Source: Candidatus Harrisonbacteria bacterium
GTDB lineage: Bacteria; Patescibacteriota; Minisyncoccia; UBA6257; WO2-44-18
Length of the DNA stretch: 64,000 nucleotides
Assembly (NCBI GenBank): GCA_016182295.1
Contig: JACOXP010000006.1
Location: 9,298-73,297 of the forward strand
Reading direction: 5' to 3'
Shown: positions 1 through 64,000 of the stretch, in pieces
Position numbering within the stretch: position 1 is the first letter of the stretch
Layout: each line of letters begins with the position of its first letter
Translations under genes and position numbers: made by a program
Notes under the pieces: generated by a model
The model's database searches: none
Seen by the model: the letters and a program-made list of their open reading frames with translations, nothing else
Told to the model about the DNA's origin: nothing

Positions 1-19
1 CCGTCACCCGAGCCGATGG

Positions 20-1120
20 ATGATCGTCGGATCATTTGGAGCTTCGATCTTGGCAGGATTGGGAGGAGAGAGAATTCTTGCGCGGGTTAAGGAAAAAGTT
101 AAAATTTCTGACCGAAAATGGTTGTTGATCGTTGCTCTTGTGATAATCTCAATCGTTATTGATTACAGAATCGTGTGGCAAAAAAAGTTTGCCATAGAAA
201 GTCCCAAAGCCGAGTTTTTGATTAACAATTCTTCGCCCAAACAATTAAAAGAATTAATTCAAACAAGAGAAGCGGGAAGAGTTCTTTCCGTTTTGCCCGA
301 TGACAGCGTGTCGGTTTTTTATTGGGCCTTAACAGGACAGGGTCCACCGAGAGACGCTGATTTGAAAGCAAAAATTGACGCGGCTTATCTTCACCCCAAT
401 GATCAGTTGTTTTATGGAATAGAGACGATTGAATTGACCGATAATTTGCCGCTTCGCATGGGTCGTTATCTCTCTCTTGTCGGGGCAAGAATTTCTGGGG
501 GCGATTATGGCGAGAGTAATTTGATAAAATATCCGGGAATGCCAATAGATCGGCTGTCTTTACTGAAGCAACGATCCAGTCTGCTTAATTTTCTCGGCGT
601 GCGTTACCTGCTTTCCGGTTTTGATTTGCGTGAAGTTGGATTCGATTATCAGAACCTTGGAAGAGTTCGGGTCGAAGGAGTGAAAGAAGCGGGTTACGCT
701 TTTGGTGTAAATGTTTATGAAAATACCGGCGCCAAACCTCTGGCTTATTTTTCTAAAATCACCGATTTTACTCAGAACGCGGACCAATCTTACGACACTT
801 TTAAAGCGAATGATTTTCGGGGAGTTTTTGTTGAATGCGCAGATTGCGGCAGTATTACCGAAGCTGGCGGCAAAATAGAAATTTTGGAAAAGACGAACGG
901 ACGAGCGATTTTACATTCCGAGTCCGATGGAGTTAGATTTCTGATTTTTTCTCAAAATTATATTCCCGGTTGGGGCGCTTGGATTGATAGCGTAGAAACA
1001 GAAATTTTTAGAGTGAACGCCGCTTTTATGGGAATTTTTGTACCCACCGGCGAGCATAAAATTAGATTCGATTTCAGATATAGCGAGCTTTTAAACCCAA
1101 AATTTTATTTTAATGAATAA
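20..1120 (+). CDS. C-terminal part of a membrane protein, YfhO-like GT-C candidate; may extend upstream of the window
   Basis: ORF starts 19 nt from the window edge. An N-terminal TM helix is followed by a large soluble domain whose C-terminus (NYIPGWGAWIDS...HKIRFDF) resembles YfhO-type membrane glycosyltransferase tails. A GT2 gene follows immediately. Confidence 0.4.
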   Translation: MIVGSFGASILAGLGGERILARVKEKVKISDRKWLLIVALVIISIVIDYRIVWQKKFAIESPKAEFLINNSSPKQLKELIQTREAGRVLSVLPDDSVSVFYWALTGQGPPRDADLKAKIDAAYLHPNDQLFYGIETIELTDNLPLRMGRYLSLVGARISGGDYGESNLIKYPGMPIDRLSLLKQRSSLLNFLGVRYLLSGFDLREVGFDYQNLGRVRVEGVKEAGYAFGVNVYENTGAKPLAYFSKITDFTQNADQSYDTFKANDFRGVFVECADCGSITEAGGKIEILEKTNGRAILHSESDGVRFLIFSQNYIPGWGAWIDSVETEIFRVNAAFMGIFVPTGEHKIRFDFRYSELLNPKFYFNE

Positions 1121-1838
1121 ACATTCCATCACTGTTCTTATTTCAGCGTTTAACGAAGAGCAGACGATCGCGGAAGCTATTTTGAAAACTGATGAAGCGT
1201 TGAGAAAGCATGTGATTGATTATGAGATCATTGTTTTTGATGATGGTAGCCGCGATGCTACCGGGAAAATAGCCGAGGACTTGGCTAAGAATAATAATCG
1301 GCTTAGAGTGGTGCGCAATAAAACCAATAAGAATCTTGGTTATAACTTGAGAATGGGCGTGTCTTTAGCTGGCAAAGAATATTGTATGGCTTTTGTTAAT
1401 GCCGACAGCTATCCGCTGGAAGAATCATTTCGCCAGTTTTTTTCAGTTTATGGCGAGAAAGATTTTGTATTAGGTTACTCCGTTAATTATGGAGACCGTC
1501 CTTGGCTGCGAAGGTTCCTCTCCTGGTTGTTTGTGAAAATTATGAATTTTTTGTTTGGTTTTAGGATTAAATATTATAACGGCCCCGTTATTATTAAAAC
1601 CGCATTATGGCGGACGGTGCCGATGACTATCGAAAGTTTCGCCTACATGGCTGAAGTAACCGCGACTCTTTTAAAAAGGGGCATAAAATATGACGAAGCG
1701 CAGATATTTTATATGCCGGAGCGTAAAGGCTTGAATATTTCGGTCTTGCGGCGTAATATTTGGGGTGTGGCTAAAGCGATTGCTTTAATGTTCTGGCGTC
1801 TGAATATAAAGCGTCAGCTTTACGTAAAACCAAAGTAG
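1113..1838 (+). CDS. Family 2 glycosyltransferase (GT-A fold)
   Basis: N-terminal VLISAFNEE...FDDGSRDATG is the classic GT2 nucleotide-sugar binding / DxD region. Start overlaps the upstream ORF stop. Confidence 0.8.
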   Translation: MNKHSITVLISAFNEEQTIAEAILKTDEALRKHVIDYEIIVFDDGSRDATGKIAEDLAKNNNRLRVVRNKTNKNLGYNLRMGVSLAGKEYCMAFVNADSYPLEESFRQFFSVYGEKDFVLGYSVNYGDRPWLRRFLSWLFVKIMNFLFGFRIKYYNGPVIIKTALWRTVPMTIESFAYMAEVTATLLKRGIKYDEAQIFYMPERKGLNISVLRRNIWGVAKAIALMFWRLNIKRQLYVKPK

Positions 1839-1854
1839 TCTACGGATTTCATTT

Positions 1855-2739
1855 ATGAATAAAACGGAGAGGGATTTCTTGAAAAATAAGAAAGTTTTGA
1901 TTGTCGGCGCGGCTGGTTCAATCGGTGGCGCGCTTTCCCGACGGGTGGCGGAATTTAAACCAAAATCACTGACGATTTTAGATCAAAATGAAAGTGAGTT
2001 GTTTTGGATTTGGGAAGAAACCAAAGAGACCTGCAAGACTAATATGGTGATTGCCGATATTCGAAATAGAGAGCGTATTGAAGAAATCTTTTTAAACTAT
2101 CGTCCGGATATAGTTTATCATTGCGCCGCCTACAAACACGTGATCTTAATGGAAATGTGGCCGCAAGAAGCCCATCGGACGAACGTTCACGGCACTCAAG
2201 TTATTGTGGATGCCGCTCTTAAATCGGGGGTTGATAAAGTAGTTTTTATCTCCACCGACAAAGCGGTAAACCCCACTTCCGTTATGGGAATGACCAAAAA
2301 AGAAGGGGAAAAAATTTGCCTCAACGCGAATAAATTAAAAAAAACTAAATTTATCGTAGTTCGTTTTGGCAATGTGATGGCTTCGCGGGGAAGTGTAATT
2401 CCAATATTTCAAAAACAAATTAACGAAGGCAAGCACCTCACGGTAACGGATCAGCGAATGGAGCGATATTTTATGGGAATTTATGAAGCGGTGGATCTTG
2501 TATTGGAGGCTTCCATGATTGGCAAAGCCGGAGACATCATGGTATTGGATATGGGCAACCCCATGCCCATTTATGAGTTGGCCAACTTGATGGTTAAACT
2601 TTCCGGGAAAAATCTTAGAGTGAATTTTACTAAAGCGGGCAAGGGAGAAAAGTTTTTTGAGGAATTGATGACTCCCGCCGAGAGAAAACGGGCTATCAAA
2701 AGAAACGGAATATATATTATTCGCTCGAAATCTCGATAA
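1855..2739 (+). CDS. CapD/PseB/FlaA1-like NAD(P)-dependent sugar 4,6-dehydratase (polysaccharide biosynthesis protein)
   Basis: Rossmann motif VLIVGAAGSIGGAL; characteristic FISTDKAVNPTSVMGMTKK motif of the CapD/FlaA1 family. Confidence 0.7.
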   Translation: MNKTERDFLKNKKVLIVGAAGSIGGALSRRVAEFKPKSLTILDQNESELFWIWEETKETCKTNMVIADIRNRERIEEIFLNYRPDIVYHCAAYKHVILMEMWPQEAHRTNVHGTQVIVDAALKSGVDKVVFISTDKAVNPTSVMGMTKKEGEKICLNANKLKKTKFIVVRFGNVMASRGSVIPIFQKQINEGKHLTVTDQRMERYFMGIYEAVDLVLEASMIGKAGDIMVLDMGNPMPIYELANLMVKLSGKNLRVNFTKAGKGEKFFEELMTPAERKRAIKRNGIYIIRSKSR

Positions 2740-2743
2740 AATT

Positions 2744-3700
2744 ATGCCAATAGCCACGCCAGTTTTGATTACTGGAGCCAGCGGTTTCGTTGGCGCTAAT
2801 TTGTTGCGGAGATTGGTAAATAATGGATTGGAGAAAAAAACCAACATTATTTTAAGAAAGAACTCCGACCCCTGGAGGATAAAAGATGTTTTAAAGAAAG
2901 CGCCTACCCACATCGTTGACTTGCGAAACGAAGAGGCCACCAGGGCATTGTTAAAAAAAATTAAACCCAAAACAATTTTTCATCTAGCCACTCACGGCGC
3001 TTACCCGCGCCAGCAATTTGAAGAAAAAGAAATAATGGAAACCAATATTACCTGCGCTTTTAATTTGATGAATAGCGCCGCGCGGACCGGCGTTAAATCG
3101 TTCATCAACACTGGAACTTCTTCAGAATACGGAATTAATAAAATGGCCATGCGCGAACAGGATCGTTTAAGTCCCGTTACCGCTTACGGCGCGAGTAAGG
3201 CCTGGGCCACGCTTTATGGAAATTATTTGGCCAATGACAAAAAATTCCCCGTAACTACATTGCGACTTTTTGGCGTGTACGGATATTACGAACCCCGCGG
3301 CAGGTTGATACCGAATATCATATTATCTTTTTTAGAAAATTCTCGACCAAAACTGACTAATCCGAAATTTATTCGAGATTTTGTTTTTATTGAAGATGTC
3401 GTTGACGCGTACATTATGGCCGCTGAAAGGAACATAGCCGGTTCTATTTTAAATGTAGGATCGGGAAGAAAAACGTCGCTTCAGGAGGTTTTTACTGTTA
3501 TAAAAGAAATTATGAACAGCGACGTTCGGCCAATTTTAGAGAAATCGAAAACCGGCATACCTGATATAAATAGGCGCGTTGCCGATGTGCAATTGGCTAA
3601 AAAGACTTTAAAATGGAAACCAAAGACGAATTTGCGCGATGGCTTGCGAAAGACCGTTAATTGGTTTAAAGATAACTTAGATTTATATGAACATCATTAA
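2744..3700 (+). CDS. NAD-dependent sugar epimerase/dehydratase (SDR family)
   Basis: VLITGASGFVGANLLRRL glycine-rich NAD motif; YGASK catalytic YxxxK; length typical of extended SDR sugar epimerases. Confidence 0.8.
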   Translation: MPIATPVLITGASGFVGANLLRRLVNNGLEKKTNIILRKNSDPWRIKDVLKKAPTHIVDLRNEEATRALLKKIKPKTIFHLATHGAYPRQQFEEKEIMETNITCAFNLMNSAARTGVKSFINTGTSSEYGINKMAMREQDRLSPVTAYGASKAWATLYGNYLANDKKFPVTTLRLFGVYGYYEPRGRLIPNIILSFLENSRPKLTNPKFIRDFVFIEDVVDAYIMAAERNIAGSILNVGSGRKTSLQEVFTVIKEIMNSDVRPILEKSKTGIPDINRRVADVQLAKKTLKWKPKTNLRDGLRKTVNWFKDNLDLYEHH

Positions 3701-4496
3701 GCTTAAAGAAATAGCTAAACAGATAAGACGCGACATTGTTACGATGACTGGAACAGCCCGCGTGGCTCATTCTGGTAGCGCTCTTTCGGCGGTTGACGCG
3801 CTTACGGCGCTCTATTTCAACTTTATGAAACTGAACCCGAAAAAACCAAATTGGCCGGGTCGGGACCGGTTTATTCTAAGCAAGGGCCACGCGGCCACGG
3901 CCTTATATGCCGCTTTGGCCAATCGGGGATTTTTTAAAAAAGAGAAATTAAAAACTTTCGCCCAAAACGGCAGTCATTTGACCTGCCATCCCAGTATTCA
4001 AAATGTGCCCGGGGTTGAGGCCACTACCGGCGCGCTGGGACACGGACTTTCAATTGGCGTTGGCATGGCTTTGGCGGGTAAGCGGGATAATAATAAACAC
4101 AATATTTACGTAATGATTTCCGACGGTGAATGCGATGAAGGTTCTGTTTGGGAGGCGGTGCTTTTTGCCGGCCATCACAAATTAAATAATCTTACGATTA
4201 TTGTTGATTACAATAAAATTCAGAGTTTCGGTCGAACCGCGGAAGTTTTGGATTTAGAGCCGCTAACCGAAAAATTCAAAGCTTTTAATTGGTGGACTAA
4301 GGAAGTTGACGGGCATAATTTAGGCGAACTTCTGTCAGTTTTAAAAGAAGCGAAAAAAATTAAAAACCAGCCGCAATGCTTAATCGCCCATACCGTAAAG
4401 GGGAAAGGTGTTTCTTTTATGGAGGATAGATTAGAATGGCATTATTGGTCGCCCAGCGGCGATTTGTTAAAAAAGGCGTTGGAGGAGCTTGCTTAA
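3687..4496 (+). CDS. Transketolase, N-terminal (thiamine-diphosphate binding) subunit
   Basis: SKGHAATALYAALA, HLTCHPS, GALGHGLSIGVGMA motifs of the TPP-binding half of split transketolases. Confidence 0.85.
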   Translation: MNIIKLKEIAKQIRRDIVTMTGTARVAHSGSALSAVDALTALYFNFMKLNPKKPNWPGRDRFILSKGHAATALYAALANRGFFKKEKLKTFAQNGSHLTCHPSIQNVPGVEATTGALGHGLSIGVGMALAGKRDNNKHNIYVMISDGECDEGSVWEAVLFAGHHKLNNLTIIVDYNKIQSFGRTAEVLDLEPLTEKFKAFNWWTKEVDGHNLGELLSVLKEAKKIKNQPQCLIAHTVKGKGVSFMEDRLEWHYWSPSGDLLKKALEELA

Positions 4497-4504
4497 AAAT
4501 TGAC

Positions 4505-5329
4505 ATGGAAAAATTTGATCCAATAAAAAATTTCAAAGAAGAAGAACAGGGAACTTTTTGGGACGAATATTCTAAAAATTTTATTTCGATTGAAGCGGCG
4601 CAAAGCACAAAATCTCTTTTAAGAGGTGAAATTAGATTGTGCGGAGATTTCTTAAGATCATCCGATCGATCAAACAAAGGAAAAATTTTGAAGTTGGATT
4701 TATGGAACGAAGCTCATCACACCGCGATTCTTACCTACATTCACCATTTTTACGACGAAGTTCATGCTATTGATATATCGCCGGACGTTGTTCGACAGGC
4801 GCTGAAAAAATTGGAAGAGAAAAATATAAAAGTTAAAGCGGTTATCGGCGATATGCGAAAGATGCCCTATCCGGACAATTCTTTTGACTATGTATACACG
4901 ATGGGCACCATTGAGCATATTCCGAGGCCACAGGACGCCATGGAAGAAATATTCAGAGTGCTGAAGCCGGGTGGGCGGGCGGTAATCGGTGTTCCCAATA
5001 AATATGAATGGTTTGGAAAATCTTTAATTTTGGACTTTTTTGCTCTTACCGGCATCAAGGAAGACGGCTACGAACATAGCTACGGTTGGCGGCAATTCAC
5101 TCGTGAGCTTGAAGATTCTGGATTGAGAGTTTTGCGCAAAACCGGCGCTTACTTTATGCCCTGGTTTATCCGGGCCGCCGATTGGTTCTTAGCTCAACGT
5201 TTGCCGAAAGCGGCAATCGTTTTATGGCCTTTCATAAAATTCTCCGACTATTTAAGCAATTCCAACTTCTTCCTTAAGCACGGCAGTGTTGTCGTGGCGG
5301 TTGTAGAGAAACCCCACCATGCGAGATAG
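4505..5329 (+). CDS. Class I SAM-dependent methyltransferase
   Basis: ILKLDLWNEAHHT...VLKPGGRAVIGVP (Methyltransf_11-like motifs I and post-I). Start chosen at MEKFD just after the transketolase stop; the tabulated longer ORF overlaps upstream. Confidence 0.7.
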   Translation: MEKFDPIKNFKEEEQGTFWDEYSKNFISIEAAQSTKSLLRGEIRLCGDFLRSSDRSNKGKILKLDLWNEAHHTAILTYIHHFYDEVHAIDISPDVVRQALKKLEEKNIKVKAVIGDMRKMPYPDNSFDYVYTMGTIEHIPRPQDAMEEIFRVLKPGGRAVIGVPNKYEWFGKSLILDFFALTGIKEDGYEHSYGWRQFTRELEDSGLRVLRKTGAYFMPWFIRAADWFLAQRLPKAAIVLWPFIKFSDYLSNSNFFLKHGSVVVAVVEKPHHAR

Positions 5330-6626
5330 CCAAGAAATAAAAAAAATTGCCGATCAGTATGGCACCCCTACCTTTATTGCTTGGAAAAACGTCATTATTG
5401 AGAATGTCAGGAGATTTCGGGAAGTTCTATGCCAATATCGAGGCGGTTCAACCTTGTGTTATTCGGCCAAGACCAATCCCCAGGTGGCAATTTTAAAAAT
5501 GATGGCCGAACAGGGAATATCCGCCGCCGTCTGTTCTGTTTTGGATACAACCGCTGCGTTCAGAGCGGGATTTTCTGGAGAAAGAATGATCTACGTCGGA
5601 TTAGTTAAAACGGATGAGGGTTTGGAGATCGCCGTTAAAAATAATTTTCGAATAATTAACGTTGAGTCTTATGACGAAGTTACGCGTTTGGCAAAAATTG
5701 CCGAGAAGCACAACAAAAAAGTTCCAGTGGGTATTCGACTTTCCTTTCCGTCCAAAACAGGCATTAAATCTCTATTGGGAGTCACGTATGACCGTTTTGG
5801 GGCAAGCGTTAAAAGTGGAGAAGCGCGGTCAATAGCCGAATTTATTGTTAAAAATCCCCATTTAGTTCTCGAGGGACTTCATTGCCATACCGGATCCAAC
5901 CAAACAAACGAAAAAAACTATCTGATAGGTATTAATCACTTGGTTGATTTCATGAGGTATTTAAAAGAAAAGCACAATGTTTCGATATCGATTTTGAACA
6001 TCGGCGGCGGAATAGGCGTCCCGACCATCAGGGCTTATTCGTTGGTAAATCTTGGCGTGAATTTTCTAAAAAACATGATTGGCCGGCCACTTCGCCACGT
6101 CAGTAACCTCCAATTTAGTCTTCCGGCAATGATGAAAAGAATTATCGATCATTTACATCAGACCTTGGATCGTCACAATCTTTCCCATCCCCATCTTATG
6201 ATGGAACCAGGAAGAGCGCTCGTCGGAGATGGGATAGATCTGGTAACGCGGATAGTCAACGAAAAAAGGACGGAGATTCGCAAGTGGTACATGATCGATG
6301 GGGGCACCAATCTCCTTCCCGCCCTTACCCTATTTTCAGAATCCCATGATATAACGGTGATAACTGATAATCGGGATTCCACTATGGAAAAACTTTCCGT
6401 CGCGGGGCCGCTTTTATACTCGGCTGACATAGTGGCGACCAACAGATTTTTACCAAAAGCGAGGATTGGCGATCTGATTGTGGTGCATGACGTTGGCGCG
6501 TATTGCGGCAGTCAGTCAAACCAGTTTCTTTACCCGAGAGCGGCAACCATATTGGTAAGTGGAAATACTTCAACCGTTATACAAAAACGGGAGTCGGTTG
6601 AAGACGTATTATCAAGGGATTTATGA
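5319..6626 (+). CDS. PLP-dependent decarboxylase, Orn/DAP/Arg decarboxylase family (fold type III)
   Basis: YSAKTNP (PLP-lysine region), HCHTGSNQ and a C-terminal beta-domain resembling diaminopimelate/ornithine decarboxylases. Confidence 0.75.
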   Translation: MRDSQEIKKIADQYGTPTFIAWKNVIIENVRRFREVLCQYRGGSTLCYSAKTNPQVAILKMMAEQGISAAVCSVLDTTAAFRAGFSGERMIYVGLVKTDEGLEIAVKNNFRIINVESYDEVTRLAKIAEKHNKKVPVGIRLSFPSKTGIKSLLGVTYDRFGASVKSGEARSIAEFIVKNPHLVLEGLHCHTGSNQTNEKNYLIGINHLVDFMRYLKEKHNVSISILNIGGGIGVPTIRAYSLVNLGVNFLKNMIGRPLRHVSNLQFSLPAMMKRIIDHLHQTLDRHNLSHPHLMMEPGRALVGDGIDLVTRIVNEKRTEIRKWYMIDGGTNLLPALTLFSESHDITVITDNRDSTMEKLSVAGPLLYSADIVATNRFLPKARIGDLIVVHDVGAYCGSQSNQFLYPRAATILVSGNTSTVIQKRESVEDVLSRDL

Positions 6627-7603
6627 AAAAAGTTCTCATTACCGGGGCAACCGGATTTATCGGAGGCGCGTTGGTTAAACGTCTTTTAAAAAATAAAAAT
6701 TACAAAATAATTTGCTTGGTGCGGGATTTGAGCAAAGCGGCCAAGCTTAAGGAATTGGGGGCCGAACTTGTTAAATGGGATATGACGGATTCCCAAAACG
6801 TTGAAGATGCTATGCGTAATGCATCGATAGTAATTCATCTGGCGGCGGTTTTGGCGAATAAACACGCGTCCAAAACGGAAATGCGCGCCGTTAACGTTGA
6901 TGGAACAAGAAACATTTTGAAAATTGCTAAACTAATCGGCGCGAAACAGTTTATTTTTTTAAGTTCGGCGCTTTTAAGCTGGCACAGGAGTATTGATTGC
7001 CCCAATGAAGAATCGCCGGTTCTTCCGACTACCGAATACGAAAAGACAAAATTAGAGGCGGAGCGTTTGGTCAAATCCGCTTCTTCTTCGGAGTTTCAAA
7101 CCACGGTAATGAGACCCGGAGTTGTTTACGGTCCCGGAGGCATCGGCTTTTCTCCATTATTCAAAGCTGTTAAAACGGGGAAGTTTTTCTATGTAAATAA
7201 TGGTTCTCACATTTTTGAGCTGACTTTTATTGATGATCTGATTGATGTTATTCTAGCCACCATCGGCAATAACAGCGCCTACGGAGAGACTTTTATTATT
7301 TCCGAACAAAATCCCAAGACCTTTCGGGAATTTACGGAACAAATCGCTAGAACTATCGGGGTGACTCCGCCCAAGCTTAGCATCCCGGCCCCTGTTTTTA
7401 AAATCGCCTGGATGTTTTTATATCCGCTTGAGCTTTTAGGTCTCCCGATTCCGATCAGCGAAAGCACTTTTAAGACCCTTACTTTGCGCCGCGTTTTCGA
7501 TACCACTAAAGCAAAAAAGATGTTAAATTATACAGCGCGAATTTCATTGGAAGAGGGCGTTAAGCAATCAGTCGATTACTATAAAAATATCGGAATTTTA
7601 TGA
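6623..7603 (+). CDS. NAD-dependent sugar epimerase/dehydratase (SDR family)
   Basis: VLITGATGFIGGALVKRL NAD motif; YEKTK catalytic YxxxK. Confidence 0.8.
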   Translation: MKKVLITGATGFIGGALVKRLLKNKNYKIICLVRDLSKAAKLKELGAELVKWDMTDSQNVEDAMRNASIVIHLAAVLANKHASKTEMRAVNVDGTRNILKIAKLIGAKQFIFLSSALLSWHRSIDCPNEESPVLPTTEYEKTKLEAERLVKSASSSEFQTTVMRPGVVYGPGGIGFSPLFKAVKTGKFFYVNNGSHIFELTFIDDLIDVILATIGNNSAYGETFIISEQNPKTFREFTEQIARTIGVTPPKLSIPAPVFKIAWMFLYPLELLGLPIPISESTFKTLTLRRVFDTTKAKKMLNYTARISLEEGVKQSVDYYKNIGIL

Positions 7604-8517
7604 GAAAAGCGTTTATAGATACTCTTTTTGAATTGGCGAGAAAGGACAAAAATATTTTTCTGTTGAATGCAGATTTAGGCTTTTCGGTTTTAGAAAAATT
7701 TAATCAAGCTTACCCCAAACGAGCTATTAACATGGGCATAGCAGAAGCCAATTCTATAGGAACGGCTGCTGGTTTGGCGTTATCCGGAAAAACAGTTTTT
7801 GTTTATTCAATTATTCCTTTTGTGACTTTCCGTGTTCTGGAGCAGATCCGTAATGACGTGGCTATGCAGGAAGCCAATGTTAAAATAGTCGGCATCGGTA
7901 GCGGTTGGAGTTACGGTTCCTTAGGCGCCACCCACCATGCTATAGAAGATATCGCCGTTCTTCGTTCAATACCGGGCATGCGAATTGTCTGTCCGGGTGA
8001 TCCGATAGAAGCGGCAGCGGCCACTAAAGCCATTACCAAAACCAAAGGGCCGTTTTATTTTCGTCTTAACAAAGCGGGAGATCCGATTGTCCATAAAACC
8101 ATTCCAAAATTCCGGATTGGCGAAGCAATTCAAGTTCGGCCCGGAAAGGATCTGACGATCATCACCACCGGCAATGCTCTACCCGGCGGCGCGATCGTCA
8201 GTGACATTTTGTCCGAAGATGGATTAAGCGTTCGATTGATTTCCATGCATACAATTAAACCACTGGACGAAGCCACCGTTAAAAAAGCGGCCAAGGAAAC
8301 CAAGGCAATTTTTACTTTAGAAGATCATAATATTCTTGGAGGATTGGGCAGCGCGGTCGCGGAAATTTTGGCGGAAAATCGATTCGGCGGAGTGTTCCAT
8401 CGCTTTGGCGCGAAAGACGCTTTCACTCATATTGCCGGCCCCCACGATTTTTTGCGGGAGCATCATGGGCTTTCTCCTAAAAATATTGCTAGAGTTATCA
8501 GGCGGAAAATCGCATGA
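7600..8517 (+). CDS. Transketolase, C-terminal (pyrimidine-binding) subunit
   Basis: NMGIAEANSIGTAAGLALSGK motif and C-terminal transketolase domain. Pairs with the N-terminal subunit at 3687-4496. Confidence 0.85.
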   Translation: MRKAFIDTLFELARKDKNIFLLNADLGFSVLEKFNQAYPKRAINMGIAEANSIGTAAGLALSGKTVFVYSIIPFVTFRVLEQIRNDVAMQEANVKIVGIGSGWSYGSLGATHHAIEDIAVLRSIPGMRIVCPGDPIEAAAATKAITKTKGPFYFRLNKAGDPIVHKTIPKFRIGEAIQVRPGKDLTIITTGNALPGGAIVSDILSEDGLSVRLISMHTIKPLDEATVKKAAKETKAIFTLEDHNILGGLGSAVAEILAENRFGGVFHRFGAKDAFTHIAGPHDFLREHHGLSPKNIARVIRRKIA

Positions 8518-9692
8518 AATTATCCGGCTTCAGAATCGGAGATTTTTTGGAATTGCGCGGCTGGAAGCTATTGGAAATCTCTAAGGAAATTCCTTTAATA
8601 ATAAATTTCAATTGTCCGGCGGACGACGGACAGCTGAAAACCATCGCTACCCTGGTCGGCAATTCCGGAAGACAAATACGTATTGGCTGCTGTCCAAACT
8701 GCGGTTATATCGGTTACATAGACAAATTGAGCAAAGATTGGATCAATCGTTTTTATTTGGAAACCTGGGATGATGCCGTAAATCAAGATGTTCAAAAAAA
8801 AGCTCAGAAACTCAAAGAAAAATTAAAAACCGGCTACAGCGGGAAAGAACAGCTTGCTATCTCCGCCATCAAAACTTTGAATATTGATAAAAGCCGTTAT
8901 GTATGCGAGATAGGATGCGGATTCGGCAAATCTTTAAATCAGCTTCGCCGATTGGGCTTTGAAAAATTGGTAGGAATTGAAAATTCTTCTCATCGCGCGG
9001 CAATTGCCGCCAAAGCTTATGGTTTGAAAACTATAGCCGCTCCTTTTGACGAAGCGGCAAAGAATTCGGAGCTTAGCAAACTGGCTCCTTTTAGCCTGAT
9101 TTATTCTCATCACGTTCTTGAGCATGTTTATAATCCGGCGGAGATGATTAGGATCGCTTCTGAATTACAGAAAGAAGAAGATTATCTCGTTACCGTTATC
9201 CCTAATTTTATTGGCGAGCCCTCGGTGGGTGTTCTTGGTTTCTTTCCGCATCTCCATTCTTTCACGGAAACCGCGCTCACCGGTCTTTTAAGGCGTTACG
9301 GATATAAAGTAATAAACAGATCTCTTACTAATGATAGAGAGATCTGTGTTGTCGCTCAAAAAACGCGAAAGGCGATCGCGGCAACGGTTTTGAGGGGAGC
9401 TTATAATCTGGCTTTGGAAAAACTTAAACGCGGATTGGCGTTAGACGGAAATCACATTTCTTTTCCGGCTAGATTTTGGTGGTACGCGAAAAAATCAGAT
9501 CAAGGCGGCTGGAAGAAATACTTTAAGAACCGGTTCTTGGATAAAATTTATTGGAAACTAGCTTCTTTTGGGAGAAAATATAAAGGAACCAGAGTTTTGG
9601 TTGTTGAAAATCTCAATGGTCGCTATAATTCGGAACAAGCTTCGCCTATTGAGATTCAATTTAATGGGGAGATAAAATTATTTTATAAATAA
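8514..9692 (+). CDS. SAM-dependent methyltransferase with N-terminal zinc ribbon (TylC3-like sugar C-methyltransferase candidate)
   Basis: Cys4 ribbon (CPADDG...CCPNCGY) followed by class I MT motif CEIGCGFGKSL and a long C-terminal domain. The architecture matches sugar C-methyltransferases. Confidence 0.6.
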   Translation: MKLSGFRIGDFLELRGWKLLEISKEIPLIINFNCPADDGQLKTIATLVGNSGRQIRIGCCPNCGYIGYIDKLSKDWINRFYLETWDDAVNQDVQKKAQKLKEKLKTGYSGKEQLAISAIKTLNIDKSRYVCEIGCGFGKSLNQLRRLGFEKLVGIENSSHRAAIAAKAYGLKTIAAPFDEAAKNSELSKLAPFSLIYSHHVLEHVYNPAEMIRIASELQKEEDYLVTVIPNFIGEPSVGVLGFFPHLHSFTETALTGLLRRYGYKVINRSLTNDREICVVAQKTRKAIAATVLRGAYNLALEKLKRGLALDGNHISFPARFWWYAKKSDQGGWKKYFKNRFLDKIYWKLASFGRKYKGTRVLVVENLNGRYNSEQASPIEIQFNGEIKLFYK

Positions 9693-9693
9693 A

Positions 9694-10602
9694 ATGAAAA
9701 AATATTTTTGGATTTTCCGGTATTGTTGGAAACACTTCAGCAGATTTTTAATGAGACCGTACTATTCAATTAGAACATCTTGGCCTGTGTGGTTCGGCAT
9801 TTTAAATAAAGAGGGGCGGCTATTATACGATCGACATCCCAAAAACCACGATTCTGTTTTGGAAAAAATCATAAAAGAAATAAAAGAAAAAGGCATCGCC
9901 GTTACTCATCTTGACGAATTATTTCCCGGAAGAAATCTTTTGCCGGAATTGCAAAGTTACACAAAAAAACTTGCTGAAACCGCTCAAATAAAAAAAGGCA
10001 AGGAATTTCTAATGGCTCTTTGGGAAACGGCTGGGGTTTTGGATTTAGATAATAGTTTAGTTAAATTATCCCTACAATCAAGATCGCTGGAAGTAGTAAA
10101 CGCTTATATGGAGATGTTTTCCAAGTTCCGCCACGCTTCTTTAAATGTAACAATACCGATGCCGGAGGGATCGTTGGCGATAAAATCACAGCGCTGGCAT
10201 CGCGATCCGGAAGACAAACGGATGTGCAAAATGTTTGTTTATTTAAACGATATTGATGAAGATGCCGGCCCGTTTATTTACATTCCCAAATCTCACCAAG
10301 GAGGAAAATGGAGAGAAATTTTCCCCCAGCGTCCGCCAGTCGGCTACTACCCTCCGGATGGAGCGGTGGAAAAAGTTATCCCCTCAGCCGAAATAAAAGT
10401 TTGTACCGGCCGCGCCGGTACGGTAATATTTGGCGATACCAGCGGTTTGCACAAAGGAGGCTACGCCAAGTCCAAAGAGCGATATATGTTTACGGCTACT
10501 TATTCATCGAAAGCGTCTCTTTGGCAAACATATTATGCGCTGCCGTCAGCCGGTCAATTAACCGAATTAAACCTATTGGCTCGCTACGCGGTTACAAAAT
10601 AG
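9694..10602 (+). CDS. PhyH-like Fe(II)/2-oxoglutarate-dependent dioxygenase
   Basis: WHRDPED ... FIYIPKSH ... GLHKGG resembles the HxD...H facial triad region of phytanoyl-CoA dioxygenase family enzymes. Confidence 0.55.
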   Translation: MKKYFWIFRYCWKHFSRFLMRPYYSIRTSWPVWFGILNKEGRLLYDRHPKNHDSVLEKIIKEIKEKGIAVTHLDELFPGRNLLPELQSYTKKLAETAQIKKGKEFLMALWETAGVLDLDNSLVKLSLQSRSLEVVNAYMEMFSKFRHASLNVTIPMPEGSLAIKSQRWHRDPEDKRMCKMFVYLNDIDEDAGPFIYIPKSHQGGKWREIFPQRPPVGYYPPDGAVEKVIPSAEIKVCTGRAGTVIFGDTSGLHKGGYAKSKERYMFTATYSSKASLWQTYYALPSAGQLTELNLLARYAVTK

Positions 10603-10607
10603 AAGAT

Positions 10608-11966
10608 ATGAAGACAGTTTTTTTGTGCGTGCCCAATTACGTTTTTTCAACAGATCTTCTGCGCACGCGTTATATCGGTTATCTAGCATCCAAATACAAA
10701 GTAGTGGTTTTTATGCCGATGATCGGTCCAGAAGAAGCGAAGCGCGTCGGTTATTTTCATTCTACAAATGTCCAGTATGTAAAGTGGGAATTGGAAGTGC
10801 CAAAATTTTGGAGCATTTTTAAGTTATTCAGAATAGCGGCAATGACCGAGTTCGATTATCTCGAATCGGTCCGACACTTCTATAAACGACCCACTTTCAA
10901 AAACAATTGGCAGAGACGTTTGGTCCGTTTTTTCGCGAAGCCGTTTGGGCAGTTATTGACGGCTGATTTTTTTACAAAACTTGAAAGCCGTTTACACCCT
11001 CGATCTCTTCAATTTGATAAATATCTCAAGCAATTCCAGCCAAGTTTGGTAATCACGGCCACGCCGGGTTTTAATCCTTTTGAAGCAGAAATGATTTTAT
11101 TGGCTAAACGATCGAAACTGCCAACGGCGGCTGTTAATTTTACTTGGGATAATTTGACAACCAACTGCAACCATATTAGAAAAACTGATTATTTGATTGT
11201 TTGGAACGATATTGTTAAAGAGGAAGCGAAGAAAATTCATCACTACGATCTGGCTAAAGTTTTCGTCGCCGGTGTTAACAAGTTCGACCATTATTTTAGA
11301 AAAGAAGGCAAACTTAGTCGTGAGGAATTCTTAAAAAGTAAAAAATTAGACCCCAAAAGAAAGACAATAGTTTTTTGTAGCAAGCCGAAAACCTACGTCG
11401 AGCAATTAGATCACGTTCGCGGCATATTGGAAGCGCGCGAAAAAGGACGTCTAGCCGCCCCCGTTAACCTATTGATCAGGCCTCACCCGCTGGATAATCG
11501 AGATAATTATAAAGAATTTATAAATTTACCGAATGTTTATGTTGATTATTCTGGTAAATCAATGAAGTTTTCCGCCGAATCAGTTTCCAATAAAATTGAG
11601 ATGGACGAGGAGGATTTAATGAATTTGAAATACACCTTGCAATACGGAGATGTGCACCTTCAATATGGATCAACCCTGGCGCTGGAAGCGGCAATTTTTG
11701 ACAAACCAATGGTTAATATCGGTTTTTTGAAAACCCTTAATCATGACACAAGCTATAAGGTAACTCATTTTTGGCCGGTTATTGAGACGGGCGCTTCTCC
11801 AATAGCTAAAACGCCAGAGGAACTTGTTGATTTAACCAATCAATATTTAAAAAACCCGATGTTGCATAAAGAAAATCGCCGACAGCTTTTGGAAAAATTC
11901 GTGGTCCTGCGCGACGGTTTTGCTTATAAACGGAATGTGGATTTCCTGGGAAACGTTTTATCCTAA
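10608..11966 (+). CDS. GT-B-like transferase with HP motif, uncharacterised family (paralog 1 of 3, plus a divergent fourth)
   Basis: Start taken at MKTVF immediately after the upstream stop (the tabulated ORF extends out of frame into the upstream gene). Shares TPGFNPFEAE..AKR..PTAAVNFTWDNLT, RPHPLD and C-terminal GSTLALEAAIFDKP blocks with 19406-20737 and 24358-25743. Confidence 0.6.
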   Translation: MKTVFLCVPNYVFSTDLLRTRYIGYLASKYKVVVFMPMIGPEEAKRVGYFHSTNVQYVKWELEVPKFWSIFKLFRIAAMTEFDYLESVRHFYKRPTFKNNWQRRLVRFFAKPFGQLLTADFFTKLESRLHPRSLQFDKYLKQFQPSLVITATPGFNPFEAEMILLAKRSKLPTAAVNFTWDNLTTNCNHIRKTDYLIVWNDIVKEEAKKIHHYDLAKVFVAGVNKFDHYFRKEGKLSREEFLKSKKLDPKRKTIVFCSKPKTYVEQLDHVRGILEAREKGRLAAPVNLLIRPHPLDNRDNYKEFINLPNVYVDYSGKSMKFSAESVSNKIEMDEEDLMNLKYTLQYGDVHLQYGSTLALEAAIFDKPMVNIGFLKTLNHDTSYKVTHFWPVIETGASPIAKTPEELVDLTNQYLKNPMLHKENRRQLLEKFVVLRDGFAYKRNVDFLGNVLS

Positions 11967-11993
11967 AAACAGGTTTAATTTAGAAACGGGGAT

Positions 11994-13571
11994 ATGACTT
12001 TTCGAGAAATTCAGAATTCTGTTTTTCGACTGATGGAAAATCCGGGCGCGACCGTATCCGATCACTTGTCGATCGCGAATCAGCTGGAAGACAGCAAAAA
12101 AGAAAAACCGGAATACTTCCGCGGCATTAAAGCCGCTTTTTTGAGCAACTTTACCATTAAGGGATTGCCGGAGATTTTTAGAACGCGGGCAATTTTCCAC
12201 AATGTCTGGGCGGATGTTTATCTTGGCCCCTATGATCAATGCGCTCAGGAAATTCTTGATAAAAAAAGCGGCCTGTATAAATTCCAGCCGGATTTAATTT
12301 ATTTTCTTTTCGACGCCGACGGCGAAAAGGCAAATCATTACAAAGAACTAGCCAGCCAACTTTCTGGCAAGGTGATGCTGATGGACAGTAATCAAATAAA
12401 AGCGGTCGTCGGTAATTATTGGCAAACCAAATATAAAGAGATGGGAGATTTCAGCGTGGCGCCAGAAGGATTTTCTACACTAGCCGATTATTTAATGAAA
12501 GAAACAATCGCCGTGAGCGGCGCTACCAAAAAATGTTTGGTGTTGGACCTTGATAATACGTTGTGGAAAGGAGTAATTGGTGAAGACGGCCTTGAGGGAA
12601 TAAAACCAGATCAAGATTTTCAACGTCAGGCCCTTTATCTTTATGAGACTGGAGTAATTCTGGCGATAAACAGTAAAAATAATTCAGAAGACGTGCTGGA
12701 AGCAATTGAAAAGCATCCGAAAATGATTCTACGAAAAAATCATTTTGCCGCTTGGCGGATCAATTGGCAGGATAAGGCAACCAATATGAAAGAATTGACG
12801 GATGAGTTAATGCTGGGGGCCGACAGTTTTGTTTTTGTCGATGATAGTCCGTTCGAGAGGAATATCGTGGCCAATAAATTTCCGGAAGTAGCCATTCTAA
12901 GCCCTGAAAGCCTGAAAAATTATCCCGGCTTCCATAAATTAAAAATTACCGATGAAGATCGACGTCGCGGTCAAATGTATGCCGAGGAGCAAATCCGCAG
13001 AAGCGCCCGATCTTCATTAAATAACGTGGAAGATTTTATAAAGTCATTGAATTTGGAAGTTACTATTCGAGAAATAAAATCGGACAGTCCCATTATCCCG
13101 CGTATCGCCCAAATGGCTCAAAAGACCAACCAGTTTAATATGACGACCAAGCGTTGGAGTGAAGATGAAATCAGGACTCTGCTTAATGAACGGCACAATT
13201 ATAAAATGTGGGCTGTTGAGGCAATGGATCGTTTTGGCGATTACGGTATTATAGGTTTCTTGGCCGCAAAGCCCGTAGTTGATAAAGTTTGGGAAATTGA
13301 TAATTTTTTAATGAGCTGCCGTATTCTGGGACGAGGAATAGAAAAGACGCTGTTGGCTCGCGTGATTGAAGAAGCGAATCGGAGCAAAATCAGCAAACTT
13401 ATAGGGGTTTTTATTCCGACCAAAAAAAATAAGGCGCTTTGTGAAGATTTCTATCCAAATAACGGTTTTAATAGTGGGCTTGTCTACAAATCCGCCGATT
13501 CTGTAAACTTTATTCATCACCTAAACAGCCCCTACCCATATCCAGAAAACATAAAAGTAAATTTCTCTTAA
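11994..13571 (+). CDS. FkbH-like HAD-superfamily (subfamily IIIC) phosphatase/acyltransferase
   Basis: LVLDLDNTLWKGVIGEDG (HAD motif I DxDxT), FVFVDDSPFERN, and a C-terminal GNAT-like region. Architecture of FkbH-type glyceryl-ACP loading enzymes. Confidence 0.7.
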   Translation: MTFREIQNSVFRLMENPGATVSDHLSIANQLEDSKKEKPEYFRGIKAAFLSNFTIKGLPEIFRTRAIFHNVWADVYLGPYDQCAQEILDKKSGLYKFQPDLIYFLFDADGEKANHYKELASQLSGKVMLMDSNQIKAVVGNYWQTKYKEMGDFSVAPEGFSTLADYLMKETIAVSGATKKCLVLDLDNTLWKGVIGEDGLEGIKPDQDFQRQALYLYETGVILAINSKNNSEDVLEAIEKHPKMILRKNHFAAWRINWQDKATNMKELTDELMLGADSFVFVDDSPFERNIVANKFPEVAILSPESLKNYPGFHKLKITDEDRRRGQMYAEEQIRRSARSSLNNVEDFIKSLNLEVTIREIKSDSPIIPRIAQMAQKTNQFNMTTKRWSEDEIRTLLNERHNYKMWAVEAMDRFGDYGIIGFLAAKPVVDKVWEIDNFLMSCRILGRGIEKTLLARVIEEANRSKISKLIGVFIPTKKNKALCEDFYPNNGFNSGLVYKSADSVNFIHHLNSPYPYPENIKVNFS

Positions 13572-13575
13572 AATT

Positions 13576-14016
13576 ATGAAATCCAATCCTACTTTACAGT
13601 TAAGCAATTTGAATTACGAAGGCATAAAGATCGATCAGGAATTTTCCTTCGAACGCTTGGTGGACAAGCAATTAGTCGATGAATTTGCCAAATTAAGCGG
13701 CGATTTCAGTCCTCTGCACATGGATGATTCTTACGCCAAAACGACTAAATTCGGCGAACGGATCGCCCATGGGATGCTTTTGGCCAGTTTTTTCTCTGCT
13801 CTGGTGGGGATGTTGTGTCCCGGGAAGAAAGGTTTATATTTATCCCAAACAGCAAATTTTAAAAACCCGTGCCGTTTGGGAGACAAACTTATTGTTATGG
13901 GCAAGATAAAATCAAAATCGGATTCAACCAGAACATTGGAATTAAGCACAATAATTAAGAATACTAACGGGAAAATTTTGGTGGACGGGTCGGCAATGGT
14001 AAAATTTTTAGAGTAA
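13576..14016 (+). CDS. MaoC-like (R)-specific hotdog-fold dehydratase
   Basis: FAKLSGDFSPLHMD...AHGM is the MaoC dehydratase signature; about 146 aa single hotdog. Confidence 0.75.
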   Translation: MKSNPTLQLSNLNYEGIKIDQEFSFERLVDKQLVDEFAKLSGDFSPLHMDDSYAKTTKFGERIAHGMLLASFFSALVGMLCPGKKGLYLSQTANFKNPCRLGDKLIVMGKIKSKSDSTRTLELSTIIKNTNGKILVDGSAMVKFLE

Positions 14017-14019
14017 TTT

Positions 14020-14721
14020 ATGGATCTTAAATTAAAAGGCAAAGTAGTTCTTATATTGGGAGGAACCGGAGGGATCGGCTCTGCGATAACGGCGGAATTC
14101 CAGAAAGAAGGCGCTTCGGTTTGCGCCCATGGGCGTTCGGGCAATTACGCTACTGATCTGACGTCTGAAGACGCGATGGCTGGGCTGGTGGAAAAGGCAA
14201 TGAAACAATTTGGGCGGGTTGATACGGTGATCAATTCTCTATCGACTCCGGTAAAACACGGAGCTTTAGAGTCAAAAAAATGGTCCGATTTTCAGGACCA
14301 AATTGATGTTCAAACACGCTCGTTTGTTGATTTATTGCCGCTGGTTGTGCCGACGATGAAGAGGCAGGGTGGCGGCCGAATAATAAATATTTTAACCACT
14401 TACGTGATTGGGCAGCCCCCGTCCGGGTTGGCTGATTACGTAACTGCCAAATACGCGCTATTGGGCCTGACTAAAGCGGCAGCCAGAGAATTGGGTAAAT
14501 ATCACATAACGGTAAACGCCGTTTCCCCGAGTTTTATCCGCAATAAATTTACCGATCGGATACCGGAAAAATTTGACGAATTGTTAATCAGCCAGACTCC
14601 GCTTGGTCGTTTAGCAACTCCGGAAGATGTGGCGAGAACCGTTTTATTTCTTGCTTCAGAAAAAGCCGAGTTTATTACCGGTGAGAATATCATTGTTGCC
14701 GGTGGCCAAACAATGGATTAA
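14020..14721 (+). CDS. Short-chain dehydrogenase/reductase (FabG-like ketoreductase)
   Basis: LGGTGGIGSAI cofactor motif; YVTAKYAL catalytic YxxxK. Confidence 0.85.
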   Translation: MDLKLKGKVVLILGGTGGIGSAITAEFQKEGASVCAHGRSGNYATDLTSEDAMAGLVEKAMKQFGRVDTVINSLSTPVKHGALESKKWSDFQDQIDVQTRSFVDLLPLVVPTMKRQGGGRIINILTTYVIGQPPSGLADYVTAKYALLGLTKAAARELGKYHITVNAVSPSFIRNKFTDRIPEKFDELLISQTPLGRLATPEDVARTVLFLASEKAEFITGENIIVAGGQTMD

Positions 14722-14732
14722 TTTTAATTTTT

Positions 14733-14960
14733 ATGAAGACACTTGAAGAAATAATTGCCGGCGTTTTAACGATTGATGTCAAATCGGTCAATGATCAGAC
14801 CAGTCCGGAAAATACTCCCGGCTGGGATTCTTTTAACAGTATTCTTTTGGTTAGCGAAGTTGAAAAAAATTTCAACGTCAAATTTGAATTGGATGAGGTA
14901 GTGGGATTGAAAAATGTCGGGGATTTTCGGGCTCTCTTGAAAAAACGCGGCGCTTTTTAG
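14733..14960 (+). CDS. Acyl carrier protein
   Basis: 75 aa, acidic, with GWDSFNSILLVSEVE containing the DS(F/L) phosphopantetheine attachment serine context. Confidence 0.7.
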   Translation: MKTLEEIIAGVLTIDVKSVNDQTSPENTPGWDSFNSILLVSEVEKNFNVKFELDEVVGLKNVGDFRALLKKRGAF

Positions 14961-14962
14961 GA

Positions 14963-16066
14963 ATGAAAATCGAATTTCTGGATAAAAAGGATCGGAGCTT
15001 GCTAGAACAATTTTATCGGGAAAGCTATTCTCCAAAATATATTTTGCTCAGAAAAGATTTTTTTGATTGGTACACGGTTAAAAATCCGAATTACCGAGAT
15101 CGATTCCCGGATGGACAACTTCCAGTTCTGGTTCTTAGAGACGATAAAAGGATCTTGGCTCATTGGGTTTGCGGAGCGCAAAAATTCAATTTTTTTGGGA
15201 GAAACTTTTCTATGTTCTGGACTTCTAATTGGATGGTTCATCCGGATTTTCGCCATCGTGGTTTGGGTGCTCTTATAACTAATTTTTTGCAAAAGCTGCC
15301 GGTGGATGTATTGGCGGCAAATATGGTGACCAAAGAATCAAGGAATGTCTTAGAGCGACTTAATTATCAATATCAAGACCTTAATCGTTATTTAGCGGTT
15401 TTTTCTGACGAAGCTTTAAATTTAGTTAACCACCGAAATGATCCAAGAGTTCGGGATCGTTTGCGGGAAGTTATTATCCCCGCTAAGAATGGCGATTTTG
15501 CCAATATTGAGCCGGTTTCCGCCTTTGCAGAAGACTATAACGAGTTTTGGCACAGCGGTTTCGCGCCCGTAGCGCAAGGCGGAGCGCGCGACGCCGATTT
15601 TTTAAACTGGCGATATCCGCAAGCTCCGTTTTTTGAATATCGCTGTTTTGTGGTTAAAGACAATCAAAAAAAGATAAAAGGGGTGATTGTTTTACGCATT
15701 GATGAGATTCGAAACACTAACTACCGAGCTTGTCGGATGTTGGAATTTTTTACTGATCCGGAATGGGCAAAACTAGCCGCCGAATTTGTAATCAGCTATG
15801 CCCGGCGGGAAAAATGCGTTTTTCTTGACTATTACAATTTGTTTTCCGGTTTTGATTCATTTTTCGCGGAAGCCGGAATTTTAAAGAATGATTCCGTATT
15901 ATCAACGGAAATTCCAAGATTGACTCAACCGGTAGCTCATGAGAATTGGTTTATTAACGCGGTTTTTTGGAAGAGGAATCCTGAAATTTCCAACGAAACT
16001 TTCTTTAATTTCGACAAATGGTATACTACCTCCGGCGATTCAGATCAAGATCGAAAAAATTTTTAA
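14963..16066 (+). CDS. GNAT-fold-like putative acyltransferase, paralog A (candidate carrier-protein-dependent transferase)
   Basis: Paralogous to 27807-28892: shared N-terminal block, the GNAT-like HPDFRHRGLG versus KKDLRSLGYG, and a near-identical C-terminal WYTT.SD.DQDR tail. Sits directly after an ACP gene. Confidence 0.5.
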   Translation: MKIEFLDKKDRSLLEQFYRESYSPKYILLRKDFFDWYTVKNPNYRDRFPDGQLPVLVLRDDKRILAHWVCGAQKFNFFGRNFSMFWTSNWMVHPDFRHRGLGALITNFLQKLPVDVLAANMVTKESRNVLERLNYQYQDLNRYLAVFSDEALNLVNHRNDPRVRDRLREVIIPAKNGDFANIEPVSAFAEDYNEFWHSGFAPVAQGGARDADFLNWRYPQAPFFEYRCFVVKDNQKKIKGVIVLRIDEIRNTNYRACRMLEFFTDPEWAKLAAEFVISYARREKCVFLDYYNLFSGFDSFFAEAGILKNDSVLSTEIPRLTQPVAHENWFINAVFWKRNPEISNETFFNFDKWYTTSGDSDQDRKNF

Positions 16067-16972
16067 ATGATTTCAAATAGCGATCAGTATATTGTCGTCA
16101 ATTATCATTTCGTTTTAAATCCCGAAGATCGTCCGGATTTAGGCGGAATTTTTCCGTGCCTGCCGGAGACTTTTTCTAATCAGCTAAAGTGGCTTAAAAA
16201 GAATTTTACTTTGACAGCCGTGGATGAAGTTTATAGAGCCGCCCGTGAAAAACGGTCCGGCCGTTTTTGCGCGTTAACCTTTGACGATGGCACTCGAGAC
16301 CATCTGGAAATAGTTTTCCCGTTGCTGCGCGAACAGCGAGCGCCGGGAACATTTTTTGTCATAACGGGTCCGTTTGAGGGGAAAATGCCCACTTCGCATA
16401 AAATCTATAGATTAAGATCAGAGCTGACAATCCCCGAATTAATAGATCATTATAACAATTTTTCTAGAAATCCTATGCCCACCGACAAATTTATCGATCC
16501 AACCGAGCGGTATGATGATTTGCTTACATCAAATTTTAAAACCACGATAGCGCGTTTGCCGCACTCCGTGGCGAATGAATTTATGAACGTGCTATTTTCT
16601 CAATTGGGGTGGGACGAAAATCTTGAGGCCAGAAAGCTTTTTTTAATGCCGGAAGATATTGTTAAAATGAAGTCGGGAGGAATGAAATTCGGAGCGCACG
16701 GTGACAGTCACAATCCCTTTCCGGTTTTAAAAGATGATGAAGTGGCAAACGAACTTAGGAATTCAAAACGAATACTCGTTGATCTTTTAGGAGAAGAAGT
16801 TCATTTATTTTCTTATCCGCATGGACAGTATCGCCGCCAACACCCAAAATTAATAGAGGATTTCGGTTTCCACTATGCCGCCACGACCGAAAGACGATCA
16901 ATCAACGGAATCGAAAATAAATTTTTGCTGCCTCGTTTTGACGCCAACGATCTAAAAGATATTCAAAAATGA
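16067..16972 (+). CDS. Polysaccharide deacetylase (CE4, NodB homology domain)
   Basis: TFDDGTRD and HGDSH motifs of CE4 deacetylases. Confidence 0.8.
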   Translation: MISNSDQYIVVNYHFVLNPEDRPDLGGIFPCLPETFSNQLKWLKKNFTLTAVDEVYRAAREKRSGRFCALTFDDGTRDHLEIVFPLLREQRAPGTFFVITGPFEGKMPTSHKIYRLRSELTIPELIDHYNNFSRNPMPTDKFIDPTERYDDLLTSNFKTTIARLPHSVANEFMNVLFSQLGWDENLEARKLFLMPEDIVKMKSGGMKFGAHGDSHNPFPVLKDDEVANELRNSKRILVDLLGEEVHLFSYPHGQYRRQHPKLIEDFGFHYAATTERRSINGIENKFLLPRFDANDLKDIQK

Positions 16973-17904
16973 AGTACTCTATAAACGATAAACATATAGT
17001 AATTAATTATCATTACGTGGAAAATCCCAGTCGAAACTGGTCCGGTATCCATCCCTGCTCAATTGATGAGTTTAATCGCCAAGTCAAATTCCTATCCGAA
17101 AACTACAAATTTGGCTCTCTGGTTGACGTTTTTCAGGCGGCCAAAAATAACAACGCGGAAAGGGTATGCGCGATAACTTTTGATGACGGTTTACGCGATC
17201 AATATGAAAATACCCTCCCGATTCTTAAAAAAGGCTCAGCTACGGCGACTTTTTTCATCATCACCGCGGCTCTAGAAGGCCGCTTGCCGCCCGCTCACCG
17301 CATTCATGTTTTGTTATCAAAAATCGCGATAAACGACCTAATTAACCTTTTTAATGAATATTTAAAGGAATTTTATTCGGATCTCCAAAAACAATATTTT
17401 ATTCCGAAAGATCGGCGTTTAACTCAACGCCGCCTTCATGAGGACATTCCAACGGCTAATTTTAAAGAAACGCTAATAATGTTGCCGGAGGATATCAAAG
17501 CCCAGTTTTTACGGTATTGTTTTAAAAAACAAGGACTGGATTCGGAACGGCTTTCTCGTCAAATATTTATGGGGGCGGGAGAGATTCGGGAATTACAGAG
17601 AGCGGGTATGCAAATTGGCGCTCACACCCATCAACATTACGCCTTAGACACAATGAATCCGGAAGCAATCAAAAATGACATCAATCTTAATAAAGCCGGC
17701 TTGGACTCGGTTTTGGGATTTGTGCCAGAGGTGTTTTCCTACCCTCATGGGCGCTATCAGCCGGCGGCCGTATCTATTTTGCGAGATGAAAAATTCAAAC
17801 ACGCTGTCACAATAGAGAAACGTGGAGTATCCGGTTCAGACGACCCGTTGTTAATGCCTCGGTATGACACGAACGATCTCCGAGACTTTTTAAATTTACG
17901 ATAA
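16969..17904 (+). CDS. Polysaccharide deacetylase (CE4), tandem paralog
   Basis: ITFDDGLRD, HTHQH motifs; clear paralog of the preceding gene. Confidence 0.8.
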   Translation: MKYSINDKHIVINYHYVENPSRNWSGIHPCSIDEFNRQVKFLSENYKFGSLVDVFQAAKNNNAERVCAITFDDGLRDQYENTLPILKKGSATATFFIITAALEGRLPPAHRIHVLLSKIAINDLINLFNEYLKEFYSDLQKQYFIPKDRRLTQRRLHEDIPTANFKETLIMLPEDIKAQFLRYCFKKQGLDSERLSRQIFMGAGEIRELQRAGMQIGAHTHQHYALDTMNPEAIKNDINLNKAGLDSVLGFVPEVFSYPHGRYQPAAVSILRDEKFKHAVTIEKRGVSGSDDPLLMPRYDTNDLRDFLNLR

Positions 17905-17907
17905 TTT

Positions 17908-18603
17908 ATGAAAAAGGAAGCAAACAAAATTTTTGAACGCAATAAATCTGTTTGGGATAATCTCAAAATTTCTTCCATGAACTTGGACGTCAATTTCGTG
18001 CGATGCCAAAAATATCTTTTCCCGGAGGGCCGAAAGAAAAAACTGCTTTACATCGGTTTTGGGGAGGGACAGAATCTGGAGTATTTGGCAAAAGCGGGAT
18101 TTGATGTTTATGGCACGGAGATCGCGGAGAGCCGCGTCGGAGAAACCAAAAAACGACTCAAGAAAAATAAGCTCAAGGCGCGTCTGTATCTTGTTAAATC
18201 CAGCGCGTTGCCATTCCAGGACGGATTTTTCGATATTGTTGTGGCTTGGCAATCCATTTACTACAACGATGAAAACGGACTTAAAGCAATCCTTAAGGAA
18301 ATTAACCGAGCGTTAAAGCCAAAAGGGCAATTTCTTTCATCAATGATATCCACAAAGCAAAATCTTCTTTGTAGTAAAAAAATTGGATTGTCTACTTATC
18401 GTCCCGCAAAAAAAACTGGGCAACAGAACTGCACAATTTTTTGCTTTAAGAACAAGAACCAAATACGCAAACTCTATGGCGACTTTGCGAGAATTAAAAT
18501 AGGTTTTTACAGCTCCTATTTATTCAAGAGCCGAAACTTTCACTATGTGATTTATTGCGTCAAAACAAAACATTCCCTAAAGGAGTTACATAATTTACAA
18601 TGA
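17908..18603 (+). CDS. Class I SAM-dependent methyltransferase
   Basis: LLYIGFGEGQNLEYLAKAGFDVYGTE (motif I) and ALKPKGQF (post-I). Confidence 0.7.
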   Translation: MKKEANKIFERNKSVWDNLKISSMNLDVNFVRCQKYLFPEGRKKKLLYIGFGEGQNLEYLAKAGFDVYGTEIAESRVGETKKRLKKNKLKARLYLVKSSALPFQDGFFDIVVAWQSIYYNDENGLKAILKEINRALKPKGQFLSSMISTKQNLLCSKKIGLSTYRPAKKTGQQNCTIFCFKNKNQIRKLYGDFARIKIGFYSSYLFKSRNFHYVIYCVKTKHSLKELHNLQ

Positions 18604-19409
18604 GTAAATTAGAATCAGACATTTCACTGGTTATTATTACCGCCAATGCATTGAGGCATAAATTTGTAACCAATCAGTTAATTAAAGATTTTCAGGTTAA
18701 AGGAGTTATTTCCGAAATCAAGCGTCCATTAAGGCAAGGCGACACGGTGGAGGAAAATGAGATTATTGCTAAGCACAGCCGTGAGCGTGATGAAAAAGAA
18801 ATCGAATATTTTGGCGCTGAGAAAGACTTTAATCTTCCGACAGAGAAAATAATGAGGGTAGACTATGAGGAAGCTAATAGCCAAAAAGTATACGACTGGA
18901 TTAAAAAATTGAATCCCAATTACGTAGTTCTCTTTGGCAGTGGCATCGTGCGCGATCCGCTTTTAAGTGAATATAAGGGACGAATCATCAATATGCACCT
19001 TGGCCTCTCTCCCTATTATCGTGGTTCGGCGACCACCTTTTGGCCATTTGTGGAAAAAGAACCGGAATGTATCGGCGTTACCGTCCATTTAGCGGTTTTG
19101 AAAGTAGACGCGGGATCAATTTTGGGGCAATCTCGGCCGGAAATTAACCCTGACGACGGCGCCCATGATATAGGCTACAGAAATATTATCGCCGGGGCCG
19201 AACTTCTAACGAGATGTATCCGCGAATACAGCGCTGGAAAAATTCAACCGAAACCCCAGCGTCTCGATATCGGAAAGGTTTTTAAACACAAAGATTTCAA
19301 CGCGCAATCGGTGTTAAAGATGAAAGAAAATTTTTCAAACGGGATGATTGAGCTTTATTTAGAAAATAAACCCCAGCGTGACGCTCAATACCCGATTATT
19401 GAGGCATGA
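18600..19409 (+). CDS. Formyltransferase-domain protein (sugar N-formyltransferase candidate)
   Basis: VVLFGSGIVRDPLL...IINMHLGLSPYYRGSATTFW matches the N10-formyl-THF formyltransferase core (Fmt/PurN/ArnA-N-like). Confidence 0.7.
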   Translation: MSKLESDISLVIITANALRHKFVTNQLIKDFQVKGVISEIKRPLRQGDTVEENEIIAKHSRERDEKEIEYFGAEKDFNLPTEKIMRVDYEEANSQKVYDWIKKLNPNYVVLFGSGIVRDPLLSEYKGRIINMHLGLSPYYRGSATTFWPFVEKEPECIGVTVHLAVLKVDAGSILGQSRPEINPDDGAHDIGYRNIIAGAELLTRCIREYSAGKIQPKPQRLDIGKVFKHKDFNAQSVLKMKENFSNGMIELYLENKPQRDAQYPIIEA

Positions 19410-20737
19410 AGACGATCTTTCTTTTTGTCCCGCCGAGTCTGATTTCGGATCTTTTACGCACCCCGTATTTGAAGCATGCGGCAGAAAAATTTCGGGTTAT
19501 AGTTTTTACTAGAACAGTTGATCAAGAAACCGGCGAGCGGGAATATCTTAAATCGCCAAACGTGATTTACCATCGTTGGAAAACCCATAACTCCAAATTG
19601 CTGGGAAGGTTCAAGTTTTTCCGAATAGACGGAATCCACCAATTTAATTATTTGAGGGGAGTCGCCCAGTATTATCAAAAAAACATTTTTCTTTCCGATC
19701 GCCGGGCTCGACTAATTAGATTTTTGACCAGGCCTTTTGGAAAAATTTTGACAACCGATTTTTTTACCACGGTTGAAAAATTTTTAATAAAAGTGCCGAG
19801 GGAATTTCGAGACGCCGTAAAAAAATATCAACCATCCGCGGTAGCCGTTTCCACCCCGGGAATGACTGTTTTCGAAGCCGAAGCGATCTTGATGGCCAAA
19901 CGATTGGGGGTGCCGACCGCGGCCGTTAATTTCAATTGGGATAATCTTACTTTGCAGAAAGCCCACTTAATGCGGAGATGTGATTTCTTGCTGGTTTGGA
20001 ACGATATCATCAAGGAACAGGCGATCAAAATTCACAAATATCATCCGAATAAAGTGATGGCAACAGGCGTAATGCGTTTTGATCACTACTTTCAGAAAGG
20101 AAAAGAAGAAATTAGCCGTGATGAGTTTTTGAAAACCAAAGGTTTGAATCCTAATTTGAAAACCATTCTAATTATTACCGAAAGCAAGAATTACTCATTT
20201 CAGTTAAAATGGTTTCGCAAATTGTTCGAACTCCGCGAGAGAGGGAGTATTCCCTATGCCAATGTTTTTATTAGAATTCATCCCCACGATACGCCAGAAG
20301 CTTATAAAGAGTTCTCTGGGCTACCGGATGTTAATGTGGAATTAGCCGGGCAACCGATGGTTAATCAAGCTGACCGAATTGAAATGCGCGTTTCCGATTT
20401 AGAAAATCAAAAACTGACTATTAAACACACGGATATTAATTTCAACTATTGCTCTACAATGTCCTTGGAATCGATGATATTTGACAAACCGGTAGTGATT
20501 TTTTATGAACCAGGTCATTACGACACCGAAAAGACTCATTTCAAACCCATTCTGGACGTTGGTTCTGCAAAACTGGTTAGAAGCCCAGAAGAGCTTGCTT
20601 TAACTATCAAACAATACTTGACTAATCCGGGGTTAGATAGAGAAAAACGCAAGCTCGTCCTTGATCGCTATATGCCATTTAGGGATGGTCAATCCCCAAA
20701 ACGCAGCGTCGAAGCGCTGGCAAAAATACTAAAATAA
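19406..20737 (+). CDS. GT-B-like transferase with HP motif (paralog 2)
   Basis: TPGMTVFEAEAILMAKRLGVPTAAVNFNWDNLT, RIHPHD, CSTMSLESMIFDKP; paralog of 10608-11966. Confidence 0.6.
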   Translation: MKTIFLFVPPSLISDLLRTPYLKHAAEKFRVIVFTRTVDQETGEREYLKSPNVIYHRWKTHNSKLLGRFKFFRIDGIHQFNYLRGVAQYYQKNIFLSDRRARLIRFLTRPFGKILTTDFFTTVEKFLIKVPREFRDAVKKYQPSAVAVSTPGMTVFEAEAILMAKRLGVPTAAVNFNWDNLTLQKAHLMRRCDFLLVWNDIIKEQAIKIHKYHPNKVMATGVMRFDHYFQKGKEEISRDEFLKTKGLNPNLKTILIITESKNYSFQLKWFRKLFELRERGSIPYANVFIRIHPHDTPEAYKEFSGLPDVNVELAGQPMVNQADRIEMRVSDLENQKLTIKHTDINFNYCSTMSLESMIFDKPVVIFYEPGHYDTEKTHFKPILDVGSAKLVRSPEELALTIKQYLTNPGLDREKRKLVLDRYMPFRDGQSPKRSVEALAKILK

Positions 20738-20742
20738 CGCCG

Positions 20743-22626
20743 GTGCTGATTTACAGTAGAAAAATTTTTGTTCTTGTTGTGCTGGCAGTGGCGGTTGGAT
20801 TGTTTTATACACTACCGCCGTTTTTGGTTTGGCGGGATTTGGCGAGCAATGGCGAACCATTTCTGTTAGCAAACCTCCAATCCTACAAAGATGAAATGAC
20901 CGTGTATTTGCCAAAAGCGAGAGAAGTGTACGATGGTCATTTTCCTCCAACAGACGTTTATTCCGGAGAGACTGGGCCATCAGTTCTTGGTATCGTGCCG
21001 AGCGTTTTATTCGCGCCATTTCTTTTTCTTTTTGATGGCGATTTGAATTGGGCTTATTTAGCCGCGCAGTTTTTCTTTTCCGGATTGATATTTTTGATTT
21101 TTTTCTGGCTGGGAAATTTATTTTTCAAATCAAGAAGATGGGCGCTAACCATTTCTTTATTGGGCGTTTTAACCCCGCTGGCAACCATTTATTATGGGTG
21201 GAGCTTGAGCGGAACGGCAAGTATTTTGAAAACAATTGTTAAACAATTTGTACCATTGGTAAGAACCGAAATTCATAAATTGTATTTAGTAAGAATTGAC
21301 GATCCAATGCTAACTTTGCCGGTTTATCTTTTAGCAATTGGCGGTCTTTATACATTTTGGATGTCGCCTAAGCGGCGGACGGCTGTTTTTGCCGCTCTGC
21401 CAATGGGATTTCTTTTTTATACCTATTTTCATTATTGGATTTTGTGGTTGATAATAATCGGAGTTTTAACTTTATTTGGTTTGTATTCAATATGGCGAAC
21501 CCCTAGTTGGTTTAACAAAGATAAGTTAATTTATTTCTTTGTTTTGTTGGTGATTATTGGATTGATGGCCGTTCCTTACGCGATGAATTACCTAGAAACT
21601 TTGCAAATACTCGGAGGCCAGGATCATGGATTGAGATTGGGCGCTACTTACGGCCGGGATGTCTGGCCGATACAGCAATTTGCCTTCAGGCATTATATTG
21701 CGTATTTATTTTTAGTCGGCGCTGTTTACTGGCTTTATTTTCGAGGCGGAGATCAAAGGCGGGGGATATTTTTTTTAAGCTGGCTTTTAGCTTTCTTTGT
21801 ATTCTGGAACATTCAGACAATAACTGGATTTATGGTGGAACAAGTTCTGGCGCCAAGAGCCATAGCCCCTCTAATGTATGTGCTTCTATTCGTCTTACTT
21901 TTCGACCTGATAAAAAAAATCTCAATTCGGAAACCCTTATGGGGCCATTTAACGATTTGGTTTCTAACAGCTGTAATTGTTTTAATTCCACTCAAGAAAG
22001 CCGTCAATGTTTTAGCGATTATAAACCCGAGTTCGGAAACCAAGGACTATTACCGTTTTTCCGGAGAATTAATTGACTCCTGGAAATGGATTAACGCCAA
22101 TTTGAGAAAAGAACCGAAAATCGTTGCCTCTTCATTAGTGACGTCTTTTTATCTTACTACTTATACCTCAGCCCGCCCCTACGTAGCTACTGGATTTGTT
22201 TCTGCTCTGCCAACAATAGAGCTGGAACAAAGATTTCTAAACGCGAATAAATTATTCCAAGTCCCAGAAGATGTTTTTCGTCATCGGATTATTGGCGATC
22301 TGATTCTTAAATGTGGAGAAAATTGCCCGCCGGACGCTGTGTTTAATTTGGACAAAACTCGTCGTTTTCTCTTTGTCGCGGATTCAGCCAAAGTTTCTAA
22401 AATGGTTGGCCGCGAGAGCAAAACAATACTTGAATACGCCGATTCTGTAACGGCGTCATATAAGGCATTAAATTTGAATTGGGATGATATTGATGCGGAA
22501 TACGTTTATCTGGGGCCGCTAGAACGAATGTTTAGTAGCCCTAATTTTCTTGCCGTGCCTAATCTAAGTTTGATATATCAAAATCCTGAAGTAGAAATCT
22601 ACAAAATCGACAAAATTGATTTTTGA
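20743..22626 (+). CDS. Large polytopic membrane protein, GT-C-fold glycosyltransferase candidate (paralog 1)
   Basis: About 12 predicted TM helices; first extracytoplasmic loop carries KDE..YLPKAREVYDGHFPPTD, conserved in the paralog at 32416-34329; C-terminal soluble domain. Confidence 0.5.
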   Translation: MLIYSRKIFVLVVLAVAVGLFYTLPPFLVWRDLASNGEPFLLANLQSYKDEMTVYLPKAREVYDGHFPPTDVYSGETGPSVLGIVPSVLFAPFLFLFDGDLNWAYLAAQFFFSGLIFLIFFWLGNLFFKSRRWALTISLLGVLTPLATIYYGWSLSGTASILKTIVKQFVPLVRTEIHKLYLVRIDDPMLTLPVYLLAIGGLYTFWMSPKRRTAVFAALPMGFLFYTYFHYWILWLIIIGVLTLFGLYSIWRTPSWFNKDKLIYFFVLLVIIGLMAVPYAMNYLETLQILGGQDHGLRLGATYGRDVWPIQQFAFRHYIAYLFLVGAVYWLYFRGGDQRRGIFFLSWLLAFFVFWNIQTITGFMVEQVLAPRAIAPLMYVLLFVLLFDLIKKISIRKPLWGHLTIWFLTAVIVLIPLKKAVNVLAIINPSSETKDYYRFSGELIDSWKWINANLRKEPKIVASSLVTSFYLTTYTSARPYVATGFVSALPTIELEQRFLNANKLFQVPEDVFRHRIIGDLILKCGENCPPDAVFNLDKTRRFLFVADSAKVSKMVGRESKTILEYADSVTASYKALNLNWDDIDAEYVYLGPLERMFSSPNFLAVPNLSLIYQNPEVEIYKIDKIDF

Positions 22627-23606
22627 GCTATAATTTTCCCATGCGCATTCTAGTTACTGGAGGGGCCGGGTTTATAGGCAGTCATTTAGTTGAACGTTTA
22701 TCCAGAAATGGAGACCGAGTTATTGTTTTAGACGATTTTTCAACCGCCAGCCGGGAAGTAGTTAACTGGGTCGAAAAATTACCCGGCGTAACTATTGTTA
22801 AAGGATCAGTTTTGGACAAATCGCTCTTGACAAGAACAATATCCGGCTGCCAACAAATTTATCATTTGGCCGCGGCAGTTGGGGTTAAATTGGTTGTAGA
22901 AAAACCACTGCAGTCTTTTTTAACAAATGTTTCCGGTTCTCATAATGTTTTAGAACTGGCAGATAAGAAAAAAATCCCAGTTTTATTAACTTCTTCATCC
23001 GAAGTTTATGGAAAAAGCGACAAATTGCCGTTTCGAGAAAATGAAGACCGAGTTTACGGATCTGTTTACAATGAGCGTTGGGGATATGCATTATCCAAAA
23101 CATCGGATGAATTTTTAGCCCTAGCGTACTGGAGAGAACGGGGGTTACCAGTTGTGGTGGTCCGCCTTTTCAATACAGTCGGTCCTCGTCAGGTTGGAAC
23201 CTACGGAATGGTGGTACCTCGGCTAGTTCAACAAGGATTGCGAAATGATGATCTTACTATTTATGGCGATGGTCTTCAGATCAGATCCTTTAGTTATGTA
23301 GGCGATGTGGTTGACGGAATGCTAAAACTTTTAAATTCTAAAAAATCACATGGAGAAATTTTTAATCTTGGATCACCGGAACCGATAACTATTCTCGATT
23401 TAGCCAAAAAAATCAAAGTATTGATGAAGAGTCAGTCTAAGTTAAGAATGATTCCTTATCGGAAAGTTTACGGAGAAACTTTTGAAGATATGCGAGTAAG
23501 AGTCCCCGATATTTCTAAAGCTAAACGAATTGTTGGGTACAAACCTAAATTTACCCTTGATGACACTCTCAAAGCCGTTATCGATTACTACAGAAAATCT
23601 TTATGA
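22623..23606 (+). CDS. NAD-dependent epimerase/dehydratase, UDP-glucuronate decarboxylase (UXS/ArnA-C)-like
   Basis: ILVTGGAGFIGSHLVERL; SSSEVYG; YALSK catalytic pair; overall resemblance to UDP-xylose synthase type SDRs. Confidence 0.7.
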   Translation: MSYNFPMRILVTGGAGFIGSHLVERLSRNGDRVIVLDDFSTASREVVNWVEKLPGVTIVKGSVLDKSLLTRTISGCQQIYHLAAAVGVKLVVEKPLQSFLTNVSGSHNVLELADKKKIPVLLTSSSEVYGKSDKLPFRENEDRVYGSVYNERWGYALSKTSDEFLALAYWRERGLPVVVVRLFNTVGPRQVGTYGMVVPRLVQQGLRNDDLTIYGDGLQIRSFSYVGDVVDGMLKLLNSKKSHGEIFNLGSPEPITILDLAKKIKVLMKSQSKLRMIPYRKVYGETFEDMRVRVPDISKAKRIVGYKPKFTLDDTLKAVIDYYRKSL

Positions 23607-24349
23607 AATTAGAACTTTTATCAGTGATCGTCCCTGCTTACAATGAAGGGCCGTCAATTGAAAAGGCGCTAGAAGCAGTTTTTGCCGTGCCGGTTAAAAA
23701 GGAAGTGATAGTAGTTGATGATGGTTCGACTGACGAAACGGCGGAGATTGTTGAGAAACTTAGTAAGGTTTTGACCAAGCAGAATAAATATTCTTATCTC
23801 AAAGAATTGAAATTCGTGAAAAAAGAAGAAAATTCCGGTAAAGGATCTGCCATTAGATCTGGATTGTCTTTAGTGTCCGGCGATGTTGTTTTAATTCAGG
23901 ACGCGGATTTGGAATTGGACCCAAATGAATACCCCAAATTGCTGGCGCCATTTAAAGAAATGGAAGCAGATATTGTTTTTGGTTCTCGGTTTCGCAGAGA
24001 AGGAATTATTCGAGTTCAACAAACATTTCACTTTTTGGGCAATAAGGCGTTAACCTGGTTTTCTAATTTGTGCACCGGGTTTTATCTCACCGATATGGAA
24101 ACTGGTTTTAAGGTTTTCCGTAGCGATTTAATGAAGGGTTTTAAGTTGATCTCTAATCGTTTTGGCATAGAACCCGAGCTAGCTGCTAGAGCGGCTCAAG
24201 CCACTAGAAAGAAACGGTTGAATTTTTATGAAGTTTCTGTTTCATATCGACCGCGAACCATAGCCGAAGGAAAAAAAATGCGTTTTTTCCGAGGTGGAGT
24301 AATAGCATTATTAGCAGTTATCTACTTTAATTTTATTAATAAGTCCTAG
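23603..24349 (+). CDS. GT2 polyprenol-phosphate sugar synthase-like glycosyltransferase (DPM1/ArnC/GtrB-like)
   Basis: LSVIVPAYNEGPSIEKAL...VDDGSTDET GT2 N-terminus; hydrophobic C-terminal tail. Confidence 0.75.
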   Translation: MKLELLSVIVPAYNEGPSIEKALEAVFAVPVKKEVIVVDDGSTDETAEIVEKLSKVLTKQNKYSYLKELKFVKKEENSGKGSAIRSGLSLVSGDVVLIQDADLELDPNEYPKLLAPFKEMEADIVFGSRFRREGIIRVQQTFHFLGNKALTWFSNLCTGFYLTDMETGFKVFRSDLMKGFKLISNRFGIEPELAARAAQATRKKRLNFYEVSVSYRPRTIAEGKKMRFFRGGVIALLAVIYFNFINKS

Positions 24350-24357
24350 TCCTTAGT

Positions 24358-25743
24358 TTGAAGAATTTTTGGCTTTCTAGGAGTTTTAAGATAATAAGTA
24401 TGAAAACCGTATTTATAGCCGTTTTTCAAGGAACGGAATTTCGGAATATTATCCGGACAGACATTTATAAAGAATTGATCAATCAGCCGAATGTCCGCTT
24501 GGTTCTATTTACTGACAATGAAGTTAAGCGTGATTATTTCCAATCACAATTTAACGCTCCAAACGTTATTTATGAAATAGCCAATGATTATCGGCCGCAC
24601 TGGTCGGCGCCGATTTTTGGTTTTCTAAAATATAATCTGATCAAAACCGGCACTTTAGACATGAAACGCCGCAGAAAATTGGAACAAAATGGCAACTATT
24701 TTAATTATTATTTCCGATGGCTTACCAATCGCCTGTTGGCTAATCGATTGTCAAGAATTATAACTCGCTGGGCGGCGTTTCATTTAGTGCGTGACGATTT
24801 TTTTGCCTCTTATTACGATAAATACCAGCCACAAATGGTTCTATTAGCTCATCTTTTCAGCGATATCGAGACGTCAATGCTAAGAGAAGCAAAACGGCGA
24901 AAAATAATTTCTGTTGGATTGATAAACTCCTGGGACAAGTTAACTTCCAGAAATATGCTTTTGCTTTTGCCGGACAAAATGCTGGTCCATAATCGGATAG
25001 TGAAAAATGAAGCTATTCGTTTGGCTGATATGTCGAAAAAGGATATAACAATAGTCGGCATACCGCATTTCGACCATCATTTTAAAACGCCAAGGTCTTC
25101 CAAAAAGGAATTTGCTAAACGATTTGGCTTGGATCCTAACAAGCGATACGTAGTTTTTTGTCCGGAGGGAAAGACCTATATTGATTCTGATGGGCAAATG
25201 GCCAGCTTAATTGATGAAATGATTGCTAGCGGAGAATTGCCGAATGACCTCCAACTAATAATCCGCTTGCCGCCAAATGATATCATTGATATTTATCCAT
25301 ACAAAACAAAAGTGGTCATTCAGCAAGCTGGCAAGCGTTTTTCCAAGAAACGCGGAGTAGATTGGGATATGGACGAAGAAGATTTTCGGTTATTGGCTGA
25401 TACAATGCGTCATGCTTCGGTGATAATTCTTTATGCCTCAACGGTAGCAATGGACGCGGCGGTTTTCAATAAACCTCTTATCAGCGTGAATATTAAATTT
25501 CCAAATTATCCTTCCACTGATTGGGTTTATGAATATGAACATTGCGGCACTCTTTTGCGAACCGGTGGTTTGGATTACGTAAGGACACGCGCCGATTTGG
25601 CTAATTCTATCAAGCGATATCTTGAAAATCCTCAATTCAATGACGACGGTCGGAGCAGGATTCGAGAGGAGCAGTGTCATTATTTAGACGGCAGGTCAGG
25701 GAAACGTGTGGCCGAATACATCCTCGATTTGTTAAACGTTTAA
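24358..25743 (+). CDS. GT-B-like transferase with HP motif (paralog 3)
   Basis: MKTVFIAVF N-terminus (an alternative start at 24400 matches the paralog N-termini better) and C-terminal ASTVAMDAAVFNKP block; the HP position is degenerate (LPPND). Confidence 0.55.
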   Translation: MKNFWLSRSFKIISMKTVFIAVFQGTEFRNIIRTDIYKELINQPNVRLVLFTDNEVKRDYFQSQFNAPNVIYEIANDYRPHWSAPIFGFLKYNLIKTGTLDMKRRRKLEQNGNYFNYYFRWLTNRLLANRLSRIITRWAAFHLVRDDFFASYYDKYQPQMVLLAHLFSDIETSMLREAKRRKIISVGLINSWDKLTSRNMLLLLPDKMLVHNRIVKNEAIRLADMSKKDITIVGIPHFDHHFKTPRSSKKEFAKRFGLDPNKRYVVFCPEGKTYIDSDGQMASLIDEMIASGELPNDLQLIIRLPPNDIIDIYPYKTKVVIQQAGKRFSKKRGVDWDMDEEDFRLLADTMRHASVIILYASTVAMDAAVFNKPLISVNIKFPNYPSTDWVYEYEHCGTLLRTGGLDYVRTRADLANSIKRYLENPQFNDDGRSRIREEQCHYLDGRSGKRVAEYILDLLNV

Positions 25744-25746
25744 TAA

Positions 25747-26088
25747 ATGGTCATGAAAGGAATCGGAATCGATATAATCAAAATAAATCGTTTTAGAAGA
25801 ATCCCTTATAAGAAGCGACCGTCTTTTTATAAAAATATATTTACTAATCTCGAAATTGAATATTGTCTTGGTAAAAAAGATCCTTACCCGAGTTTTGCCG
25901 CGAGGTTTGCCGCAAAGGAGGCAATCGTCAAAGCGGTTGGTGGGACTATTTATAAAGCGAGACAAATCGAGATTCGTAAAGGCAGTTCTGGCCGGCCGAT
26001 GGTGAAGCTTCAAGGTCGAAAAAAGATACTGCTCTCTTTATCTCATGACGGAGAATACGCCGCCGCTATTGCTCTATGGTTAAACTAA
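25747..26088 (+). CDS. acpS: Holo-[acyl-carrier-protein] synthase (4'-phosphopantetheinyl transferase)
   Basis: GIGIDIIKINRF...FAAKEAIVKA is the canonical AcpS signature; 113 aa. Confidence 0.8.
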   Translation: MVMKGIGIDIIKINRFRRIPYKKRPSFYKNIFTNLEIEYCLGKKDPYPSFAARFAAKEAIVKAVGGTIYKARQIEIRKGSSGRPMVKLQGRKKILLSLSHDGEYAAAIALWLN

Positions 26089-27608
26089 TACAAGATTATT
26101 TTTCTATTTCCGCCAAAAACGACCCTGGTAAGTTAGCTGTTGATGTCGGAGAAGATGCCTTATCTGAAAAAGAGAAAGAAGTTTTTAATAAATCTTTTGG
26201 CTGGATTGATAATTTCAGCAACCAATTTGCCAGATATTTAAAAGAAAAAAGCGTCAAGAGGGGCGATCGCGTTGCTTTTATATTCAAGAAACAGAATCTT
26301 TCGTATTCGATCGCCTCAATCTTAGCAATACTTAAATGTGACGCTATTTATGTTCCGATACATTACAAATTGCCGCCAAAGCGAATTATCAAAATTTTAA
26401 GCGATTCGGACGCTAAATTTCTAATTTGCTCGTCTTTGTTTGCGAAAGACCTTAAAAAACATGCCGTGCTGTCCAATTTTCCGTTTTTTGAGATAGATAA
26501 AGAAAAAATAAATATTGAGAAAAGAGGCGCGGGAGCTTTGAGTTACGCCAACAACAGTGACGATGCCGCTTATATTATGTACACCTCTGGATCAACCGGC
26601 AATCCGAAGGGCGTGGTGATAACTCACGGAAATATTATCAACGCGACCGAATGGGCAGTAGAAGAATTCGGTATTACCAGCGAAGATCGAATGTCTCAGC
26701 ACCCCCCGTTGAATTTTGATCTTTCAACTTTTGATTTATATTGCGCCTTTAAATCCGGAGCTAGTTTGCATCCAGTGCCTGAAGACGCATCAATTTTCCC
26801 CGGAGAGTTAGTAAGATTTATTGAAAACAATAAATTGACCATCTGGAACTCGGTCCCTTCGGTGATGGTTCAAATGGCGGTTGCCGGATTAGTCAAACCA
26901 GACAGGATGCCGACGCTGAAAAAAATATTTTTCAATGGCGAGGGATTTCCAACAAAATTTTTGGCGGAATGGATGAAAATTTATCCGGATAAAGAATTTG
27001 TTAACATGTATGGGCCAACGGAAACAACCGTGCAATGCACTTTTTATCGCGTTCACGAACCACCGAAAGATTTGACTAGATTAGTTCCGATTGGCAAAGC
27101 TTGCCACAATGTTGAGGTTTTTGATGTAGACGGCGAGCTTTATGTCGGCGGACTTGGTGTCGGGAGGGGCTATTGGAATGATCCTCAAAGAACCTCTGAA
27201 TTATTTATCAATTATCCTGGCAGAGGTCGGGTATATAAGACGGGGGATTTGGTTCGTTTGTTGCCGGACGGAAATTATGAATTTATTGGACGGAGGGACA
27301 ATCAGGTGAAAATTCATGGTAATCGCATTGAGTTGGGAGATATTGAATCGGCAATTAATTCCCTTCCATATATCAGGGAAGCAGGCGTGATTGCTGTAAC
27401 TGCTTCTGAAATTGAGGATAAAAAAGTTATCGCTTTTGTAAGCGTTAATGAAGATAAAAAACCGGAGTCATTAAAATCTGATCTGAAAAAATTACTCCCG
27501 CTTTATATGATCCCACAGCAAATCGAAATCAGGGATAGTTTGCCAAAAACTGGCAATGGCAAAATAGATCGAGTTAAACTTAAAAATGAATATGGAAGAG
27601 AAAATTAA
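26076..27608 (+). CDS. Adenylate-forming enzyme (DltA-like amino/acyl-acid--carrier protein ligase)
   Basis: YTSGSTGNPKGV (A3 core), YGPTETT, GELYVGG..GRGY, YKTGD, and a terminal GKIDR lysine. A stand-alone adenylation domain of about 510 aa. Confidence 0.8.
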   Translation: MVKLIQDYFSISAKNDPGKLAVDVGEDALSEKEKEVFNKSFGWIDNFSNQFARYLKEKSVKRGDRVAFIFKKQNLSYSIASILAILKCDAIYVPIHYKLPPKRIIKILSDSDAKFLICSSLFAKDLKKHAVLSNFPFFEIDKEKINIEKRGAGALSYANNSDDAAYIMYTSGSTGNPKGVVITHGNIINATEWAVEEFGITSEDRMSQHPPLNFDLSTFDLYCAFKSGASLHPVPEDASIFPGELVRFIENNKLTIWNSVPSVMVQMAVAGLVKPDRMPTLKKIFFNGEGFPTKFLAEWMKIYPDKEFVNMYGPTETTVQCTFYRVHEPPKDLTRLVPIGKACHNVEVFDVDGELYVGGLGVGRGYWNDPQRTSELFINYPGRGRVYKTGDLVRLLPDGNYEFIGRRDNQVKIHGNRIELGDIESAINSLPYIREAGVIAVTASEIEDKKVIAFVSVNEDKKPESLKSDLKKLLPLYMIPQQIEIRDSLPKTGNGKIDRVKLKNEYGREN

Positions 27609-27816
27609 AAAATTTCTGGAAAAAGAAACTCAAAAGACAATTGTTGATAACAAAGCCAATCTTTTAGAGTTGGGAATCTTAGATTCTTTCACGATGATAC
27701 GATTATTGAATTTTTTGGAACAAGATTTAAAGATATCAGTAAAAATGGAAGAATTGTCGCCCCAAAATTTTTCTTCTATCAACAATATGATTAAGACCAT
27801 TGAATCATGGAAATAA
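27586..27816 (+). CDS. Carrier protein (DltC-like / peptidyl carrier protein)
   Basis: 76 aa; LGILDSFTMIRLLNFLEQ contains the conserved LDS(F/L) serine. Immediately follows the adenylating enzyme with start/stop overlap. Confidence 0.7.
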   Translation: MNMEEKIKKFLEKETQKTIVDNKANLLELGILDSFTMIRLLNFLEQDLKISVKMEELSPQNFSSINNMIKTIESWK

Positions 27817-28892
27817 GATTTATTAAAAAATCCGAATGGGAGCAATTGCGTAATTTTAATGCCGATCAGTATCGTCCCGATCACATCCTTACCAACAAGC
27901 AATACTATGATTGGCAATTCGACAATGTGTTTAATGAACAAAAAGATAGTTATACAACACTCGGCCTCTTTAGCAAGGGAGAGTTAATTGGAACTTTTGG
28001 AATGTTTACCGCTCCTTATAATTGTTTTGGCCGGCAAGTTACGGCAAATTGCTTGGCTAATTTGATAATTAAAAAAGATCTCCGCAGTTTGGGCTACGGC
28101 TATCGGTTATTGGAACGAGCTTCTAATTTCAACGATTTAGCTATCGATCATACCATCAATCAACAGGCTTGGCCGATGTTTATAAAATCTGGCTGGGTCG
28201 GCGAGAATTTGAAAAGATTTATTTATATTTTTAACCTCGAAGCAATGAGAAAATTGATAATTAATGATGATACACGTCAATTATCGGCCAGTCCCACGAA
28301 TCCGGTAATCGTTAGGCATTGGCGCTGGGAACCAGTAGAAAAATTTAATGAGAATTTCGATATTTTCTGGGAGAAAGTCAAAAACCGTTACCCAATTACA
28401 ATTAAAAGAAGCAGTCAGTATCTAAACTGGCGTTATGTAGATACGAATTTGATGAAATACCAAATATTCGCCGCTGTGGGTTCTGACGGAATTTCCGGAT
28501 TTGCGGTTTTTCGAACCGAAAATGTCTATCGAGACAATCAAGCAATCGGAGTAAAAATCGGCCGATTGGTTGATTTTGTCGCCGACGCGGCGGCCGAACG
28601 ATTTATTCTTGGAAAGGTGATCGAGTACGGTCGTCAATCTGGCTGGGATGGCTTAGATTATTTTTTCAGCGGTCAAAACCGCATAGAATCTCTAGAAGAT
28701 TTAGGATTTTTTGATGGCGATTCTGCCGGTTATGCATCCATTCCCATCCTTTTTCATCCTATCAGCACTAAGCGGATGCATCTGAATTTCGCGATCAAGC
28801 TGATTAATCCGGAATTAACAAAACAACCCGCCGATAAGTTGTATAATTGGTATACAACGAAAAGCGACGGAGATCAGGACCGTCCGTATTAA
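27807..28892 (+). CDS. GNAT-fold-like putative acyltransferase, paralog B (candidate carrier-protein-dependent transferase)
   Basis: Paralog of 14963-16066 (shared YYDWQF / FFDWY N-terminus and WYTTKSDGDQDRPY tail). Directly follows a carrier protein gene. Confidence 0.5.
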   Translation: MEIRFIKKSEWEQLRNFNADQYRPDHILTNKQYYDWQFDNVFNEQKDSYTTLGLFSKGELIGTFGMFTAPYNCFGRQVTANCLANLIIKKDLRSLGYGYRLLERASNFNDLAIDHTINQQAWPMFIKSGWVGENLKRFIYIFNLEAMRKLIINDDTRQLSASPTNPVIVRHWRWEPVEKFNENFDIFWEKVKNRYPITIKRSSQYLNWRYVDTNLMKYQIFAAVGSDGISGFAVFRTENVYRDNQAIGVKIGRLVDFVADAAAERFILGKVIEYGRQSGWDGLDYFFSGQNRIESLEDLGFFDGDSAGYASIPILFHPISTKRMHLNFAIKLINPELTKQPADKLYNWYTTKSDGDQDRPY

Positions 28893-28901
28893 TTAACAGA
28901 T

Positions 28902-30071
28902 ATGATGAAATCAAAACCCAAACGAAAGATTTGTTTTCCAATAATGAGTCGTATCCACTACGCTCGACAGCGTGGTCTGTTAGATTTGATTAAAAAGACT
29001 CCGGGCCTCGATCTGCAGTTGATAGTTGGCGGTTCAGTTCTTTTGGATAAGTACGGAGAAAGATTTTTGCCGGCTATAAAGTCCGCCGGTTTTCCAGTGC
29101 ACGAAATTCTTTATAATGTTATCGACGGCGGCAGTCATGTTTCAATGGCAAAGACCGCCGGATTAACCGCTCTAGAAGTGTCCAATTCTTTTCACAAACT
29201 CAATCCCGATATCGTTTTGATTCGTGGAGACCGCTTCGAGCAATTAGCAACCGCGATGGTCGCCGCTTATTTGAATAAAACAGTGGCGCATATTGAAGGC
29301 GGAGACGTTACCGGAACGATTGATGAAAGCGTTCGTCACGCTATTACCAAGTTATCTCATATTCATTTTGTTACCAATGAAGATTCTCGCAGACGTGTTG
29401 TCCAAATGGGGGAAAACCCCGATTTGGTTTTTAATGTCGGATCTCTTGATATTGAATTCGCAGCCAATGTTGATAAAAAAAATAACGGTCAAATAGTAAA
29501 TCAAACCGGCGTTGGAACGGTAATAAACACCCGCAAGCCATTTTTGATGGTTATGCAGCACCCGGTAACCACGGAAAAGAATAATCGTAAAAATATGGAA
29601 ATTACTTTAAAAGCCATAGATCGTTTAAACATGCCCACCGTGGTTTTTTGGCCGAACAGCGACGCTGGCACCAATGAAGTCGCGAAAGCTATCAGAGTGT
29701 ACCGAGAAGAAGGGAGGCTTAAGAATAAAAAAATTCGGTTTGTTACCGATCTTCTGCCGGAAGGTTTTATTGCTTTATTGCGTAGATCAAGCGCGCTTAT
29801 TGGAAACTCTTCGGCGGGCATCAAGGAATCTTCTTATTTAGGCGTTCCGGTGGTTAATATAGGCACAAGACAAAGCAACCGATTACGGGGGGGGAACGTT
29901 ATAGACGTTGACTATGACACTCGGAAAATAGAAAATGCCATTAGAAAACAATTGCGGCACGGGGCATATCCTAAGTCCGATATTTATTACAAACCCGACA
30001 CCAGTAAAAAAATTGTCGATATATTAAAAAAAGTCGATCTTTACAGCCAAAAGAAATTTCATGAAATCTAA
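28902..30071 (+). CDS. UDP-N-acetylglucosamine 2-epimerase, hydrolysing type (NeuC/LegG-like)
   Basis: LIRGDRFE ... AHIEGGDVTG ... HIHF match the NeuC-type hydrolysing 2-epimerase motifs (GDRxE, HIEGG). Confidence 0.75.
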   Translation: MMKSKPKRKICFPIMSRIHYARQRGLLDLIKKTPGLDLQLIVGGSVLLDKYGERFLPAIKSAGFPVHEILYNVIDGGSHVSMAKTAGLTALEVSNSFHKLNPDIVLIRGDRFEQLATAMVAAYLNKTVAHIEGGDVTGTIDESVRHAITKLSHIHFVTNEDSRRRVVQMGENPDLVFNVGSLDIEFAANVDKKNNGQIVNQTGVGTVINTRKPFLMVMQHPVTTEKNNRKNMEITLKAIDRLNMPTVVFWPNSDAGTNEVAKAIRVYREEGRLKNKKIRFVTDLLPEGFIALLRRSSALIGNSSAGIKESSYLGVPVVNIGTRQSNRLRGGNVIDVDYDTRKIENAIRKQLRHGAYPKSDIYYKPDTSKKIVDILKKVDLYSQKKFHEI

Positions 30072-30792
30072 AGTTTTAGGAGTAATTACGGCTCGAGGCG
30101 GTTCCAAAGGAATCCCCGGGAAAAATATCAAACCATTATTGGGCAAGCCGCTTATTGCTTATACAATTGAAGCGGCAAAAAATTCTGGAGTGATCGATCG
30201 GCTAATCTTATCGACGGACGATCCGGAAATCGCAAGGGTGGCTAAAGAATACGGTTGCGAAGTGCCGTTTATGCGTCCGGCGGAGTTGGCTCAAGACAAG
30301 ACTCCGCATTTACCGGTAATGCAGCATGCCGTTCAGTGGCTGAAAGAAAACGAAAACTATTATCCGGATTATGTCATGATTTTTCAACCGACTTCTCCGC
30401 TTCGGCAAGCGTTTCATGTCCGGGAAGCGGTGGAGTTGATCCAGAAAACCGGAGCCGATTCGGTATTGAGCGTCTCCGAAATACCTAATCATTTTACGCC
30501 GCACAAGGCGATGGTAGTGGATGATCGGGGAATGCTTTCTCTTTTTAGCGGAAACCCAATTCGCAAGAGAACCGCCCGTCGCCAAGACCTCGCGAAAACT
30601 TATTGGAGTGTTGGCTCAATCTACCTTTTTAAAACAGATTTGCTTTTTCATTCGGAAGATCCTAATTTTTTTGGCGACACGGTCGCCCGCTGCGAAATTA
30701 ATCCAAAATACGTAGTTGACATCGACGTTCCCGAAGACTGGGAAGAGGCCGAGCGGGCTATGAAAAAATTACAAAATGAGCAGTCACGTTAA
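30061..30792 (+). CDS. CMP-nonulosonate (acylneuraminate) cytidylyltransferase, NeuA/LegF/PseF-like
   Basis: VLGVITARGGSKGIPGKNIKPLLGKPLIAYTI is the hallmark N-terminal motif of CMP-NeuAc/CMP-Kdo synthetases. Confidence 0.85.
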   Translation: MKSKVLGVITARGGSKGIPGKNIKPLLGKPLIAYTIEAAKNSGVIDRLILSTDDPEIARVAKEYGCEVPFMRPAELAQDKTPHLPVMQHAVQWLKENENYYPDYVMIFQPTSPLRQAFHVREAVELIQKTGADSVLSVSEIPNHFTPHKAMVVDDRGMLSLFSGNPIRKRTARRQDLAKTYWSVGSIYLFKTDLLFHSEDPNFFGDTVARCEINPKYVVDIDVPEDWEEAERAMKKLQNEQSR

Positions 30793-31564
30793 TCATCAGA
30801 AAGATATTGACCGAGCTCTGTTTGACCGGATTGCCGTTGAATACGGAAAGAAAGATATACTGGCCTCGTCCAGGTTAGCCCGCCGTTACCAGCTCGAAAG
30901 AGCCGTTAAGCCGATCTTGAAAGAAAGGAAAAACTTGGGAACATTGATAGATTTGGGCTGTGGAATCGGAGCCCCGGCAAAATATTTGTCCGGTAAGTAC
31001 GAAAAATATATCGGTCTAGATTATTCGGAAAAAATGGTTGAGGCCGGAAAAATTTTTCATTCCGGAAACACTAAGGTTGATTTCTTTCCACAGGACGTTA
31101 CTAATATTCAATTGCCTGAAAATTCCGCCGATGTTGTTTTGGGGGTTGGCATTTTGCATCACATACCGATGGCGGAATTGGATAAAACGCTTCAATCGGC
31201 GAGAACGGTCGTTAAGTCCGGAGGCTTCTTGGTTTTTATAGAGCCCCAGCGCGGTAATCCGTTAATTCAGGCAACAAGATGGTTGCGTTCCAGGGTGGAT
31301 GCTTCCTATTCATCGGATCAACATTTCTTTTCCAAAAAAGAATTGGCAGATCTTTTAGACCGCAACGGTTTTACTGACTACCAATTGGAATTTCAAGGAT
31401 TTTTTTCCAAGCCATTAGCCCAAGTAGCGTTGCGTCCCCAGTGGTTAGCCACTCCGATTAGTTGGAAAATGGTAATGATTGATAAGGTTTTAGACAGATT
31501 TCTTCCGTGGCCGTTGAGGTTGCTTAGCTGGGACATTATTGTTCGCGCTCGAGTTTTTAAATAG
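30776..31564 (+). CDS. Class I SAM-dependent methyltransferase
   Basis: LIDLGCGIGAPAKYL (motif I); VVKSGGFLVFIEP (post-I). Confidence 0.7.
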   Translation: MSSHVNHQKDIDRALFDRIAVEYGKKDILASSRLARRYQLERAVKPILKERKNLGTLIDLGCGIGAPAKYLSGKYEKYIGLDYSEKMVEAGKIFHSGNTKVDFFPQDVTNIQLPENSADVVLGVGILHHIPMAELDKTLQSARTVVKSGGFLVFIEPQRGNPLIQATRWLRSRVDASYSSDQHFFSKKELADLLDRNGFTDYQLEFQGFFSKPLAQVALRPQWLATPISWKMVMIDKVLDRFLPWPLRLLSWDIIVRARVFK

Positions 31565-31583
31565 TTTTGCTATAATCAAGCCC

Positions 31584-32411
31584 ATGAAAGAACTCTCCGT
31601 AATTATACCGGCCTTTAACGAGGAAGCTGGAATCAGCGATGTGCTAGGACGGTTAGAGGAAGTATTGATGGGGAAATTTAAATATGAAGTAATTGTGGTG
31701 GATGACGGTTCTAGTGACAAAACTGGCGAGGTGGCCAAAATGGCCGGAGTGAAAGTGGTGCGGAATCCCGCTAATGCCGGCTATGGCCGGTCTTTGAAAC
31801 GTGGGATTGAGGCGGCAACCCACGAATACGTCGCTATTACTGACGCTGACGGGACTTATCCGCTTAATCGAATTCCTGATCTGGTGGAAAAACTTGATCA
31901 GGGTTTTGACATGGCGGTGGGAGCAAGGACTGGAAAGCATTATTGGGCTGGTCTATTCCTTAACCCCGCGCGCCTCGTTTTTAAATGGTTGAGCGAGTTC
32001 GTTGTTGGTCGAAGAATTCCGGATGTTAATTCCGGTTTGCGAGTTTTCCGAAGAAGCAAGGTAATGCCATTTTTTAACGATCTTTCCAACAGATTTTCTT
32101 TCACGACATCTTTGACATTGATTTTTATATTAAAAGGATATTTTGTGTGTTATCTTCCGATCGAATACCACGCCCGCAAAGGAAAATCTAAGGTGAGCTA
32201 TATCCACGATGCCATGAGAACCCTGCAGATTATCTTCACGATAATTGCCAAGTATAATCCGTTTAAACTGTTTTTTGCCGCCTCCTTGCCGATATTGGCG
32301 GCTACCATTGTCTTTTTAGTTTTTCAACTATGGCTATACGCCATGATCTCCTTATATTTTGTTATTCTGCTGTTACTGTTGGGATTTTTCTCCGCCATAT
32401 TTTCTAAATAA
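31584..32411 (+). CDS. GT2 polyprenol-phosphate sugar synthase-like glycosyltransferase (GtrB/ArnC-like) with C-terminal TM helices
   Basis: LSVIIPAFNEEAGI...VDDGSSDKTGEVA, DADGTYP, then two C-terminal TM helices. Start taken at MKELSV; the tabulated ORF begins 45 nt earlier. Confidence 0.75.
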   Translation: MKELSVIIPAFNEEAGISDVLGRLEEVLMGKFKYEVIVVDDGSSDKTGEVAKMAGVKVVRNPANAGYGRSLKRGIEAATHEYVAITDADGTYPLNRIPDLVEKLDQGFDMAVGARTGKHYWAGLFLNPARLVFKWLSEFVVGRRIPDVNSGLRVFRRSKVMPFFNDLSNRFSFTTSLTLIFILKGYFVCYLPIEYHARKGKSKVSYIHDAMRTLQIIFTIIAKYNPFKLFFAASLPILAATIVFLVFQLWLYAMISLYFVILLLLLGFFSAIFSK

Positions 32412-32415
32412 ATTT

Positions 32416-34329
32416 ATGACAATTTCCAAAAAGGAAATTCTTTTGGTAACGATTTTATCACTGGTGGTGGGATCGCTTTTTATCGCTCCGCCGCTCGCCA
32501 TTAAATATCACTATGAGCAAGATGGAAATGAATTCGTTTTAGCTCAATTGAAAACTTACCGCGATGAAGTCTACAGCTATCTTCCCCGCGCGCGGGAAGT
32601 TTACGACGGCCGTTTTCCGCCTACAGATTTGTCTTTGGAGGGTTATAAAGCGACTCCCTTTGGATCCGTGCCGCCGCTTTTGTTGGGAGGGTTAATTTAT
32701 GTTTTTCGGGGAGATATGAACGCCGCTTATCTTGCCGCTCAGTTTATCTTTTCGGCGATTATTTTCGCGCTATTATATCTCACCGGCCGATATTTGTTTA
32801 ATTCTTGGCGATGGGCGTTGTTTTTTTCCGCGGTTGGAGCGTTGACTCCCGCGTTGATCAACGTTTTTAATTTTGATTTTAAGGGAGATTTAAAAATTTT
32901 ATTCGATTATACCGTAAAACAGTTTGTACCCTTCGTGAGAACGCAAATTGATAAATTGCGTTTGGCTAGAATTGACGAGCCCCTGCTGACCTATCCGATA
33001 TATTGGGCGGCCATTTTAACCTTTTTAATTTTTTGGAAAAAACCTTCGGTCAAAATGGCATTATCAACGGCCGTATTGTCCGGTTTGCTAGTTTATACCT
33101 ACGTTCATCATTGGATTTATTGGACCATCTTTATAGGTTTGACCTTCCTTTACGCTTTTTGGCGCCGCGGCACGAATCAAAAACTATTTAAAAATTACTG
33201 CGTATTATTGGGATTTTTAGCAATTGTTCTTCTGCCGTTTTTTGTAAACTTTTGGCTGTTTAATCAAAATCCGGGGTCAGTCGACGCTTCTTACAGATTT
33301 ACGGTCTTTGAAACTAGAGAATTGGGTATAGGCCCAAGGCATTATAAGGATTATGTTGCCTATTTAATTTTGGCAATTTTGGTTTGGCTGGCTTTCTTTA
33401 AAAAGCCGAGGAAAATTGACGGAGAGGATTGGTGGCGGCCGAAAGAATGGGGGGTTATTTTCCTGGCATTGATCGGGGCAATTGTCGTTGCCAGAAATAT
33501 CCAGGTCGTTCTTGGAGAAACTATAACTCCCGCAAAATGGGACAATGCTTTTTCTCCAGCTTTTTTTATAATTTTTATCGCCTTAATTTACGATTTTTTT
33601 AAACGTTGGAGCCGGCAGGCGCCGGTAATTGGAAAATGGTCCGGGAGAATTTTGGTTTTACTAAGCGTTTTGGTTTTTGCCAAGTATGCCGTCAATCCGA
33701 TTTCCATTTATTCAAATCCCAACCCAGAAACCTTGGCTTATTATAAATTTCCCAACGAAGTGGTGGATTCCTGGCGGTGGATTAATAATAATCTGGAAAG
33801 CGAGCCGAAAATTTTAACCCCTTCCTACGTTACTTCTATGTATTTGATGAGCTACACTTCGGCTCGACCGTTCGTTCCAAGAGGACTTTTGTCGCTCGCT
33901 TCAAATTTTGAAATTGAGGAAAGATTCCTAATTGCCAATAAGTTTTTTCAAGTGCCGCCAGCCGATTTGAGAATGCAGCTAGCCGGTGAATTTGATCGGG
34001 GTTGCTCGGCATTTGATTGTTTTCCGGACACGGGAATAAACTTAAACAAACCGCTCTTCCAGCTTTATGGGGGGTGGTTCGAGAACCGTAAATTAAAGGA
34101 TTTTTTGAACGATCGTGATCTTACCGAAGCGCGCGATCGGAAGCTTGACGAATTGTTGACGCGGTATAAAAACTTGGAGGCCGATTGGGAGAAAGTGGAT
34201 ATTGATTATATTTATTATGGGCCGTGGGAAAAACAATTGAATGGTGGCAGAACCTTTTGGGGGAATCCCAGTCTGAAGCTTGTTTATGAAAACACCGAGG
34301 TGCAAATCTACAAGTTACTTAATAAGTAA
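32416..34329 (+). CDS. Large polytopic membrane protein, GT-C-fold glycosyltransferase candidate (paralog 2)
   Basis: Start taken at MTISKKEIL after the upstream stop. RDE..YLPRAREVYDGRFPPTD loop and overall topology paralogous to 20743-22626. Confidence 0.5.
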   Translation: MTISKKEILLVTILSLVVGSLFIAPPLAIKYHYEQDGNEFVLAQLKTYRDEVYSYLPRAREVYDGRFPPTDLSLEGYKATPFGSVPPLLLGGLIYVFRGDMNAAYLAAQFIFSAIIFALLYLTGRYLFNSWRWALFFSAVGALTPALINVFNFDFKGDLKILFDYTVKQFVPFVRTQIDKLRLARIDEPLLTYPIYWAAILTFLIFWKKPSVKMALSTAVLSGLLVYTYVHHWIYWTIFIGLTFLYAFWRRGTNQKLFKNYCVLLGFLAIVLLPFFVNFWLFNQNPGSVDASYRFTVFETRELGIGPRHYKDYVAYLILAILVWLAFFKKPRKIDGEDWWRPKEWGVIFLALIGAIVVARNIQVVLGETITPAKWDNAFSPAFFIIFIALIYDFFKRWSRQAPVIGKWSGRILVLLSVLVFAKYAVNPISIYSNPNPETLAYYKFPNEVVDSWRWINNNLESEPKILTPSYVTSMYLMSYTSARPFVPRGLLSLASNFEIEERFLIANKFFQVPPADLRMQLAGEFDRGCSAFDCFPDTGINLNKPLFQLYGGWFENRKLKDFLNDRDLTEARDRKLDELLTRYKNLEADWEKVDIDYIYYGPWEKQLNGGRTFWGNPSLKLVYENTEVQIYKLLNK

Positions 34330-34352
34330 TTCTGGAGTTGTAAATTAAGAAT

Positions 34353-35309
34353 ATGACTACTCTCATCGCAGAACCAAAGGATTACTCAGAAAAGGCCATT
34401 GCGGCTTATAAGTCGCTAGGGCCGGTTTATTTATTGCCCAAACTGGAAGGAAAAAAACGCGATGAGATTTTACGGCAAGCGAATATTATCGTTTTGCGTT
34501 TAGCTTACAAAATTGACGCTTCCTGGATGGATAAGATGCCGAATTTGAAAGTCATTGCCACGCCGACCACCGGATTAAACCACGTGGACGTGGCTGAAGC
34601 AAAAAAACGTGGCATTAAAATCATTTGCCTCCGCGGCCGCACCAGTTTTCTGAAATATATTCCCTCAACCGCGGAAAAGACAATGGCTTTATTAATGGCC
34701 TCGGTGCGAAAACTGCCGTGGGCTTTTGACCATGTTCGTGAAGGCGGCTGGGACAGGAATCTGTTTAAGGGAAATCAATTGTTGGGCAAAACACTTGGCA
34801 TTATCGGCTTCGGCCGTTTGGGGAAGATTGTCGCGAAATACGCCAGAGTTTTTGGAATGGACGTTGTTGCTTGCGATCCCCATCTCGCGCCAAAAGTTTT
34901 TTCACGTTACGGAGTGCGGCGAGTCAGCATGGAGGAATTATTCAAGAGGTCTGACATTGTTTCGGTCCACGCTTCGCTGACCAATGAAACCACCAACCTG
35001 ATCAAAGAAAAACATTTTCGTTTAATGAAACCGACGGCTCATTTAATCAATACGGCGCGCGGCGAGATTGTTGACGAAAAGGCGCTTTTAAAAGCCTTGA
35101 AAAATAAATGGATGGCTGGCGCGGCGCTGGACGTAGTGTGGAACGAAGCGGGTGATGGCTCTCACTTGAAGGGTAATCCGCTGCTTGCCTATGCCAGGGA
35201 AAATCAAAACCTTTTGATTGTTCCTCATCTCGGCGGAGCTACTTACGAAGCGATGCAAGTCACCGAGGATTTTATCGCCGATTTGGTAAAAAAATATATT
35301 AAGAAATAA
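34353..35309 (+). CDS. D-isomer-specific 2-hydroxyacid dehydrogenase (glycerate/phosphoglycerate dehydrogenase-like)
   Basis: LGIIGFGRLGKIVAKYARVFGM NAD-binding motif; catalytic R..E..H arrangement typical of the family. Confidence 0.8.
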   Translation: MTTLIAEPKDYSEKAIAAYKSLGPVYLLPKLEGKKRDEILRQANIIVLRLAYKIDASWMDKMPNLKVIATPTTGLNHVDVAEAKKRGIKIICLRGRTSFLKYIPSTAEKTMALLMASVRKLPWAFDHVREGGWDRNLFKGNQLLGKTLGIIGFGRLGKIVAKYARVFGMDVVACDPHLAPKVFSRYGVRRVSMEELFKRSDIVSVHASLTNETTNLIKEKHFRLMKPTAHLINTARGEIVDEKALLKALKNKWMAGAALDVVWNEAGDGSHLKGNPLLAYARENQNLLIVPHLGGATYEAMQVTEDFIADLVKKYIKK

Positions 35310-35310
35310 C

Positions 35311-35751
35311 ATGGAAAACTTAGCTAAATGTTTTCTGGTTCGTAAATCGGAAATTGATAAAACTTTAGCGACCGCTCCAACGCGGGGCAAGAAACTTTTG
35401 GAACCGCTCAAATCTTTGGCTGCGGCCAATAAGCTCCCGTTAAATATTTTGGAAGACAAAGAGGTTTTGGACAACGAAGCGGAGATTCACAAAAAGGAGG
35501 GTGATCTCTGGCTTTGTCTGAAGGGGGAGGTGAAATTTATTTACGGTGGCGAAATGGTTGATCCCTGGGTCAAAAAGAATGCCGACGGATCTTTGAACGA
35601 GAACGAAATTAAAGCCAAGCAAATTAAAAATGGCATTGAGTCAATTCTCAAACCCGGCGATTGGCTTTGGATTCCCGCCGGCCAGCCGCACCAACATTTG
35701 TGTGTTGGCACCGTTCGGCTTGCAATTATAAAAATTCCTGTTAAGCTATAG
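35311..35751 (+). CDS. Cupin-domain protein
   Basis: G..WLWIPAGQPHQ resembles cupin motif 2; small beta-barrel-sized protein. Function unknown. Confidence 0.4.
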   Translation: MENLAKCFLVRKSEIDKTLATAPTRGKKLLEPLKSLAAANKLPLNILEDKEVLDNEAEIHKKEGDLWLCLKGEVKFIYGGEMVDPWVKKNADGSLNENEIKAKQIKNGIESILKPGDWLWIPAGQPHQHLCVGTVRLAIIKIPVKL

Positions 35752-35784
35752 CCGTTCTTTCAAAAACTTTTAAAGGAGCTATAA

Positions 35785-36708
35785 ATGATTGGCGAACGCT
35801 GGATGCGTTGGACCTTTGCGGAAGCTGGAACCAAAACCGTTTCCAAATTGCTACAGAAAGTCGTGGGCAATGTCAGTACCACTCTGGCGCACACGTTCTT
35901 TGCGACACTGGTTATCGGATTGGTTCAGACTATCAGCGGCCTGATCGTTTGTCGCGTCGGTAAAAAACCGATTTTTCGGGATGGAACTGGCATTCTCGGC
36001 TCATGCCTTTTTGGCTTTTTTGCCGTAGTCTCAAGCGTGCTTTCCTTCTCGGTTTTCCTTTTAGGCGGCGAAGTCGGCATTAACACTTTTATTATTACGC
36101 TTTCCATCATTCCGGGCGCGCTGATTGACCGATTCTTTTTTGGGAAGCAGCTTTCCGGAAGGGAATGGTTTGGGATTTCTGTGGCGATTTTCGCCGGATA
36201 TTCCGTTCTCGGTTGGCCATCTCCAGCGACGGCGATGAAGTTGCCGCTTTGGGTTTGGTTGTCGTTCGGGATCGCTGTTTCAGTAGCGATTAACCAAGGC
36301 ATTACCCAGAAAGTAAAAAAAGTCGATCCATTTTTTAAGAATTTCTGGGGCGGTTTGACCACAATTGTTTTAAGCTTAGCAGCGGTGACCGTGCTTGGAT
36401 CGTTTAATTTATTTGCCGATTTTTCCAAACCTATGCGGAACCTCTGGCTGGTTTCGATAGTGATCGGCGCCATTGTGGTGGGTATGTGGTCGTTCAATTT
36501 ATTGAGCTATAAAGGAGGCGCTAGTATTGCTCTGAAAAAGCTCGTGATGAATGGTGCTTATCTTATTACCGCGATGCTGGCCGGCGTTTGGCTTTTCGGA
36601 GAATCTCTGACGATTTCGAAACTCGTAGGCATCGGCCTTTTCGTCATTGCCTTTGCTTTAATGGACAGGACGACTTGGGGGTTCATTACTCGGAAACTCC
36701 TCGCTTAG
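35785..36708 (+). CDS. Polytopic membrane protein (DMT/EamA-like transporter candidate)
   Basis: About 10 predicted TM helices with duplicated 5-TM halves. Confidence 0.45.
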   Translation: MIGERWMRWTFAEAGTKTVSKLLQKVVGNVSTTLAHTFFATLVIGLVQTISGLIVCRVGKKPIFRDGTGILGSCLFGFFAVVSSVLSFSVFLLGGEVGINTFIITLSIIPGALIDRFFFGKQLSGREWFGISVAIFAGYSVLGWPSPATAMKLPLWVWLSFGIAVSVAINQGITQKVKKVDPFFKNFWGGLTTIVLSLAAVTVLGSFNLFADFSKPMRNLWLVSIVIGAIVVGMWSFNLLSYKGGASIALKKLVMNGAYLITAMLAGVWLFGESLTISKLVGIGLFVIAFALMDRTTWGFITRKLLA

Positions 36709-36726
36709 GCGAGGAGTTTTATTTTA
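36694..36726 (+). terminator. Rho-independent terminator candidate
   Basis: Inverted repeat aactcctcgc / gcgaggagtt followed by a T-run, spanning the stop codon of 35785-36708. Confidence 0.55.
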
Positions 36727-36736
36727 TACTTTAATC

Positions 36737-37636
36737 ATGTTCATCTGGCTCTTGTTGGCGTTAGGTTCCGCCCTGACCAATTCTTGGGTGCAAGCCCTTT
36801 CCAAAACCGCTGTAGCGGTTAGCCGATACTCAAAAATCACAATCAGTTTTGTGGCGATGGCTTGCGCCTCGCTGATTCTCATCAGCATTTCATATTTTTT
36901 AATAGGCATTCCTGTTTTGCAAGAAGGATTTTGGTTCGCGGTTTTCGCGACCGGTATTTTAAATACCATCGCCTTTCCAACCCTACTTAGGGCTTATCAG
37001 CTCGGCGAATTTTCTTCGGTTTATTCGATGATTCTTCTGACGCCGGTTTTTATGATTCTCACTTCGTTTTTAATTCTTGGAGAAACTCCATCTATGATTG
37101 GCATAATCGGAGTTTTGCTGACGGTTTCCGGTCTTTGGTTTGTGTTTCGAGTTAGCCACAAACACGCCCAATCTCCTAATTTTACGATGGGTAATATTTT
37201 AGGAATAATAGTCGCTTTTATCTATTCCCTGTCGGTTAATTTTGATAAATTAATGATTCTTTATTCAGATCGGGTCTTTGCTCCGGGAATGGCCATAGCG
37301 ATAATGGCCGGCGGTTACGCGATTTATCTTTTATTGAAACACGGCACGCTTCTTGTGAAAATCACGGATCAAACGATGGATAATAACGCCCCAAGATTTA
37401 AAATCCCCGGGGTTTTTATTTTGCTCGCTCTTGGCGTATTGATGGCGGGAAGCAACGTGCTTCATGTTTCCGCGCTAGCGGTCGGCCTCGCTTCTTACAC
37501 CATTGCCGTTAAGCGGACGGGAGTTCTGTTTGGCGTTTTCTGGGGCTGGTTATTTTTCAAAGAGAAGAATATAGGCAAAAAGCTTGTCGGCGTGGCAATA
37601 GCTATTGCCGGCGTTGTGGTAATTTTATTCTCTTAA
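36737..37636 (+). CDS. EamA/DMT-family membrane transporter
   Basis: 10 TM helices, two EamA-like repeats. Confidence 0.55.
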   Translation: MFIWLLLALGSALTNSWVQALSKTAVAVSRYSKITISFVAMACASLILISISYFLIGIPVLQEGFWFAVFATGILNTIAFPTLLRAYQLGEFSSVYSMILLTPVFMILTSFLILGETPSMIGIIGVLLTVSGLWFVFRVSHKHAQSPNFTMGNILGIIVAFIYSLSVNFDKLMILYSDRVFAPGMAIAIMAGGYAIYLLLKHGTLLVKITDQTMDNNAPRFKIPGVFILLALGVLMAGSNVLHVSALAVGLASYTIAVKRTGVLFGVFWGWLFFKEKNIGKKLVGVAIAIAGVVVILFS

Positions 37637-37660
37637 TCGATAATCGTTAACCGCTGTCCA

Positions 37661-37697
37661 TATAAAGCAAAAAGCCCCTGTGAGGCGGGCTTTTTGC
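37661..37697. terminator. Bidirectional rho-independent terminator candidate between convergent genes
   Basis: aaaagcccc tgtgagg cgggcttttt hairpin with flanking A/T runs on both strands. Confidence 0.6.
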
Positions 37698-37767
37698 TAT
37701 GAGTACAATAGCTTTTACTTTTGGCTTCACTTCTATAACTTAGATGTTTCGGATTTGGTTTCGTAAG

Positions 37768-38085
37768 TTATTTTTGGAAAGTTTTGAGATAGCTAAACAT
37801 AGCTCTTCCTAAATCTCTTAAAATTAGCGCCCCAACGCTCAAAATGAGCATAATAAATATCTGAACGGCGATGTTGGTCTGCAGGAAAGCGCCTAAAAGA
37901 TACTTGGCAAATTCCCAGATATTGGAATCAGAGGCGATTGAGGCATTCTCAATAATTTTTCCAAGAAAGATTTTTCCGGCAAGCAATTTCAAAACGATAA
38001 TCAAAACCGCGACTTGAATCAGAATTAAGGGTAAGATGCGACGTAAAAACCAAATGGTATAAATTTTCCAGAGAAGTTTATTCAT
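37768..38085 (-). CDS. Small membrane protein, anti-sigma factor candidate
   Basis: 105 aa, 2-3 TM helices; start overlaps the stop of the ECF sigma factor gene (operon partner). Confidence 0.4.
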   Translation of the reverse strand: MNKLLWKIYTIWFLRRILPLILIQVAVLIIVLKLLAGKIFLGKIIENASIASDSNIWEFAKYLLGAFLQTNIAVQIFIMLILSVGALILRDLGRAMFSYLKTFQK

Positions 38086-38657
38086 TGTATTGAATCAGCG
38101 CTCAAATTCTTAAACAACCGTTTAGCCCTGAAAAGTCGCATTTTAAGGGTGGTCATGGAAATTTTTTCCAACTTGCAGATATCCTTATATGATTTGTCTT
38201 CAAGATAATAAAATCCGAGAATTCTGCCGAGGTGTTCTGGCATTTTTTCAATGACTGCCTTGACTGCCGCTTTGGCGTCGGAAACCGCGCCCAAATTATC
38301 ATCGTAGCTTAACGGTTTTTCTTCGTCGTAAAGAACGGGATCAAGATATTCCGTTGAATCAGATCGTTTTTTGACGTCTTGATATCGCGTAAAAGCGGTA
38401 TTCATTAAAATTTTGTATGCCCAGCTCTTGAATTCTATACCGGCTCTCTTTTGGAAGTTCTTGCCGTATTTATAAATTTTAACGAAGGTTTCTTGAACAA
38501 TATCTTCAGCGTCTTCTTGTCTTCGAACAATTCCCATCGCTTTGCGAATAAAAGGATCCTGATAGCGGGCAACCAGGAATTTAAATTGAGACGGATCGCG
38601 AAATGATTGGCGCAAAATCTCCTCGTCTGGGGCTTCGGGATTCATGGCCAATACCAT
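38082..38657 (-). CDS. ECF-type RNA polymerase sigma-70 family factor
   Basis: Region 2 (DIVQETFVKIYKY) and region 4 HTH (SYKDICKLEKISMTTLKMRLFRAKRL). Confidence 0.8.
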   Translation of the reverse strand: MVLAMNPEAPDEEILRQSFRDPSQFKFLVARYQDPFIRKAMGIVRRQEDAEDIVQETFVKIYKYGKNFQKRAGIEFKSWAYKILMNTAFTRYQDVKKRSDSTEYLDPVLYDEEKPLSYDDNLGAVSDAKAAVKAVIEKMPEHLGRILGFYYLEDKSYKDICKLEKISMTTLKMRLFRAKRLFKNLSADSIQ

Positions 38658-38720
38658 AACAATTTTTTATCAATTGGGCAACTTATTTACTTATAGTCGA
38701 GTTCTATTAAGATAAGTCAC

Positions 38721-39842
38721 ATGAACCCAGAAACTATTTGGTCAAAAATTCAAAAGGGAGTTTTTATAATCGCCGAGGCCGGGAAGAATTTTATTCAGAC
38801 AGAAGAGGACCGGCCGGTAGAGGAATATTTGAAAAACGCGATGCGATTAGTTGACGAAGCGGCGAAAGCCGGAGCGGACGCGATTAAATTCCAAACGCAT
38901 AATGTGGAAGATGAAGTGCTTAATATCGACTTTACCTCGCCCCATTTCAATAAAAAGGGAAGCGATCGATATACTTGGGTGACTCGCAATACCAAAGCGA
39001 CACCCGTGGATAAATTTTGGAGACCGCTTAAAGAATATTGTGATCAGAAAGGTATTGTTTTTTTCTCCACGCCGATGTCCAAGGGGGCGGCGAAGATTTT
39101 AAACGAAGCAGGCGTGAATCTTTGGAAAATCGGCTCCGGAGATATTTTAGATTTTGTGTTATTGGATTATCTGCGGCAAAGCGGAAAACCGATCATTATC
39201 TCATCGGGCATGAGTACCTTGGAGGAAGTGGAACAAGCGGTGAAATTTCTTCGCGAAAAAAACGATAAGGTGGCTTTGCTGCATTGCGTTTCCAAATATC
39301 CTTGCCCGCCCGAAGAACTTCATTTAAAGACGATTGATTTATACAAAGAAAAATTTGATATGCCTATCGGTTTTTCTGACCACTCTATTGGAATCGAGCC
39401 CGATTTGGTGGCGGTAGCGATGGGGGCGACGATTTTGGAAAAGCATTTTTCCATGGCCAGAACTTTATGGGGTTCTGATCATAAAGTTTCCATGACGCCT
39501 CAAGAATTATCGGATTTAGTCAGCGGCGTAAAAAAAGTTATTAACGACGCCGGCGAAAGGCAGAAAGTATTAAATGGCGATTTTGCTAAAAGGGGAATGG
39601 GCAGCAAAACCAAAGTTTTACAAGAAGGAGAAGCGGTCTTCCGGCCATTATTTAGAAAATCCTTGATGGCCGGTCAAGATATTCCGGCGGGAACGGTGAT
39701 TACGGCAGAGATGGTTTACGCGATGCGCCCCCAGCAGTATGCTGGCGGCTTGCCATCTGAAAGATATGAAGATGTAATCGGTAAAAAAACCTCCAAAGCT
39801 TTAAAAAAATTCGACCCTCTTATTCAGGGCAACTTGGCTTAA
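38721..39842 (+). CDS. N-acetylneuraminate/nonulosonate synthase (NeuB/LegI/PseI family) with C-terminal SAF domain
   Basis: FIIAEAGKNF...AIKFQTH N-terminal TIM-barrel motifs and a C-terminal antifreeze-like (SAF) domain typical of NeuB. Confidence 0.8.
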   Translation: MNPETIWSKIQKGVFIIAEAGKNFIQTEEDRPVEEYLKNAMRLVDEAAKAGADAIKFQTHNVEDEVLNIDFTSPHFNKKGSDRYTWVTRNTKATPVDKFWRPLKEYCDQKGIVFFSTPMSKGAAKILNEAGVNLWKIGSGDILDFVLLDYLRQSGKPIIISSGMSTLEEVEQAVKFLREKNDKVALLHCVSKYPCPPEELHLKTIDLYKEKFDMPIGFSDHSIGIEPDLVAVAMGATILEKHFSMARTLWGSDHKVSMTPQELSDLVSGVKKVINDAGERQKVLNGDFAKRGMGSKTKVLQEGEAVFRPLFRKSLMAGQDIPAGTVITAEMVYAMRPQQYAGGLPSERYEDVIGKKTSKALKKFDPLIQGNLA

Positions 39843-39931
39843 ATAAAAATCCCGACCTTGACCATTTTTTGTTTTTTTGGTATCTTCTTTGCGTTGCAGT
39901 TCTTTCCAAAATCTATTTTAATGGAGGTTGT

Positions 39932-41080
39932 ATGACCAGGGTTCTTTTCGTGGCGGAGATGGCGGGGACGGTCAATGCTTTGATGAAGCCGTTGGGGTCC
40001 TCGGATTTTGATGTGTCGTTCGTGGCGAACGACGTCGCGCTTTCGATGCTCCAAAAAAGGGACATCGTTTGCCATACGTTCGAGGATGATCCAAGCAAAG
40101 TGATTGCCGGAGCTCGTCCGGACATGGTGCTTACTGGCATCAGCGCTTTTGAGCGCGGCAATCCGAAATGGAGCGGCCTCGAACTGAAGTACGCGCTAGC
40201 GGCGATGGACGCCGGAATTCCGGTGGCGATGTATCGGGATTGGCTTGGAATTGCCGCTTGGGCGAAAGAAGCCACGCAGCATCCGCGAGCCGGACAATTG
40301 CTTCATTTCTTGACCTTTGATCGGGGCACGGCTTACGCCATTCGCAAAGCGGAATGGATTTATCGGGACGTGCGCGCGGTGGGGTCTTCGTACAACGAAG
40401 ACATTTTCCAAAAAGCGACCCGCATTGAGCGCGCAACATTGCGCCAGAGACTCGGACTAAAAGCCGATGACCTGCTGGTTGTTGTGAACAGCGGTGCGGA
40501 TTCCAAGCGCGTTTTGGAAATTTTGGAGCCAGCGGTTCAAGGCCTATTGGCTCAATCGAGTTCCCGCGTTGTGTTCGCGCCGACCTTTCATCCCAAAGAC
40601 AAAGACGCGCCGTTTTACGTTGATGATCGGAAAAACTTCGTCGCTCGCGCCTCGGCTCCGTATGATCCCGTTCTTCAGCGCTTGTCCGGCAAAGTTCGGA
40701 CGATTTTCGAGCCAATCATTCGCAGCTGCATTCAGGATCCGCAGGAACGAGTGGCGGCGGCGGATTTCATTGTGATGAACCCGCTTTCGACCGATGTGCC
40801 GACTGCCATTTTTCTTGGCATTCCGATGGTCATTCCGTTCCTGCCATTGACAGCCGAGTCAGCCCGCAGTGGCATGATCGATCCGGAGAAGTATGATTAC
40901 ATCTTGAACGGAATGGCGGATTCGGTTTTCACCGGCGAAGACCTGGAACATTACATGTCGGCTCTTAGTGACCGGTATGAGGAAATCGCGGTTCGTCAGC
41001 GGGCCGAGCAGAAAAAACTGAAACCGACCGCTGATACCGAAGTAATCATCCAGGCGATCAAGACAGTTGCCACCTCCTAA
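39932..41080 (+). CDS. GC-rich divergent member of the HP-motif GT-B-like family (candidate horizontally acquired)
   Basis: Markedly higher GC (roughly mid-50s %) than flanking DNA. GGAGG Shine-Dalgarno 5-9 nt upstream of the ATG. TFHPKD motif and overall length resemble the three HP-motif paralogs. Confidence 0.5.
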   Translation: MTRVLFVAEMAGTVNALMKPLGSSDFDVSFVANDVALSMLQKRDIVCHTFEDDPSKVIAGARPDMVLTGISAFERGNPKWSGLELKYALAAMDAGIPVAMYRDWLGIAAWAKEATQHPRAGQLLHFLTFDRGTAYAIRKAEWIYRDVRAVGSSYNEDIFQKATRIERATLRQRLGLKADDLLVVVNSGADSKRVLEILEPAVQGLLAQSSSRVVFAPTFHPKDKDAPFYVDDRKNFVARASAPYDPVLQRLSGKVRTIFEPIIRSCIQDPQERVAAADFIVMNPLSTDVPTAIFLGIPMVIPFLPLTAESARSGMIDPEKYDYILNGMADSVFTGEDLEHYMSALSDRYEEIAVRQRAEQKKLKPTADTEVIIQAIKTVATS

Positions 41081-41095
41081 TTCACAAGGGTTTAT

Positions 41096-41146
41096 ACCCC
41101 CGCACTAAACGGACAAAACCGTTATAGCGCGGGGGTTTATTTTTTA
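41096..41146 (+). terminator. Rho-independent terminator
   Basis: cccccgc ... gcggggg stem (with an inner aacgg/ccgtt stem) followed by TTTATTTTTT. Confidence 0.7.
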
Positions 41147-41214
41147 ACCTTTTTAATTTAAGCTTATTTGATACAAGAAACGAGTTTACAATAAATCAGG
41201 TTTTAGTAATAAAT

Positions 41215-42099
41215 ATGCAAAATCCCAAAATTGGCATTGTTGGAGTTGGTTGGGTGGGCGCCCAGCTCAAAAGATACTTTGAAGAATTTAGAGGATATAA
41301 ATCCGGAGAAGATCTTTTTGCTTATGATATTGATCCGAAAAAATGTGTTGGCGATCTCAATAAAGCCGACATTATTTTTCTTACTGTTCCGACGCCGCGC
41401 GATCCGCAGACCGGTGTTTGCGACACCTCAATTGTTGATAGCGCGATTAAAAAAATTCCAGGAGAAAAAATCATCGTTATCAAATCAACCGTTCCTCCAG
41501 GCACTACCGAACGTTTGCAAAAAGAACACCCGCAACATAAAATGCTTTTTAATCCGGAATTTTTGAGCGAAAAAACCGCCTGGCATGATATGTTGCGTCC
41601 CGATCGGCAGATTGTCGGTTTTACCGAAAAAAGCATGGACGCCGCTCATTTAGTCCTATCTCTATTGCCGAAGGCGCCTTTTATGTCGCCTTGGGGCGTA
41701 AGTACGTACCAGCAGACCAGAATCGCAGCTACTGAAGCGGAATTGATTAAATACGCCGGTAATGTTTATTTTGCCCAAAAAGTTAATTGGGCGAACGCCT
41801 TGGCCGCGGTATCCGAGAAACTCGGCGCCAATTATGAAAATGTGCGAAAGGGTATGTCAGCCGATCACCGGATTGGCGATTCTCATCTTGATGTCACTCA
41901 CGGCGGTTACCGAGGTTTTGGCGGATATTGCTTCCCCAAAGACCTTTCTGCTTTTATGGCGTTTGCTAAAGAGCAGGGGCTTCATAATGTCCACGATCTT
42001 TTAAAAGCGGCATGGGATTTTAACGGCAGATTGCTGGAATCACAGGGTTTGACTTATGATGATGTGAGTAGACACATCGATGAGTTCAAGCAATCTTAA
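41215..42099 (+). CDS. UDP-glucose/GDP-mannose dehydrogenase family protein lacking the C-terminal UDP-sugar domain
   Basis: N-terminal NAD domain (KIGIVGVGWVGAQL, KSTVPPGTT), central domain NPEFL and GGYCFPKD catalytic-Cys region, but only about 40 aa follow the Cys before the stop. Confidence 0.6.
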   Translation: MQNPKIGIVGVGWVGAQLKRYFEEFRGYKSGEDLFAYDIDPKKCVGDLNKADIIFLTVPTPRDPQTGVCDTSIVDSAIKKIPGEKIIVIKSTVPPGTTERLQKEHPQHKMLFNPEFLSEKTAWHDMLRPDRQIVGFTEKSMDAAHLVLSLLPKAPFMSPWGVSTYQQTRIAATEAELIKYAGNVYFAQKVNWANALAAVSEKLGANYENVRKGMSADHRIGDSHLDVTHGGYRGFGGYCFPKDLSAFMAFAKEQGLHNVHDLLKAAWDFNGRLLESQGLTYDDVSRHIDEFKQS

Positions 42100-44230
42100 A
42101 AATTACTATATTTGGGGCATTAAAGCCCTGGTTTTTATAATTCCATTTTTGTCCGTTTGGATTGCCACCTCAATGTATTTTCCATACATTACGGGACGGA
42201 ATTTTGGTTTTCGGATTTTAGTTGAAGTAGCGTTGGTTCTTTACATAGCCTTGGCGATTCTTGATAAACGATATCGTCCGCGAATGAATTTGCTTTCTTG
42301 GGCGATTCTAGTTTTCGTTGGCATTGTCGGCATCGCTGATTTATTCGGTGTGGATCCGATGCGTAGCCTCTGGTCTAACTATGAGCGAATGGAGGGTTAT
42401 ATTACAATTCTGCATCTCGGCGCTTATTTTTTTGTTTTGACTAATTTGTTCAGAAGCAAGAAAGAGTGGCTGGTTTTTTTTAGAGTTTTTTTAGCCGCCG
42501 GCCTATGGGTGGGTATATATGGAGTGCTTCAGATTTTTGGGGTTAAAGAAGCAATCCAAGGAAATGGCGCTCGTATTGATGGAACAATTGGCAATCCAAC
42601 TTATTTAGCAGTCTATTTAACCTTGATTATAGGCCTTAGTTTGATATTGTTTTTTAATACGCAAAGCCGCAGTTGGAAATATTTCTACGGGTCAATAATC
42701 GCCTTTCTGATTTCTATAATGTTTTTTACGGCAAGTCGAGGCGCCGCATTAGCTTGGGCAATTGCCGTGCCGCTCTTTTTAATTTTATATCTCTGGCTTT
42801 TCCGCAAGGAAAAAGGCGGCGAAAAAGTAAGAAAAATTATGATCGGTATTCTGATCGCCATGGTAATAGCGCCCCCTTTATTTTTGTTAATAAAAAACCA
42901 GTCGTGGGTTAGAGAGCACCCGGTTCTTTCTCGTTTCACTCAAATTTCGTTTCAAGAAAGAACCACCCGTTCTCGTTTTATGATTTGGGGAATGGGCGCG
43001 CAAGGGTTTTTAGAGCGCCCGCTTCTTGGTTGGGGGCAGGAAAATTATCTTCAAGTTTTTTCCAAATATTACAACCCAAGTCTTTATGATCAGGAGCCGT
43101 GGTTTGACCGCTCGCATAATATAGTTTTTGATTGGTTGATAAACGCTGGCATTTTGGGTCTGTTGGCTTATCTTTCGCTCTTCACGACTTACTACGTATT
43201 GTTTGCTCGCGGTTGGAAGTCCGGTAAAGTCGGCAAGAAAGAAGGACTTGTTTTATTGGTTCTGCCCATCGCTTATTTTATTCAGAATCTTTTCGTTTTC
43301 GACAATATCAACACCTATATCATCTTCTTTACACTTCTTGCCTACGTGAATAACTGGGAGTCCGAGTCGATTGTTGAGCGTAGGGATAGGGTAATTGCAG
43401 AAATTAAACCGTCCTTAATCGCTCTTGCTGTTAGCGGATTAATTGCTTTGCCTATCGTTTATTTAGCTAACGTCAAACCCGCTTTACAAGCGAGGTCAAT
43501 TATCAGTGGTTTAGCCGCTACTTCCAGCAGTAAAGATCCCGTTGGCGAAACCCTTAGCGCTTTTGAGAAAGCTTTATCTTACAACACTTTTGGCAATGGT
43601 GAAGCGCTTGAACAGCTCGGTAGAGTAACCAGAAACTTACTCGACCAAGACGTTCCCAATCAAATTAAAACCCGTTTTATTAATTATCTAGTCCCCAAAA
43701 TCGAAGAATATTTAAAAAAACATCCTAACGATATTCGAATTCATCTTTTTATTGCCGATATCTATCAATCAGCCATTAATATCGATGAATCTTATGTGCT
43801 TAAAGCTCGCGAACATTTTGAAGCGGCCTTAGCGCTTAGTCCCCAAAAACAGCAAATCCTTACGGCGCTCGCCAACAATTTTTTGTTTACCGGCGAAAGT
43901 GAAAAATCTTTTGAGCTTTTACGCAAAGCTATTGATGTTGAGCCATCCAACATAGAAGCTCATGGAAATTATGCGATTTATGCGGTTTTGGCTAGTCGCA
44001 ACGATCTCGTTGCGGAAGAAATCGCGGAAATGAATCGCCTCCAGAAAAACTTGGAGAAGCGAGGCGAATCCGCCTTCAACGATTACCTCGATCAACTTAA
44101 AAGAATCGCTGAAATTTATCGACGGGTTGATCAGATACAAAATGCCATTATTATTTATCAAGAATTGATTAGACTTTCTCCGACCAATGTTAATTTCCAG
44201 ACTGCCTTAAAAGAATTACAGTCAAAATAA
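42080..44230 (+). CDS. O-antigen ligase/polymerase-like (Wzy_C) membrane protein with C-terminal TPR repeats
   Basis: About 12 TM helices with FFTASRGAALAWAIAVPLF (Wzy_C periplasmic loop motif); C-terminal 250 aa of TPR-like repeats. Confidence 0.7.
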   Translation: MSSSNLKNYYIWGIKALVFIIPFLSVWIATSMYFPYITGRNFGFRILVEVALVLYIALAILDKRYRPRMNLLSWAILVFVGIVGIADLFGVDPMRSLWSNYERMEGYITILHLGAYFFVLTNLFRSKKEWLVFFRVFLAAGLWVGIYGVLQIFGVKEAIQGNGARIDGTIGNPTYLAVYLTLIIGLSLILFFNTQSRSWKYFYGSIIAFLISIMFFTASRGAALAWAIAVPLFLILYLWLFRKEKGGEKVRKIMIGILIAMVIAPPLFLLIKNQSWVREHPVLSRFTQISFQERTTRSRFMIWGMGAQGFLERPLLGWGQENYLQVFSKYYNPSLYDQEPWFDRSHNIVFDWLINAGILGLLAYLSLFTTYYVLFARGWKSGKVGKKEGLVLLVLPIAYFIQNLFVFDNINTYIIFFTLLAYVNNWESESIVERRDRVIAEIKPSLIALAVSGLIALPIVYLANVKPALQARSIISGLAATSSSKDPVGETLSAFEKALSYNTFGNGEALEQLGRVTRNLLDQDVPNQIKTRFINYLVPKIEEYLKKHPNDIRIHLFIADIYQSAINIDESYVLKAREHFEAALALSPQKQQILTALANNFLFTGESEKSFELLRKAIDVEPSNIEAHGNYAIYAVLASRNDLVAEEIAEMNRLQKNLEKRGESAFNDYLDQLKRIAEIYRRVDQIQNAIIIYQELIRLSPTNVNFQTALKELQSK

Positions 44231-44235
44231 CGCAA

Positions 44236-44937
44236 ATGAAAGCGATAATTTTAGCAGGTGGATTAGGAACGCGGCTTCATCCGGTTACTTTGGAAACTCC
44301 CAAAGCTCTTTTGACGGTAAAAAGGAAACCAATAATCAATTATTTAATAGAACTTTTTACCCGTCACGGCATTAAAGACATCGCTGTGCTTGCTAATAGC
44401 GCCCAAAAGGACGATTTCCATTGGTGGCAGAAGAGACATAAAAAAAACTTGCCAAAAACCCTAAAAATAAAATGGGAACCGCGGCTTCGAGGAACTTTTG
44501 GAGGTATTCGCGAGCTTCAGCGAGAATTGAAAGAGCCGTTTATTCTTACCAATGGCGACGAGATAAAAGATTTTGATTTGGAAAAACTTTTGAAGTTTCA
44601 CAAAAATCATCGCTATCAGCCGCACGCCACCATCGCCCTTGTAAAAGTTCCCGACCCCCGCGCTTACGGAGTGCCGGTTATGCAAGGCGATGAGATAAAA
44701 ATGTTTTTAGAGAAACCGGAGAATCCTCCGACAAAGTACATTTCCTCCGGCCTTTACGTATTAGAGCCAGAGGTCTTTGATTACGCCGATTGGAAAAAAG
44801 ATTTTTTGATGATTGAAAAAGATATTTTTCCGAAAATCGCCGAAAAAAGAAAATTGATTGGTTATAAAGTTCCAAAAGGCAAATGGCTTGATTGCGGCAC
44901 TCTGGACCGTTGGGCCAGCGCTATCCGAGAGCTTTAA
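44236..44937 (+). CDS. Sugar-1-phosphate nucleotidyltransferase
   Basis: MKAIILAGGLGTRLHPVTLETPKALL is the canonical NTP-transferase N-terminus. Confidence 0.8.
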   Translation: MKAIILAGGLGTRLHPVTLETPKALLTVKRKPIINYLIELFTRHGIKDIAVLANSAQKDDFHWWQKRHKKNLPKTLKIKWEPRLRGTFGGIRELQRELKEPFILTNGDEIKDFDLEKLLKFHKNHRYQPHATIALVKVPDPRAYGVPVMQGDEIKMFLEKPENPPTKYISSGLYVLEPEVFDYADWKKDFLMIEKDIFPKIAEKRKLIGYKVPKGKWLDCGTLDRWASAIREL

Positions 44938-46189
44938 TTTGGCGGGCTTTTCGCCAAATCAAGGCGTTGGTTAGCAGTTGCGTGATTATCGTGGAAACAG
45001 CGGCGCCTTCTATGCCGAACGGCGGAATCAGCAATAAATTAAAAGCCACATTGCCAAACGCCGCCGCGCCCACGAAAGTTACAAATGATTTTTGGTGGTC
45101 ATAGGCAAAAATGGCATTTCCCAAAAGTGTTGATGGGTAGACAACCGCCACCGTAAGAATTAAAAGCTGAAAAGTAACGACAGCCGGCAAATATTCCGCG
45201 CCGAAGAGCAAGTTAATAATTGGAGTCGCGAGCGCCACGCCAGCGATTACGATAGGAATAGAAAAAATAACTACCCTTTTGACATATTTTTTCAGAATTA
45301 TGTTTGCCTCGGCAATGTTCTGTTTAACCAGTCTGGTTAAAATCGGAAAAATACTTGAAGCGAGCAAACTAGGCAATATGTAAAGCAACTGTATTGGTTT
45401 CTGAGCGGCGGAATAAAAACCCACTTCCTCTGCTGTCCGGAGCCAACCAAGCATAATAATGTCCGTGTTGAGCATTATCGCCCCCATTAAACCCATCAGG
45501 CCAAATGGCCAAGCGGTGGAGATAATTGGTTTGATTAGTTCTTTTCTGAAGTTTCCTATAAGGTTGCGGAAATGCGATCGCAACACGAATAAAATCGCGA
45601 GCAAACCTATGCCGCTGCCGGCGGCATAAGCAAAAGCTAAAGAGTAACTGCTGGGATTAAGCGTTAGAAAAATAAATCCCAAGATGACAATGGCAAAATT
45701 GGTCAAGACGTGGATGCCCGCTTCAATTTCCATTTTTTCCAGAGCGCGGGAGACTGCCGATCCGAGATCCCGCAAAGTATCAAAAGCAAAAACAAAAATC
45801 AAAATCGGCATGATCATCGCTGCTTCCTCGATATTTGTTAGATAAGGGAAAAAAGCGATTACCCCCAAAACCAATATTAGAAGAAGACCCAATTTGGTGA
45901 AAAAAGCAGTGGAAAGATAACGATCTTTTAATTCCGGATTGCGCGACGCTTCTTTGGTAATAAGAGCGTTAATGCCGATGTCGGAAAAAATTGTCAGAAA
46001 AGCGGCAATTCCAAGAGCGTAAGAAAAAGCTCCCCAACCGGCGGCTCCCAACGCTCGAGCGGCGTAAATTACAATCGCCGCTCGCAAGAGACGGCCAACT
46101 ATTTGTCCGGAAAAAAGCCAAAAAGTGTTTTTAGCGATTGTTTGGGAAATCGTTTGGTTTTTAAAAAGCCAATCTAAAAAAAAGCGCAT
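44921..46189 (-). CDS. Wzx-like polysaccharide flippase (PST/MOP superfamily)
   Basis: 422 aa, about 12 TM helices, lysine/arginine-poor loops, family-typical N-terminus (TFWLFSGQIVGRLL). Immediately downstream of, and co-directional with, the sugar transferase. Confidence 0.65.
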   Translation of the reverse strand: MRFFLDWLFKNQTISQTIAKNTFWLFSGQIVGRLLRAAIVIYAARALGAAGWGAFSYALGIAAFLTIFSDIGINALITKEASRNPELKDRYLSTAFFTKLGLLLILVLGVIAFFPYLTNIEEAAMIMPILIFVFAFDTLRDLGSAVSRALEKMEIEAGIHVLTNFAIVILGFIFLTLNPSSYSLAFAYAAGSGIGLLAILFVLRSHFRNLIGNFRKELIKPIISTAWPFGLMGLMGAIMLNTDIIMLGWLRTAEEVGFYSAAQKPIQLLYILPSLLASSIFPILTRLVKQNIAEANIILKKYVKRVVIFSIPIVIAGVALATPIINLLFGAEYLPAVVTFQLLILTVAVVYPSTLLGNAIFAYDHQKSFVTFVGAAAFGNVAFNLLLIPPFGIEGAAVSTIITQLLTNALIWRKARQIKALG

Positions 46190-47524
46190 TTATTTATGTG
46201 ATGTAAAAAGATATTTAACGGTTCGAAGAAGAATCAAAAAGTCCAAGGCGAGCGACCGATTTTTTAAATAATACATGTCATATTGTAGTTTTTCGTAAGC
46301 ATCTTCGATAGAAGCGCCATACTTGTAGTTAATCTGCGCCCATCCGGTGATTCCCGGGCGGACCAACAAGCGCAATTCGAAGTAAGGCACATCCTTTTTT
46401 AATTGACTTACAAACTCCGGCCGTTCCGGGCGAGGTCCGACGAAAGACAATTCTCCTCTGATGATATTCCAAAGCTGGGGTAGTTCATCGAGGTGGCTCT
46501 TGCGTAAAATTTTACCGATAGTTGTCACGCGGCTATCTTTGGTCACAGCCCATTGGGGCCCGGATTTTTCCGCGTCGAACTGCATGGTGCGAAATTTGTA
46601 GATCATGAAATCATGTTCGTTTTGGCCAGAGCGAGTCTGTTTATAAATAATAGGGCCCCGCGAAGTAAGGGCGATTAGAATAGAAATCAAGATGCTTACT
46701 GGCAGAAGAACTACGGAAAATACTACCGCTAACAGAAACTCAATTGGCCTTTTGAAAAATTCGTAAATTTTGTGACTTTTGGAAAGATTTTCCAAAAACC
46801 AGACTTCTTCGAGTTCGGCGAGCGGCAGTTTCTGAAAAACTTTTTCGTAAAGCGCGGCGAGATCCCAAACCTCTATTCCCGATACCATATTTTTGTAGAT
46901 GAGCCGAGCCGCTTTGGAATTCTTCTTGATGTGAGCGGGGACGACAATTAAATTTATTTTACTGTTGAGAATTATTTGGGCCAGATGATCGAATTCTTTA
47001 TCTTGCAGTCCCTCCTTCATCCAAAAACTTATTTCATAGCCAAGCTGGGGATTTTTTCCGATGTGATCGGCCAATTCCTCAACGGTTTTATTGTAGCCAA
47101 TCATCAGAATTCGATTTACGGGTCCGCCGGCGCTTAGGATATTATTGTAAAAACTTCGCCAAATATAACCGCCCAAACCGGAAAGCAGCACAACGATGAA
47201 AAGATTTATTTTTGGCGTGATGACAAAGGCGGGAATAAAGTAGAAAAGAATGGTGGCGATTACACCGTTGATAAAAACCAAAGTGGTAAAGCTTCTGCTG
47301 AAAGCCAGGTCATTTTTGAGAAAGCTTAGATCGTAAAGCCCACCGATATAAAAACCCAAAAGCCAGATGCCGAAAATAATCGTGAAGGGAACAAAATGAG
47401 TTTCTAAAATAACATCAGGAATACCTTGGTAGCGGAGGGTTAATGTCAAAAAAAACGACGCGTATAAAACGGCAATATCTCCAAAAAGGAGGATGAGTTG
47501 TTTCAGCTTGACGTGGATGCTCAT
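46190..47524 (-). CDS. Polyprenyl-phosphate hexose-1-phosphate transferase (WbaP/WcaJ/PglC-like bacterial sugar transferase)
   Basis: N-terminal TM helices plus C-terminal catalytic domain with DELPQLWN...VGPRPERPEF...PGITGWAQI motifs. Confidence 0.85.
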   Translation of the reverse strand: MSIHVKLKQLILLFGDIAVLYASFFLTLTLRYQGIPDVILETHFVPFTIIFGIWLLGFYIGGLYDLSFLKNDLAFSRSFTTLVFINGVIATILFYFIPAFVITPKINLFIVVLLSGLGGYIWRSFYNNILSAGGPVNRILMIGYNKTVEELADHIGKNPQLGYEISFWMKEGLQDKEFDHLAQIILNSKINLIVVPAHIKKNSKAARLIYKNMVSGIEVWDLAALYEKVFQKLPLAELEEVWFLENLSKSHKIYEFFKRPIEFLLAVVFSVVLLPVSILISILIALTSRGPIIYKQTRSGQNEHDFMIYKFRTMQFDAEKSGPQWAVTKDSRVTTIGKILRKSHLDELPQLWNIIRGELSFVGPRPERPEFVSQLKKDVPYFELRLLVRPGITGWAQINYKYGASIEDAYEKLQYDMYYLKNRSLALDFLILLRTVKYLFTSHK

Positions 47525-47547
47525 TCTGGATTTATATTAAGTAAAGC

Positions 47548-48249
47548 ATGGAAGAGAGTCAAAAACCGGTTAAAGACGCGTTGTTGCCCGGCAGCATCAT
47601 TGTTGCGGCGCTTTTGATTGCCGGTGCCCTTGTTTATAACACCGGATTAAAGAACGTTGGTAACCAGGCCAGTCTTGAAGAAAACACGAATACTTTCTCC
47701 GCCGAAGATCTTATTGACGATGATGTGATTTTGGGCGATCCCAACGCTCCGGTAACGATCGTGGAATTTGGCGACTATCAATGCCCTTTCTGCGCCAGAT
47801 TTTTTGCTCAAACGGAACCGCAAATTCGCGAGGAGTATATCAAAACAGGGAAGGCGAAAATGGTTTATCGCGATTTCGCTTTTCTTGGGCCGGAATCGTT
47901 AGCCGCCGCCAACGCTTCCCAGTGCGCTGCCGAGCAAGGAAAATTTTGGGCTTATCACGACCGGCTTTTTGAAACCGAACTAGCCGATGGCCGCGAACAC
48001 AACGGCAATCTCAATGCCACTCTTTTTAAATCATTGGCGGCCGAACTTGGTTTAGATCAAACAAAATTTAATTCCTGTCTTGCTTCTGAAAAATACAAAG
48101 ATGAAATCCAGAAAGATTACGATGATGGAATTGCCGCCGGAGTTCGGGGGACGCCGCACACCTTCATTAACGGCAAGCCCATTTCCGGCGCTTTATCATA
48201 TTCAAGCTTCAAGCAACTAATAGAAGAATCTTTGGCCGCCGCTCGATAA
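47548..48249 (+). CDS. DsbA-like thiol:disulfide oxidoreductase with N-terminal membrane anchor
   Basis: FGDYQCPFCARF (CxxC thioredoxin-fold active site) after an N-terminal TM segment. Confidence 0.75.
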   Translation: MEESQKPVKDALLPGSIIVAALLIAGALVYNTGLKNVGNQASLEENTNTFSAEDLIDDDVILGDPNAPVTIVEFGDYQCPFCARFFAQTEPQIREEYIKTGKAKMVYRDFAFLGPESLAAANASQCAAEQGKFWAYHDRLFETELADGREHNGNLNATLFKSLAAELGLDQTKFNSCLASEKYKDEIQKDYDDGIAAGVRGTPHTFINGKPISGALSYSSFKQLIEESLAAAR

Positions 48250-48273
48250 AAATCTTTCTCTTCAATATACTTA

Positions 48274-49755
48274 ATGATAATGCTCAAGCTTCCAAAGGAA
48301 GTTCAACAAACCGCTGAAAAATTATCTAAAGCTGGTTTTGAAGCTTATCTTGTCGGCGGCTGCCTGCGCGATTTAATCCTGAGCGGAGTCGAAGGACTTC
48401 CTACGGTTCCAAAAGATTGGGATTTAACTACTAATGCTAAACCGGAGGAAATTCAAAAACTTTTCCAAGACAGCGTTTATGAAAATCAATTCGGCACAGT
48501 TGGAATTAAGATAGATACTGATGAGCCTACTCTTAAAATCATTGAGGTAACAACTTTTCGCAAAGAGGGTAAATATAGCGACAAACGGCATCCCGACGAA
48601 ATTACTTTTGCCAAAAATGTCGAGGAGGATTTATCCCGCCGAGATTTTACGGTTAACGCCATTGCCCTAAAACTACCCGAAGAGAAAGAATTAGTAGATC
48701 CTTTTAACGGACAAGCCGATTTGAAAAAGAAAATTATCCGCGCGGTTGGCAATCCGACAGAGCGTTTTGAAGAAGACGCCTTGCGGATTTTGCGGGCGGT
48801 GCGGTTCGCGGCCCAACTTGGTTTTAAGATAGAGGAAAAAACTATTGATGCCGCCAAAAAACACGCTGGCCATCTTGAATTTATTTCCAAAGAGAGAATT
48901 CGTGATGAGCTTTCTAAGCTTTTAATTGCCGACGGCGCCGCCGAAGGCGTTGATCTTTTGCAAAAACTTGGAATCTTAAAGATTATCCTACCGGAACTGG
49001 AAAAGGGGGTTGGCGTCGGGCAAAACAAGCATCACATATACACGGTGTTTGAACACAATCGTCGTTCTCTCGAATACGCCGCTCAAAAAAAATTCCCGCT
49101 TGATTTGCGGATAGCATCGCTTCTGCACGACGTTGGAAAACCAAAAACCAAGCAGGGCGATGGTCCGGAAAGCACTTTTTACGGACATCAAGTTGTCGGG
49201 GAAAGAATGGTTTTGCAAATTATGGATCGTTTGCGTTTTCCCAAAGAAATGACGGAAAGGGTAGCGCTTTTAGTGCGAGAACATATGTTCGTTTATGATC
49301 CGGAGACCGTTTCACTGAAGGGCGTACGTCGTTTGATTAGCCGCGTTGGTCAGGAAAACGTTGATGATCTCATAAAATTGCGCGAAGCCGATCGCATCGG
49401 TTCCGGAGTGCCGAAAGCTCAGCCATATCGCCTCCGTTATCTTCAGGCGATGATAGAAAAAGTAAAGAAAGATCCGGTCGGTCCAAAAATGCTTAAACTA
49501 AACGGAGGAGACGTGATGAAAGAATTAAAAATTGATCCGGGCCCGAAAGTCGGCGCTATCCTAGCCCTATTATTAGAAGAAGTATTAGATGATCCGAAAC
49601 AAAATACGAAGAAATCTCTGTTAGAAAGAGTGTGGGAACTGGGAAAACTCCCCGAAAAAGAACTTGCTAAGCTTTCCGAGAAAGCGAAAAAATCCGCCGC
49701 CGAAGCTCAGAATCGAATTGACGCGGAAATTAAAAGCAAGTATTTTGTGAAGTAA
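48274..49755 (+). CDS. cca: CCA-adding enzyme (tRNA nucleotidyltransferase) with HD domain
   Basis: GFEAYLVGGCLRDLIL head-domain motif, RRDFTVNA, and an HD domain (LLHDVGKP). Confidence 0.8.
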   Translation: MIMLKLPKEVQQTAEKLSKAGFEAYLVGGCLRDLILSGVEGLPTVPKDWDLTTNAKPEEIQKLFQDSVYENQFGTVGIKIDTDEPTLKIIEVTTFRKEGKYSDKRHPDEITFAKNVEEDLSRRDFTVNAIALKLPEEKELVDPFNGQADLKKKIIRAVGNPTERFEEDALRILRAVRFAAQLGFKIEEKTIDAAKKHAGHLEFISKERIRDELSKLLIADGAAEGVDLLQKLGILKIILPELEKGVGVGQNKHHIYTVFEHNRRSLEYAAQKKFPLDLRIASLLHDVGKPKTKQGDGPESTFYGHQVVGERMVLQIMDRLRFPKEMTERVALLVREHMFVYDPETVSLKGVRRLISRVGQENVDDLIKLREADRIGSGVPKAQPYRLRYLQAMIEKVKKDPVGPKMLKLNGGDVMKELKIDPGPKVGAILALLLEEVLDDPKQNTKKSLLERVWELGKLPEKELAKLSEKAKKSAAEAQNRIDAEIKSKYFVK

Positions 49756-49787
49756 AGCGGGCTTGCCCGCCGTAGCTTTAGCAGAGA

Positions 49788-49858
49788 CGGGGTGTAGTAT
49801 ACCGGCAGTACGCGCGCTTCGGGTGCGTGAAGACCGGGTTCAATTCCCGGCACCCCGA
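49788..49858 (+). tRNA. tRNA-Pro (anticodon CGG), no genomically encoded CCA
   Basis: Hand-folded cloverleaf: acceptor CGGGGTG/CACCCCG, D-stem GTAT/GTAC, anticodon stem CGCGC/GCGTG with loop TTCGGGT (U33, CGG, G37), T-arm CCGGG-TTCAATT-CCCGG; discriminator A followed by CA. Confidence 0.8.
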
Positions 49859-49863
49859 CATTT

Positions 49864-50748
49864 ATGAAGTATGTAGTAACCGGAGGAGCCGGATTTATCG
49901 GCTCTCATCTTACAGACGAGTTAATTAATCAGGGCCACAAGGTGGTTGTTTTAGACAATCTTTCAACTGGAAAAAGAGAAAACGTAAATCCCAAAGCTGA
50001 ATTTGTCAAAGCCGATATTACCAAGCTCGCGGAAATGCGTCCTCATTTTTCCGGAGCGGACGGCGTTTTCCATGTCGCCGCTCTGCCGCGCGTGCAAGTT
50101 TCCATTGAAGATCCTGATAAGACGCATGATGTTAACGTCAACGGCACTTTAAACGTTTTGATCGCGGCCCGCGACGCGAAAATTAAAAGAATTGTTTACT
50201 CCGCTTCTTCATCCGCCTACGGCAATGTTGAAGCCATGCCATTGCGTGAAGATATGAAGCCAAAGCCGATGAGTCCTTATGGTCTTCAAAAATATATCGG
50301 CGAGGAATATGGCCGGCTCTTTTCCCTGCTTTATGGATTGGAAACCGTTTCATTGCGTTATTTTAATGTCTACGGCCCGCGAATGGCGGAAGCGGGGGCG
50401 TACCTTACTGTTATGAGAGTTTTTCTGAATCAGAAAAATGCCTCAACGCCGATGACGATTGTCGGAGATGGCGAACAAACAAGGGATTTCACTCATGTCT
50501 ATGATGTTGTTAGGGCAAACCTTTTGGCAATGAACGGCGATAAAGTCGGTAAGGGAGAAGTCATTAATATAGGAGGGGGTAAAAATTATAGCGTTAATCA
50601 AATCGCGACTTTAGTTGGCGGTCCCAAGATTCACGTTGATCCTAGAATAGAACCAAGGCATACCCTGGCCGACAATTCCCTTGCTAAAAAATTACTTGGT
50701 TGGGAACCGAAGATGAATCTCGAAAAAGAAATCGCAACCCTATTGTAA
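49864..50748 (+). CDS. NAD-dependent sugar epimerase (GalE/WbpP-like)
   Basis: YVVTGGAGFIGSHLTDEL; SSSSAYG; YGLQK catalytic pair. Confidence 0.8.
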   Translation: MKYVVTGGAGFIGSHLTDELINQGHKVVVLDNLSTGKRENVNPKAEFVKADITKLAEMRPHFSGADGVFHVAALPRVQVSIEDPDKTHDVNVNGTLNVLIAARDAKIKRIVYSASSSAYGNVEAMPLREDMKPKPMSPYGLQKYIGEEYGRLFSLLYGLETVSLRYFNVYGPRMAEAGAYLTVMRVFLNQKNASTPMTIVGDGEQTRDFTHVYDVVRANLLAMNGDKVGKGEVINIGGGKNYSVNQIATLVGGPKIHVDPRIEPRHTLADNSLAKKLLGWEPKMNLEKEIATLL

Positions 50749-50799
50749 AGCCCTTGTTTTTGTAATAGTATCGGCAATAAGTTCTTTTAGAGGTGAATA

Positions 50800-51738
50800 A
50801 TGGTTTGGGTATCGGCAGTGGCGACTGCGATAGTGCCTTTGGTATTGGTTTATGTTTTTATCAGTGAAAAATTGAGGAGCAGGGTTGGTGAGTGGCTGGC
50901 TAAAGATTGGGCAAACCTGTTGGTTGTTTATTTTTTTGTAATCATCACTTACAGTCACTTCGCCTTCGTTAGCAACCAATTTGACCTTCGCGCTTATTTG
51001 AGCGTTTTATTGTATCTTGGCTTGCCGGTTTTTCTCTTTATGTTTTTAAGAAAAGAGGATATCCGGCGGTCTTCCCCAAGAGTTTTCTATTTTCTGTTGG
51101 CAATTTTTGTCTTAATGCTCTGGATCCCGATGGAATTAAAATGGGTTGAGCGAAAATGGGTGGAAGCGCCAATTAGAGATAAATCGTTCGGCCTTCCAAG
51201 CACGATGTATTGCGCCATTCTTTTGGGAATGTTTATTTTTACCGAATGGTTCGACCTCGATCTTAATTGTCGTTGGCGTTGGCGATGGAATCATTTGCTG
51301 TGGGTTTTGGGAACACTGGCCGTTTTATTGGTTGTTTTATTGCCGATGGCGGCCCGCGTTGATTTCGTGAAATTCGAAATCTGGGATGTTGTGGAACAAC
51401 ATCCTTGGGTGCCGCTGATGCTCTTCCCGCTTTTTTTAATAACTCCGGCCATTGGCGAAGAATTGATTTACCGCGGTGTTATTCAAAGTGTTTTGGAAAA
51501 GAAATGGGGAATCTGGATAGCGCTTTTTATCCAGGCGGGTATTTTTGGCTTCGCGCATATCAACAACAAGGCGGGCGGTTACAATTTTCCAAACTGGTCA
51601 TATGTTTGCTTTGCGACAATAGCTGGATTGGGTTATGGGATCGTTTTCTGGCGAACCCGTTCGCTTCTTGCTTCTGCCAGTCTCCACGCTTTAGTTGATC
51701 TTCTTTGGAAAACCTTTTTCAAAGGGGATGGTGGGTAA
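50800..51738 (+). CDS. CPBP-family (CAAX/Abi) intramembrane metalloprotease
   Basis: EELIYRGVIQ (EExxxR), FGFAHINN (FxxxH) and HALVD motifs in TM helices. Confidence 0.75.
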   Translation: MVWVSAVATAIVPLVLVYVFISEKLRSRVGEWLAKDWANLLVVYFFVIITYSHFAFVSNQFDLRAYLSVLLYLGLPVFLFMFLRKEDIRRSSPRVFYFLLAIFVLMLWIPMELKWVERKWVEAPIRDKSFGLPSTMYCAILLGMFIFTEWFDLDLNCRWRWRWNHLLWVLGTLAVLLVVLLPMAARVDFVKFEIWDVVEQHPWVPLMLFPLFLITPAIGEELIYRGVIQSVLEKKWGIWIALFIQAGIFGFAHINNKAGGYNFPNWSYVCFATIAGLGYGIVFWRTRSLLASASLHALVDLLWKTFFKGDGG

Positions 51739-52367
51739 TGAGTAATCGAAAATGGATTTTTCTGGAAGCGATGGGATTTTTTATTTTGGTAATGGCAATT
51801 ATCTGGTTTAGTAAATCAATTGTCAAAGAAGATTTTAAGTGGATTGCTGGCGCCCCGATTCTACTTTGGGTGATTATCAGCTGGAAACGGCGCGGCGATG
51901 AGTTTGATTCCATCGGCATTAAGAAAGAAACCGTCCCTTTTTGGATTTTCACTTCGGCATTGCTGGTCATTATTTTTACGTTAGCGTTTGGTGGAAATCC
52001 GGAAGTTTTTGGAAGGCCTGATCTTTGGAAGAAGGTGTTTGCCAAATTGGGTTATCCGTTCTGGGCTCTGATTCAGCAACTGTTGCTTCAAGGCTATTTG
52101 ACTAATCGGTTGAATCAATCTCTAGAGAAACATTGGCTTGCCTCTCTTGCTTCCGGCGCGTTTTTCGCCGCTGTTCATTTCCCGAACCCCCTTTTAATGT
52201 CCGGTTGTTTCGTGCTTGGCGTTGGTACCGCTTATTATTTTTTGAAAAGCCGCAACCTTTATGTGATCGCCTTTGCTCACGGAATTCTTGGAACGTTTCT
52301 GAAGTATTTGCTTTCCCAGGATTGGCTTGAGAATGGAATGCGTGTCGGCCCCGGATTTTGGAAGTAA
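51705..52367 (+). CDS. CPBP-family-like membrane protein with degenerate first motif
   Basis: AAVHFPNP and FAHGILG resemble CPBP motifs 2/3, but the EExxxR position reads QQLLLQGYLTNR. Confidence 0.5.
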   Translation: MENLFQRGWWVMSNRKWIFLEAMGFFILVMAIIWFSKSIVKEDFKWIAGAPILLWVIISWKRRGDEFDSIGIKKETVPFWIFTSALLVIIFTLAFGGNPEVFGRPDLWKKVFAKLGYPFWALIQQLLLQGYLTNRLNQSLEKHWLASLASGAFFAAVHFPNPLLMSGCFVLGVGTAYYFLKSRNLYVIAFAHGILGTFLKYLLSQDWLENGMRVGPGFWK

Positions 52368-52396
52368 AAGCCTCGTCTAATGACGAGGCTTTTTAT
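52366..52396 (+). terminator. Rho-independent terminator
   Basis: aaagcctcgtc taat gacgaggcttttt, a perfect 10-bp stem plus T-run, immediately after the stop at 52367. Confidence 0.8.
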
Positions 52397-52399
52397 AAC

Positions 52400-52428
52400 T
52401 TGACTTTGCTACATGAAGGGTATATAAT
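52400..52428 (+). promoter_or_regulatory. Consensus sigma-70-type promoter (TTGACT-N17-TATAAT)
   Basis: TTGACT at 52400-52405, a 17-nt spacer, TATAAT at 52423-52428; about 100-nt leader to the ATG at 52531. Confidence 0.6.
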
Positions 52429-52530
52429 ACGTACAAGTTTAGTTAGAGAAGAGGAGCTTAATCCCTTTTGCTCGACTAGGCGAAAGGGCGAAAAGCGTCT
52501 CCTTAAACAAGAGACAAAAATTAAAAATAA

Positions 52531-52722
52531 ATGGAATTTAATAATTCCGGACCTCGCAAGATGGTGCAAGGCAACTGGCACTGCGCCAAATGCAATGGCC
52601 CGATCACCGAACTTCCGTTCGAGCCTGATCCGGCCCGCTTGGACAAGCTCCTTTGCCGAGATTGCCATCGAGCGCGCGTCCAATCTTTTCGTGGCCCCCG
52701 CCGATTCGGCGGTGACCGCTAA
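52531..52722 (+). CDS. Small zinc-ribbon protein (CxxC...CxxC), function unknown
   Basis: 63 aa with WHCAKCNG...LLCRDCH; bracketed by its own consensus promoter and terminator; locally elevated GC. Confidence 0.45.
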   Translation: MEFNNSGPRKMVQGNWHCAKCNGPITELPFEPDPARLDKLLCRDCHRARVQSFRGPRRFGGDR

Positions 52723-52725
52723 AGC

Positions 52726-52760
52726 CAACAACCCCGCCAACTGGCGGGGTTTTGGTTTTT
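52726..52760 (+). terminator. Rho-independent terminator
   Basis: aaccccgcc aact ggcggggtt followed by TTGGTTTTT. Confidence 0.75.
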
Positions 52761-52953
52761 GACAAATTCTATTATGCTTTATAATAAGGTTATGAAATTA
52801 TTGTCGTTGGGAGTAACGATCGCCGGTCTTTGGTTAATCGTCTCCCCTTGGATTTTAGGCTATTGGAAAGTTTCGTCGGCGCTTTGGAGTCAGGTCGTAG
52901 CCGGCGTGGTAATAATGCTGCTGTCTATGTGGCAGCTGGCAGGAAAAGAATAA
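52759..52953 (+). CDS. Small two-TM membrane protein with SPW motif
   Basis: LWLIVSPWILGYW matches SPW-repeat small membrane proteins. Confidence 0.45.
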   Translation: MTNSIMLYNKVMKLLSLGVTIAGLWLIVSPWILGYWKVSSALWSQVVAGVVIMLLSMWQLAGKE

Positions 52954-52954
52954 A

Positions 52955-53191
52955 ATGACAAAAAACATTAAAATTTATTCAACCCCAACTTGTGTTTATT
53001 GCAAGATGGCTAAGGAGTTTTTCAAGAAGAACAATGTCGAATACACCGAATTCAACGTTGCCGAAGATGAGAAGGCGCGGGAGGAAATGGTGCAGAAATC
53101 ACAGCAACTCGGAGTGCCGGTGATCGATATTGACGGTAAAATTACCGTCGGGTTCAATGAATCGGAGCTTAAAAAAGCTTTAAACTTATAA
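52955..53191 (+). CDS. NrdH/glutaredoxin-like small redoxin
   Basis: IKIYSTPTCVYCKMAKEFF (CxxC thioredoxin fold, about 78 aa). Confidence 0.75.
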   Translation: MTKNIKIYSTPTCVYCKMAKEFFKKNNVEYTEFNVAEDEKAREEMVQKSQQLGVPVIDIDGKITVGFNESELKKALNL

Positions 53192-53259
53192 AATGTACGA
53201 TTTAGTAATTATTGGAGGCCCGCCCCGCCTCGGCGGGGCGAGGCTCGCCCGCTTACAAC

Positions 53260-54207
53260 ATGATGTATGATTTGGTGATAGTGGGCGGCGGTCCGGGCGG
53301 GGCCGCAGCTGGAGTTTACGCGGCCAGAAAAAAAATGAAAGTCGCTTTGATAACCGAATCCTTCGGCGGACAATCGGTTGTTTCAGCCGGTATTGAAAAT
53401 TGGATTGGCACGAAGTCCGTTTCCGGCCTGGATTTCGCCAAAATGCTGGAAGAGCATTTGCGAGCCCAGGAAGATATTGATCTTCTCCAGCCGGACTTGG
53501 TTGAAAAAGTTGAAAAAGCCAAAAACGGCTTTACTATTTCCACCAAAGAAGGAAAGAAACTGGAAACCAAAACAATTTTGGTGACTACCGGAAGTAGCCG
53601 GAAGAAACTGGGCGTACCGGGAGAAAAAGAGCTTGACGCCAAAGGAGTTTCTTATTGTTCCACCTGCGACGCGCCCATTTTTAAAAATAAAGTTGTAGCC
53701 GTCATCGGCGGCGGCAATGCCGGTTTAGAAGCCGTTGTGGATTTACTTGCTTACGCCACCAAAGTTTATCTGTTGGAATACGGCGATAAATTAAAAGGAG
53801 ATCCGATAACACAGGAAAAAATTGAAAAAGACAAAAAAGTGGAGATTATTCTCAACGCTCAGACCACAAAAATTTTGGGCGATAAATTCGTCGCCGGTTT
53901 TAAATACAAAGATTTAAAAAGCGGTCAGGAGAAGGAATTAAAGTTAGACGGTATTTTTGTTGAAATCGGCGCCGTGCCCAATATCAGTTTCGTCAAAGAT
54001 TTGGTTAAGTTAAGCGCTTACGGAGAAATTGCCGTTGATCACAAAACTCAGCAAACTTCCCAGCCGGGCATTTGGGCGGCGGGAGATTCCAGCGATGTCT
54101 TATACAAGCAAAACAATATTTCCGCCGGCGATGCCGTTAAAGCCGTTCTCAATATCTACGAAACTCTCAACAAAGAAGGCGGGACGAGGGGCGGCTATAC
54201 CAAGTAA
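53260..54207 (+). CDS. trxB: Thioredoxin-disulfide reductase
   Basis: YDLVIVGGGPGGAAAGVYAAR FAD motif; redox-active CSTCD; second GGGNAG dinucleotide motif. Start taken at the MMYD methionine; the tabulated ORF begins 48 nt earlier inside a GC-rich insert. Confidence 0.8.
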   Translation: MMYDLVIVGGGPGGAAAGVYAARKKMKVALITESFGGQSVVSAGIENWIGTKSVSGLDFAKMLEEHLRAQEDIDLLQPDLVEKVEKAKNGFTISTKEGKKLETKTILVTTGSSRKKLGVPGEKELDAKGVSYCSTCDAPIFKNKVVAVIGGGNAGLEAVVDLLAYATKVYLLEYGDKLKGDPITQEKIEKDKKVEIILNAQTTKILGDKFVAGFKYKDLKSGQEKELKLDGIFVEIGAVPNISFVKDLVKLSAYGEIAVDHKTQQTSQPGIWAAGDSSDVLYKQNNISAGDAVKAVLNIYETLNKEGGTRGGYTK

Positions 54208-54263
54208 CTTTTTCTAGAGACCCCTTTTACATCAAAAAATAAAAGGAGTAGTATTGAAACAAT

Positions 54264-54707
54264 ATGAATAAACTTAAATTATTGGGTATTGCCGGCATTG
54301 TCATTGTCATTGTCATTATTGGCGGAATTTTCCTTTTCCGGGGGTCGGAAAATTTGCCGATGGATATCGGAGCTAACAGCGCCGATGAAACAATGAATGA
54401 AGTTGTGGACGCGATTCGAGATGAGAATATTGATCGGGCCGAGCGTTATTTTGTTTCCGCCAACGAAGAGGGCAGGGCGACTTGGAAAGAAATTTTGCGG
54501 GTTAATAAAGACCGCGACCTTATGGAGGAAATGGCCAACGGAATCGGATCTTCGGAATTTTTCAAAAAGATTTCTGACACCGAGGAGCAGTATCTTATGA
54601 CTGACCAGCTTGGCACAGCCGGACTTTTAATCGGATTGATCTTCAATCCGGAAATTTCTGCTTGGCAGATCAACTCCCTTGTCAGAGTAGAAATCAGTCA
54701 ACAATAA
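54264..54707 (+). CDS. Hypothetical protein with N-terminal TM anchor
   Basis: ORF with a single N-terminal hydrophobic helix; paralogous in style to 55446-55925. Confidence 0.35.
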   Translation: MNKLKLLGIAGIVIVIVIIGGIFLFRGSENLPMDIGANSADETMNEVVDAIRDENIDRAERYFVSANEEGRATWKEILRVNKDRDLMEEMANGIGSSEFFKKISDTEEQYLMTDQLGTAGLLIGLIFNPEISAWQINSLVRVEISQQ

Positions 54708-54762
54708 AACGAAAAATAAATAGTATAGGATATCATCCATATGGGCAATAAATCATACCTTA

Positions 54763-55344
54763 ATGGCTAAAAGAAAATTTGCGGGGAAAATCGCTAAAGA
54801 AATTCTAATTGCCATGGCCGTTTTATCCGCGGCCGCTGGAATTACGATCACTCTGGCCGTTATGCCAGGATTGGGACGCGTTGGTAAAGAAATATTTGAT
54901 TGGTATTACAAACAAAATAAATCTCGTCGCCAACGCATTCGTAAAACTTTTCAAGATTTAAGAAAAGAACGACTTATTGAAGAAAAACATTTACCTGACG
55001 GCTCAACTCAGTTTATTCTTTCAGAAAAAGGAAAAAACAAAATTTTACATTATAATTTTGACGATCTTAAAATAGCAAAAACTACCAAATGGGACAAGAT
55101 ATGGCGGATAGTGATATTCGATATCCCGAATAATTTTGAAAAGGAACGCAGACTTTGGCGATTTAAATTAAAAACCATCGGATTTTATCAATTACAAAAA
55201 AGTGTTTGGGTTTACCCCTATCCTTGTAGGAAAGAAATAGATTTTATTGCGGAATATTTAGGCATCAGCCCACATATACGGATAGTAGAAGCAGTTTCAG
55301 TGGACGGATCCGAAGAATTAAACGATTACTTTTTCAAAGCATGA
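54763..55344 (+). CDS. PaaX-like transcriptional regulator candidate (N-terminal anchor, winged helix, PaaX_C-like domain)
   Basis: W.KIWRIVIFDIPNNFEKERRLWRFKLKTIGFYQLQKSVWVYP resembles the PaaX C-terminal signature; wing-like SEKGKNKI upstream. Confidence 0.4.
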   Translation: MAKRKFAGKIAKEILIAMAVLSAAAGITITLAVMPGLGRVGKEIFDWYYKQNKSRRQRIRKTFQDLRKERLIEEKHLPDGSTQFILSEKGKNKILHYNFDDLKIAKTTKWDKIWRIVIFDIPNNFEKERRLWRFKLKTIGFYQLQKSVWVYPYPCRKEIDFIAEYLGISPHIRIVEAVSVDGSEELNDYFFKA

Positions 55345-55355
55345 AAAAATATAAA

Positions 55356-55393
55356 AGTATTACTTATTGCCCATATGGGCAATAAGTAATACT
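55356..55393. repeat. 38-bp perfect palindrome (candidate operator or hairpin)
   Basis: AGTATTACTTATTGCCCATATGGGCAATAAGTAATACT equals its own reverse complement. A degenerate copy sharing CCATATGGGCAATAA and AGTAT lies at 54722-54756 upstream of the same gene. Confidence 0.8.
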
Positions 55394-55445
55394 TTGGGGG
55401 TTGACAGGGGGGTTTGAAGATGTAGAATGAGGGGCATTATATTTT

Positions 55446-55925
55446 ATGGAGAAAAATTCTTATTTTAAGTTTGTCGCGGTTTTTTTGGTTATTATCGCTT
55501 TAGGCGTTGGCGGCTATTTTATTTTTCGGGGAGAAAATCAGACGGAAAAAGCCGAGCGAGGGTTCCGGCAGTATGAAGAAGCGATGCGCGCCGACACTTA
55601 CGGAGGAAAAACTCCGCAGGAAACGCTGGATCTTTTTATTGAAGCCCTTCGCGCGGAAGATATCGAACTAGCGAGTAAGTATTTTTTATATGACGACAAT
55701 TTAAGCAAACAAAAATGGGTTGATCGCCTTAACGAAATAAAAAATAAAGGACTTTTAGAAATTATGGCGAATGATATAGAAACGCGCGCAAAAGAAGACG
55801 TTAAAAATAAAATTAGCGAAAATGATTTTAAATTTGTTCTATATGCCGACAACGAGCAGGTCGGTGCTCGGATCGATATGCAGTTTAATACTTATTCCGG
55901 AGTATGGAAAATAGAAAGCTTGTAA
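55446..55925 (+). CDS. Hypothetical protein with N-terminal TM anchor
   Basis: ORF; single N-terminal TM helix; charged soluble domain. Confidence 0.35.
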   Translation: MEKNSYFKFVAVFLVIIALGVGGYFIFRGENQTEKAERGFRQYEEAMRADTYGGKTPQETLDLFIEALRAEDIELASKYFLYDDNLSKQKWVDRLNEIKNKGLLEIMANDIETRAKEDVKNKISENDFKFVLYADNEQVGARIDMQFNTYSGVWKIESL

Positions 55926-58900
55926 TTTTAATCCCGGTTATACTGGGATTTTTCTTTGCTACTCAACCTGCGAGTGCGTACAGTACCAAAACCCACGCTT
56001 TTTTAACTAAAGCGACCTTGGAGTCGTATAACAAGCATTTTGAAAGTAAAATAGACGAAGAACTATGGCCGTATTTGATTGACGGCACTCGGAAAGAAGA
56101 TGAGTTTCCAAGATATTGGAATCATTTTTATGACCCCGTAAACGACAGGGGTCTAGAATCGGGGATTTATGGAAACGGCTATAAGTCTAAAAAATGGGCA
56201 ATGGACGACAAAGCCCAGAAGAGCAGCCTTTATAGAAACGCGGCAACCATCGGGTCAATTTTGACAGCCATTCAGCAGAGAAGCTTGGAAGGTTTTACGA
56301 TTCAGTCAGATTACACGTGGCAACAGGCAGTCAAACAATACATTGCCGGCGATGAGGAAAAAGCGTTTTACGCCCTAGGTCACGTTTTGCATTTGATTCA
56401 GGACGCTTCAGTGCCCGACCATACCCGCAACGATCCCCACCCGCCCATAGAAGGCGGCAGTCCTTACGAGGATTGGACCGAGCGGTTTAATTTGGAAAAT
56501 CCGGATAATGCCGTGCGGCTCCAAGTTTTATATAAAAAACCAGTTATTTTAGAAACTTTGGAGGAATATTTTGATTCCATAGCCAATTATTCTAATAATA
56601 ATTTTTATAGTCGAGATACAGTCGGATTAACTCATGGATATAAAATGCCAGAACCAGATTATTTTGCTCTATACGATGGTGAAAGTTACGGATTTAAAAC
56701 AGATAAAGAATTTGGCGATTACAAACTTTTATGGGGCAACGGAATTTTTGAATGGTCATCTGGAGGAGGAGCGCTTTTAATTGGTTTAGATCCAGTACTG
56801 AATGACTACTGGAACCGCCTTTCTGTAAAAGCGGTTCAGCATGGGGCGGGAGTGATTGATTTATTTTTTAAAGACGTTGAAAAAACGCGCAAAGAATTGG
56901 CAAATATTGAAGAAAAGAAATCCTTCTTCGCTCAAATTGTTGACGCGGTGAGAAATCTTTTTGGCGGTGACTCGGAAGACGAGCCGGTGCTAGAAATTGA
57001 AATTACCAGTTCGGATTTGATCAATGATTCCAAAACAGATCAAACAAATCAAATTGCCCAAATTGAAGAAGCGTCTAGCGTGATTGATAGTATAGAAATT
57101 CTTAATGAACAATTTGAAACCATAGTTGAGCAGGAACAAGTCCAATGGTGCGGATTTACAACTAGCAAATCGCCGACCAAGCAAAATTTAATAATCAACG
57201 AAGTTGCCTGGATGGGCTCAATTTCGAGCGCCAATGCTGAATGGATTGAATTGAAAAACATTTCCGGTTCCGAATTGGAGGTTGCTGATTGGCAAATGTT
57301 TGACGCAAAAGAGGATATCAAAGTAAAACTTTCGGGAAAAATTCCGGCTGGAGGATTTTACCTGCTTGAGAGAACTGACGACGACTCCGTTCCCGGCGTT
57401 TCGGCTGACCAAATCTACACAGGCGCTCTTTCCAATACTAGCGAGGGATTGCGGCTGTTTAATACAAGCTGTGATTTATTGGATGAGGTGATAGCCAATC
57501 CGAATTGGCCGGCTGGAAGCAATAACAATAAACACACGATGGAGCGAATGAATAATTTTTCCTGGAGAAATTATAGCGGCGGACAACAAAACGGTATTTA
57601 TGGAACTCCTAAAGCGGAGAATAGCTCCGGAGAAAATCCAGATAGCGCTAGTTCGGGATCGCCGACTCCCAAATCTGACCCGCAACCAACTTTGACGCCA
57701 ACTCCTACTCCGACTCCGACTCCTACTCCGACTCCTACTCCGACTCCAACACAAACTCCAACGCCAACCCCCACACCGGAGCCAGGACCGACTATCCAGA
57801 AAGTTTTAATAAGCGAATTTCTTTTTGACGCCGAGGGAAGCGACAGCGGCAAAGAATTTATTGAGCTTTACAATCCCGGGGATCAGGCCGTTGATATTTC
57901 CAATTGGTCCGTTCAGCATGTTTCCGGAAGCGGTTCTATAAGCAAGAAAAACTTTGAGACGGGAAATTCTATCGCGCCTAAAAGCTTTTTTCTTATTTGG
58001 CTTGGCAATTCGCCGGGTTCGCCACAAGCGGATATGGTTTGGGCGAGCGGAAGTTTAAATAACACAAACGCCACTATTTATTTGGTTGGCGATACCTCGC
58101 AAATTTCCACCACCAGCCCTGTTTCAGTTGACGCTGTCGGCTATGACGTCAATAATATTTCCGGATTTTCCGCGGGAATGAGTTTAGAAAGAAAAGCACT
58201 TTCTGGAAGCGATTGTGTTTCGGCTCAAAACGCCGGCGAATACTTGGGAAATGGTTGCGATACTGATCAAGCGAACGATTTTGAATTAAGAGAAACACCG
58301 AATCCGCAAAACACCCAAAGCTTGCCGGAGCCGCGCAATTCTCCGGCAGCCGCGGAAGACTTCAATGCTGAGGCGAACAAACTCAGCGTTGATTTTAGTT
58401 GGACTGCCGAATCGAATTTAAATTACGAAATTTACGCGAAAATCAATTCCGATTATTCGCTTCTTGGATCAACCCCGGATAGCGGTTACTCAACCTTAGT
58501 TAAAGAGACCAGTCGGGATTATACCTTTGTCATAAAATCCATAGACAAAGACGGCCTTTCTTCGGAAACCTTGCCAGAAACCATCGTTGAAGTCCCCAGC
58601 TTGATTACCGGAATTGATTTTCACGGAGACCCGAATGTCGCAACCAGCACAAGAATTCAAATCAACTTTGCCGAATATCCGTTCGTGCCGACTATTTTCA
58701 ACAAGCCGAACACCTGGAAAATTTTAGTTTTCTATCTTAATCAAGTTCCGGACAGCGCCCCGAATTACTTAAATACCGCTATTAGTTGGCAGCCCGAAGA
58801 TTTGTCAGGGATATTGTATATAAAATACCCCGGTTGCGCCGGCGGAAATTCTCATCATTATTCTTTGATAATACCGGATGTCGCGGAACGTTGCGGAACC

Positions 58901-59104
58901 GGCGGAGGAGTAATGAACAGAGCTTTTTATTTCGATAAAATAAATGAAAATGATTTAGAACTTGAGGTAATTTCAGAAACGGGATTTTCGGACACTGATT
59001 ATCTTACCGTGGCTTATTATGATTTTTCCACATCTGGGGGAGGAAACCAGGGGTTTAGTTTAGCGGCAATTGATAAGACAAAATATTATTTTCAGGCGGA
59101 TTGA
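55904..59104 (+). CDS. Large secreted multidomain protein: S1-P1 nuclease / zinc phospholipase C-like domain, two lamin-tail domains, Pro-Thr linker
   Basis: Signal peptide. HLIQDASVPDH fits the HxxGDxxxPxH zinc-site pattern of the S1-P1/PLC fold. Two LTD-like segments (LIINEVAWMGS..AEWIELKN; VLISEFLFDAEG..EFIELYNPG). (PT)n linker. Confidence 0.5.
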   Translation: MENRKLVILIPVILGFFFATQPASAYSTKTHAFLTKATLESYNKHFESKIDEELWPYLIDGTRKEDEFPRYWNHFYDPVNDRGLESGIYGNGYKSKKWAMDDKAQKSSLYRNAATIGSILTAIQQRSLEGFTIQSDYTWQQAVKQYIAGDEEKAFYALGHVLHLIQDASVPDHTRNDPHPPIEGGSPYEDWTERFNLENPDNAVRLQVLYKKPVILETLEEYFDSIANYSNNNFYSRDTVGLTHGYKMPEPDYFALYDGESYGFKTDKEFGDYKLLWGNGIFEWSSGGGALLIGLDPVLNDYWNRLSVKAVQHGAGVIDLFFKDVEKTRKELANIEEKKSFFAQIVDAVRNLFGGDSEDEPVLEIEITSSDLINDSKTDQTNQIAQIEEASSVIDSIEILNEQFETIVEQEQVQWCGFTTSKSPTKQNLIINEVAWMGSISSANAEWIELKNISGSELEVADWQMFDAKEDIKVKLSGKIPAGGFYLLERTDDDSVPGVSADQIYTGALSNTSEGLRLFNTSCDLLDEVIANPNWPAGSNNNKHTMERMNNFSWRNYSGGQQNGIYGTPKAENSSGENPDSASSGSPTPKSDPQPTLTPTPTPTPTPTPTPTPTPTQTPTPTPTPEPGPTIQKVLISEFLFDAEGSDSGKEFIELYNPGDQAVDISNWSVQHVSGSGSISKKNFETGNSIAPKSFFLIWLGNSPGSPQADMVWASGSLNNTNATIYLVGDTSQISTTSPVSVDAVGYDVNNISGFSAGMSLERKALSGSDCVSAQNAGEYLGNGCDTDQANDFELRETPNPQNTQSLPEPRNSPAAAEDFNAEANKLSVDFSWTAESNLNYEIYAKINSDYSLLGSTPDSGYSTLVKETSRDYTFVIKSIDKDGLSSETLPETIVEVPSLITGIDFHGDPNVATSTRIQINFAEYPFVPTIFNKPNTWKILVFYLNQVPDSAPNYLNTAISWQPEDLSGILYIKYPGCAGGNSHHYSLIIPDVAERCGTGGGVMNRAFYFDKINENDLELEVISETGFSDTDYLTVAYYDFSTSGGGNQGFSLAAIDKTKYYFQAD
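57696..57778 (+). repeat. Tandem 12-bp (ACTCCGACTCCT-like) repeat encoding a Pro-Thr linker
   Basis: Direct tandem repetition visible in the sequence; encodes PTPTPTPTPTPTPTPTPTPTQTPTPTPTP. Confidence 0.8.
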
Positions 59105-59158
59105 TCCCGCAATGGTTGACGAAATGAGATTTGCGTGATAGAATTGCCGCATTGAACC

Positions 59159-59812
59159 TTGATTTTAATTTTTAAGGAGGAAAGTATGCCGATCAAACAG
59201 GTGGCGTGCGCGTACTGCAATCAGCAAGTCAACAAGGCGCAGACTTACCACATCGGTGGGGGAAGACGCGCCTGTAGAACACACGAGGGTGTTCTACAGA
59301 AAAAGGATCAGTTGGAGCAAAGCCAGAAGGCAAGGATCCAACAAGGGATTGAGCGACTAAACAGAAAAAAGGAAAGAGGGTTCGCGCCGTTACCGCCCCA
59401 AACCAATCCCACGAAACCGAATTGCTGGGTGTGTGGCGTAAATGGCTTACGGCAAGACGAGTTTTTCCTTCGCCTCTTAATGGATCGCGAAAAGGCGCGC
59501 AAAATTTACGGATATGTCAATCCTCTTGACCTTTCTCACCCCGCGAACCATCCTATCAAAGAGCCATGTATTTTTGTCGTGCCGAAGGAAAAGTGCGCAG
59601 ATGTGATTGGGCATTTACCCTGGTACCTTCGGGAGCTTCCCGAAATGTCAGGAGTTGTGGCGATCTGCGGGCTGTGCGCCTATAAACACAAAGTAGACGC
59701 GTTGCCGGAGATTGACGCGGATCAACTGATGAAATTTTCCGTCATATACGAAACCTTCTTCAAGCCGATGCTGCAGAAAGCGGCCTCACGGGAACTGACC
59801 AGAGATAACTAG
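59159..59812 (+). CDS. Hypothetical protein with N-terminal zinc-ribbon-like Cys cluster
   Basis: CAYCNQQ...CRTHEG near the N-terminus; preceded by a GGAGG SD (59175-59179). Confidence 0.4.
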   Translation: MILIFKEESMPIKQVACAYCNQQVNKAQTYHIGGGRRACRTHEGVLQKKDQLEQSQKARIQQGIERLNRKKERGFAPLPPQTNPTKPNCWVCGVNGLRQDEFFLRLLMDREKARKIYGYVNPLDLSHPANHPIKEPCIFVVPKEKCADVIGHLPWYLRELPEMSGVVAICGLCAYKHKVDALPEIDADQLMKFSVIYETFFKPMLQKAASRELTRDN

Positions 59813-59814
59813 TT

Positions 59815-60240
59815 TTATTGCCCGACTTCAGATGGAGTCGGGCAAATTTTTTCTTTGTTGCTTAAAAGTTTTTCGGTGACGGCGGCGGTGATTTGATTGA
59901 TGACGCCCGGGTCGTCGTTTTGCTTCAGCACTTCCTCAACTATTTCCTTGGTGCGGTCGAGAGTTTCGACCGCCGCTTCGGGATTATCAAGATTGGCTTC
60001 GACAATTTCACGGAGAGTAAAAAGATTATTATCTAATTCGCCGAGGAGCTTTTCCCGCCTGTAAGCGGGAGTGGCGTAGATGTCTTCGGCGGTTTTTTTA
60101 ATTTCGCCGGGCAGGAAAGAGATGCCGCTGATGTAGTCCAGCCCCCTTTCTTTTATATTGTTGGGGGCGAAATAAAAGGCAACCCCGGCGATTCCAGTCA
60201 AAACGGCCAGGACTACTAATAAGCGTATTGCTTGAAACAT
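59815..60240 (-). CDS. Hypothetical membrane-anchored protein
   Basis: ORF with N-terminal TM helix. Confidence 0.35.
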   Translation of the reverse strand: MFQAIRLLVVLAVLTGIAGVAFYFAPNNIKERGLDYISGISFLPGEIKKTAEDIYATPAYRREKLLGELDNNLFTLREIVEANLDNPEAAVETLDRTKEIVEEVLKQNDDPGVINQITAAVTEKLLSNKEKICPTPSEVGQ

Positions 60241-60264
60241 CCTTTTTATTATAGAATATTGACT

Positions 60265-60876
60265 ATGAATACCAAATTTATTTTACCGGCAGTATTAATG
60301 CTGGCGCTGGCCATCGGCGGAGTTTATTTCTTTTCCAAAGGTTCGAATTCCGGAATGGACAGCGAAGCAAATCAGGCGAATTTGAACGGCCGATTTGCCG
60401 GAGACGTGTTCGCTGTTTTGGATACCGATCACGGGACGATAAAGATAAAATTTATGCCGGGAGTCGCTCCGAAAACCGTGGCCAATTTCGTGAATTTGGC
60501 CAAGGAAGGATTTTACGACGGTCTTATTTTCCACCGCGTCATTAAAAATTTCATGATTCAGGGCGGCGATCCCAACGGCAATGGGACCGGCGGGCCGGGC
60601 TATGATTTTGAAGATGAAATAAATCTTGAATCGGAATTGTATGCTTCGGGTATTTATAAAAAGGGAATGATGGCGATGGCTAATCGCGGACCCAACACCA
60701 ACGGCAGCCAATTTTTCATAATGGTTGACGATTTGCCGTTGCTTCCGAATTACACGATTTTCGGGCAGGTAGTTGATGGGCAAGACGTCGCGGACGCTAT
60801 CAGTTTGGTTGATACTGACGAAAAAGACATGCCGTTGGAGCAAGTTGTCATCAATAAAGTGACAATTTTGGAGTAA
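60265..60876 (+). CDS. Cyclophilin-type peptidyl-prolyl cis-trans isomerase, membrane-anchored/secreted
   Basis: FHRVIKNFMIQGGDP, GGPGY, MANRGPNTNGSQFFI cyclophilin motifs; N-terminal signal/anchor. Start taken at MNTKF. Confidence 0.85.
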   Translation: MNTKFILPAVLMLALAIGGVYFFSKGSNSGMDSEANQANLNGRFAGDVFAVLDTDHGTIKIKFMPGVAPKTVANFVNLAKEGFYDGLIFHRVIKNFMIQGGDPNGNGTGGPGYDFEDEINLESELYASGIYKKGMMAMANRGPNTNGSQFFIMVDDLPLLPNYTIFGQVVDGQDVADAISLVDTDEKDMPLEQVVINKVTILE

Positions 60877-60929
60877 ATTTTTTTTTAATTGACTTTTAAA
60901 AATTTTTAGATAGAATAGGGGGTAGAACG

Positions 60930-61325
60930 TTGCCATTACTATTGGAGGCCCCGATGAAATATTGGGAAGAAATAGCGGGCTGGATCGAAAGGTTCATTTC
61001 TTTAATAGACAGGCGAAAGGTATTTTGTTCAATAATTAGTTTCCCCGTTATTTCCGCAATCGCCATTATTCTTATTTGCGGACGTCTCGGAGAGGTTAGC
61101 GTGTCCGGTTTTGCTCTTGGGTTCGCGCTCGCGATGGCGGTGTTGTTTTTTTTACACGGTGTTCTTTCACTCATCAAAGAAGCGCTGTTGAGACGTAGCA
61201 TTCGGAGAGGCGTTGCCAGAGCTAAAGGAAAAAGCGAAGATTTTCATCCGACCTTTTTGGCGAAGGGAAGCTTGGACGATATGGATGACGACGAAATTAA
61301 CCGTCGTTTCAGGAGGTCAAAATGA
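60930..61325 (+). CDS. Hypothetical membrane protein
   Basis: ORF with two TM helices. Confidence 0.3.
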   Translation: MPLLLEAPMKYWEEIAGWIERFISLIDRRKVFCSIISFPVISAIAIILICGRLGEVSVSGFALGFALAMAVLFFLHGVLSLIKEALLRRSIRRGVARAKGKSEDFHPTFLAKGSLDDMDDDEINRRFRRSK

Positions 61326-61576
61326 ACGACGATATGGATTTGCCCGTTTACGTCGGCAATCAGGAGAGCTGCGTGTATTGCGGAAAAAAATTTCTTATTA
61401 ATGAAGTTATCGTTGCCTGCATGAAAGAAACTAGAACGTCCTCAGATTTGGAAGAGCGCATTTTCTGTTATTTCAGCCCGGATGATTCTGACGAGTGTTG
61501 CAGTGTTCAGTACTGCAACATTAATAACGATTACTTCACCCGTTTTAGAATTATGTGCTTCCACGGAAACACCTAA
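61322..61576 (+). CDS. Hypothetical Cys-rich small protein
   Basis: ORF with CVYCGKK...C...CC motifs; start overlaps the upstream stop. Confidence 0.3.
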   Translation: MNDDMDLPVYVGNQESCVYCGKKFLINEVIVACMKETRTSSDLEERIFCYFSPDDSDECCSVQYCNINNDYFTRFRIMCFHGNT

Positions 61577-61595
61577 TTCTAAAGAAAGAGATTTA

Positions 61596-61630
61596 AAACT
61601 CCCCATGGTTAGTGGGGAGTTTCTTTATTT
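61596..61630. terminator. Bidirectional terminator candidate between convergent genes
   Basis: aaactcccca tggttag tggggagttt hairpin followed by TCTTTATTTCTT. Confidence 0.55.
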
Positions 61631-62229
61631 CTTAGAGGTTTGATAAATTCCTGATAAAACTGTCGCGCTTGGATTTTATAACCGTCAATCGTGCAGTTAT
61701 TGTCAATCTTGAAATCAGTTCGGCATCCGATTTCGTGAACGTGGATTTCATTCGGCGCCTGGTCTTCTTTCAAAAATTCTTCCCAAGTTTTGCTTTCATC
61801 GCTTTCTTTCTCTCTTCTTGTTTTAACGCGCTCATAACGAAGAGCCGGATCGGCCATAATATAGACCATAATCCCGCCCATTTCTCTGATCGCGGTTTCG
61901 TCGGGAAGCCAACGGACTCCGTCGGCGATTATGATTTCGTAACGCTTGCGGGGATTCTCTTCCGTTTCCCTCATTTTATTGAGGAAGCCGACAGTTACGG
62001 CGTCGGCTCTTTTTGATTCAAGCTGCTGTCCGAGCCACTGCAGATTTTCTCTGGTGGTCGGAATGCCATAATGCTTCAGAGTTTCAAACAAAGAGTCAGA
62101 AAATTTTACCGTTCCTACGCTTGGCCAGAAATCATCTTCGCGCATTACCGCTTCCAGGGTCGATTTGAAAGTGCTTTTGCCCGCGCCTGGCTTTCCAACC
62201 AAACCGATGATCACGCGTTCTATTCCCAT
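61609..62229 (-). CDS. P-loop NTPase / nucleotide-kinase-like protein
   Basis: VIIGLVGKPGAGKST Walker A motif near the N-terminus; about 206 aa. Confidence 0.5.
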   Translation of the reverse strand: MGIERVIIGLVGKPGAGKSTFKSTLEAVMREDDFWPSVGTVKFSDSLFETLKHYGIPTTRENLQWLGQQLESKRADAVTVGFLNKMRETEENPRKRYEIIIADGVRWLPDETAIREMGGIMVYIMADPALRYERVKTRREKESDESKTWEEFLKEDQAPNEIHVHEIGCRTDFKIDNNCTIDGYKIQARQFYQEFIKPLRNKETPH

Positions 62230-62882
62230 GGCCGTTCTCCTAAAGGTTCAACTTTAAAAAGAATTCTTATCACTTCGAAAAGATTATCCGCCAGATAGTC
62301 CGGCTTGGATGAAGCAAGCTTAGCTTTGGAATTGTAGCCATGAGCCACGCCGATACTGGTCACGCCCACTCGTTTAGCGGCGAGAATGCCGTCGGCGATA
62401 TCATCCACGTAAAAGGCCTCTTCGGGTTTGCATTGGAAAGTATTCAATACTTCCCGAATCTTTATTTCTTTGTCATAAGCTTGGGCGAAGTACGCGTCGA
62501 AACAGTCATGAAGATTAAAATTTTCTAAGCATTTTTCCAGTAGGTCTTTTTGCTCCGCACTAACAATTACTCTAGCGGCGCTGTTTTTCTTGCAGGCCCA
62601 GAGCAAGGTTCTGGCTGTTGAGTAGAGACCTGCCTGGCGCCAACGACGCTTGATGAATTTCTTGCGGATTGCCCGCAGGTCATCAGGATTTGTGTCAGCC
62701 GGAATGCCATGCTTTTGATAAAATGGCATGAAATTCAAGCCGACTTCATCGCAGAAACTTTCCCAGGAAGGCGTCGGCAGTTCGTAGCGCCGGAAGATTG
62801 CTTGAAGGCAGCCCTTCATTAAATCACGGTCATCAAGAAGAGTGCCGTTCCAATCGAACATCCCGAGTTTCCAGTCGGGCAT
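62220..62882 (-). CDS. HAD-superfamily hydrolase (phosphatase)
   Basis: LGMFDWNGTLLDD (HAD motif I DxxGT) and a later D-containing motif (YVDDIADG). Confidence 0.7.
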   Translation of the reverse strand: MPDWKLGMFDWNGTLLDDRDLMKGCLQAIFRRYELPTPSWESFCDEVGLNFMPFYQKHGIPADTNPDDLRAIRKKFIKRRWRQAGLYSTARTLLWACKKNSAARVIVSAEQKDLLEKCLENFNLHDCFDAYFAQAYDKEIKIREVLNTFQCKPEEAFYVDDIADGILAAKRVGVTSIGVAHGYNSKAKLASSKPDYLADNLFEVIRILFKVEPLGERPWE

Positions 62883-62959
62883 TTAACAACCTCCTAAATA
62901 TAGAATTGTAAATGAGCAAACCCTTCGATTCTATTTAGGGCAAGCTATATAATAGTGGA

Positions 62960-63439
62960 ATGGTCGTGATTTTGCAAAACATCAGAAGCCTGCACAACGT
63001 CGGTTCTGTTTTCCGCACCGCCGACGCCGCCGGTATAGAAAAAATTTATCTTTGCGGCATTACGCCGGAGCCGGTTGATCGCTTCGGGAAAATCCAGCCA
63101 CAATTCGCAAAGGTGGCGCTGGGGGCGGAGAAAAGTGTCGCTTGGGAGAGGTGTGGTTCCGCAAACAAGTTGATTGATCGTCTGAAAAAAGACGGCTACA
63201 AAATCTGGACTATTGAGCAAAATAGGAAATCTGCGGCGTACTATAGCTTACGCCCCAAACCCCATACCCTCGCGCGCGCGGCGCTTATTCTTGGTAATGA
63301 AGTGCGGGGTATTGCGTCATCTATACTTAAAAAGGCCGATAAAATTTTAGAAATACCAATGAGGGGCAGAAAAGAATCGCTGAACGTCGCGGTGGCGTTC
63401 GGCATAGTCGCTTTTCATTTGGTATATTGTAGAAAATGA
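62960..63439 (+). CDS. SpoU/TrmH-family RNA 2'-O-methyltransferase
   Basis: NVGSVFRTADAAGI (motif 1) and ILGNEVRGI...LNVAVA (motifs 2/3) of the SPOUT class. Confidence 0.8.
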   Translation: MVVILQNIRSLHNVGSVFRTADAAGIEKIYLCGITPEPVDRFGKIQPQFAKVALGAEKSVAWERCGSANKLIDRLKKDGYKIWTIEQNRKSAAYYSLRPKPHTLARAALILGNEVRGIASSILKKADKILEIPMRGRKESLNVAVAFGIVAFHLVYCRK

Positions 63440-63897
63440 AGAAATTTTTAATAGCGTTGGGAATTTTCGCTTTAATGATAATCGCTTTTTTGGGAGTGAG
63501 TTTTGTTGGACAAAAAGGCGCTGAAAGCAATCTTCCAAAAAAGGCGTTGTTGGTTGGCAATCAATTTATCCAGGTAGAAATCGCCGGTGATCCAATTTCC
63601 AGATCGCGGGGACTTTCCGGCCGTTCCGGATTGGAGGAAGGCGCGGGAATGCTTTTTGTTTTTGAAGCATCCGGATTGCCGCAGTTTTGGATGAAGGGAA
63701 TGCTTTTCCCCATTGATATAGTTTGGGTAGGCGATGGGAAAATAGTCGGCGTGGAAAAAGAAGCCCCGCCGCATTATGGTTTCGGAGACCCGGAAATTTA
63801 CATGGCTCCGAAGCCGGTGGATATGGTGCTTGAAATTGGAGCCGGCGAATTTGACCGGCTTGGATTGAAAATCGGGGATGCGGTTGTGATACAATAG
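63436..63897 (+). CDS. DUF192-family protein
   Basis: Signal/anchor plus PIDIVWVGDGKIVGVEK...MVLEIGAG motifs characteristic of DUF192 (COG1430). Confidence 0.65.
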   Translation: MKKFLIALGIFALMIIAFLGVSFVGQKGAESNLPKKALLVGNQFIQVEIAGDPISRSRGLSGRSGLEEGAGMLFVFEASGLPQFWMKGMLFPIDIVWVGDGKIVGVEKEAPPHYGFGDPEIYMAPKPVDMVLEIGAGEFDRLGLKIGDAVVIQ

Positions 63898-63902
63898 TCA
63901 GT

Positions 63903-64000
63903 ATGAAAGCGCGGATAGCCATAAATGGTTTTGGTCGTATCGGGCGGCTGTTTTTCAGGCAGGCCTATGGCCATAAAGGTTTGGATATAGTCGCTATCAA
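63903..64000 (+). CDS. gap: Glyceraldehyde-3-phosphate dehydrogenase, N-terminal fragment (continues beyond the window)
   Basis: MKARIAINGFGRIGRLFFRQA is the canonical GAPDH NAD-binding N-terminus; no stop before the window end. Confidence 0.75.
   Translation, partial: MKARIAINGFGRIGRLFFRQAYGHKGLDIVAI

Follow-up and report, generated by a model that had tools for sequence, protein, structure and literature searches.

The two-part transketolase encoded in a cell-surface glycan locus of Candidatus Harrisonbacteria, a tiny-genome member of the CPR, most likely attaches a two-carbon unit to a sugar, judging from sequence comparison, as it is a divergent relative of transketolase that adjoins or is fused with nucleotide-sugar enzymes in many bacteria. 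Such a reaction has been proposed earlier for split transketolases and has never been demonstrated. The genes concerned are tightly packed on the + strand of the 64-kb window (the whole stretch of DNA analysed), in the order TK-N, MT1, PLP decarboxylase, SDR3, TK-C, MT2 and PhyH-like oxygenase. With their immediate neighbours they are:

SDR1, 1855..2739, + strand, PglF/Pen-like UDP-HexNAc 4,6-dehydratase (Polysacc_synt_2; PF02719, E=3e-97)
SDR2, 2744..3700, + strand, extended SDR (PF01370, E=5e-44)
TK-N, 3687..4496, + strand, ThDP/PP-domain half of a non-canonical split transketolase (PF00456, E=5.5e-49)
MT1, 4505..5329, + strand, class I methyltransferase-fold protein (PF08241, E=1.5e-21)
PLP decarboxylase, 5319..6626, + strand, fold-type III (PF02784 and PF00278)
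SDR3, 6623..7603, + strand, HpnA/OleD/3-beta-HSD-like reductase (PF01370, PF01073, PF07993)
TK-C, 7600..8517, + strand, Pyr and C-terminal half of the transketolase (PF02779, E=8e-34; PF02780, E=3e-24)
MT2, 8514..9692, + strand, methyltransferase with an N-terminal zinc-ribbon-like motif (PF13489)
PhyH-like Fe(II)/2-oxoglutarate oxygenase, 9694..10602, + strand (PF05721, E=1.2e-5, 26.2 bits, cutoff 22)
TagF-like/BFO_1060-family transferase, 10608..11966, + strand (NF046086, E=1.6e-20; PF04464 weak)

Adjacent reading frames overlap by 4-14 nt at five junctions (SDR2/TK-N, MT1/decarboxylase, decarboxylase/SDR3, SDR3/TK-C and TK-C/MT2), which indicates a single operon. The segment is part of a very large glycan locus (>55 kb) with nonulosonic-acid genes, containing NeuC, NeuB, CMP-synthetase and TagF-like genes and extending beyond the window on its upstream side. 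A sequence-only reading of this DNA had described positions 3687-10602 as a split transketolase, a methyltransferase, a PhyH-like dioxygenase and a PLP decarboxylase which, with three SDRs, modify the carbon skeleton of a sugar. Its observation is confirmed and its interpretation partly supported. All four gene types lie on the + strand, and profile matches back them strongly. That inventory had missed a second methyltransferase (MT1), both transketolase halves exist without being contiguous, and only SDR3 lies within 3687-10602, SDR1 and SDR2 being located just upstream. The nonulosonic-acid-containing CPR glycan setting had not been mentioned. There is about an even chance that the segment holds three co-transcribed tailoring modules, assembled as a mosaic in the surface-glycan locus and including a branching split transketolase. 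This arrangement draws on gene identities, subfamily signatures, synteny, fusions and fold similarity, from which every substrate and product named below is predicted, and the module boundaries were drawn from a small number of contexts.

TK-N, with 6YAK as its closest PDB structure (276 bits), keeps H28, H68, H101, D146, N176 and H252, and TK-C, closest to 6YAJ (190 bits, 35% identity), retains R2, S29, E49, H112 and R155. Every residue needed for ThDP chemistry and for the dihydroxyethyl (glycolaldehyde) intermediate is kept, as is the Arg/Ser/Arg phosphate site, which also fits an ordinary sugar-phosphate substrate. The pair lacks the two residues that hold the normal 2-hydroxy-aldose phosphate acceptor, yeast His469 being replaced in TK-C by Gly100 and yeast Asp477 by Leu108, with G-I-G-S-G...Y-G-S-L-G-A-T-H-H in place of the canonical T-H-x-G...G-E-D-G-x-S-H-Q. 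Of 57 related TK-C proteins encoded on other contigs, 56 have this pocket change, as do about 140 of the 150 top-ranking TK-C cluster representatives, and more clade-specific positions were found beyond it. TK-N carries a clade signature of its own, H119 (canonical Gln) and Y253 (canonical Gly), present in all 120 best homologues. By these sequence features TK-N and TK-C are members of a non-canonical, divergent transketolase subfamily, which is large and occurs in several phyla. The best solved homologue, the split transketolase of Carboxydothermus hydrogenoformans (6YAK/6YAJ), has the same two-chain architecture and cofactor residues; however, it possesses the canonical pocket (A-T-H-A-G...G-E-D-G-A-S-H-Q), whose His and Asp are missing from TK-C. 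The split transketolase of Enterococcus gilvus, used as a control and encoded in an rpiB/fsa/tpi context, also has the canonical motif. As the non-canonical pocket occurs in one Rhizobium catabolic cluster too, the signature is not specific to glycan synthesis.

Related loci have the two halves side by side in 63 of 65 cases; three genes separate them here. A glycan-type neighbour lies no more than three genes from the pair in 58 of 80 loci, with an SDR-like gene directly adjoining it in 36 of 80 and directly upstream in 23 of 76. The neighbours in relatives include SDRs, NDP-hexose 4,6-dehydratases, nucleotidyltransferases and true TylC3-type C-methyltransferases, the last of these lying directly upstream of the pair together with 4,6-dehydratase-like SDRs in three loci (L031, L044, L048). 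Two loci (L012 and L096) contain an E1 alpha/beta pair as well as a split transketolase. The cultured Paenibacillus cellulosilyticus has a plasmid-borne CDP-glucose cluster in which an SDR and TK-N form one fused protein; its gene order is rfbF, rfbG, C-methyltransferase, SDR::TK-N, TK-C, TylF-like O-methyltransferase and glycosyltransferase. The altered pocket, the NDP-sugar synteny and the SDR::TK-N fusion bear out the earlier assignment of the pair to sugar modification, to which it looks dedicated.

SDR1 is the probable source of a 4-keto-6-deoxy sugar, with PglF (5BJU, 202 bits) and Pen (6BWC, 178 bits) as its best PDB matches; L012 and L013 have similar genes close to the transketolase pair. 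SDR2, whose reading frame runs 14 nt into TK-N, is a conserved partner of the pair: in L008-L011, L050, L062 and L090, among others, a similar gene immediately precedes TK-N (37-44% identical in the closest cases). SDR3 scores 130 bits against TIGR03466, below the cutoff, and is a candidate ketoreductase; a homologue (31% identical) lies directly downstream of the decarboxylase in L092.

In the first module (SDR1, SDR2, TK-N and TK-C), SDR1 would make UDP-4-keto-6-deoxy-HexNAc and the transketolase, with a ketose phosphate or hydroxypyruvate as donor, would transfer a C2 ketol unit to a sugar carbonyl. The favoured acceptor is the C4 ketone, which would give a hydroxyacetyl branch and a tertiary alcohol, and the new ketone would then be reduced by SDR2 and/or SDR3 in the manner of YerF after YerE. 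In yersiniose synthesis the reductase YerF acts on the branch made by YerE. The usual transketolase acceptors are aldehydes and not ketones, which counts against branching at a ketone. No aminotransferase or nucleotidyltransferase adjoins this module in the window, the closest NTP_transferase being at 44236.

Addition of a hydroxyacetyl branch to a keto-sugar has been proposed for the split transketolases of miharamycin and amipurimycin (PMC12247030). In a recent survey only 13 such examples were predicted, all from Streptomyces. These pathways likewise have a two-gene transketolase among sugar-tailoring genes, with an oxidoreductase upstream that presumably makes the keto acceptor, the comparison being by description only (PMC12247030), and C2 transfer is proposed for both systems. 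They are, however, nucleoside-antibiotic pathways of actinomycetes, whereas the present pair belongs to a CPR cell-surface glycan locus and to a large, multi-phylum subfamily. YerE (yersiniose) and the E1 alpha/beta enzymes (aldgarose, kibdelomycin) are ThDP enzymes which also put a two-carbon branch on an NDP-4-keto-deoxysugar, and their genes adjoin a 4,6-dehydratase. These belong to other ThDP superfamilies, with pyruvate as donor and an acetyl or hydroxyethyl branch as product, whereas a dihydroxyethyl (hydroxyacetyl) unit is predicted here because the transketolase His residues are conserved.

The protein is named 'transketolase' by NCBI, and it might be a housekeeping enzyme, or a supplier of sedoheptulose-7-P, xylulose-5-P or erythrose-4-P, whose position in a glycan operon is incidental. 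TK-N shares 49% identity with the functional C. hydrogenoformans enzyme, the ThDP, catalytic His and phosphate-site residues are all kept, and no second transketolase was found within the 64-kb window. CPR genomes are small and depend on the non-oxidative pentose phosphate pathway, which also counts for this role. It is nevertheless quite improbable given the loss of both invariant substrate-binding residues, the three tailoring genes that split the halves and the translational coupling to SDRs; a canonical split transketolase with genuine pentose-phosphate neighbours has the motif intact. The same subfamily occurs, fused to an SDR, on the Paenibacillus plasmid, and such an organism has a chromosomal Tkt. 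The altered pocket, the NDP-sugar synteny and the SDR::TK-N fusion together favour C2 transfer onto a nucleotide-keto-sugar over a housekeeping role.

Two further readings are both considered unlikely. QncN/L/M produce glycolicacyl-ACP from ketose phosphates (PMC6335953), and a generator of the QncN/QncL type would pass oxidised dihydroxyethyl-ThDP to a thiol carrier as a glycolyl (or related C2 acyl) group, for the formation of an N-/O-acylated nonulosonic acid or amino sugar. Lipoyl and E3-binding domains are fused to subfamily members that share 57% identity with TK-N, a hint that an acyl and not a ketol group is transferred, and the window has two carrier proteins, an FkbH-domain loader, GNATs and two N-deacetylases, a set typical of N-acyl exchange on nonulosonic acids. 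However, no lipoyl domain, E2 acyltransferase or E3 was found in the window, the conserved partners across some 80 loci (~80) are SDRs and NDP-sugar enzymes rather than carrier proteins, and the SDR::TK-N fusion sits in a CDP-6-deoxyhexose cluster without an ACP. The ketol unit may instead be added to a sugar aldehyde (a hexodialdose nucleotide, or free 6-deoxy-HexNAc from the NeuC-like hydrolysing epimerase) to give a longer-chain ulose, or the reverse reaction may trim a ketose. The preference of transketolase chemistry for aldehyde acceptors counts for this chain extension, and loss of Asp477 would suit an acceptor without a free alpha-hydroxyl. The NeuC-like and NeuB-like enzymes of the locus use free aldoses, there is no aminotransferase to consume a 4-keto intermediate, and the DegT that adjoins the pair in L009, L010 and L092 could aminate the new ketone. 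No C6 oxidase was identified, however, and in Paenibacillus, L031, L044 and L048 the substrate pool is 4-keto-6-deoxyhexose, whose sole carbonyl is a ketone.

MT1 and the PLP decarboxylase form an obligate pair: their genes overlap here, and in P0229, P0230, P0232 and P0233 MT1 is the N-terminal part of a fusion with the decarboxylase. The MT1 match to PF08241 begins at profile position 12, and its degenerate motif I, LKLDLWNEAHHT, is invariant in 6 sequences. The decarboxylase clade is confined to CPR glycan loci, and in two further CPR lineages (L091 and L092) it accompanies the transketolase pair. The LysA model TIGR01048 is its best NCBIfam model, and the fold, PLP lysine and HxGS, GGG and EPGR motifs are common to both. 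An identity as diaminopimelate decarboxylase was rejected, as the score (263 bits) is below the cutoff of 298, the Cys-Glu of the C-E-[SA]-G-D motif is Leu-Tyr (L-Y-S-A-D) and there is an insertion of roughly 28 residues. With that Cys-Glu absent and the enzyme tied to MT1, the amine-generating step earlier assigned to it is still a guess. The pair, followed by SDR3 in this second module, would install or modify an amine-bearing group, either by aminocarboxypropyl transfer from SAM followed by decarboxylation, or by decarboxylation followed by N-methylation. In microcin C aminopropylation, MccD and the N-terminal domain of MccE likewise combine a methyltransferase-fold protein and a fold-type III PLP decarboxylase for one substituent (PMC10491745), a parallel that is an analogy only. 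The MT1 profile matches MccD at E=0.008 (rank 43), its best matches being generic methyltransferases and phosphoethanolamine N-methyltransferases, and MT1 is more like N-methyltransferases than MccD.

MT2, the PhyH-like oxygenase and the TagF-like transferase form a separate module, in which the methyltransferase and the Fe/2OG hydroxylase would decorate a nucleotide-sugar or a transferase-built glycan. The PhyH-like gene adjoins MT2 in L004 (twice) and L006, where the TagF-like transferase recurs beside them with no neighbouring transketolase, so MT2 and PhyH need not act on the transketolase product. Of the single joint pathway proposed earlier, the role of the transketolase in sugar tailoring is supported and the action of these two enzymes on its product is not required. 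The oxygenase has an HxD...H triad (WHRD...GLHKGG...KER) kept in 4 homologues.

MT2 had been described as TylC3-like with a Cys4 ribbon. The motif is in fact Cys3 plus Asp (C34-P-A-D37 ... C59-C60-P-N-C63), more distant family members having CxxC...CxxC, and the Methyltransf_13/14 search was negative even at E<=10 (no PF08421 or PF08484 match, PF13489 only). The likeness holds at fold level: in its AF2 model (pLDDT 93), MT2 is nearest to the TylC3-type sugar C3-methyltransferases, the top 18 Foldseek matches in the PDB being MtmC, KijD1 and TcaB9 (E 7e-16 to 5e-13), and it does not cluster with O-/N-methyltransferases. Its family profile matches the same proteins at E about 1e-10, and the invariant H204 and H246 align with H181 and H225 of TcaB9. 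An N-terminal ribbon, class I core and extra C-terminal domain are common to MT2 and the TylC3/TcaB9/KijD1/MtmC group, but the TM-score is 0.44-0.53, identity is about 16% and E224 of TcaB9 is replaced by Pro. L005 has both true TylC3-type genes and MT2 homologues, encoded separately.

The genes between 1855 and 11966 form an unbroken run on the + strand, with stop and start codons that overlap or almost abut:

1855-2739, +, SDR1, a short-chain dehydrogenase/reductase (SDR; Polysacc_synt_2, E = 3e-97; best solved relatives PglF, 202 bits, and Pen, 178 bits)
2744-3700, +, SDR2, a second SDR
3687-4496, +, TK-N, the ThDP-domain half of a split transketolase (PF00456, E = 5.5e-49)
4505-5329, +, MT1, a methyltransferase-fold protein (Methyltransf_11)
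5319-6626, +, fold-type III PLP decarboxylase
6623-7603, +, SDR3, a third SDR
7600-8517, +, TK-C, the Pyr and C-terminal half of the transketolase (Transket_pyr PF02779, E = 8e-34; Transketolase_C PF02780, E = 3e-24)
8514-9692, +, MT2, a zinc-ribbon-like methyltransferase (Methyltransf_23 the sole profile match)
9694-10602, +, PhyH-like protein (weak PF05721 match)
10608-11966, +, TagF-like / BFO_1060-family transferase

The sequence-only reading had taken 3687-10602 as one pathway altering the carbon skeleton of a sugar, and profile searches agree that the gene types it named are present in the segment. Its layout needs some amendment: the transketolase halves do not stand as a pair, with three genes between them, a second methyltransferase (MT1) had been overlooked, and the three SDRs are indeed present but two of them lie upstream of the start at 3687. 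Instead of a single linear pathway, the segment combines a mosaic of modules: SDR1, SDR2 and the transketolase halves; MT1, decarboxylase and SDR3; and MT2, PhyH-like protein and TagF-like transferase.

The best solved homologue of the transketolase is the functional split enzyme of Carboxydothermus hydrogenoformans (6YAK, 276 bits; 6YAJ, 190 bits), to which TK-N has 49% identity and TK-C only 35%. The PP-domain ThDP/metal motif G-D-G-x...N is present in TK-N as S145-D146-G147-E148...N176, and this half keeps H28, H68, H101, D146, N176 and H252, the residues expected for binding of ThDP and for formation of a dihydroxyethyl intermediate. In alignments TK-C retains R2, S29, E49, H112 and R155, the counterparts of yeast R359, S386, E418, H481 and R528. 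The catalytic His set and cofactor-activating Glu of canonical transketolases, H30, H69, H103, H263, H481 and Glu418 in the yeast enzyme, are kept as H28, H68, H101 and H252 of TK-N and H112 and E49 of TK-C. The canonical invariant T-H-x-G...G-E-D-G-x-S-H-Q has become G-I-G-S-G-W-S-Y-G-S-L-G-A-T-H-H in TK-C, with Gly100 at the position of yeast H469, a His with a part in binding the substrate phosphate, and Leu108 at that of D477, to which the acceptor C2 hydroxyl binds. This double change is common to 56 of 57 aligned TK-C sequences from related contigs, the sole exception coming from a non-glycan context (L058). When the 150 top-scoring cluster representatives (50% identity) were taken from a library of 1.84 billion proteins, about 140 showed the altered pocket and only one kept both His and Asp. 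Further clade-specific substitutions are Q to H119 and G to Y253 in TK-N, both carried by all of the best 120 TK-N homologues, and S to Y69 in TK-C.

With the best NCBIfam model, NF004559, whose cutoff is 488 bits for a full-length protein, TK-N scored 294 bits and TK-C 192 bits, low totals that are due in part to the split architecture, while with TIGR00232 TK-C scored 49.5 bits vs 115 for the canonical TK-C of Enterococcus gilvus. The latter split transketolase, encoded with rpiB, fsa, tpi and dha genes and used as a control, keeps the canonical motif. A second control, encoded on Rhizobium sp. T136 plasmid pT136c (L097, 6156-7921) among sugar-catabolic neighbours (ABC transporter, FGGY kinase, tpiA and SDRs), has a partly similar non-canonical pocket lacking the canonical His and Asp (G-I-S-S-G...G-E-L-G...T-H-H). 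It may be of the apulose-4-phosphate (apiose-pathway) transketolase type, for which NCBIfam holds no specific model. Because of this Rhizobium catabolic cluster, a non-canonical pocket confined to glycan loci was rejected, and the altered pocket therefore marks non-standard substrates generally, not glycan synthesis alone. Judged by its active-site residues, the pair in the window is predicted not to be a canonical transketolase; an ordinary transketolase activity may nonetheless be what it has.

The closest relatives of TK-N belong to CPR bacteria (59-68% identity). The order in one related locus (L008) is SDR, SDR, TK-N, (MT), TK-C, GT2 ... NeuB, cytidylyltransferase, and in another (L009) NTP_transferase, NUDIX, SDR, SDR, TK-N, TK-C ... 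DegT, GT2, Wzy_C-TPR. The two halves are adjacent in at least 63 of 65 related loci. A metagenome scan, for which genes were called for this analysis and labelled by BLAST, added 80 loci at 43-60% identity. An SDR-like gene directly adjoins the pair in at least 36 of these, and at least 58 have one or more glycan-type homologues within three genes, both counts being lower bounds because many of the contigs are short.

SDR1 (PglF-like), SDR2 and TK-N are contiguous in the window, an arrangement that agrees with ThDP-dependent NDP-sugar branching systems, where genes for an NDP-hexose 4,6-dehydratase and a partner reductase lie beside that for the ThDP enzyme, and that is also seen in L008-L011, L031, L044, L048 and L093. 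A true TylC3-type C-methyltransferase lies directly upstream of TK-N in L031, L044 and L048. All three of these proteins match PF08484 and the one in L031 also PF08421; the L031 gene follows a nucleotidyltransferase and 4,6-dehydratase-like SDRs. L093 is plasmid NZ_CP054609.1 of the cultured Paenibacillus cellulosilyticus (positions 43309-53603 of the record) and reads glycosyltransferase, GT2-methyltransferase, rfbF (glucose-1-P cytidylyltransferase), rfbG (CDP-glucose 4,6-dehydratase), TylC3-type C-methyltransferase, a 635-residue SDR::Transketolase_N fusion, TK-C, TylF-like O-methyltransferase and glycosyltransferase. The TK-C of this plasmid shares the pocket (V-G-V-G-A-G-F-A-Y-G-G-Q-G-P-T-H-H). 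No other single observation argues as strongly for the subfamily acting together with an SDR on a nucleotide-sugar as this fusion of an SDR to TK-N within a textbook cluster for a 6-deoxyhexose. Spore-germination genes adjoin this CDP-glucose cluster.

Since the transketolase His residues are conserved, the unit transferred is predicted to be glycolaldehyde (dihydroxyethyl) and not acetaldehyde, as it is with enzymes that use pyruvate. An acceptor other than a 2-hydroxy-aldose would fit the loss of the Asp holding the α-hydroxyl; in engineering of the E. coli transketolase, more acceptors are taken when the equivalent Asp is mutated. As the simplest scheme we infer three steps: SDR1 would yield a nucleotide-linked 4-keto-6-deoxy-HexNAc, the transketolase-like enzyme would place a C2 ketol onto the sugar carbonyl, and the new ketone would be reduced by SDR2 and/or SDR3, the order of transketolase and SDR paralleling that of YerE/YerF. 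NDP-sugar branching by ThDP enzymes is established for the YerE type, and E1-type sugar branching is backed by feeding, knockout and analogue-substrate work (PMC12247030). For a transketolase in this role the sole literature precedent is that of miharamycin and amipurimycin, an unproven proposal, and the same review counts only 13 such predicted transketolases, all split-gene, all from Streptomyces and none characterised (PMC12247030). In the literature searched there was no description of this transketolase subfamily in glycan loci, and searches for transketolase with nonulosonic acid, O-antigen cluster, polysaccharide, 4-keto-6-deoxy or apulose gave nothing relevant, the only useful item being a review of tertiary-alcohol-forming ThDP enzymes.

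Other outcomes for the same two-carbon unit have to be weighed against branching at a ketone. The transketolase may add it to an aldehyde, resulting in chain extension, or the pair may take part in an oxidative route to a glycolyl thioester, similar to the QncN/L/M proteins which make glycolicacyl-ACP (PMC6335953). In favour of the oxidative route, there are non-canonical TK-N proteins with lipoyl and E3-binding domains at the N-terminus, encoded directly after a PDH-type E1 alpha/beta pair (L096 892-4650; P0152, P0173, P0189, P0190, P0207 and P0212), and in L012 (10001-13668) the split transketolase is next to an E1 alpha/beta pair. L012 and L096 have two ThDP systems, with a lipoyl carrier also present in L096 and in the fused proteins.

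Sugar-branching transketolases have so far been a proposal only, made from a handful of Streptomyces antibiotic clusters. The subfamily described here is large, can be recognised from sequence by the replacement of two invariant substrate-binding residues, and, in organisms ranging from CPR bacteria to Paenibacillus, lies among genes for nucleotide-sugar enzymes or is fused to such an enzyme. The branching proposal is now a directly testable hypothesis, for which P. cellulosilyticus, being cultured, is a practical model. The pocket signature is a simple marker for reannotating genes labelled 'transketolase', and CPR metabolic reconstructions could be in error where they assign such genes to the pentose phosphate pathway.

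The PLP decarboxylase falls in a tight clade with 40-57% identity, every named member of which is CPR; outside this clade scores drop steeply to generic LysA-like proteins. Assignment as diaminopimelate decarboxylase (LysA) was rejected, as the score with the LysA model TIGR01048 (263 bits) is below the cutoff of 298 and the LysA motif C-E-[SA]-G-D is lost, being L-Y-S-[AS]-D across the clade; the decarboxylase also has an insertion of about 28 residues. A tblastn search of plasmids with the decarboxylase returned mainly LysA-type genes among the top matches listed. Four clade members (P0229, P0230, P0232 and P0233) are fusions of about 700 residues with an N-terminal MT1 domain. A scan centred on TK-N had indicated that the decarboxylase is never found alongside the transketolase pair; this was overturned by look-ups centred on the decarboxylase, which found the two together in a pair of additional CPR lineages, with an MT1-decarboxylase fusion 2.4 kb from TK-N and TK-C in a Paceibacterota locus (L091), and the order TK-N, TK-C, GT2, MT1, decarboxylase, SDR3-like, SDR, DegT in a Gottesmanbacteria locus (L092).

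Throughout the MT1 family (4505-5329 of the window, the fusions, and L092 8187-9026) an invariant L-K-L-D-L-W-[ND]-E-x-H-H-T replaces the glycine-rich SAM loop (motif I), which is predicted to be an unusual cofactor site. MT1 finds its best solved relatives among generic methyltransferases and phosphoethanolamine N-methyltransferases. MccD and the N-terminal domain of MccE aminopropylate microcin C (PMC10491745), and the two systems are alike in the pairing and fusion of a methyltransferase fold with a fold-III PLP decarboxylase. However, MT1 has no specific kinship with MccD (5FCD, E = 0.008, rank 43), and homology of MT1 and the decarboxylase to MccD/MccE was rejected on sequence, the likeness being a mechanistic analogy only. 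Candidate activities for the two proteins are transfer of an aminocarboxypropyl group that is then decarboxylated, or a decarboxylation with N-methylation as the second step.

MT2 had been read as TylC3-like, with a Methyltransf_13/14 profile search suggested as the check. The result was negative, in that MT2 has no match to either model (PF08421, PF08484) even at E ≤ 10, unlike the true TylC3-type proteins beside related transketolase pairs, which match PF08484. Its family comprises 106 clusters (26-48% identity apart from the 100% self-match), and the few members with source names are from Patescibacteria/Parcubacteria MAGs. Conserved in the family are an N-terminal C-P-x-[DC]...C-x-x-C, an invariant H200-x-x-E203-H204, and H246. 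The ribbon motif of MT2 itself is C34-x2-D37...C60-x2-C63, with CxxC...CxxC in distant members, and its N-terminal domain is beta-rich in the AF2 model. A profile of the family matched sugar C3-methyltransferases first (E of about 1e-10 over the core), in the order 4RV9 (MtmC, labelled D-mycarose 3-C-methyltransferase), TcaB9 and KijD1. TcaB9 H181 and H225 align with the invariant H204 and H246 of MT2, whereas its E224 aligns with Pro. With the AlphaFold model of MT2 (34 sequences, pLDDT 93), the top 18 Foldseek matches in the PDB were all MtmC, KijD1 and TcaB9 (E 7e-16 to 5e-13, 300-319 aligned columns, TM 0.44-0.53), other methyltransferases following at 1e-8 or worse.

From this ranking in profile and fold, MT2 is a probable divergent relative of the C-methyltransferase fold, and it is outside the Pfam-defined TylC3-type family. 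The earlier view of it as C-methyltransferase-like holds to the extent that the modelled fold is nearest to MtmC/KijD1/TcaB9 and MT2 is no look-alike of O- or N-methyltransferases. The wider proposal, that of a glycan-dedicated split transketolase for two-carbon sugar chemistry with a C-methyltransferase-like enzyme nearby, is independently supported by active-site divergence, synteny, fusion and fold. MT2, the PhyH-like protein and the TagF-like transferase are grouped at two places in L004 and at one in L006, and because this grouping recurs they are treated as a separate module; L005 has a true TylC3-type gene apart from its MT2 homologue. The PF05721 match of the PhyH-like protein is weak and partial (26.2 bits vs a cutoff of 22, profile positions 115-207), and its HxD...H triad is kept in all four homologues (W-H-R-D...G-L-H-K-G-G). 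Together with the MT-fold/decarboxylase fusion, the TylC3-fold MT2 represents further uncharacterised enzyme families linked to CPR surface glycans.

The surroundings of the gene run contain the following features:

11994-16066, FkbH-domain protein (TIGR01686, 276 bits, above cutoff), MaoC dehydratase, FabG-like SDR, ACP and GNAT-like protein
14733-14960, the ACP, 75 residues
16067-19409, two tandem polysaccharide deacetylases, then a methyltransferase and a formyltransferase-domain protein
26076-27816, DltA-like AMP-binding enzyme, an overlapping 76-residue DltC-like carrier, and a 361-residue protein
28902-30792 and 38721-39842, NeuC_NnaA hydrolysing 2-epimerase (362 bits, above cutoff), PseF-like cytidylyltransferase and NeuB-like synthase
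10608-11966, 19406-20737 and 24358-25743, with 1315-2661 and 6487-7842 of the upstream stretch L094, the five TagF-like (Glyphos_transf / BFO_1060-family) transferases of the locus
42080-44230, Wzy_C (O-antigen ligase-like) domain fused to TPR repeats
55904-59104, 1066-residue protein bearing lamin-tail (LTD) domains, on the downstream side of the glycan locus

The genes at 11994-16066 look like a glyceryl-/hydroxyacyl-ACP module for N-acylation of an amino sugar or nonulosonic acid, and those at 16067-19409 suggest N-deacetylation followed by re-acylation or formylation. The 361-residue protein following the DltC-like carrier had no family match. The 10 kb upstream of the window has further methyltransferases, two of the TagF-like genes, a GT4 and a 714-residue YfhO, and the gene content of both stretches therefore gives a glycan locus of more than 55 kb, with nonulosonic-acid genes, in a small-genome bacterium. 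For a genome of CPR size, a locus this long is a large part of the whole. The window genes scanned to about 44 kb and the upstream 10 kb yielded no DegT-type or other sugar aminotransferase, so the nonulosonic-acid genes do not constitute a standard legionaminic or pseudaminic route. It is conceivable, though quite improbable, that the transketolase pair builds a previously unseen C-branched or chain-extended 6-deoxy-HexNAc, which would be fed into the NeuC/NeuB steps to give a branched or higher-carbon (>9 carbons) ulosonic acid and would then be aminopropylated or N-methylated by MT1 and the decarboxylase. If true, a large 'sugar transketolase' family that spans phyla would thereby gain its first biochemical role.

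Wzy_C-TPR proteins of about 716-770 residues recur in CPR glycan loci with the transketolase pair (L009, L013 and L091). The 1066-residue LTD protein is probably a surface protein.

Follow-up and report, generated by a model that had tools for sequence, protein, structure and literature searches.

Three paralogous genes of a surface-sugar cluster in a Candidatus Harrisonbacteria MAG, from the uncultivated Patescibacteria (CPR), encode proteins that we regard, with slightly better than even confidence, as CMP-nonulosonate glycosyltransferases of a TagF-fold clade expanded in Patescibacteria. All three genes are located on the forward strand of the analyzed 64-kb stretch of DNA (the window). Paralog A (10608..11966, 452 aa) and paralog B (19406..20737, 443 aa) represent the histidine-bearing AB-type, with the motif series TWDNLT ... 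IRPHP ... STLALE..FDKP and NWDNLT ... IRIHP ... STMSLE..FDKP, respectively, whereas paralog C (24400..25743, 447 aa) is of the histidine-less C-type, SWDKLT ... IRLPPND ... STVAMD..FNKP. The BLASTP similarities (A-B, 43% identity, E=1e-124; A-C, 31% identity over 320 aa, E=3e-41; B-C, 26% identity over the full length, E=1e-29) are far above chance and bear out the paralogy noted in the initial annotation; no fourth family copy was found in the 64-kb window. The ORFs and their strand were also confirmed, except for the start of C: the previously given TTG (24358) merely opens the mechanical ORF, and an ATG further in, at 24400 with AGGAG 16 nt upstream, gives back MKTVF and thus fits the family. 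MKT[IV]F is the invariant N-terminus of the family, and both A from 10608 and B from 19406 open with it. The mechanical ORF of A opens at 10308 and runs into the upstream gene, hence 10608 is the preferred start, and the start of B overlaps the stop of a formyltransferase gene by 4 nt. The shared motif blocks described earlier are exact in A and B, whereas C diverges in all three: its first block reads AHL.FSDIET..AKR..ISVGLINSWDKLT, its C-terminal block is STVAMD...FNKP, and RLPPND replaces R.HP.D, the HP dipeptide being absent throughout the protein. No membrane segments are predicted in A, B, or C, and structure models confidently predict the GT-B fold for B and C; we regard all three as soluble or peripheral enzymes of this fold.

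The TagB/TagF family PF04464 (Glyphos_transf) is the sole above-threshold Pfam call for A, B, and C (23.6, 47.4, and 45.3 bits, respectively, against a gathering score of 22.1 bits; E = 3e-5 to 2e-12), and NCBI labels these proteins as CDP-glycerol glycerophosphotransferase family. A TagF-like placement, which the initial annotation had named beforehand as speaking against its proposal, is formally the Pfam outcome for all three proteins; such a placement does not exclude CMP-sugar use, since the TagF enzymes release CMP themselves. The Pfam TagF model is outscored in each protein by the NCBIfam model NF046086, BFO_1060 family glycosyltransferase (74.9, 74.1, and 53.0 bits; E=6e-21, 1e-20, and 3e-14), which is their best-scoring curated family and is matched over nearly the whole profile. 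The match covers profile positions 39-365 of 365 in one stretch for most near-identical point variants of B, and is split into two stretches in wild-type B. In addition, A and B have significant but sub-threshold matches to TIGR04396, surface carbohydrate biosynthesis protein (39 and 34 bits). All these scores are far under the curated cutoffs (200 for BFO_1060 and 125 for TIGR04396), so that A, B, and C, at 53-75 bits, are not members of the BFO_1060 family. The NCBIfam TarB/TarF/TarL models gave no match to A, B, or C at E<=1. Two controls, a genuine TarL and a TagF-like protein from Parabacteroides, show the opposite pattern, matching the TarF/TarL/TarB models and neither BFO_1060 nor TIGR04396. 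The alignment of the family with genuine TagF-like proteins by hhalign has 98.3% probability, and the ribitol-phosphate polymerase TarL is the only solved structure reached by sequence profile (E=6e-10). The previously suggested kinship with GT38, GT52, GT80, GT30, GT107, and Capsule_synth (PF05159) did not survive, as profile searches of A, B, and C gave no match. Sequence profiles speak for the nonulosonate-transferase side of the superfamily that joins TagB/TagF and BFO_1060, in which this clade is large, uncharacterised, and expanded in Patescibacteria.

The nonulosonate gene neighbours that had been pointed out before were confirmed by profiles in the same forward-strand cluster. They include a NeuC/LegG-type hydrolysing NDP-sugar 2-epimerase (28902..30071; PF02350, 236 bits; TIGR03568, 362 bits vs. 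cutoff 235.9), which represents the first committed step to nonulosonic acid, a PseF-like CMP-nonulosonate synthetase of the CTP_transf_3 family (30061..30792; TIGR03584, 198.1 bits vs. cutoff 205.7), and a nonulosonate synthase of the NeuB family that carries a SAF domain (38721..39842; PF03102, 255 bits; top NCBIfam model NeuB_NnaB, 283 bits, under cutoff). The PseF-like protein would provide the proposed donor; no other cytidylyltransferase was found in the window. The window has no aminotransferase that would serve a 5,7-diamino sugar; no TagD/TarJ homologs occur among all its ORFs of at least 70 aa, and its only TarI match (16.6 bits) is to a generic NTP_transferase (44236-44937, forward strand). 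The gene context of A, B, and C is that of nonulosonate biosynthesis and not of CDP-polyol synthesis. Models of sialyl, Kdo, Pse, or Maf transferases gave no match among the ~50 window ORFs scanned; since a cluster that makes CMP-nonulosonate needs a transferase and the window has no other candidate, this supports A, B, and C in this role.

Other genes of the cluster include candidates for tailoring of the sugar and genes for lipid-carrier assembly and export. A formyltransferase (18600..19409, forward strand; PF00551) immediately 5' of B is a candidate for N-formyl decoration, N-formyl being a known nonulosonate substituent (PMC5378307). An acyl module directly 3' of A (11994..16066, forward strand) comprises an FkbH-domain protein (11994-13571; TIGR01686, 276 bits), MaoC dehydratase (13576-14016), SDR (14020-14721), a 75-aa ACP (14733-14960), and a 367-aa GNAT-like protein (14963-16066). 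Directly 3' of C, a second forward-strand acyl module (25747..28892) comprises phosphopantetheinyl transferase (25747-26088), AMP-ligase (26076-27608), a 76-aa ACP (27586-27816), and a 361-aa GNAT-like protein (27807-28892); much the same order follows the C-type gene in the related locus L043, where one more small GNAT gene stands behind the C-type gene. Known N-acyl decorations of nonulosonates include Fo, Gra, and Hb (PMC5378307), and the formyltransferase, FkbH/ACP, MaoC/SDR, and methyltransferase genes fit these decorations. Two polysaccharide deacetylase genes (16067..17904, forward strand) belong to a type that recurs next to family members and, in the protein P0114, is fused to a C-type module. 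The lipid-carrier assembly and export genes (42080..47524, mixed strands) encode a Wzy_C/O-antigen-ligase-like protein with TPR (42080-44230, forward), the above NTP_transferase, a Wzx flippase (44921-46189, reverse), and a Bac_transf initiating phosphoglycosyltransferase (46190-47524, reverse). An unannotated 627-aa polytopic membrane protein directly 3' of B (20743..22626, forward strand), with a paralog at 32359-34329, may be part of the system.

Of 26 related Patescibacteria loci, 23 (22 of 25 when one duplicate contig is left out) have a homolog of NeuB, NeuC, or CMP-nonulosonate synthetase within 10 kb of the family genes. TagD and TarJ gave no match in the 26 loci even at E<1, and TarI-like matches reach only <=17 bits, to generic nucleotidyltransferases. 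In the loci L040 and L041, a single C-type gene precedes NeuB, CTP_transf_3, and HAD genes by 9 bp, while L042 combines two family genes with two NeuB genes, Epimerase_2, and CTP_transf_3. The sole plasmid-borne relative, from Peribacillus, comes after pseG-pseH-pseI. Most related loci pair the His-bearing type with the His-less type. Patescibacteria genomes are small and their glycan genes are perhaps all in one locus, thus proximity to NeuB may mean only that both serve the same glycan. Accordingly, A, B, and C could be ordinary GT-B glycosyltransferases acting on a UDP-, GDP-, dTDP-sugar, or another non-ulosonate donor within a single glycan locus, which we consider unlikely. This explanation is consistent with the SDR dehydratases/epimerases, NTP_transferase, and short UDP-glucose/GDP-mannose dehydrogenase of the cluster, with the three related loci that have no nonulosonate gene within 10 kb, and with more distant ~520-aa relatives found in sulfotransferase/Capsule_synth/ABC2 clusters without nonulosonate genes. 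However, the linkage to NeuB and CMP synthetase in L040/L041 is operon-tight, sequence similarity is confined to the branch that releases CMP (TarL and BFO_1060), with no Glycos_transf_1 or Glyco_transf_28 matches, and the CMP-nonulosonate of the cluster would be left without any transferase.

The HP motif was previously taken as a hallmark of sialyl and ulosonic acid transferases, an argument that fails: the HP histidine aligns with TarL H433, and C has no HP. TarL H433 is described as touching the alpha-phosphate and assisting CMP departure, and the H433A mutant is inactive (PMC10901376). The HP of the family likewise has a weak alignment (E about 0.1) to UDP-sugar 2-epimerases; on these grounds, the HP of this GT-B subgroup is a motif for the nucleotide phosphate. 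A check for the D/E-D/E-G motif found none. In the TarL alignment, the CMP-side residues correspond as H292 = H433 and E355 = E479 (B numbering here and below), and the G..RFD motif of the family is alignable in the C-terminal domain with G.PR.D of TagF-like proteins. Substitution of H292 or R290 in B lowers the BFO_1060 score by 3.7 or 2.5 bits, respectively, thus the BFO_1060 family has an R..HP element too; in the same kind of probe, its profile gives no reward for the S-W-D-N-L-T clade signature. D179 of this loop accounts for 225 of 226 residues at its position in the alignment of 228 domains, which contains no conserved N-domain histidine. The family W-D occupies the spot where strand order predicts the TagF-like W-H, and from strand order alone we propose that D179 is equivalent to TarL H300; no profile method places D179 onto H300, hhalign shifts it, and D179H changes the PF04464 and BFO_1060 scores by +0.4 and -0.6 bits, respectively. 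Unlike in the TagF-like enzymes, the N-domain also carries a ~80-residue helical insertion (residues 63-141). That the C-type is without the histidine essential in TarL counts against the CMP-nonulosonate transferase reading.

These residues bear on whether A, B, and C are genuine TagF-like phosphotransferases that would transfer CDP-activated glycerol-, ribitol-, or other alcohol-phosphate to a teichoic-acid-like polymer of a monoderm-type cell, as a primase, oligomerase, and polymerase like TarB/TarF/TarL. The clade shares the GT-B fold and the alignable C-terminal nucleotide-binding domain with the PF04464 enzymes (TagB/TagF, TarB/TarF/TarL/TarK, and the capsule polymerases Bcs3 and Cps3D), CMP would leave in both, and wall-teichoic-acid pathways typically carry sets of TagF-like paralogs (PMC10901376). 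The PF04464 scores and the NCBI label point in the same direction, and the AMP-ligase and 76-aa carrier protein behind C are superficially DltA/DltC-like. Nevertheless, we find this possibility quite improbable, as the family lacks the catalytic N-domain histidine (TarL H300/TagF H444) that TagF-like enzymes invariably carry and cannot work without, the C-type lacks the second essential histidine too, and other TagF invariants, e.g., R398 of the APTFR motif and K306, are not retained. Moreover, genuine members strongly match the TarB/TarF/TarL models, and genuine TagF-like genes usually adjoin a CDP-polyol synthesis gene (TarI/TarJ/TagD/IspD in 4 of 6 such loci), whereas neither the window nor the 26 related loci encode a TagD/TarI/TarJ homolog. 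It is highly improbable that A, B, and C are, instead of transferases, nucleotide-sugar 2-epimerase/hydrolase-like enzymes of nonulosonate biosynthesis: these are the closest solved folds and C weakly matches Epimerase_2 (E=0.0096) and NeuC_NnaA (E=0.002), but its 15.2 bits are far under the Epimerase_2 gathering score of 30.6, A and B have no match, epimerases are reached by sequence profile only at E>=0.1 vs. 6e-10 for TarL, the cluster already has a bona fide NeuC, and the 2-4 copies per array and 2-3 modules per tandem fusion in the clade suit serial transferases better than one pathway step.

For the CMP-nonulosonate transferase assignment, nonulosonate transfer by TagF-fold enzymes has one genetic precedent, in another bacterium. 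The Tannerella forsythia proteins Tanf_01245, TFUB4_00887, and BFO_1060 are transferases of Pse/Leg derivatives of the S-layer O-glycan, assigned by gene knockout and not by enzymology; the knockouts lose nonulosonic acid (PMC5420450). These proteins are similar in length to A, B, and C (442-445 vs. 443-452 aa), combine a TagB-type domain of GT-B fold with an HP motif (PMC5420450), lack a predicted membrane segment, and adjoin nonulosonate biosynthesis genes. In contrast, their reported D/E-D/E-G and DXD motifs are absent in A and B and unconserved in the clade, the S-W-D-N-L-T of the clade earns no score from the BFO_1060 profile, and the Patescibacteria locus, unlike that of T. forsythia (Bacteroidota), has three copies, one without the histidine. 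In the group of TIGR04396 and the SpsB-like 'spore coat protein' relatives from Bacillales, the Peribacillus plasmid protein matches both BFO_1060 and TIGR04396, but has Q-H-G where the clade has W-D; SpsB of B. subtilis is dispensable for Leg transfer (PMC7439481). The sialyltransferases GT38, GT52, and GT80 share the GT-B fold, the C-domain HP histidine, a proposed N-domain acidic base and, under the proposed model, a CMP-sugar donor; however, their D/E-D/E-G motif is missing here and sequence profiles give no match. The Kdo/Pse transferases of the Capsule_synth lineage (KpsC GT107, KpsS, WbbB GT99, KpsS1 GT118, and KrkA GT140) also use CMP-activated ulosonic acids, and the tandem modules of KpsC, which differ in linkage specificity (PMC12887879), resemble the tandem fusions of the clade; however, they form a separate structural lineage with a retaining double-displacement mechanism.

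We propose that the donor is a CMP-nonulosonic acid made by the NeuC-like epimerase, NeuB-like synthase, and PseF-like cytidylyltransferase of the cluster, and probably N-formylated, N-acylated, or methylated by the tailoring genes. The acceptor would be a hydroxyl on a lipid-linked oligosaccharide that Bac_transf presumably starts and GT2 enzymes extend, before Wzx flips it and the Wzy_C-like protein polymerises or ligates it. The C-terminal Rossmann domain may hold the CMP part as in TarL/TagF, with R290-x-H292-P293 facing the phosphate and H292 assisting CMP departure, and with S350-T351 and E355 at the usual GT-B ribose position. As the base activating the acceptor hydroxyl, a role filled by histidine in the TagF enzymes, D179 of the nearly invariant S-W-D-N-L-T loop is the strongest candidate. 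The combination of His-bearing and His-less types in most loci suggests that A, B, and C are not redundant and serve different linkages, acceptors, or donor variants; a TagB/TagF-like split into primer and extender, or assembly of an oligo-nonulosonate stretch by the three copies, is possible. The transferase function proposed initially thus stays the best-supported reading, on the BFO_1060 scores and nonulosonate context, while the HP and sialyltransferase-family arguments for it mostly fail. Genes labelled in databases as teichoic-acid glycerophosphotransferases would, on this reading, more likely attach sialic-acid-like nine-carbon sugars.

The three paralogs A (10608-11966, 452 aa), B (19406-20737, 443 aa), and C (24400-25743, 447 aa) are encoded on the forward strand within a surface-glycan gene cluster of ~47 kb, in which nearly all genes share this orientation. 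C is best read from the ATG at 24400, which is preceded by an AGGAG at 16 nt and gives the protein the MKT[IV]F N-terminus that all family members have; the start at 24358 used in the initial annotation is a mechanical TTG start only. BLASTP comparisons (A-B, 43% identity, E=1e-124; A-C, 31% over 320 aa, E=3e-41; B-C, 26%, E=1e-29) bear out the proposed paralogy, and on these E-values a chance or artefactual origin of the similarity was rejected. No fourth family copy was found in the 64-kb window, and no membrane segment is predicted in A, B, or C. The initial observation is thus partly confirmed: it was right about the paralogy and the neighboring genes, and wrong in ascribing an HP motif to all three proteins. 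The conserved blocks that it quoted for all of them are exact in A and B, and divergent in C; likewise, the R.HP.D motif is present in A and B, but C has RLPPND at this position. B is 100% identical to an NCBI protein from a MAG of 'Candidatus Harrisonbacteria bacterium', an organism of the Patescibacteria/Parcubacteria group, where it is named 'CDP-glycerol glycerophosphotransferase family protein'; the clade formed by A, B, C, and their Patescibacteria relatives is routinely annotated as teichoic-acid glycerophosphotransferase.

The AlphaFold2 models of B and C are confident (pLDDT 92.2 and 93.6, respectively) and consist of two Rossmann-like domains separated by a cleft, the N-domain carrying an inserted helical segment of ~80 residues, in agreement with the GT-B scaffold that had been proposed. 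Foldseek searches against the PDB returned generic GT-B matches only. All three proteins exceed the gathering score of the Pfam family PF04464, Glyphos_transf (22.1 bits; A 23.6, B 47.4, and C 45.3 bits), the match of A being marginal and best over residues 188-298 only. A phmmer search of PDB sequences with B gave nothing real, and a profile search was required to reach TarL, the sole PDB-sequence match of the 25-member family profile (E=6e-10, via the C-terminal domain only). In a profile-profile comparison with hhalign, the family matched seven genuine TagF-like proteins with a probability of 98.3% (E=2.7e-14). The initial annotation had named a TagF-like placement as an outcome that would count against its proposal, and formally this is the outcome obtained. 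Its own family assignment (GT38/52/80/30/107) fails, in that no sialyltransferase (GT38/GT52/GT80), Kdo-transferase, or Capsule_synth model is matched by A, B, or C at E<=1, nor is there any profile match to PF05159 or PF04413 (Capsule_synth lineage GT107, GT99, and GT118; WaaA GT30).

The best profile match points elsewhere in the superfamily. The model NF046086 describes BFO_1060, the transferase family for pseudaminic (Pse) or legionaminic (Leg) acid derivatives of Tannerella forsythia; it scores 74.9 bits with A, 74.1 with B, and 53.0 with C (E=6e-21, 1e-20, and 3e-14), which outscores their Pfam TagF match yet falls far below the curated cutoff of 200. The profile is covered nearly whole, with residues 134-443 of B aligned to positions 39-365 of 365 as a single stretch in most point variants of B, the near-identical wild-type protein being reported in two stretches. 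The model TIGR04396 (surface carbohydrate biosynthesis protein; cutoff 125 bits) gives matches below the cutoff for A and B (39.3 and 33.5 bits) and none for C. The NCBIfam models TarB, TarF, and TarL have no match to A, B, or C at E<=1, whereas the control proteins, Staphylococcus epidermidis TarL and a Parabacteroides TagF-like protein, match these models and neither BFO_1060 nor TIGR04396. By these opposite profile patterns, A, B, and C are placed on the BFO_1060 side of the superfamily, as significant relatives and not as members of the BFO_1060 family. A distant group of ~520-aa proteins, met in a profile search, was excluded from the clade: members of this branch (L038 and L039; P0028 and P0026), which includes a Verrucomicrobiota MAG, are surrounded by several sulfotransferase genes, by Capsule_synth and ABC2 transporter genes, and by several genes lacking a Pfam match, and no nonulosonate genes were found in the two clusters.

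For T. forsythia Tanf_01245 and TFUB4_00887 (BFO_1060 in strain 92A2), a TagB-superfamily domain together with HP and D/E-D/E-G motifs has been described, and with the gene deleted the O-glycan no longer carries its Pse or Leg derivative (PMC5420450). This pair represents the only nonulosonate transferases of the TagF-type fold known from experiment. Both the BFO_1060 family and the present clade are encoded beside a CMP-nonulosonate biosynthesis locus. Of the two motifs, HP occurs in A and B, whereas D/E-D/E-G, which the initial annotation had suggested looking for at a suitable spacing from HP, is found in neither of them and lacks conservation across the clade, no column triple carrying it in more than 7 of 228 domains. 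CMP is the leaving product common to TagF-like enzymes and nonulosonate transferases, and therefore a TagF-like placement does not settle the function. We lean towards the view that A, B, and C are CMP-nonulosonate glycosyltransferases belonging to a Patescibacteria-expanded clade of the TagF fold related to the T. forsythia enzymes; for these three proteins we infer the donor as well as the catalysis.

The genes around the paralogs are consistent with such a role. As the initial annotation claimed, they include a NeuC-type hydrolysing epimerase (28902-30071, +; TIGR03568, 362 bits, above the cutoff), a PseF-like CMP-nonulosonate synthetase (30061-30792, +; 198 bits against a cutoff of 205.7), and a NeuB synthase with a SAF domain (38721-39842, +), and the window has no cytidylyltransferase other than this CMP-nonulosonate type. 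The 64-kb window yielded no DegT/PseC-type aminotransferase, although PseB/FnlA-like and LegB-like 4,6-dehydratases are encoded (1855-3700), so the nonulosonic acid may be of the Neu/Kdn type, or the aminotransferase may be encoded elsewhere in the genome. The formyltransferase gene (18600-19409, +) overlaps the start codon of B by 4 nt, suggesting translational coupling and an N-formylated sugar. Two acyl-carrier modules follow A and C, respectively: FkbH (glyceryl-ACP type)-MaoC-SDR-ACP-GNAT at 11994-16066, and PPTase-AMP-ligase-ACP-GNAT at 25747-28892; their ACP genes (14733-14960, 75 aa, and 27586-27816, 76 aa) fall below the 100-aa ORF cutoff, and each is followed by one of two paralogous GNAT-like proteins of 361-367 aa. 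The same cluster encodes two deacetylases, several methyltransferases, and three GT2 enzymes. Nonulosonic acids with N-formyl, N-glyceroyl, and N-hydroxybutyryl groups are known (PMC5378307), and the tailoring set of the cluster fits these variants.

A Bac_transf initiating enzyme, Wzx, and a Wzy_C-like protein are also encoded in the cluster. Two further genes (20743-22626 and 32359-34329) encode paralogous polytopic membrane proteins of 627 and 656 aa, with at least eight TM-like segments, a soluble C-terminal part of ~200 aa, and a common AREVYDG.FPPTD motif near the N-terminus; they have no Pfam or NCBIfam match, are represented by homologs in 12 of the 26 related Patescibacteria loci, and may be GT-C-like glycan transferases or ligases. 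A transketolase is split into an N-terminal gene (3687-4496) and a pyrimidine/C-terminal gene (7600-8517), with a methyltransferase, an Orn/DAP-type PLP decarboxylase, and an SDR gene between them; transketolase genes also adjoin family members in L005/L006, L042, and L043. The UDP-glucose/GDP-mannose dehydrogenase homolog at 41215-42099 (294 aa) is devoid of the C-terminal domain, as is its counterpart of 293 aa in another Paceibacterota cluster (L003, 1036-1917). An ECF-type sigma-70 factor gene (38082-38657, -) is located in the middle of the glycan cluster, divergently from the NeuB gene. Across 9000-28900, promoter-like sites are fewer than in a shuffled control, and weak terminator-like hairpins show a modest excess (33 vs. 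22.1, sd 4.7). The first ORF (20-1120) has a single TM-like segment close to the N-terminus, and its match to the YfhO membrane-protein model (25.8 bits, below the gathering score) is confined to the C-terminal end of the model and spans just the last ~50 residues; outside the glycan cluster, 55904-59104 encodes a 1,066-aa protein with a lamin-tail domain (LTD) as its only recognisable domain.

The association with nonulosonate genes recurs beyond this genome. A scan for the pattern [AS][VIT][ND][FCS]xWDNLT in one genome per GTDB species yielded 23 loci, all in Patescibacteria MAGs, which together with contigs from an exact-protein lookup make up 26 related loci. A NeuB, NeuC, or CMP-synthetase homolog is located within 10 kb in 23 of them (22 of 25 without a duplicate contig), and 22 of the 26 contain two to four family paralogs. 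Individual cases agree with this: a lone C-type gene is followed after 9 bp by NeuB, CTP_transf_3, and HAD genes (L040/L041), a Niyogibacteria locus (L042) combines two family genes with two NeuB genes, Epimerase_2, and CTP_transf_3, and the only plasmid-borne relative comes after pseG-pseH-pseI. Closeness to nonulosonate genes is not by itself enough to identify the donor, as a small genome may keep all its glycan genes in a single locus. That A, B, and C are GT-B transferases with a different donor appears rather unlikely.

The conserved residues were compared using an alignment of 228 family domains from the exhaustive search and other matches. The best-conserved positions (B numbering) are P143, A164, S177, W178, D179, N199, G221, D226, F241, R290, P293, P362, and H378; D179 accounts for 225 of the 226 residues at its position. 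The HP histidine (RPHP in A, RIHP in B) corresponds to H292 of B and occurs in 167 domains, with P (29), Y (9), or Q (8) taking its place elsewhere; C (RLPP) lacks it, and most C-type relatives have P, Q, or Y. In the profile alignment, H292 and E355 align with TarL H433 and E479, respectively. TarL H433 contacts the alpha-phosphate and its replacement by alanine is inactivating, and H300, stacked on W299, is the family-invariant catalytic base equivalent to TagF H444 (PMC10901376). In A and B, the HP histidine aligns with the second invariant His of the TagF-like family (TagF H584/TarL H433), which contacts the alpha-phosphate, and to take it as a hallmark of GT38/52/80/30/107-type enzymes was mistaken; the proposal of CMP-ulosonic-acid transferases itself is nevertheless plausible from the BFO_1060 kinship and the nonulosonate context.

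The first histidine has a different fate. In our alignment TarL H300 is invariant in all seven genuine TagF-like members, whereas none of the N-domain histidines is conserved among the 228 clade domains (the best, H210, reaches 64%), and the TagF invariants K306 and A-P-T-F-R398 are also absent from the clade. What can be stated robustly is that the TagF catalytic His is absent and that no polar residue of the N-domain is better conserved than the invariant Asp. By strand order only, W178-D179, following strand 171-176, would be the counterpart of W299-H300 following beta15 of TarL, and Asp may replace His as the base in the clade. The B strands are 171-176, 194-197, 217-219, 253-257, and 286-291 in the AlphaFold2 secondary structure; beta15-beta19 of TarL were assigned by us to IIQVW, AYVSS, IIPTG, VILFAP, and VLFKMH, guided by the positions given in PMC10901376: the loop that follows beta15 comprises residues 299-308, P395 separates beta18 from beta19, and the loop that follows beta19 carries H433. 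The last four strands of B and TarL are anchored onto each other by hhalign. In full and N-domain sub-alignments, local or global, hhalign did not place W178-D179 on W299-H300, setting TarL 'IIQVWHA' on the family helix 155-166 instead.

Profile scores of B variants are insensitive to this position. With PF04464 (wild type 47.4 bits; D179H 47.8, W178A 48.9), the substitutions D179H, D179A, W178A, and D179H+N180G shift the score by no more than 1.5 bits. The BFO_1060 score (wild type 74.1 bits; D179H 73.5, W178A 75.6) also changes by at most 1.5 bits, and the W-D signature was rejected as a link between the clade and the T. forsythia enzymes. The latter score drops with H292A (70.4, -3.7 bits) and R290A (71.6, -2.5 bits), that is, the profile rewards HP.

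The database name implies that A, B, and C are true polyol-phosphate transferases, and their PF04464 matches would suit such enzymes; this is distinctly unlikely, as the clade lacks the catalytic N-domain His (TagF H444, TarL H300) and the Tar models do not match. In addition, no TagD or TarJ was detected among all window ORFs or in the 26 related loci even at E<1, and TarI-like matches are weak and to generic nucleotidyltransferases (at most 17 bits in the loci; in the window a sole match of 16.6 bits to the NTP_transferase at 44236-44937), whereas TarI, TarJ, TagD, or IspD genes adjoin four of six genuine TagF-like genes used as a control. An epimerase-like, non-transferase function is highly improbable, A, B, and C all scoring below the gathering score of the UDP-GlcNAc 2-epimerase/NeuC family PF02350 (30.6 bits).

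Within the clade of presumed nonulosonate transferases, two subtypes can be distinguished, AB-type proteins having R-x-H-P and C-type proteins usually R-x-P/Q/Y-P; the latter have lost the His and kept W-D, R, P, S/T, and E/D. With every family ORF classified, both subtypes are present in 20 of 27 loci; each locus contains an AB-type gene by design, AB-type queries having served to find it. Clustering of the C-type proteins at 90% identity gives at least 191 groups, of which all that bear a name are from Patescibacteria and several share contigs with AB-type matches. One (P0114) is fused to a polysaccharide deacetylase, and one locus (L043) has the C-type, PPTase, AMP-ligase, ACP, and GNAT-like genes in the order seen in the window, with an extra small GNAT directly after the C-type gene. 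The clade is large, the exhaustive HMM search of a 50%-identity library having recovered 16,473 representatives at E<=1e-3, of which 3,420 remain at E<=1e-30. Among 198 family proteins, 30 exceed 700 aa (P0049-P0162); the majority consist of two or three modules fused in tandem, each with SWDNLT and RPHP, and are up to 1,546 aa long, and a few combine one module with other sequence. Since the two subtypes recur together and fusions contain two to three modules, the paralog sets look like cooperating, non-redundant modules.

Taken jointly, these observations allow a broader reading, which we offer tentatively as a possibility: a CPR surface polymer or glycan rich in heavily tailored nonulosonic acids would be built by an unrecognised TagF/TarL-derived family in which the catalytic His has become Asp, which acts in conserved sets combining a His-bearing with a His-less subtype and sometimes forms polymerase-like fusions of two or three modules, and whose His-less subtype would transfer a CMP-sugar without the HP histidine. 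If this is true, thousands of 'CDP-glycerol glycerophosphotransferase' database entries are misnamed. The HP histidine is considered essential in TagF-like enzymes and sialyltransferases, and the His-bearing/His-less pairing constitutes a natural experiment on its role. To our knowledge, bacterial transferases for Pse, Leg, and related nonulosonic acids are poorly known and CPR envelopes almost unstudied. The idea of a TagB-like nonulosonate transferase is already precedented; in the literature searched, we found a single genetic study (T. forsythia) and no enzymology or structure of such enzymes, no description of the clade, its His-less subtype, its arrays and fusions, or its CPR setting, and no paper linking CPR bacteria with sialic-acid-like sugars. 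If the clade does transfer nonulosonic acids, a widespread annotation would be corrected, tractable soluble enzymes for Pse/Leg-type glycosides would become available, and CPR bacteria would be shown to display sialic-acid-like sugars.

Follow-up and report, generated by a model that had tools for sequence, protein, structure and literature searches.

Two putative cassettes for carrier-protein-dependent editing of sugar N-acyl groups in Candidatus Harrisonbacteria

We propose that Candidatus Harrisonbacteria, a CPR bacterium with a tiny genome, has two cassettes (A and B) for carrier-protein-dependent editing of sugar N-acyl groups in a glycan locus that spans over 50 kb. The locus lies within the window, the whole stretch of 64,000 nucleotides analysed here. 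In cassette A, an FkbH-like loader, a MaoC-type dehydratase, a short-chain dehydrogenase-like protein (SDR), the acyl carrier protein ACP1 and the tandem-GNAT protein GNL_A would make lactyl-ACP and use it for N-acylation, a reading to which we assign a probability of roughly 0.6. If true, it suggests a widespread and undescribed route by which the N-acetyl group of sialic-acid-like sugars is replaced with other acyl groups. The gene and domain identities, catalytic residue conservation, folds, gene fusions and synteny on which we draw were established with computational tools.

The five open reading frames of cassette A, which the preliminary description had delimited as a module at 11994–16066, are found at exactly those positions on the plus strand, separated from one another by 4, 3, 11 and 2 nt and from the following gene by 0 nt. 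The functional unit is, however, bigger than these coordinates: that description did not include a pair of CE4 deacetylase genes (16067–17904), a phosphopantetheinyl transferase gene (25747–26088) and a parallel cassette (26076–28892). For comparison we surveyed loci of the tandem-GNAT (GNL) family from many phyla, with counts taken over 78 or 79 loci, 48 of which have full flanks; ketosynthase (KS) and FabD homologues were sought in the window and 85 related loci. Cultured bacteria with such loci include Psychrobacillus sp. NPDC096623 (L023), Paenibacillus luteus (L034) and Cohnella panacarvi (L032).

The first gene (11994–13571, plus strand) encodes a long-form FkbH-like protein with FkbH_N, a HAD-IIIC phosphatase and a C-terminal acyltransferase domain carrying Cys442; its predicted structure has three domains, the last with a GNAT fold. 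The FkbH identity suggested earlier holds up in profile searches, where both TIGR01686 (FkbH; 275.9 bits, cut-off 146.65, model positions 2–320 of 323) and TIGR01681 (HAD-IIIC; 60.1 bits, cut-off 35.75) score above cut-off. Comparison of the protein with a zwittermicin-cluster homologue at the ZmaN position (L086), with 60 further homologues and with a PKS FkbH domain shows little or no variation at D185, D187 and T189 (DxDxT), S227, K261, D283–D284, the TNQxN block (378–382) and S441-C442-R443, and the phosphatase and acyltransfer residues, whose loss would speak against the module, are kept. For OzmB, zwittermicin and tetronomycin it is established that the FkbH mechanism leads from 1,3-bisphosphoglycerate (1,3-BPG) to a glyceryl-S-enzyme and on to glyceryl-ACP (PMC9057759, PMC3679948). 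The window protein is predicted to capture 1,3-BPG on Cys442, use its HAD domain to strip off the 3-phosphate and hand the D-glyceryl unit to ACP1.

The next three genes, all on the plus strand, also match their earlier assignments. The MaoC-type (hot-dog) dehydratase (13576–14016; PF01575, 63.6 bits, cut-off 27) has a GDxSPLH hydratase motif and is predicted to convert glyceryl-ACP to pyruvoyl-ACP by loss of the 3-OH through an enol-pyruvoyl intermediate. The FabG-like SDR (14020–14721; PF13561, 159 bits; PF00106, 103 bits), with GGTGGIG and YVTAK motifs, is the predicted ketoreductase that would reduce the 2-keto group to give lactyl-ACP. ACP1 (14733–14960; PF00550 PP-binding, 29.4 bits, cut-off 20.8) carries its serine in a WDS motif, and the extended form WDS(L/F)N is shared by ACP1 and ACP domains fused to tandem-GNAT homologues.

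These proteins are collinear with the loading module of a Streptomyces anulatus trans-AT PKS (L087), the N-terminal order of which is MaoC(9–99)-SDR(288–480)-FkbH-ACP(1137–1202)-KS. The MaoC proteins are 55% identical over the motif, with good alignment limited to 40 residues, and the SDR matches the PKS KR region at ~25% identity (E 3e-7), a generic SDR-level similarity. Lactyl-ACP was reportedly obtained from an FkbH-type loading module in work by He and colleagues in 2014, and such modules are recorded as yielding lactyl-ACP (PMC7901079, citing Zhang 2011). Fused PKS loading modules of the MaoC-SDR-FkbH-ACP design are known, and for this reason we favour lactyl over glyceroyl and O-methyl-glyceroyl, the two other products initially listed. 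Among related loci, MaoC occurs in 29 of 43 FkbH-type loci versus 0 of 20 with an AMP-ligase only, a MaoC–SDR fusion lies directly upstream of FkbH in 17 (for example L038:6590-7783), and the FkbH-ACP-MaoC-SDR-GNAT-CE4 arrangement recurs in L092.

There is some chance, although a small one, that the C3 acyl group is delivered unprocessed or otherwise processed, as N-glyceroyl, O-methylated glyceroyl or N-pyruvoyl, with MaoC and SDR having another role or just one of them being active. N-glyceroyl and di-O-methylglyceroyl pseudaminic acids are documented chemically (PMC5378307, PMC3068675), and the cassette is flanked by methyltransferases (17908–18603 in the window; a TylF-type enzyme in L001). 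Verrucomicrobial loci have MaoC and lack SDR, while a close relative (L047) has both loaders, both ACPs and one tandem GNAT, with neither MaoC nor SDR. We know of no natural N-lactyl nonulosonic acid. MaoC is missing from 14 of the 43 FkbH loci, which would then make a glyceroyl product, and therefore no single product can be assigned to the family as a whole. In the window itself, however, MaoC and SDR sit between FkbH and ACP with gaps of 3–11 nt, MaoC is strictly tied to FkbH, and the same four-part set makes up the fused PKS loading module, all of which argues for lactyl.

GNL_A (14963–16066, plus strand) belongs to an uncurated family of more than 1000 clusters at 50% identity (E<=1e-30), and profile searches of the window proteins found no Pfam or NCBIfam model that covers it. 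Its predicted fold is a tandem GNAT with the RxxGxG motif kept. The family includes natural ACP-GNL, X-ACP-GNL, FkbH-GNL (1068 aa) and adenylase-GNL (866 aa) fusions, and a loader (FkbH or AMP-ligase) lies within 6 kb of the GNL gene in 60/78 loci (77%). The fusions lend weight to the proposal that the GNAT-like protein accepts its acyl group from an ACP, and we predict that GNL_A passes the group from ACP1 to a freed sugar amine. The closest folds are N-myristoyltransferase, Eis and MshD (sequence identity 8–13%), which are all N-acyltransferases, and use acyl-CoA where GNL is predicted to use acyl-ACP.

Directly downstream, two paralogous CE4 'polysaccharide deacetylase' genes are encoded on the plus strand at 16067–16972 (PF01522, 75 bits; TFDDG and HxxxH motifs) and 16969–17904 (PF01522, 83 bits), both with metal and base motifs kept. 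A sequence check found no signal peptide or TM segment in either protein, which places them in the cytoplasm. Enzymes of the CE4 family may also act as O-deacetylases. The first is predicted to unmask the acceptor amine by de-N-acetylating a nonulosonic (sialic-acid-type) sugar or its hexosamine precursor, and the second, whose orthologue is the sole CE4 gene of L047, could possibly serve cassette B. Of 79 GNL loci, 68 (86%) carry a CE4 gene, and in 49/78 it lies no more than 600 bp from the GNAT gene. Where the preliminary description allowed N- or O-acylation, N-acylation after de-N-acetylation is thus favoured, because a cytoplasmic CE4 protein is the most constant neighbour, and O-acylation is less so.

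It is improbable that the tandem GNAT instead O-acylates a sugar or polymer hydroxyl, giving O-lactyl or O-glyceroyl esters rather than amides, with the CE4 proteins as O-deacetylases or unrelated trimming enzymes. The CE4 family does contain O-acetyl esterases, cassette B resembles DltA/DltC, whose end products are esters, and FkbH-ACP units can supply O-acylation, judging from S. meliloti pSymB, where an MBOAT O-acyltransferase adjoins both an ACP and an FkbH-like protein beside genes for capsule export. Against this, the nearest folds all belong to N-acyltransferases, the proteins are cytoplasmic, and NeuC/NeuB chemistry inherently involves no acyl group other than N-acetyl, which explains the deacetylase requirement.

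The neighbours named earlier, several methyltransferases among them, are all found in the window, and the four enzymes described next are encoded on its plus strand. A NeuC-type hydrolysing UDP-GlcNAc 2-epimerase (28902–30071; TIGR03568, 362 bits, cut-off 236) and a CMP-nonulosonate cytidylyltransferase (30061–30792; PseF model, 198 bits, just under the 206 cut-off) presumably supply the acceptor sugar. The NeuB-family nonulosonate synthase (38721–39842; PF03102, 255 bits) scores 283 bits with the NeuB model and 228 with PseI, both under the equivalog cut-offs. The D-2-hydroxyacid dehydrogenase (34353–35309; PF02826, 190 bits), PGDH- or hydroxypyruvate-reductase-like (PGDH model 232 bits, under cut-off), co-occurs with the cassette in 23/79 loci, mostly beside NeuA. 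NeuA, NeuC and NeuB are found in 46, 42 and 41 of 79 loci, respectively, at least one of them in 37 of the 48 full-flank loci (77%), and compact examples are L005 (FkbH-GNL-CE4-NeuB-NeuA-NeuC) and L003. No KS or FabD homologue was detected in the window, in agreement with the initial impression that no polyketide synthase was in sight, or in any of the 85 related loci (0/85), and the linkage in relatives is to sugar rather than fatty-acid genes. Sugar acylation with an ACP-bound C3 unit, as first suggested, is therefore supported by these sequence comparisons.

NeuA/B/C are missing within 10 kb from 11 of the 48 full-flank loci, which means that some acceptors are not nonulosonic acids. It is nevertheless doubtful that the general acceptor is another repeat-unit amino sugar (GlcN/ManN or a 6-deoxy-hexosamine, given dehydratase and epimerase genes at 1855–7603), with the Neu linkage reflecting shared glycan islands. 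The window has many further sugar-tailoring genes, and an aminotransferase was looked for in it and not found; yet L005, L009 and L003, all very compact, hold little beyond loader, GNAT, CE4 and NeuB/A/C, and the 77% co-occurrence far exceeds chance. It is very hard to credit that the module is left over from lipid or polyketide metabolism and has no part in glycan decoration: FabG, MaoC and ACP belong to classical families of the fatty-acid type and FabG-like entries are the best NCBIfam names, but every score is under the FabG equivalog cut-offs, ketosynthase and malonyltransferase are lacking from the window and the 85 loci, and the genes lie within a glycan operon in conserved synteny with Neu genes.

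Cassette B and the adjoining AcpS gene (25747–28892, plus strand) parallel cassette A. The AcpS-type 4'-phosphopantetheinyl transferase (25747–26088; PF01648, 60.8 bits; TIGR00556, 73 bits, cut-off 45), found in 17/79 related loci, is predicted to convert ACP1 and ACP2 to their holo forms. The cassette B loader is a DltA-like amino-acid adenylating enzyme (26076–27608; TIGR01733, 346 bits, cut-off 317; DltA models, 292 bits) with an FDLS (A4) motif containing Asp215. It is followed by the DltC-like carrier ACP2 (27586–27816; PF00550, 26.8 bits; LDS serine motif; DltC models, 35 and 26 bits, under cut-offs) and GNL_B (27807–28892), a predicted aminoacyl transferase with 23% full-length identity to GNL_A (E 2e-27). 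Among 149 GNL_B homologues, several have an N-terminal ACP fusion; an AMP-binding loader is near 7/7 orthologues above 220 bits, with FkbH too in two of these loci. Cassette B would thus follow an equivalent route with an amino acid, DltA-like activation and a DltC-like carrier.

As in D-alanylation, cassette B pairs an adenylating enzyme with a small carrier, and DltA/DltC models are its best named matches; its scores are, however, under the DltA and DltC equivalog cut-offs, DltB (MBOAT) and DltD are absent, and a cytoplasmic tandem GNAT follows the carrier. The glyceramido sugar of Neisseria is made with the ATP-grasp enzyme PglB2, a mechanism unlike that of the cassettes. Cassette A shares four of its parts (MaoC dehydratase, SDR, long-form FkbH with FkbH_N, ACP) with the DH*-KR*-FkbH-ACP loading modules of bryostatin (BryA), FR901464 (Fr9) and S. 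anulatus, the FkbH of the last being 36% identical to ours (E 1e-71). The predicted chemistry of these modules runs from 1,3-BPG through glyceryl-ACP and pyruvoyl-ACP to lactyl-ACP (PMC7901079). In the PKSs the acyl-ACP enters polyketide extension, whereas the window has separate genes, no downstream ketosynthase and predicted transfer by a tandem GNAT in a sugar locus. Stand-alone FkbH/OzmB/ZmaN of methoxymalonyl- and hydroxymalonyl-ACP pathways likewise combine a HAD-IIIC phosphatase, a Cys-dependent glyceryl transfer domain and a dedicated ACP, and have every catalytic residue in common with the window protein (PMC9057759, PMC3679948), but are ~360 aa long without FkbH_N. After them come FkbK/FkbI-type dehydrogenases and an FkbG methyltransferase, all absent from the window. 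Glycerate-decorated pseudaminic acids (Pse5Am7Gra of T. forsythia, di-O-methylglyceroyl-Pse of C. jejuni 11168) are nonulosonic acids whose C3 N-acyl group derives from glycerate. In C. jejuni 11168 the FkbH-domain gene cj1302 lies inside the flagellin glycosylation locus (PMC7099621, PMC3068675, PMC5378307); 'a candidate gene for the Gra modification remains elusive' (PMC6120980), and we found no published gene-to-function link for either decoration in the accessible literature.

From sequence and context we infer the chemistry from glyceryl loading to acyl transfer, the lactyl product, N- over O-acylation and the acceptor. Rhizobial Nod-factor synthesis uses the CE4 deacetylase NodB, the N-acyltransferase NodA and the dedicated ACP NodF. 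The window differs in three respects, as NodA lies outside the GNATs, the acyl group in Nod-factor synthesis is a fatty acid for which the ketosynthase NodE is used, and this group is attached to a chito-oligosaccharide; the NodB model gives weak matches to the CE4 proteins of the window (E 3e-4 and 6e-4). The logic is nevertheless the same, and a NodB/NodA/NodF-like scheme, in which a CE4 enzyme would free the sugar amine and an N-acyltransferase re-acylate it from a carrier protein, appears to be the best reading of the locus.

The five open reading frames of the proposed acyl-loading cassette lie on the forward strand exactly where the preliminary description had placed them: an FkbH-like gene (11994–13571), a MaoC-type dehydratase (13576–14016), an SDR (14020–14721), an acyl carrier protein (ACP1; 14733–14960) and a 367-aa tandem-GNAT protein (GNL_A; 14963–16066), with gaps of 4, 3, 11 and 2 nt. 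Dominating the window is one long forward-strand glycan operon that extends from position 20 to roughly 37.6 kb; up to about 47.5 kb it is followed by NeuB, a Wzy/TPR protein, a nucleotidyltransferase, Wzx and an initiating sugar transferase. The 10 kb preceding the window encode further methyltransferases, glycosyltransferases and TagB-like proteins. Between the long operon and NeuB (38721–39842) stands an ECF-type sigma-70 factor on the reverse strand (38082–38657), which may regulate the glycan locus locally. Outside this locus, 55904–59104 encodes a likely large surface protein of 1066 aa that contains repeats of the Lamin Tail Domain.

The assignment of the first gene to the FkbH family holds in profile searches, with TIGR01686 (275.9 bits against 146.65, covering model positions 2–320 of 323) and TIGR01681 (60.1 bits against 35.75) both above their curated cut-offs. 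Two FkbH reference sequences were recovered by tblastn of plasmids: a gene in the zwittermicin cluster of pBMB400, which from its gene order we take to be ZmaN, and a domain within a Streptomyces anulatus trans-AT PKS. When these were aligned jointly with the window protein and its homologues from nonulosonic acid (NulO) loci, D185, D187, S227, K261, D283 and D284 of HAD motifs I–IV (DxDxT, S/T, K, DD) were invariant and T189 nearly so; the motif residues are also conserved over 61 sequences, where K261 and T189 are invariant. T378-N379-Q380-x-N382 is invariant or nearly so in the joint alignment and conserved in the 61 homologues, and S441-C442-R443, which holds the Cys of the C-terminal acyl-transfer domain, is invariant in both alignments. 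The phosphatase and acyl-transfer residues (DxDxT, S227, K261, DD and SCR), whose loss would have spoken against the loading function first proposed, are thus present. A structure model predicts a GNAT fold for the C-terminal domain, and a PDB sequence search with FkbH returned 3slr as its sole match. The accepted mechanism has been described for OzmB, and zwittermicin and tetronomycin are cited as using it too: 1,3-bisphosphoglycerate yields a phosphoglyceryl-S-enzyme, which is dephosphorylated before transfer to an ACP (PMC9057759, PMC3679948); the glyceryl-S-enzyme thioester intermediate has been described for OzmB (PMC9057759). In the window the ACP1 gene lies 1.1 kb downstream of FkbH in the same operon.

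MaoC and the SDR both pass their Pfam cut-offs. MaoC has a hot-dog domain (PF01575, 63.6 bits) with the catalytic Asp and His motif (SGDFSPLH), while the SDR (PF13561, 159 bits) carries the cofactor motif GGTGGIG and the catalytic motif YVTAK and scores under the FabG equivalog cut-offs. The N-terminus of the S. anulatus PKS (comparison locus L087) reads MaoC(9–99)-SDR(288–480)-FkbH-ACP(1137–1202)-KS, and the four parts of this lactyl loading module, which there form one polypeptide, are adjacent separate genes in the window. The FkbH sequences share 36% identity (E 1e-71) and the MaoC sequences 55% over 40 residues, with the GDxSPLH catalytic block common to both (SGDFSPLH aligning with TGDRSPLH); the SDRs align collinearly, though weakly. 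Whereas the PKS module has a downstream KS for its starter unit, scans of the window and of 85 loci returned neither KS nor FabD, which suggests that the window unit works like this loading module without being a PKS module. A fatty-acid or polyketide reading of the cassette is rejected on the same grounds, and the initial remark that no polyketide synthase is in sight is borne out by the lack of any ketosynthase or malonyltransferase in the window.

He et al. are said to have reported in 2014 that DH* turns glyceryl-ACP into pyruvoyl-ACP, which KR* then reduces to lactyl-ACP. For the FkbH loading modules found in trans-AT PKSs, formation of lactyl-ACP from 1,3-BPG is on record (PMC7901079, citing Zhang et al. 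2011). In the set of 78 related loci, MaoC accompanies 29 of the 43 FkbH-type loci versus none of the 20 with an adenylating loader only; in 17 loci a single MaoC-SDR fusion protein lies directly upstream of FkbH, and another comparison locus, L092, repeats the set as FkbH-ACP-MaoC-SDR-GNAT-CE4. Together with the likeness to the PKS module, these patterns lead us to favour lactyl-ACP as the predicted end product in this window, while FkbH loci without MaoC would yield glyceroyl. An SDR acting beside FkbH without MaoC in Acidobacteriota was considered and rejected, as Pfam shows these proteins to be MaoC-SDR fusions. At 34353–35751 a D-2-hydroxyacid dehydrogenase resembling PGDH/hydroxypyruvate reductase precedes a small cupin; the pair comes after NeuA in comparison loci L018 and L040, and the dehydrogenase is present in 23 of 79 loci. 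It might act as the pyruvoyl reductase where the SDR is absent.

A second cassette in the same operon pairs a different loader with a paralogous transferase. Here AcpS (25747–26088) precedes an amino-acid adenylating enzyme (26076–27608; TIGR01733, 346 bits against 317; FDLS motif), a DltC-like carrier (ACP2; 27586–27816) and the 361-aa GNL_B (27807–28892, forward strand). Both carriers exceed the PF00550 cut-off and keep the serine attachment motif, WDS in ACP1 and LDS in ACP2, and AcpS places a PPTase at hand. Although the adenylating enzyme is DltA-like, it reaches 292 bits against an equivalog cut-off of 560, and the carrier, although DltC-like, reaches 35 against 68; profile searches found neither DltB (MBOAT) nor DltD in the window. 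In L047 (7980–12928), a close relative, AcpS-adenylase-ACP2-GNAT_B-FkbH-ACP1 form one run, with both loaders and both ACPs present, one CE4 gene, and the second GNAT, MaoC and SDR absent.

GNL_A and GNL_B are full-length paralogues (23% identity, E 2e-27) of a tandem-GNAT family that has no Pfam or NCBIfam model and comprises more than 1000 sequence clusters: a profile search returned 1045 clusters at 50% identity with E<=1e-30. GNL_A itself gave sub-threshold Pfam GNAT matches only and no NCBIfam match, and a PDB sequence search with its 367 residues gave nothing meaningful. Its predicted structure, from a 108-sequence alignment, has a pLDDT of 95.6 and a pTM of 0.93; the GNAT fold and the pantetheine-pyrophosphate motif (Q/R)xxGxG/A are both present, and alignments of the family show the motifs RxxGxG, (F/Y)LNWRY and an invariant C-terminal DQDR. 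Among the homologues listed, about ten are ACP-GNAT fusions; one FkbH-GNAT fusion (1068 aa), one adenylase-GNAT fusion (866 aa) and one X-ACP-GNAT fusion also occur. These fusions and the synteny with loader genes indirectly support acyl-ACP, and not acyl-CoA, as the predicted donor. One homologue, on an Escherichia albertii plasmid, is an orphan for which no informative gene context was found.

The neighbourhoods of the family were surveyed with one genome per species. This yielded 196 relatives, 80 loci were retained, and neighbours were counted with the window proteins as phmmer queries. The kept loci span Acidobacteriota, Verrucomicrobiota, Planctomycetota, Patescibacteria, Chloroflexota, Bacillota (Paenibacillus, Cohnella, Lysinibacillus and Psychrobacillus) and Proteobacteria, as well as Nanoarchaeota and Bathyarchaeia among the archaea. 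A CE4 deacetylase gene is present in 68 of 79 loci and lies no more than 600 bp from the GNAT in 49 of 78; an ACP is found in at least 50. A loader, FkbH or AMP-ligase, occurs within 6 kb of the GNAT in 60 of 78 loci (38 FkbH, 20 ligase and 2 both). NeuA, NeuC and NeuB are found in 46, 42 and 41 loci, respectively, and at least one Neu gene in 37 of the 48 loci having at least 9 kb on either side, leaving about a quarter of these full-flank loci without one. Given also the lack of KS and FabD, relatives of the module are linked to sugar rather than fatty-acid genes, as had been anticipated. Compact orders include FkbH-GNAT-CE4-NeuB-NeuA-NeuC (L005) and NeuB-NeuC-NeuA-2HADH-GT2-FkbH-ACP::GNAT-MaoC-CE4 (L003).

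In the window, GNL_A is followed by two CE4 genes (16067–16972 and 16969–17904; PF01522, 75 and 83 bits) that keep the metal and base motifs, TFDDG plus HGDSH or HTHQH (HxxxH), and neither protein has a signal peptide or TM segment. The most economical reading resembles the NodB/NodA/NodF logic of Nod factor synthesis, in which a sugar is deacetylated and then re-acylated from a carrier. A cytoplasmic CE4 would remove the N-acetyl group, which comes from UDP-GlcNAc and is carried through NeuC/NeuB chemistry, and the tandem GNAT would re-acylate the freed amine from its dedicated carrier, cassette A supplying a C3 hydroxy-acyl and cassette B an aminoacyl group. The editing may take place on a nucleotide sugar, a free sugar, a CMP-sugar or a lipid-linked glycan, and the linkage may be N or O. 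Caveats to this model come from the reduced gene complement of L047, from the full-flank loci without Neu genes and from the pairing of FkbH-ACP with an MBOAT in Sinorhizobium meliloti described below. Extended across the loci, the model would amount to a previously undescribed, phylum-spanning system of sialic-acid N-acyl editing. In it, cytoplasmic CE4 would strip the N-acetyl of a neuraminic-type sugar, and re-acylation by a new tandem-GNAT family would draw on a carrier loaded by FkbH (glyceroyl, pyruvoyl or lactyl) or by a DltA-like enzyme (aminoacyl), a tentative proposal to which we give about four chances in ten. As to the acceptor, the NeuC encoded with a cytidylyltransferase at 28902–30792 passes its equivalog cut-off (362 bits against 236), NeuB scores 283 against 400, and PseF is the nearest model for the cytidylyltransferase (198 against 206). 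The two GNATs and two CE4 enzymes could also point to a 5,7-diamino NulO with both N-acyl groups swapped, but searches of the window and the 10 kb upstream returned no DegT-type aminotransferase, so this alternative, while conceivable, is not supported.

Under the N-acyl editing reading, TagB-like proteins are candidate NulO transferases. Five TagB/Glyphos_transf-like proteins belong to one locus, at 10308–11966, 19406–20737 and 24358–25743 in the window and at 1315–2661 and 6487–7842 in the L088 stretch. The family, which may represent a nonulosonate transferase, accompanies the cassette in 39 of 79 loci, and for one member the model of the BFO_1060 family glycosyltransferase gives a weak match (73 bits against a cut-off of 200).

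The window also encodes two paralogous membrane proteins, each with about 640 residues and roughly 12 TM segments (20743–22626 and 32359–34329). Both are beside GT2 or epimerase genes and have no Pfam match, and a homologue is kept in L001, L018 and L047; together with a YfhO-like protein (20–1120) they are candidates for GT-C-type transferases or polymerases. A second unusual sugar-tailoring block (1855–9692) holds PseB-like and LegB-like dehydratases, two methyltransferases, an NAD epimerase, an Orn/DAP-decarboxylase-like PLP enzyme (5319–6626) and a transketolase split into N (3687–4496) and C (7600–8517) halves, which adjoins the cassette again in L031 and L047; a two-carbon branch transfer may be at work here. 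The CE4 genes and a methyltransferase are closely followed by an ArnA/Fmt-like formyltransferase (18600–19409), a hint of a further, N-formylated sugar; present in one of 79 related loci, the formyltransferase falls outside the core cassette.

The exotic N-acyl groups of NulOs are numerous and influence recognition by phages, lectins and the immune system, and the genes installing them are mostly unknown. If the proposal is right, N-lactyl, N-glyceroyl or N-aminoacyl NulOs would occur on organisms from CPR bacteria and DPANN archaea through to Paenibacillus, and the missing gene logic of glycerate-type NulO decorations would be supplied. The locus defines a set of genes that can be put to the test, namely loader, carrier, tandem GNAT and CE4, and brings with it a rule for prediction: FkbH alone would give glyceroyl, FkbH with MaoC and SDR lactyl, and a DltA-like loader aminoacyl. 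CPR bacteria are generally reported to lack fatty-acid synthesis; the present one keeps ACPs and AcpS inside a surface-glycan locus, which is relevant to how episymbionts present themselves to hosts.

Our literature search found nothing tying FkbH, ACP, tandem GNAT or CE4 to NulO acylation, the broad query being swamped by unrelated matches. For Pse5Am7Gra of Tannerella forsythia the glyceroyl transferase is given as unknown, with no candidate gene (PMC6120980, PMC5378307). In Campylobacter jejuni, the FkbH-domain gene cj1302 lies within the flagellin glycosylation locus (PMC7099621), and flagellin of a strain holding it bears di-O-methylglyceroyl-Pse (PMC3068675); neither species is among the 80 loci kept in the genome scan. 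The parts of the cassette are of known kinds; their combination and the tandem-GNAT family lie outside Pfam, NCBIfam and the literature found. The cassette would represent PKS-style starter-unit chemistry reused outside polyketide synthesis. A contrast is provided by Sinorhizobium meliloti pSymB (L089, 5090–10125), where an MBOAT, an unnamed protein, an ACP and a 628-aa FkbH-like protein adjoin the rkp capsule export genes. There the FkbH-like protein and ACP are paired with the MBOAT instead of a tandem GNAT, which indicates that FkbH-ACP units can feed other acyltransferases and suggests a different, extracytoplasmic route of O-acylation fed by an FkbH-loaded carrier.
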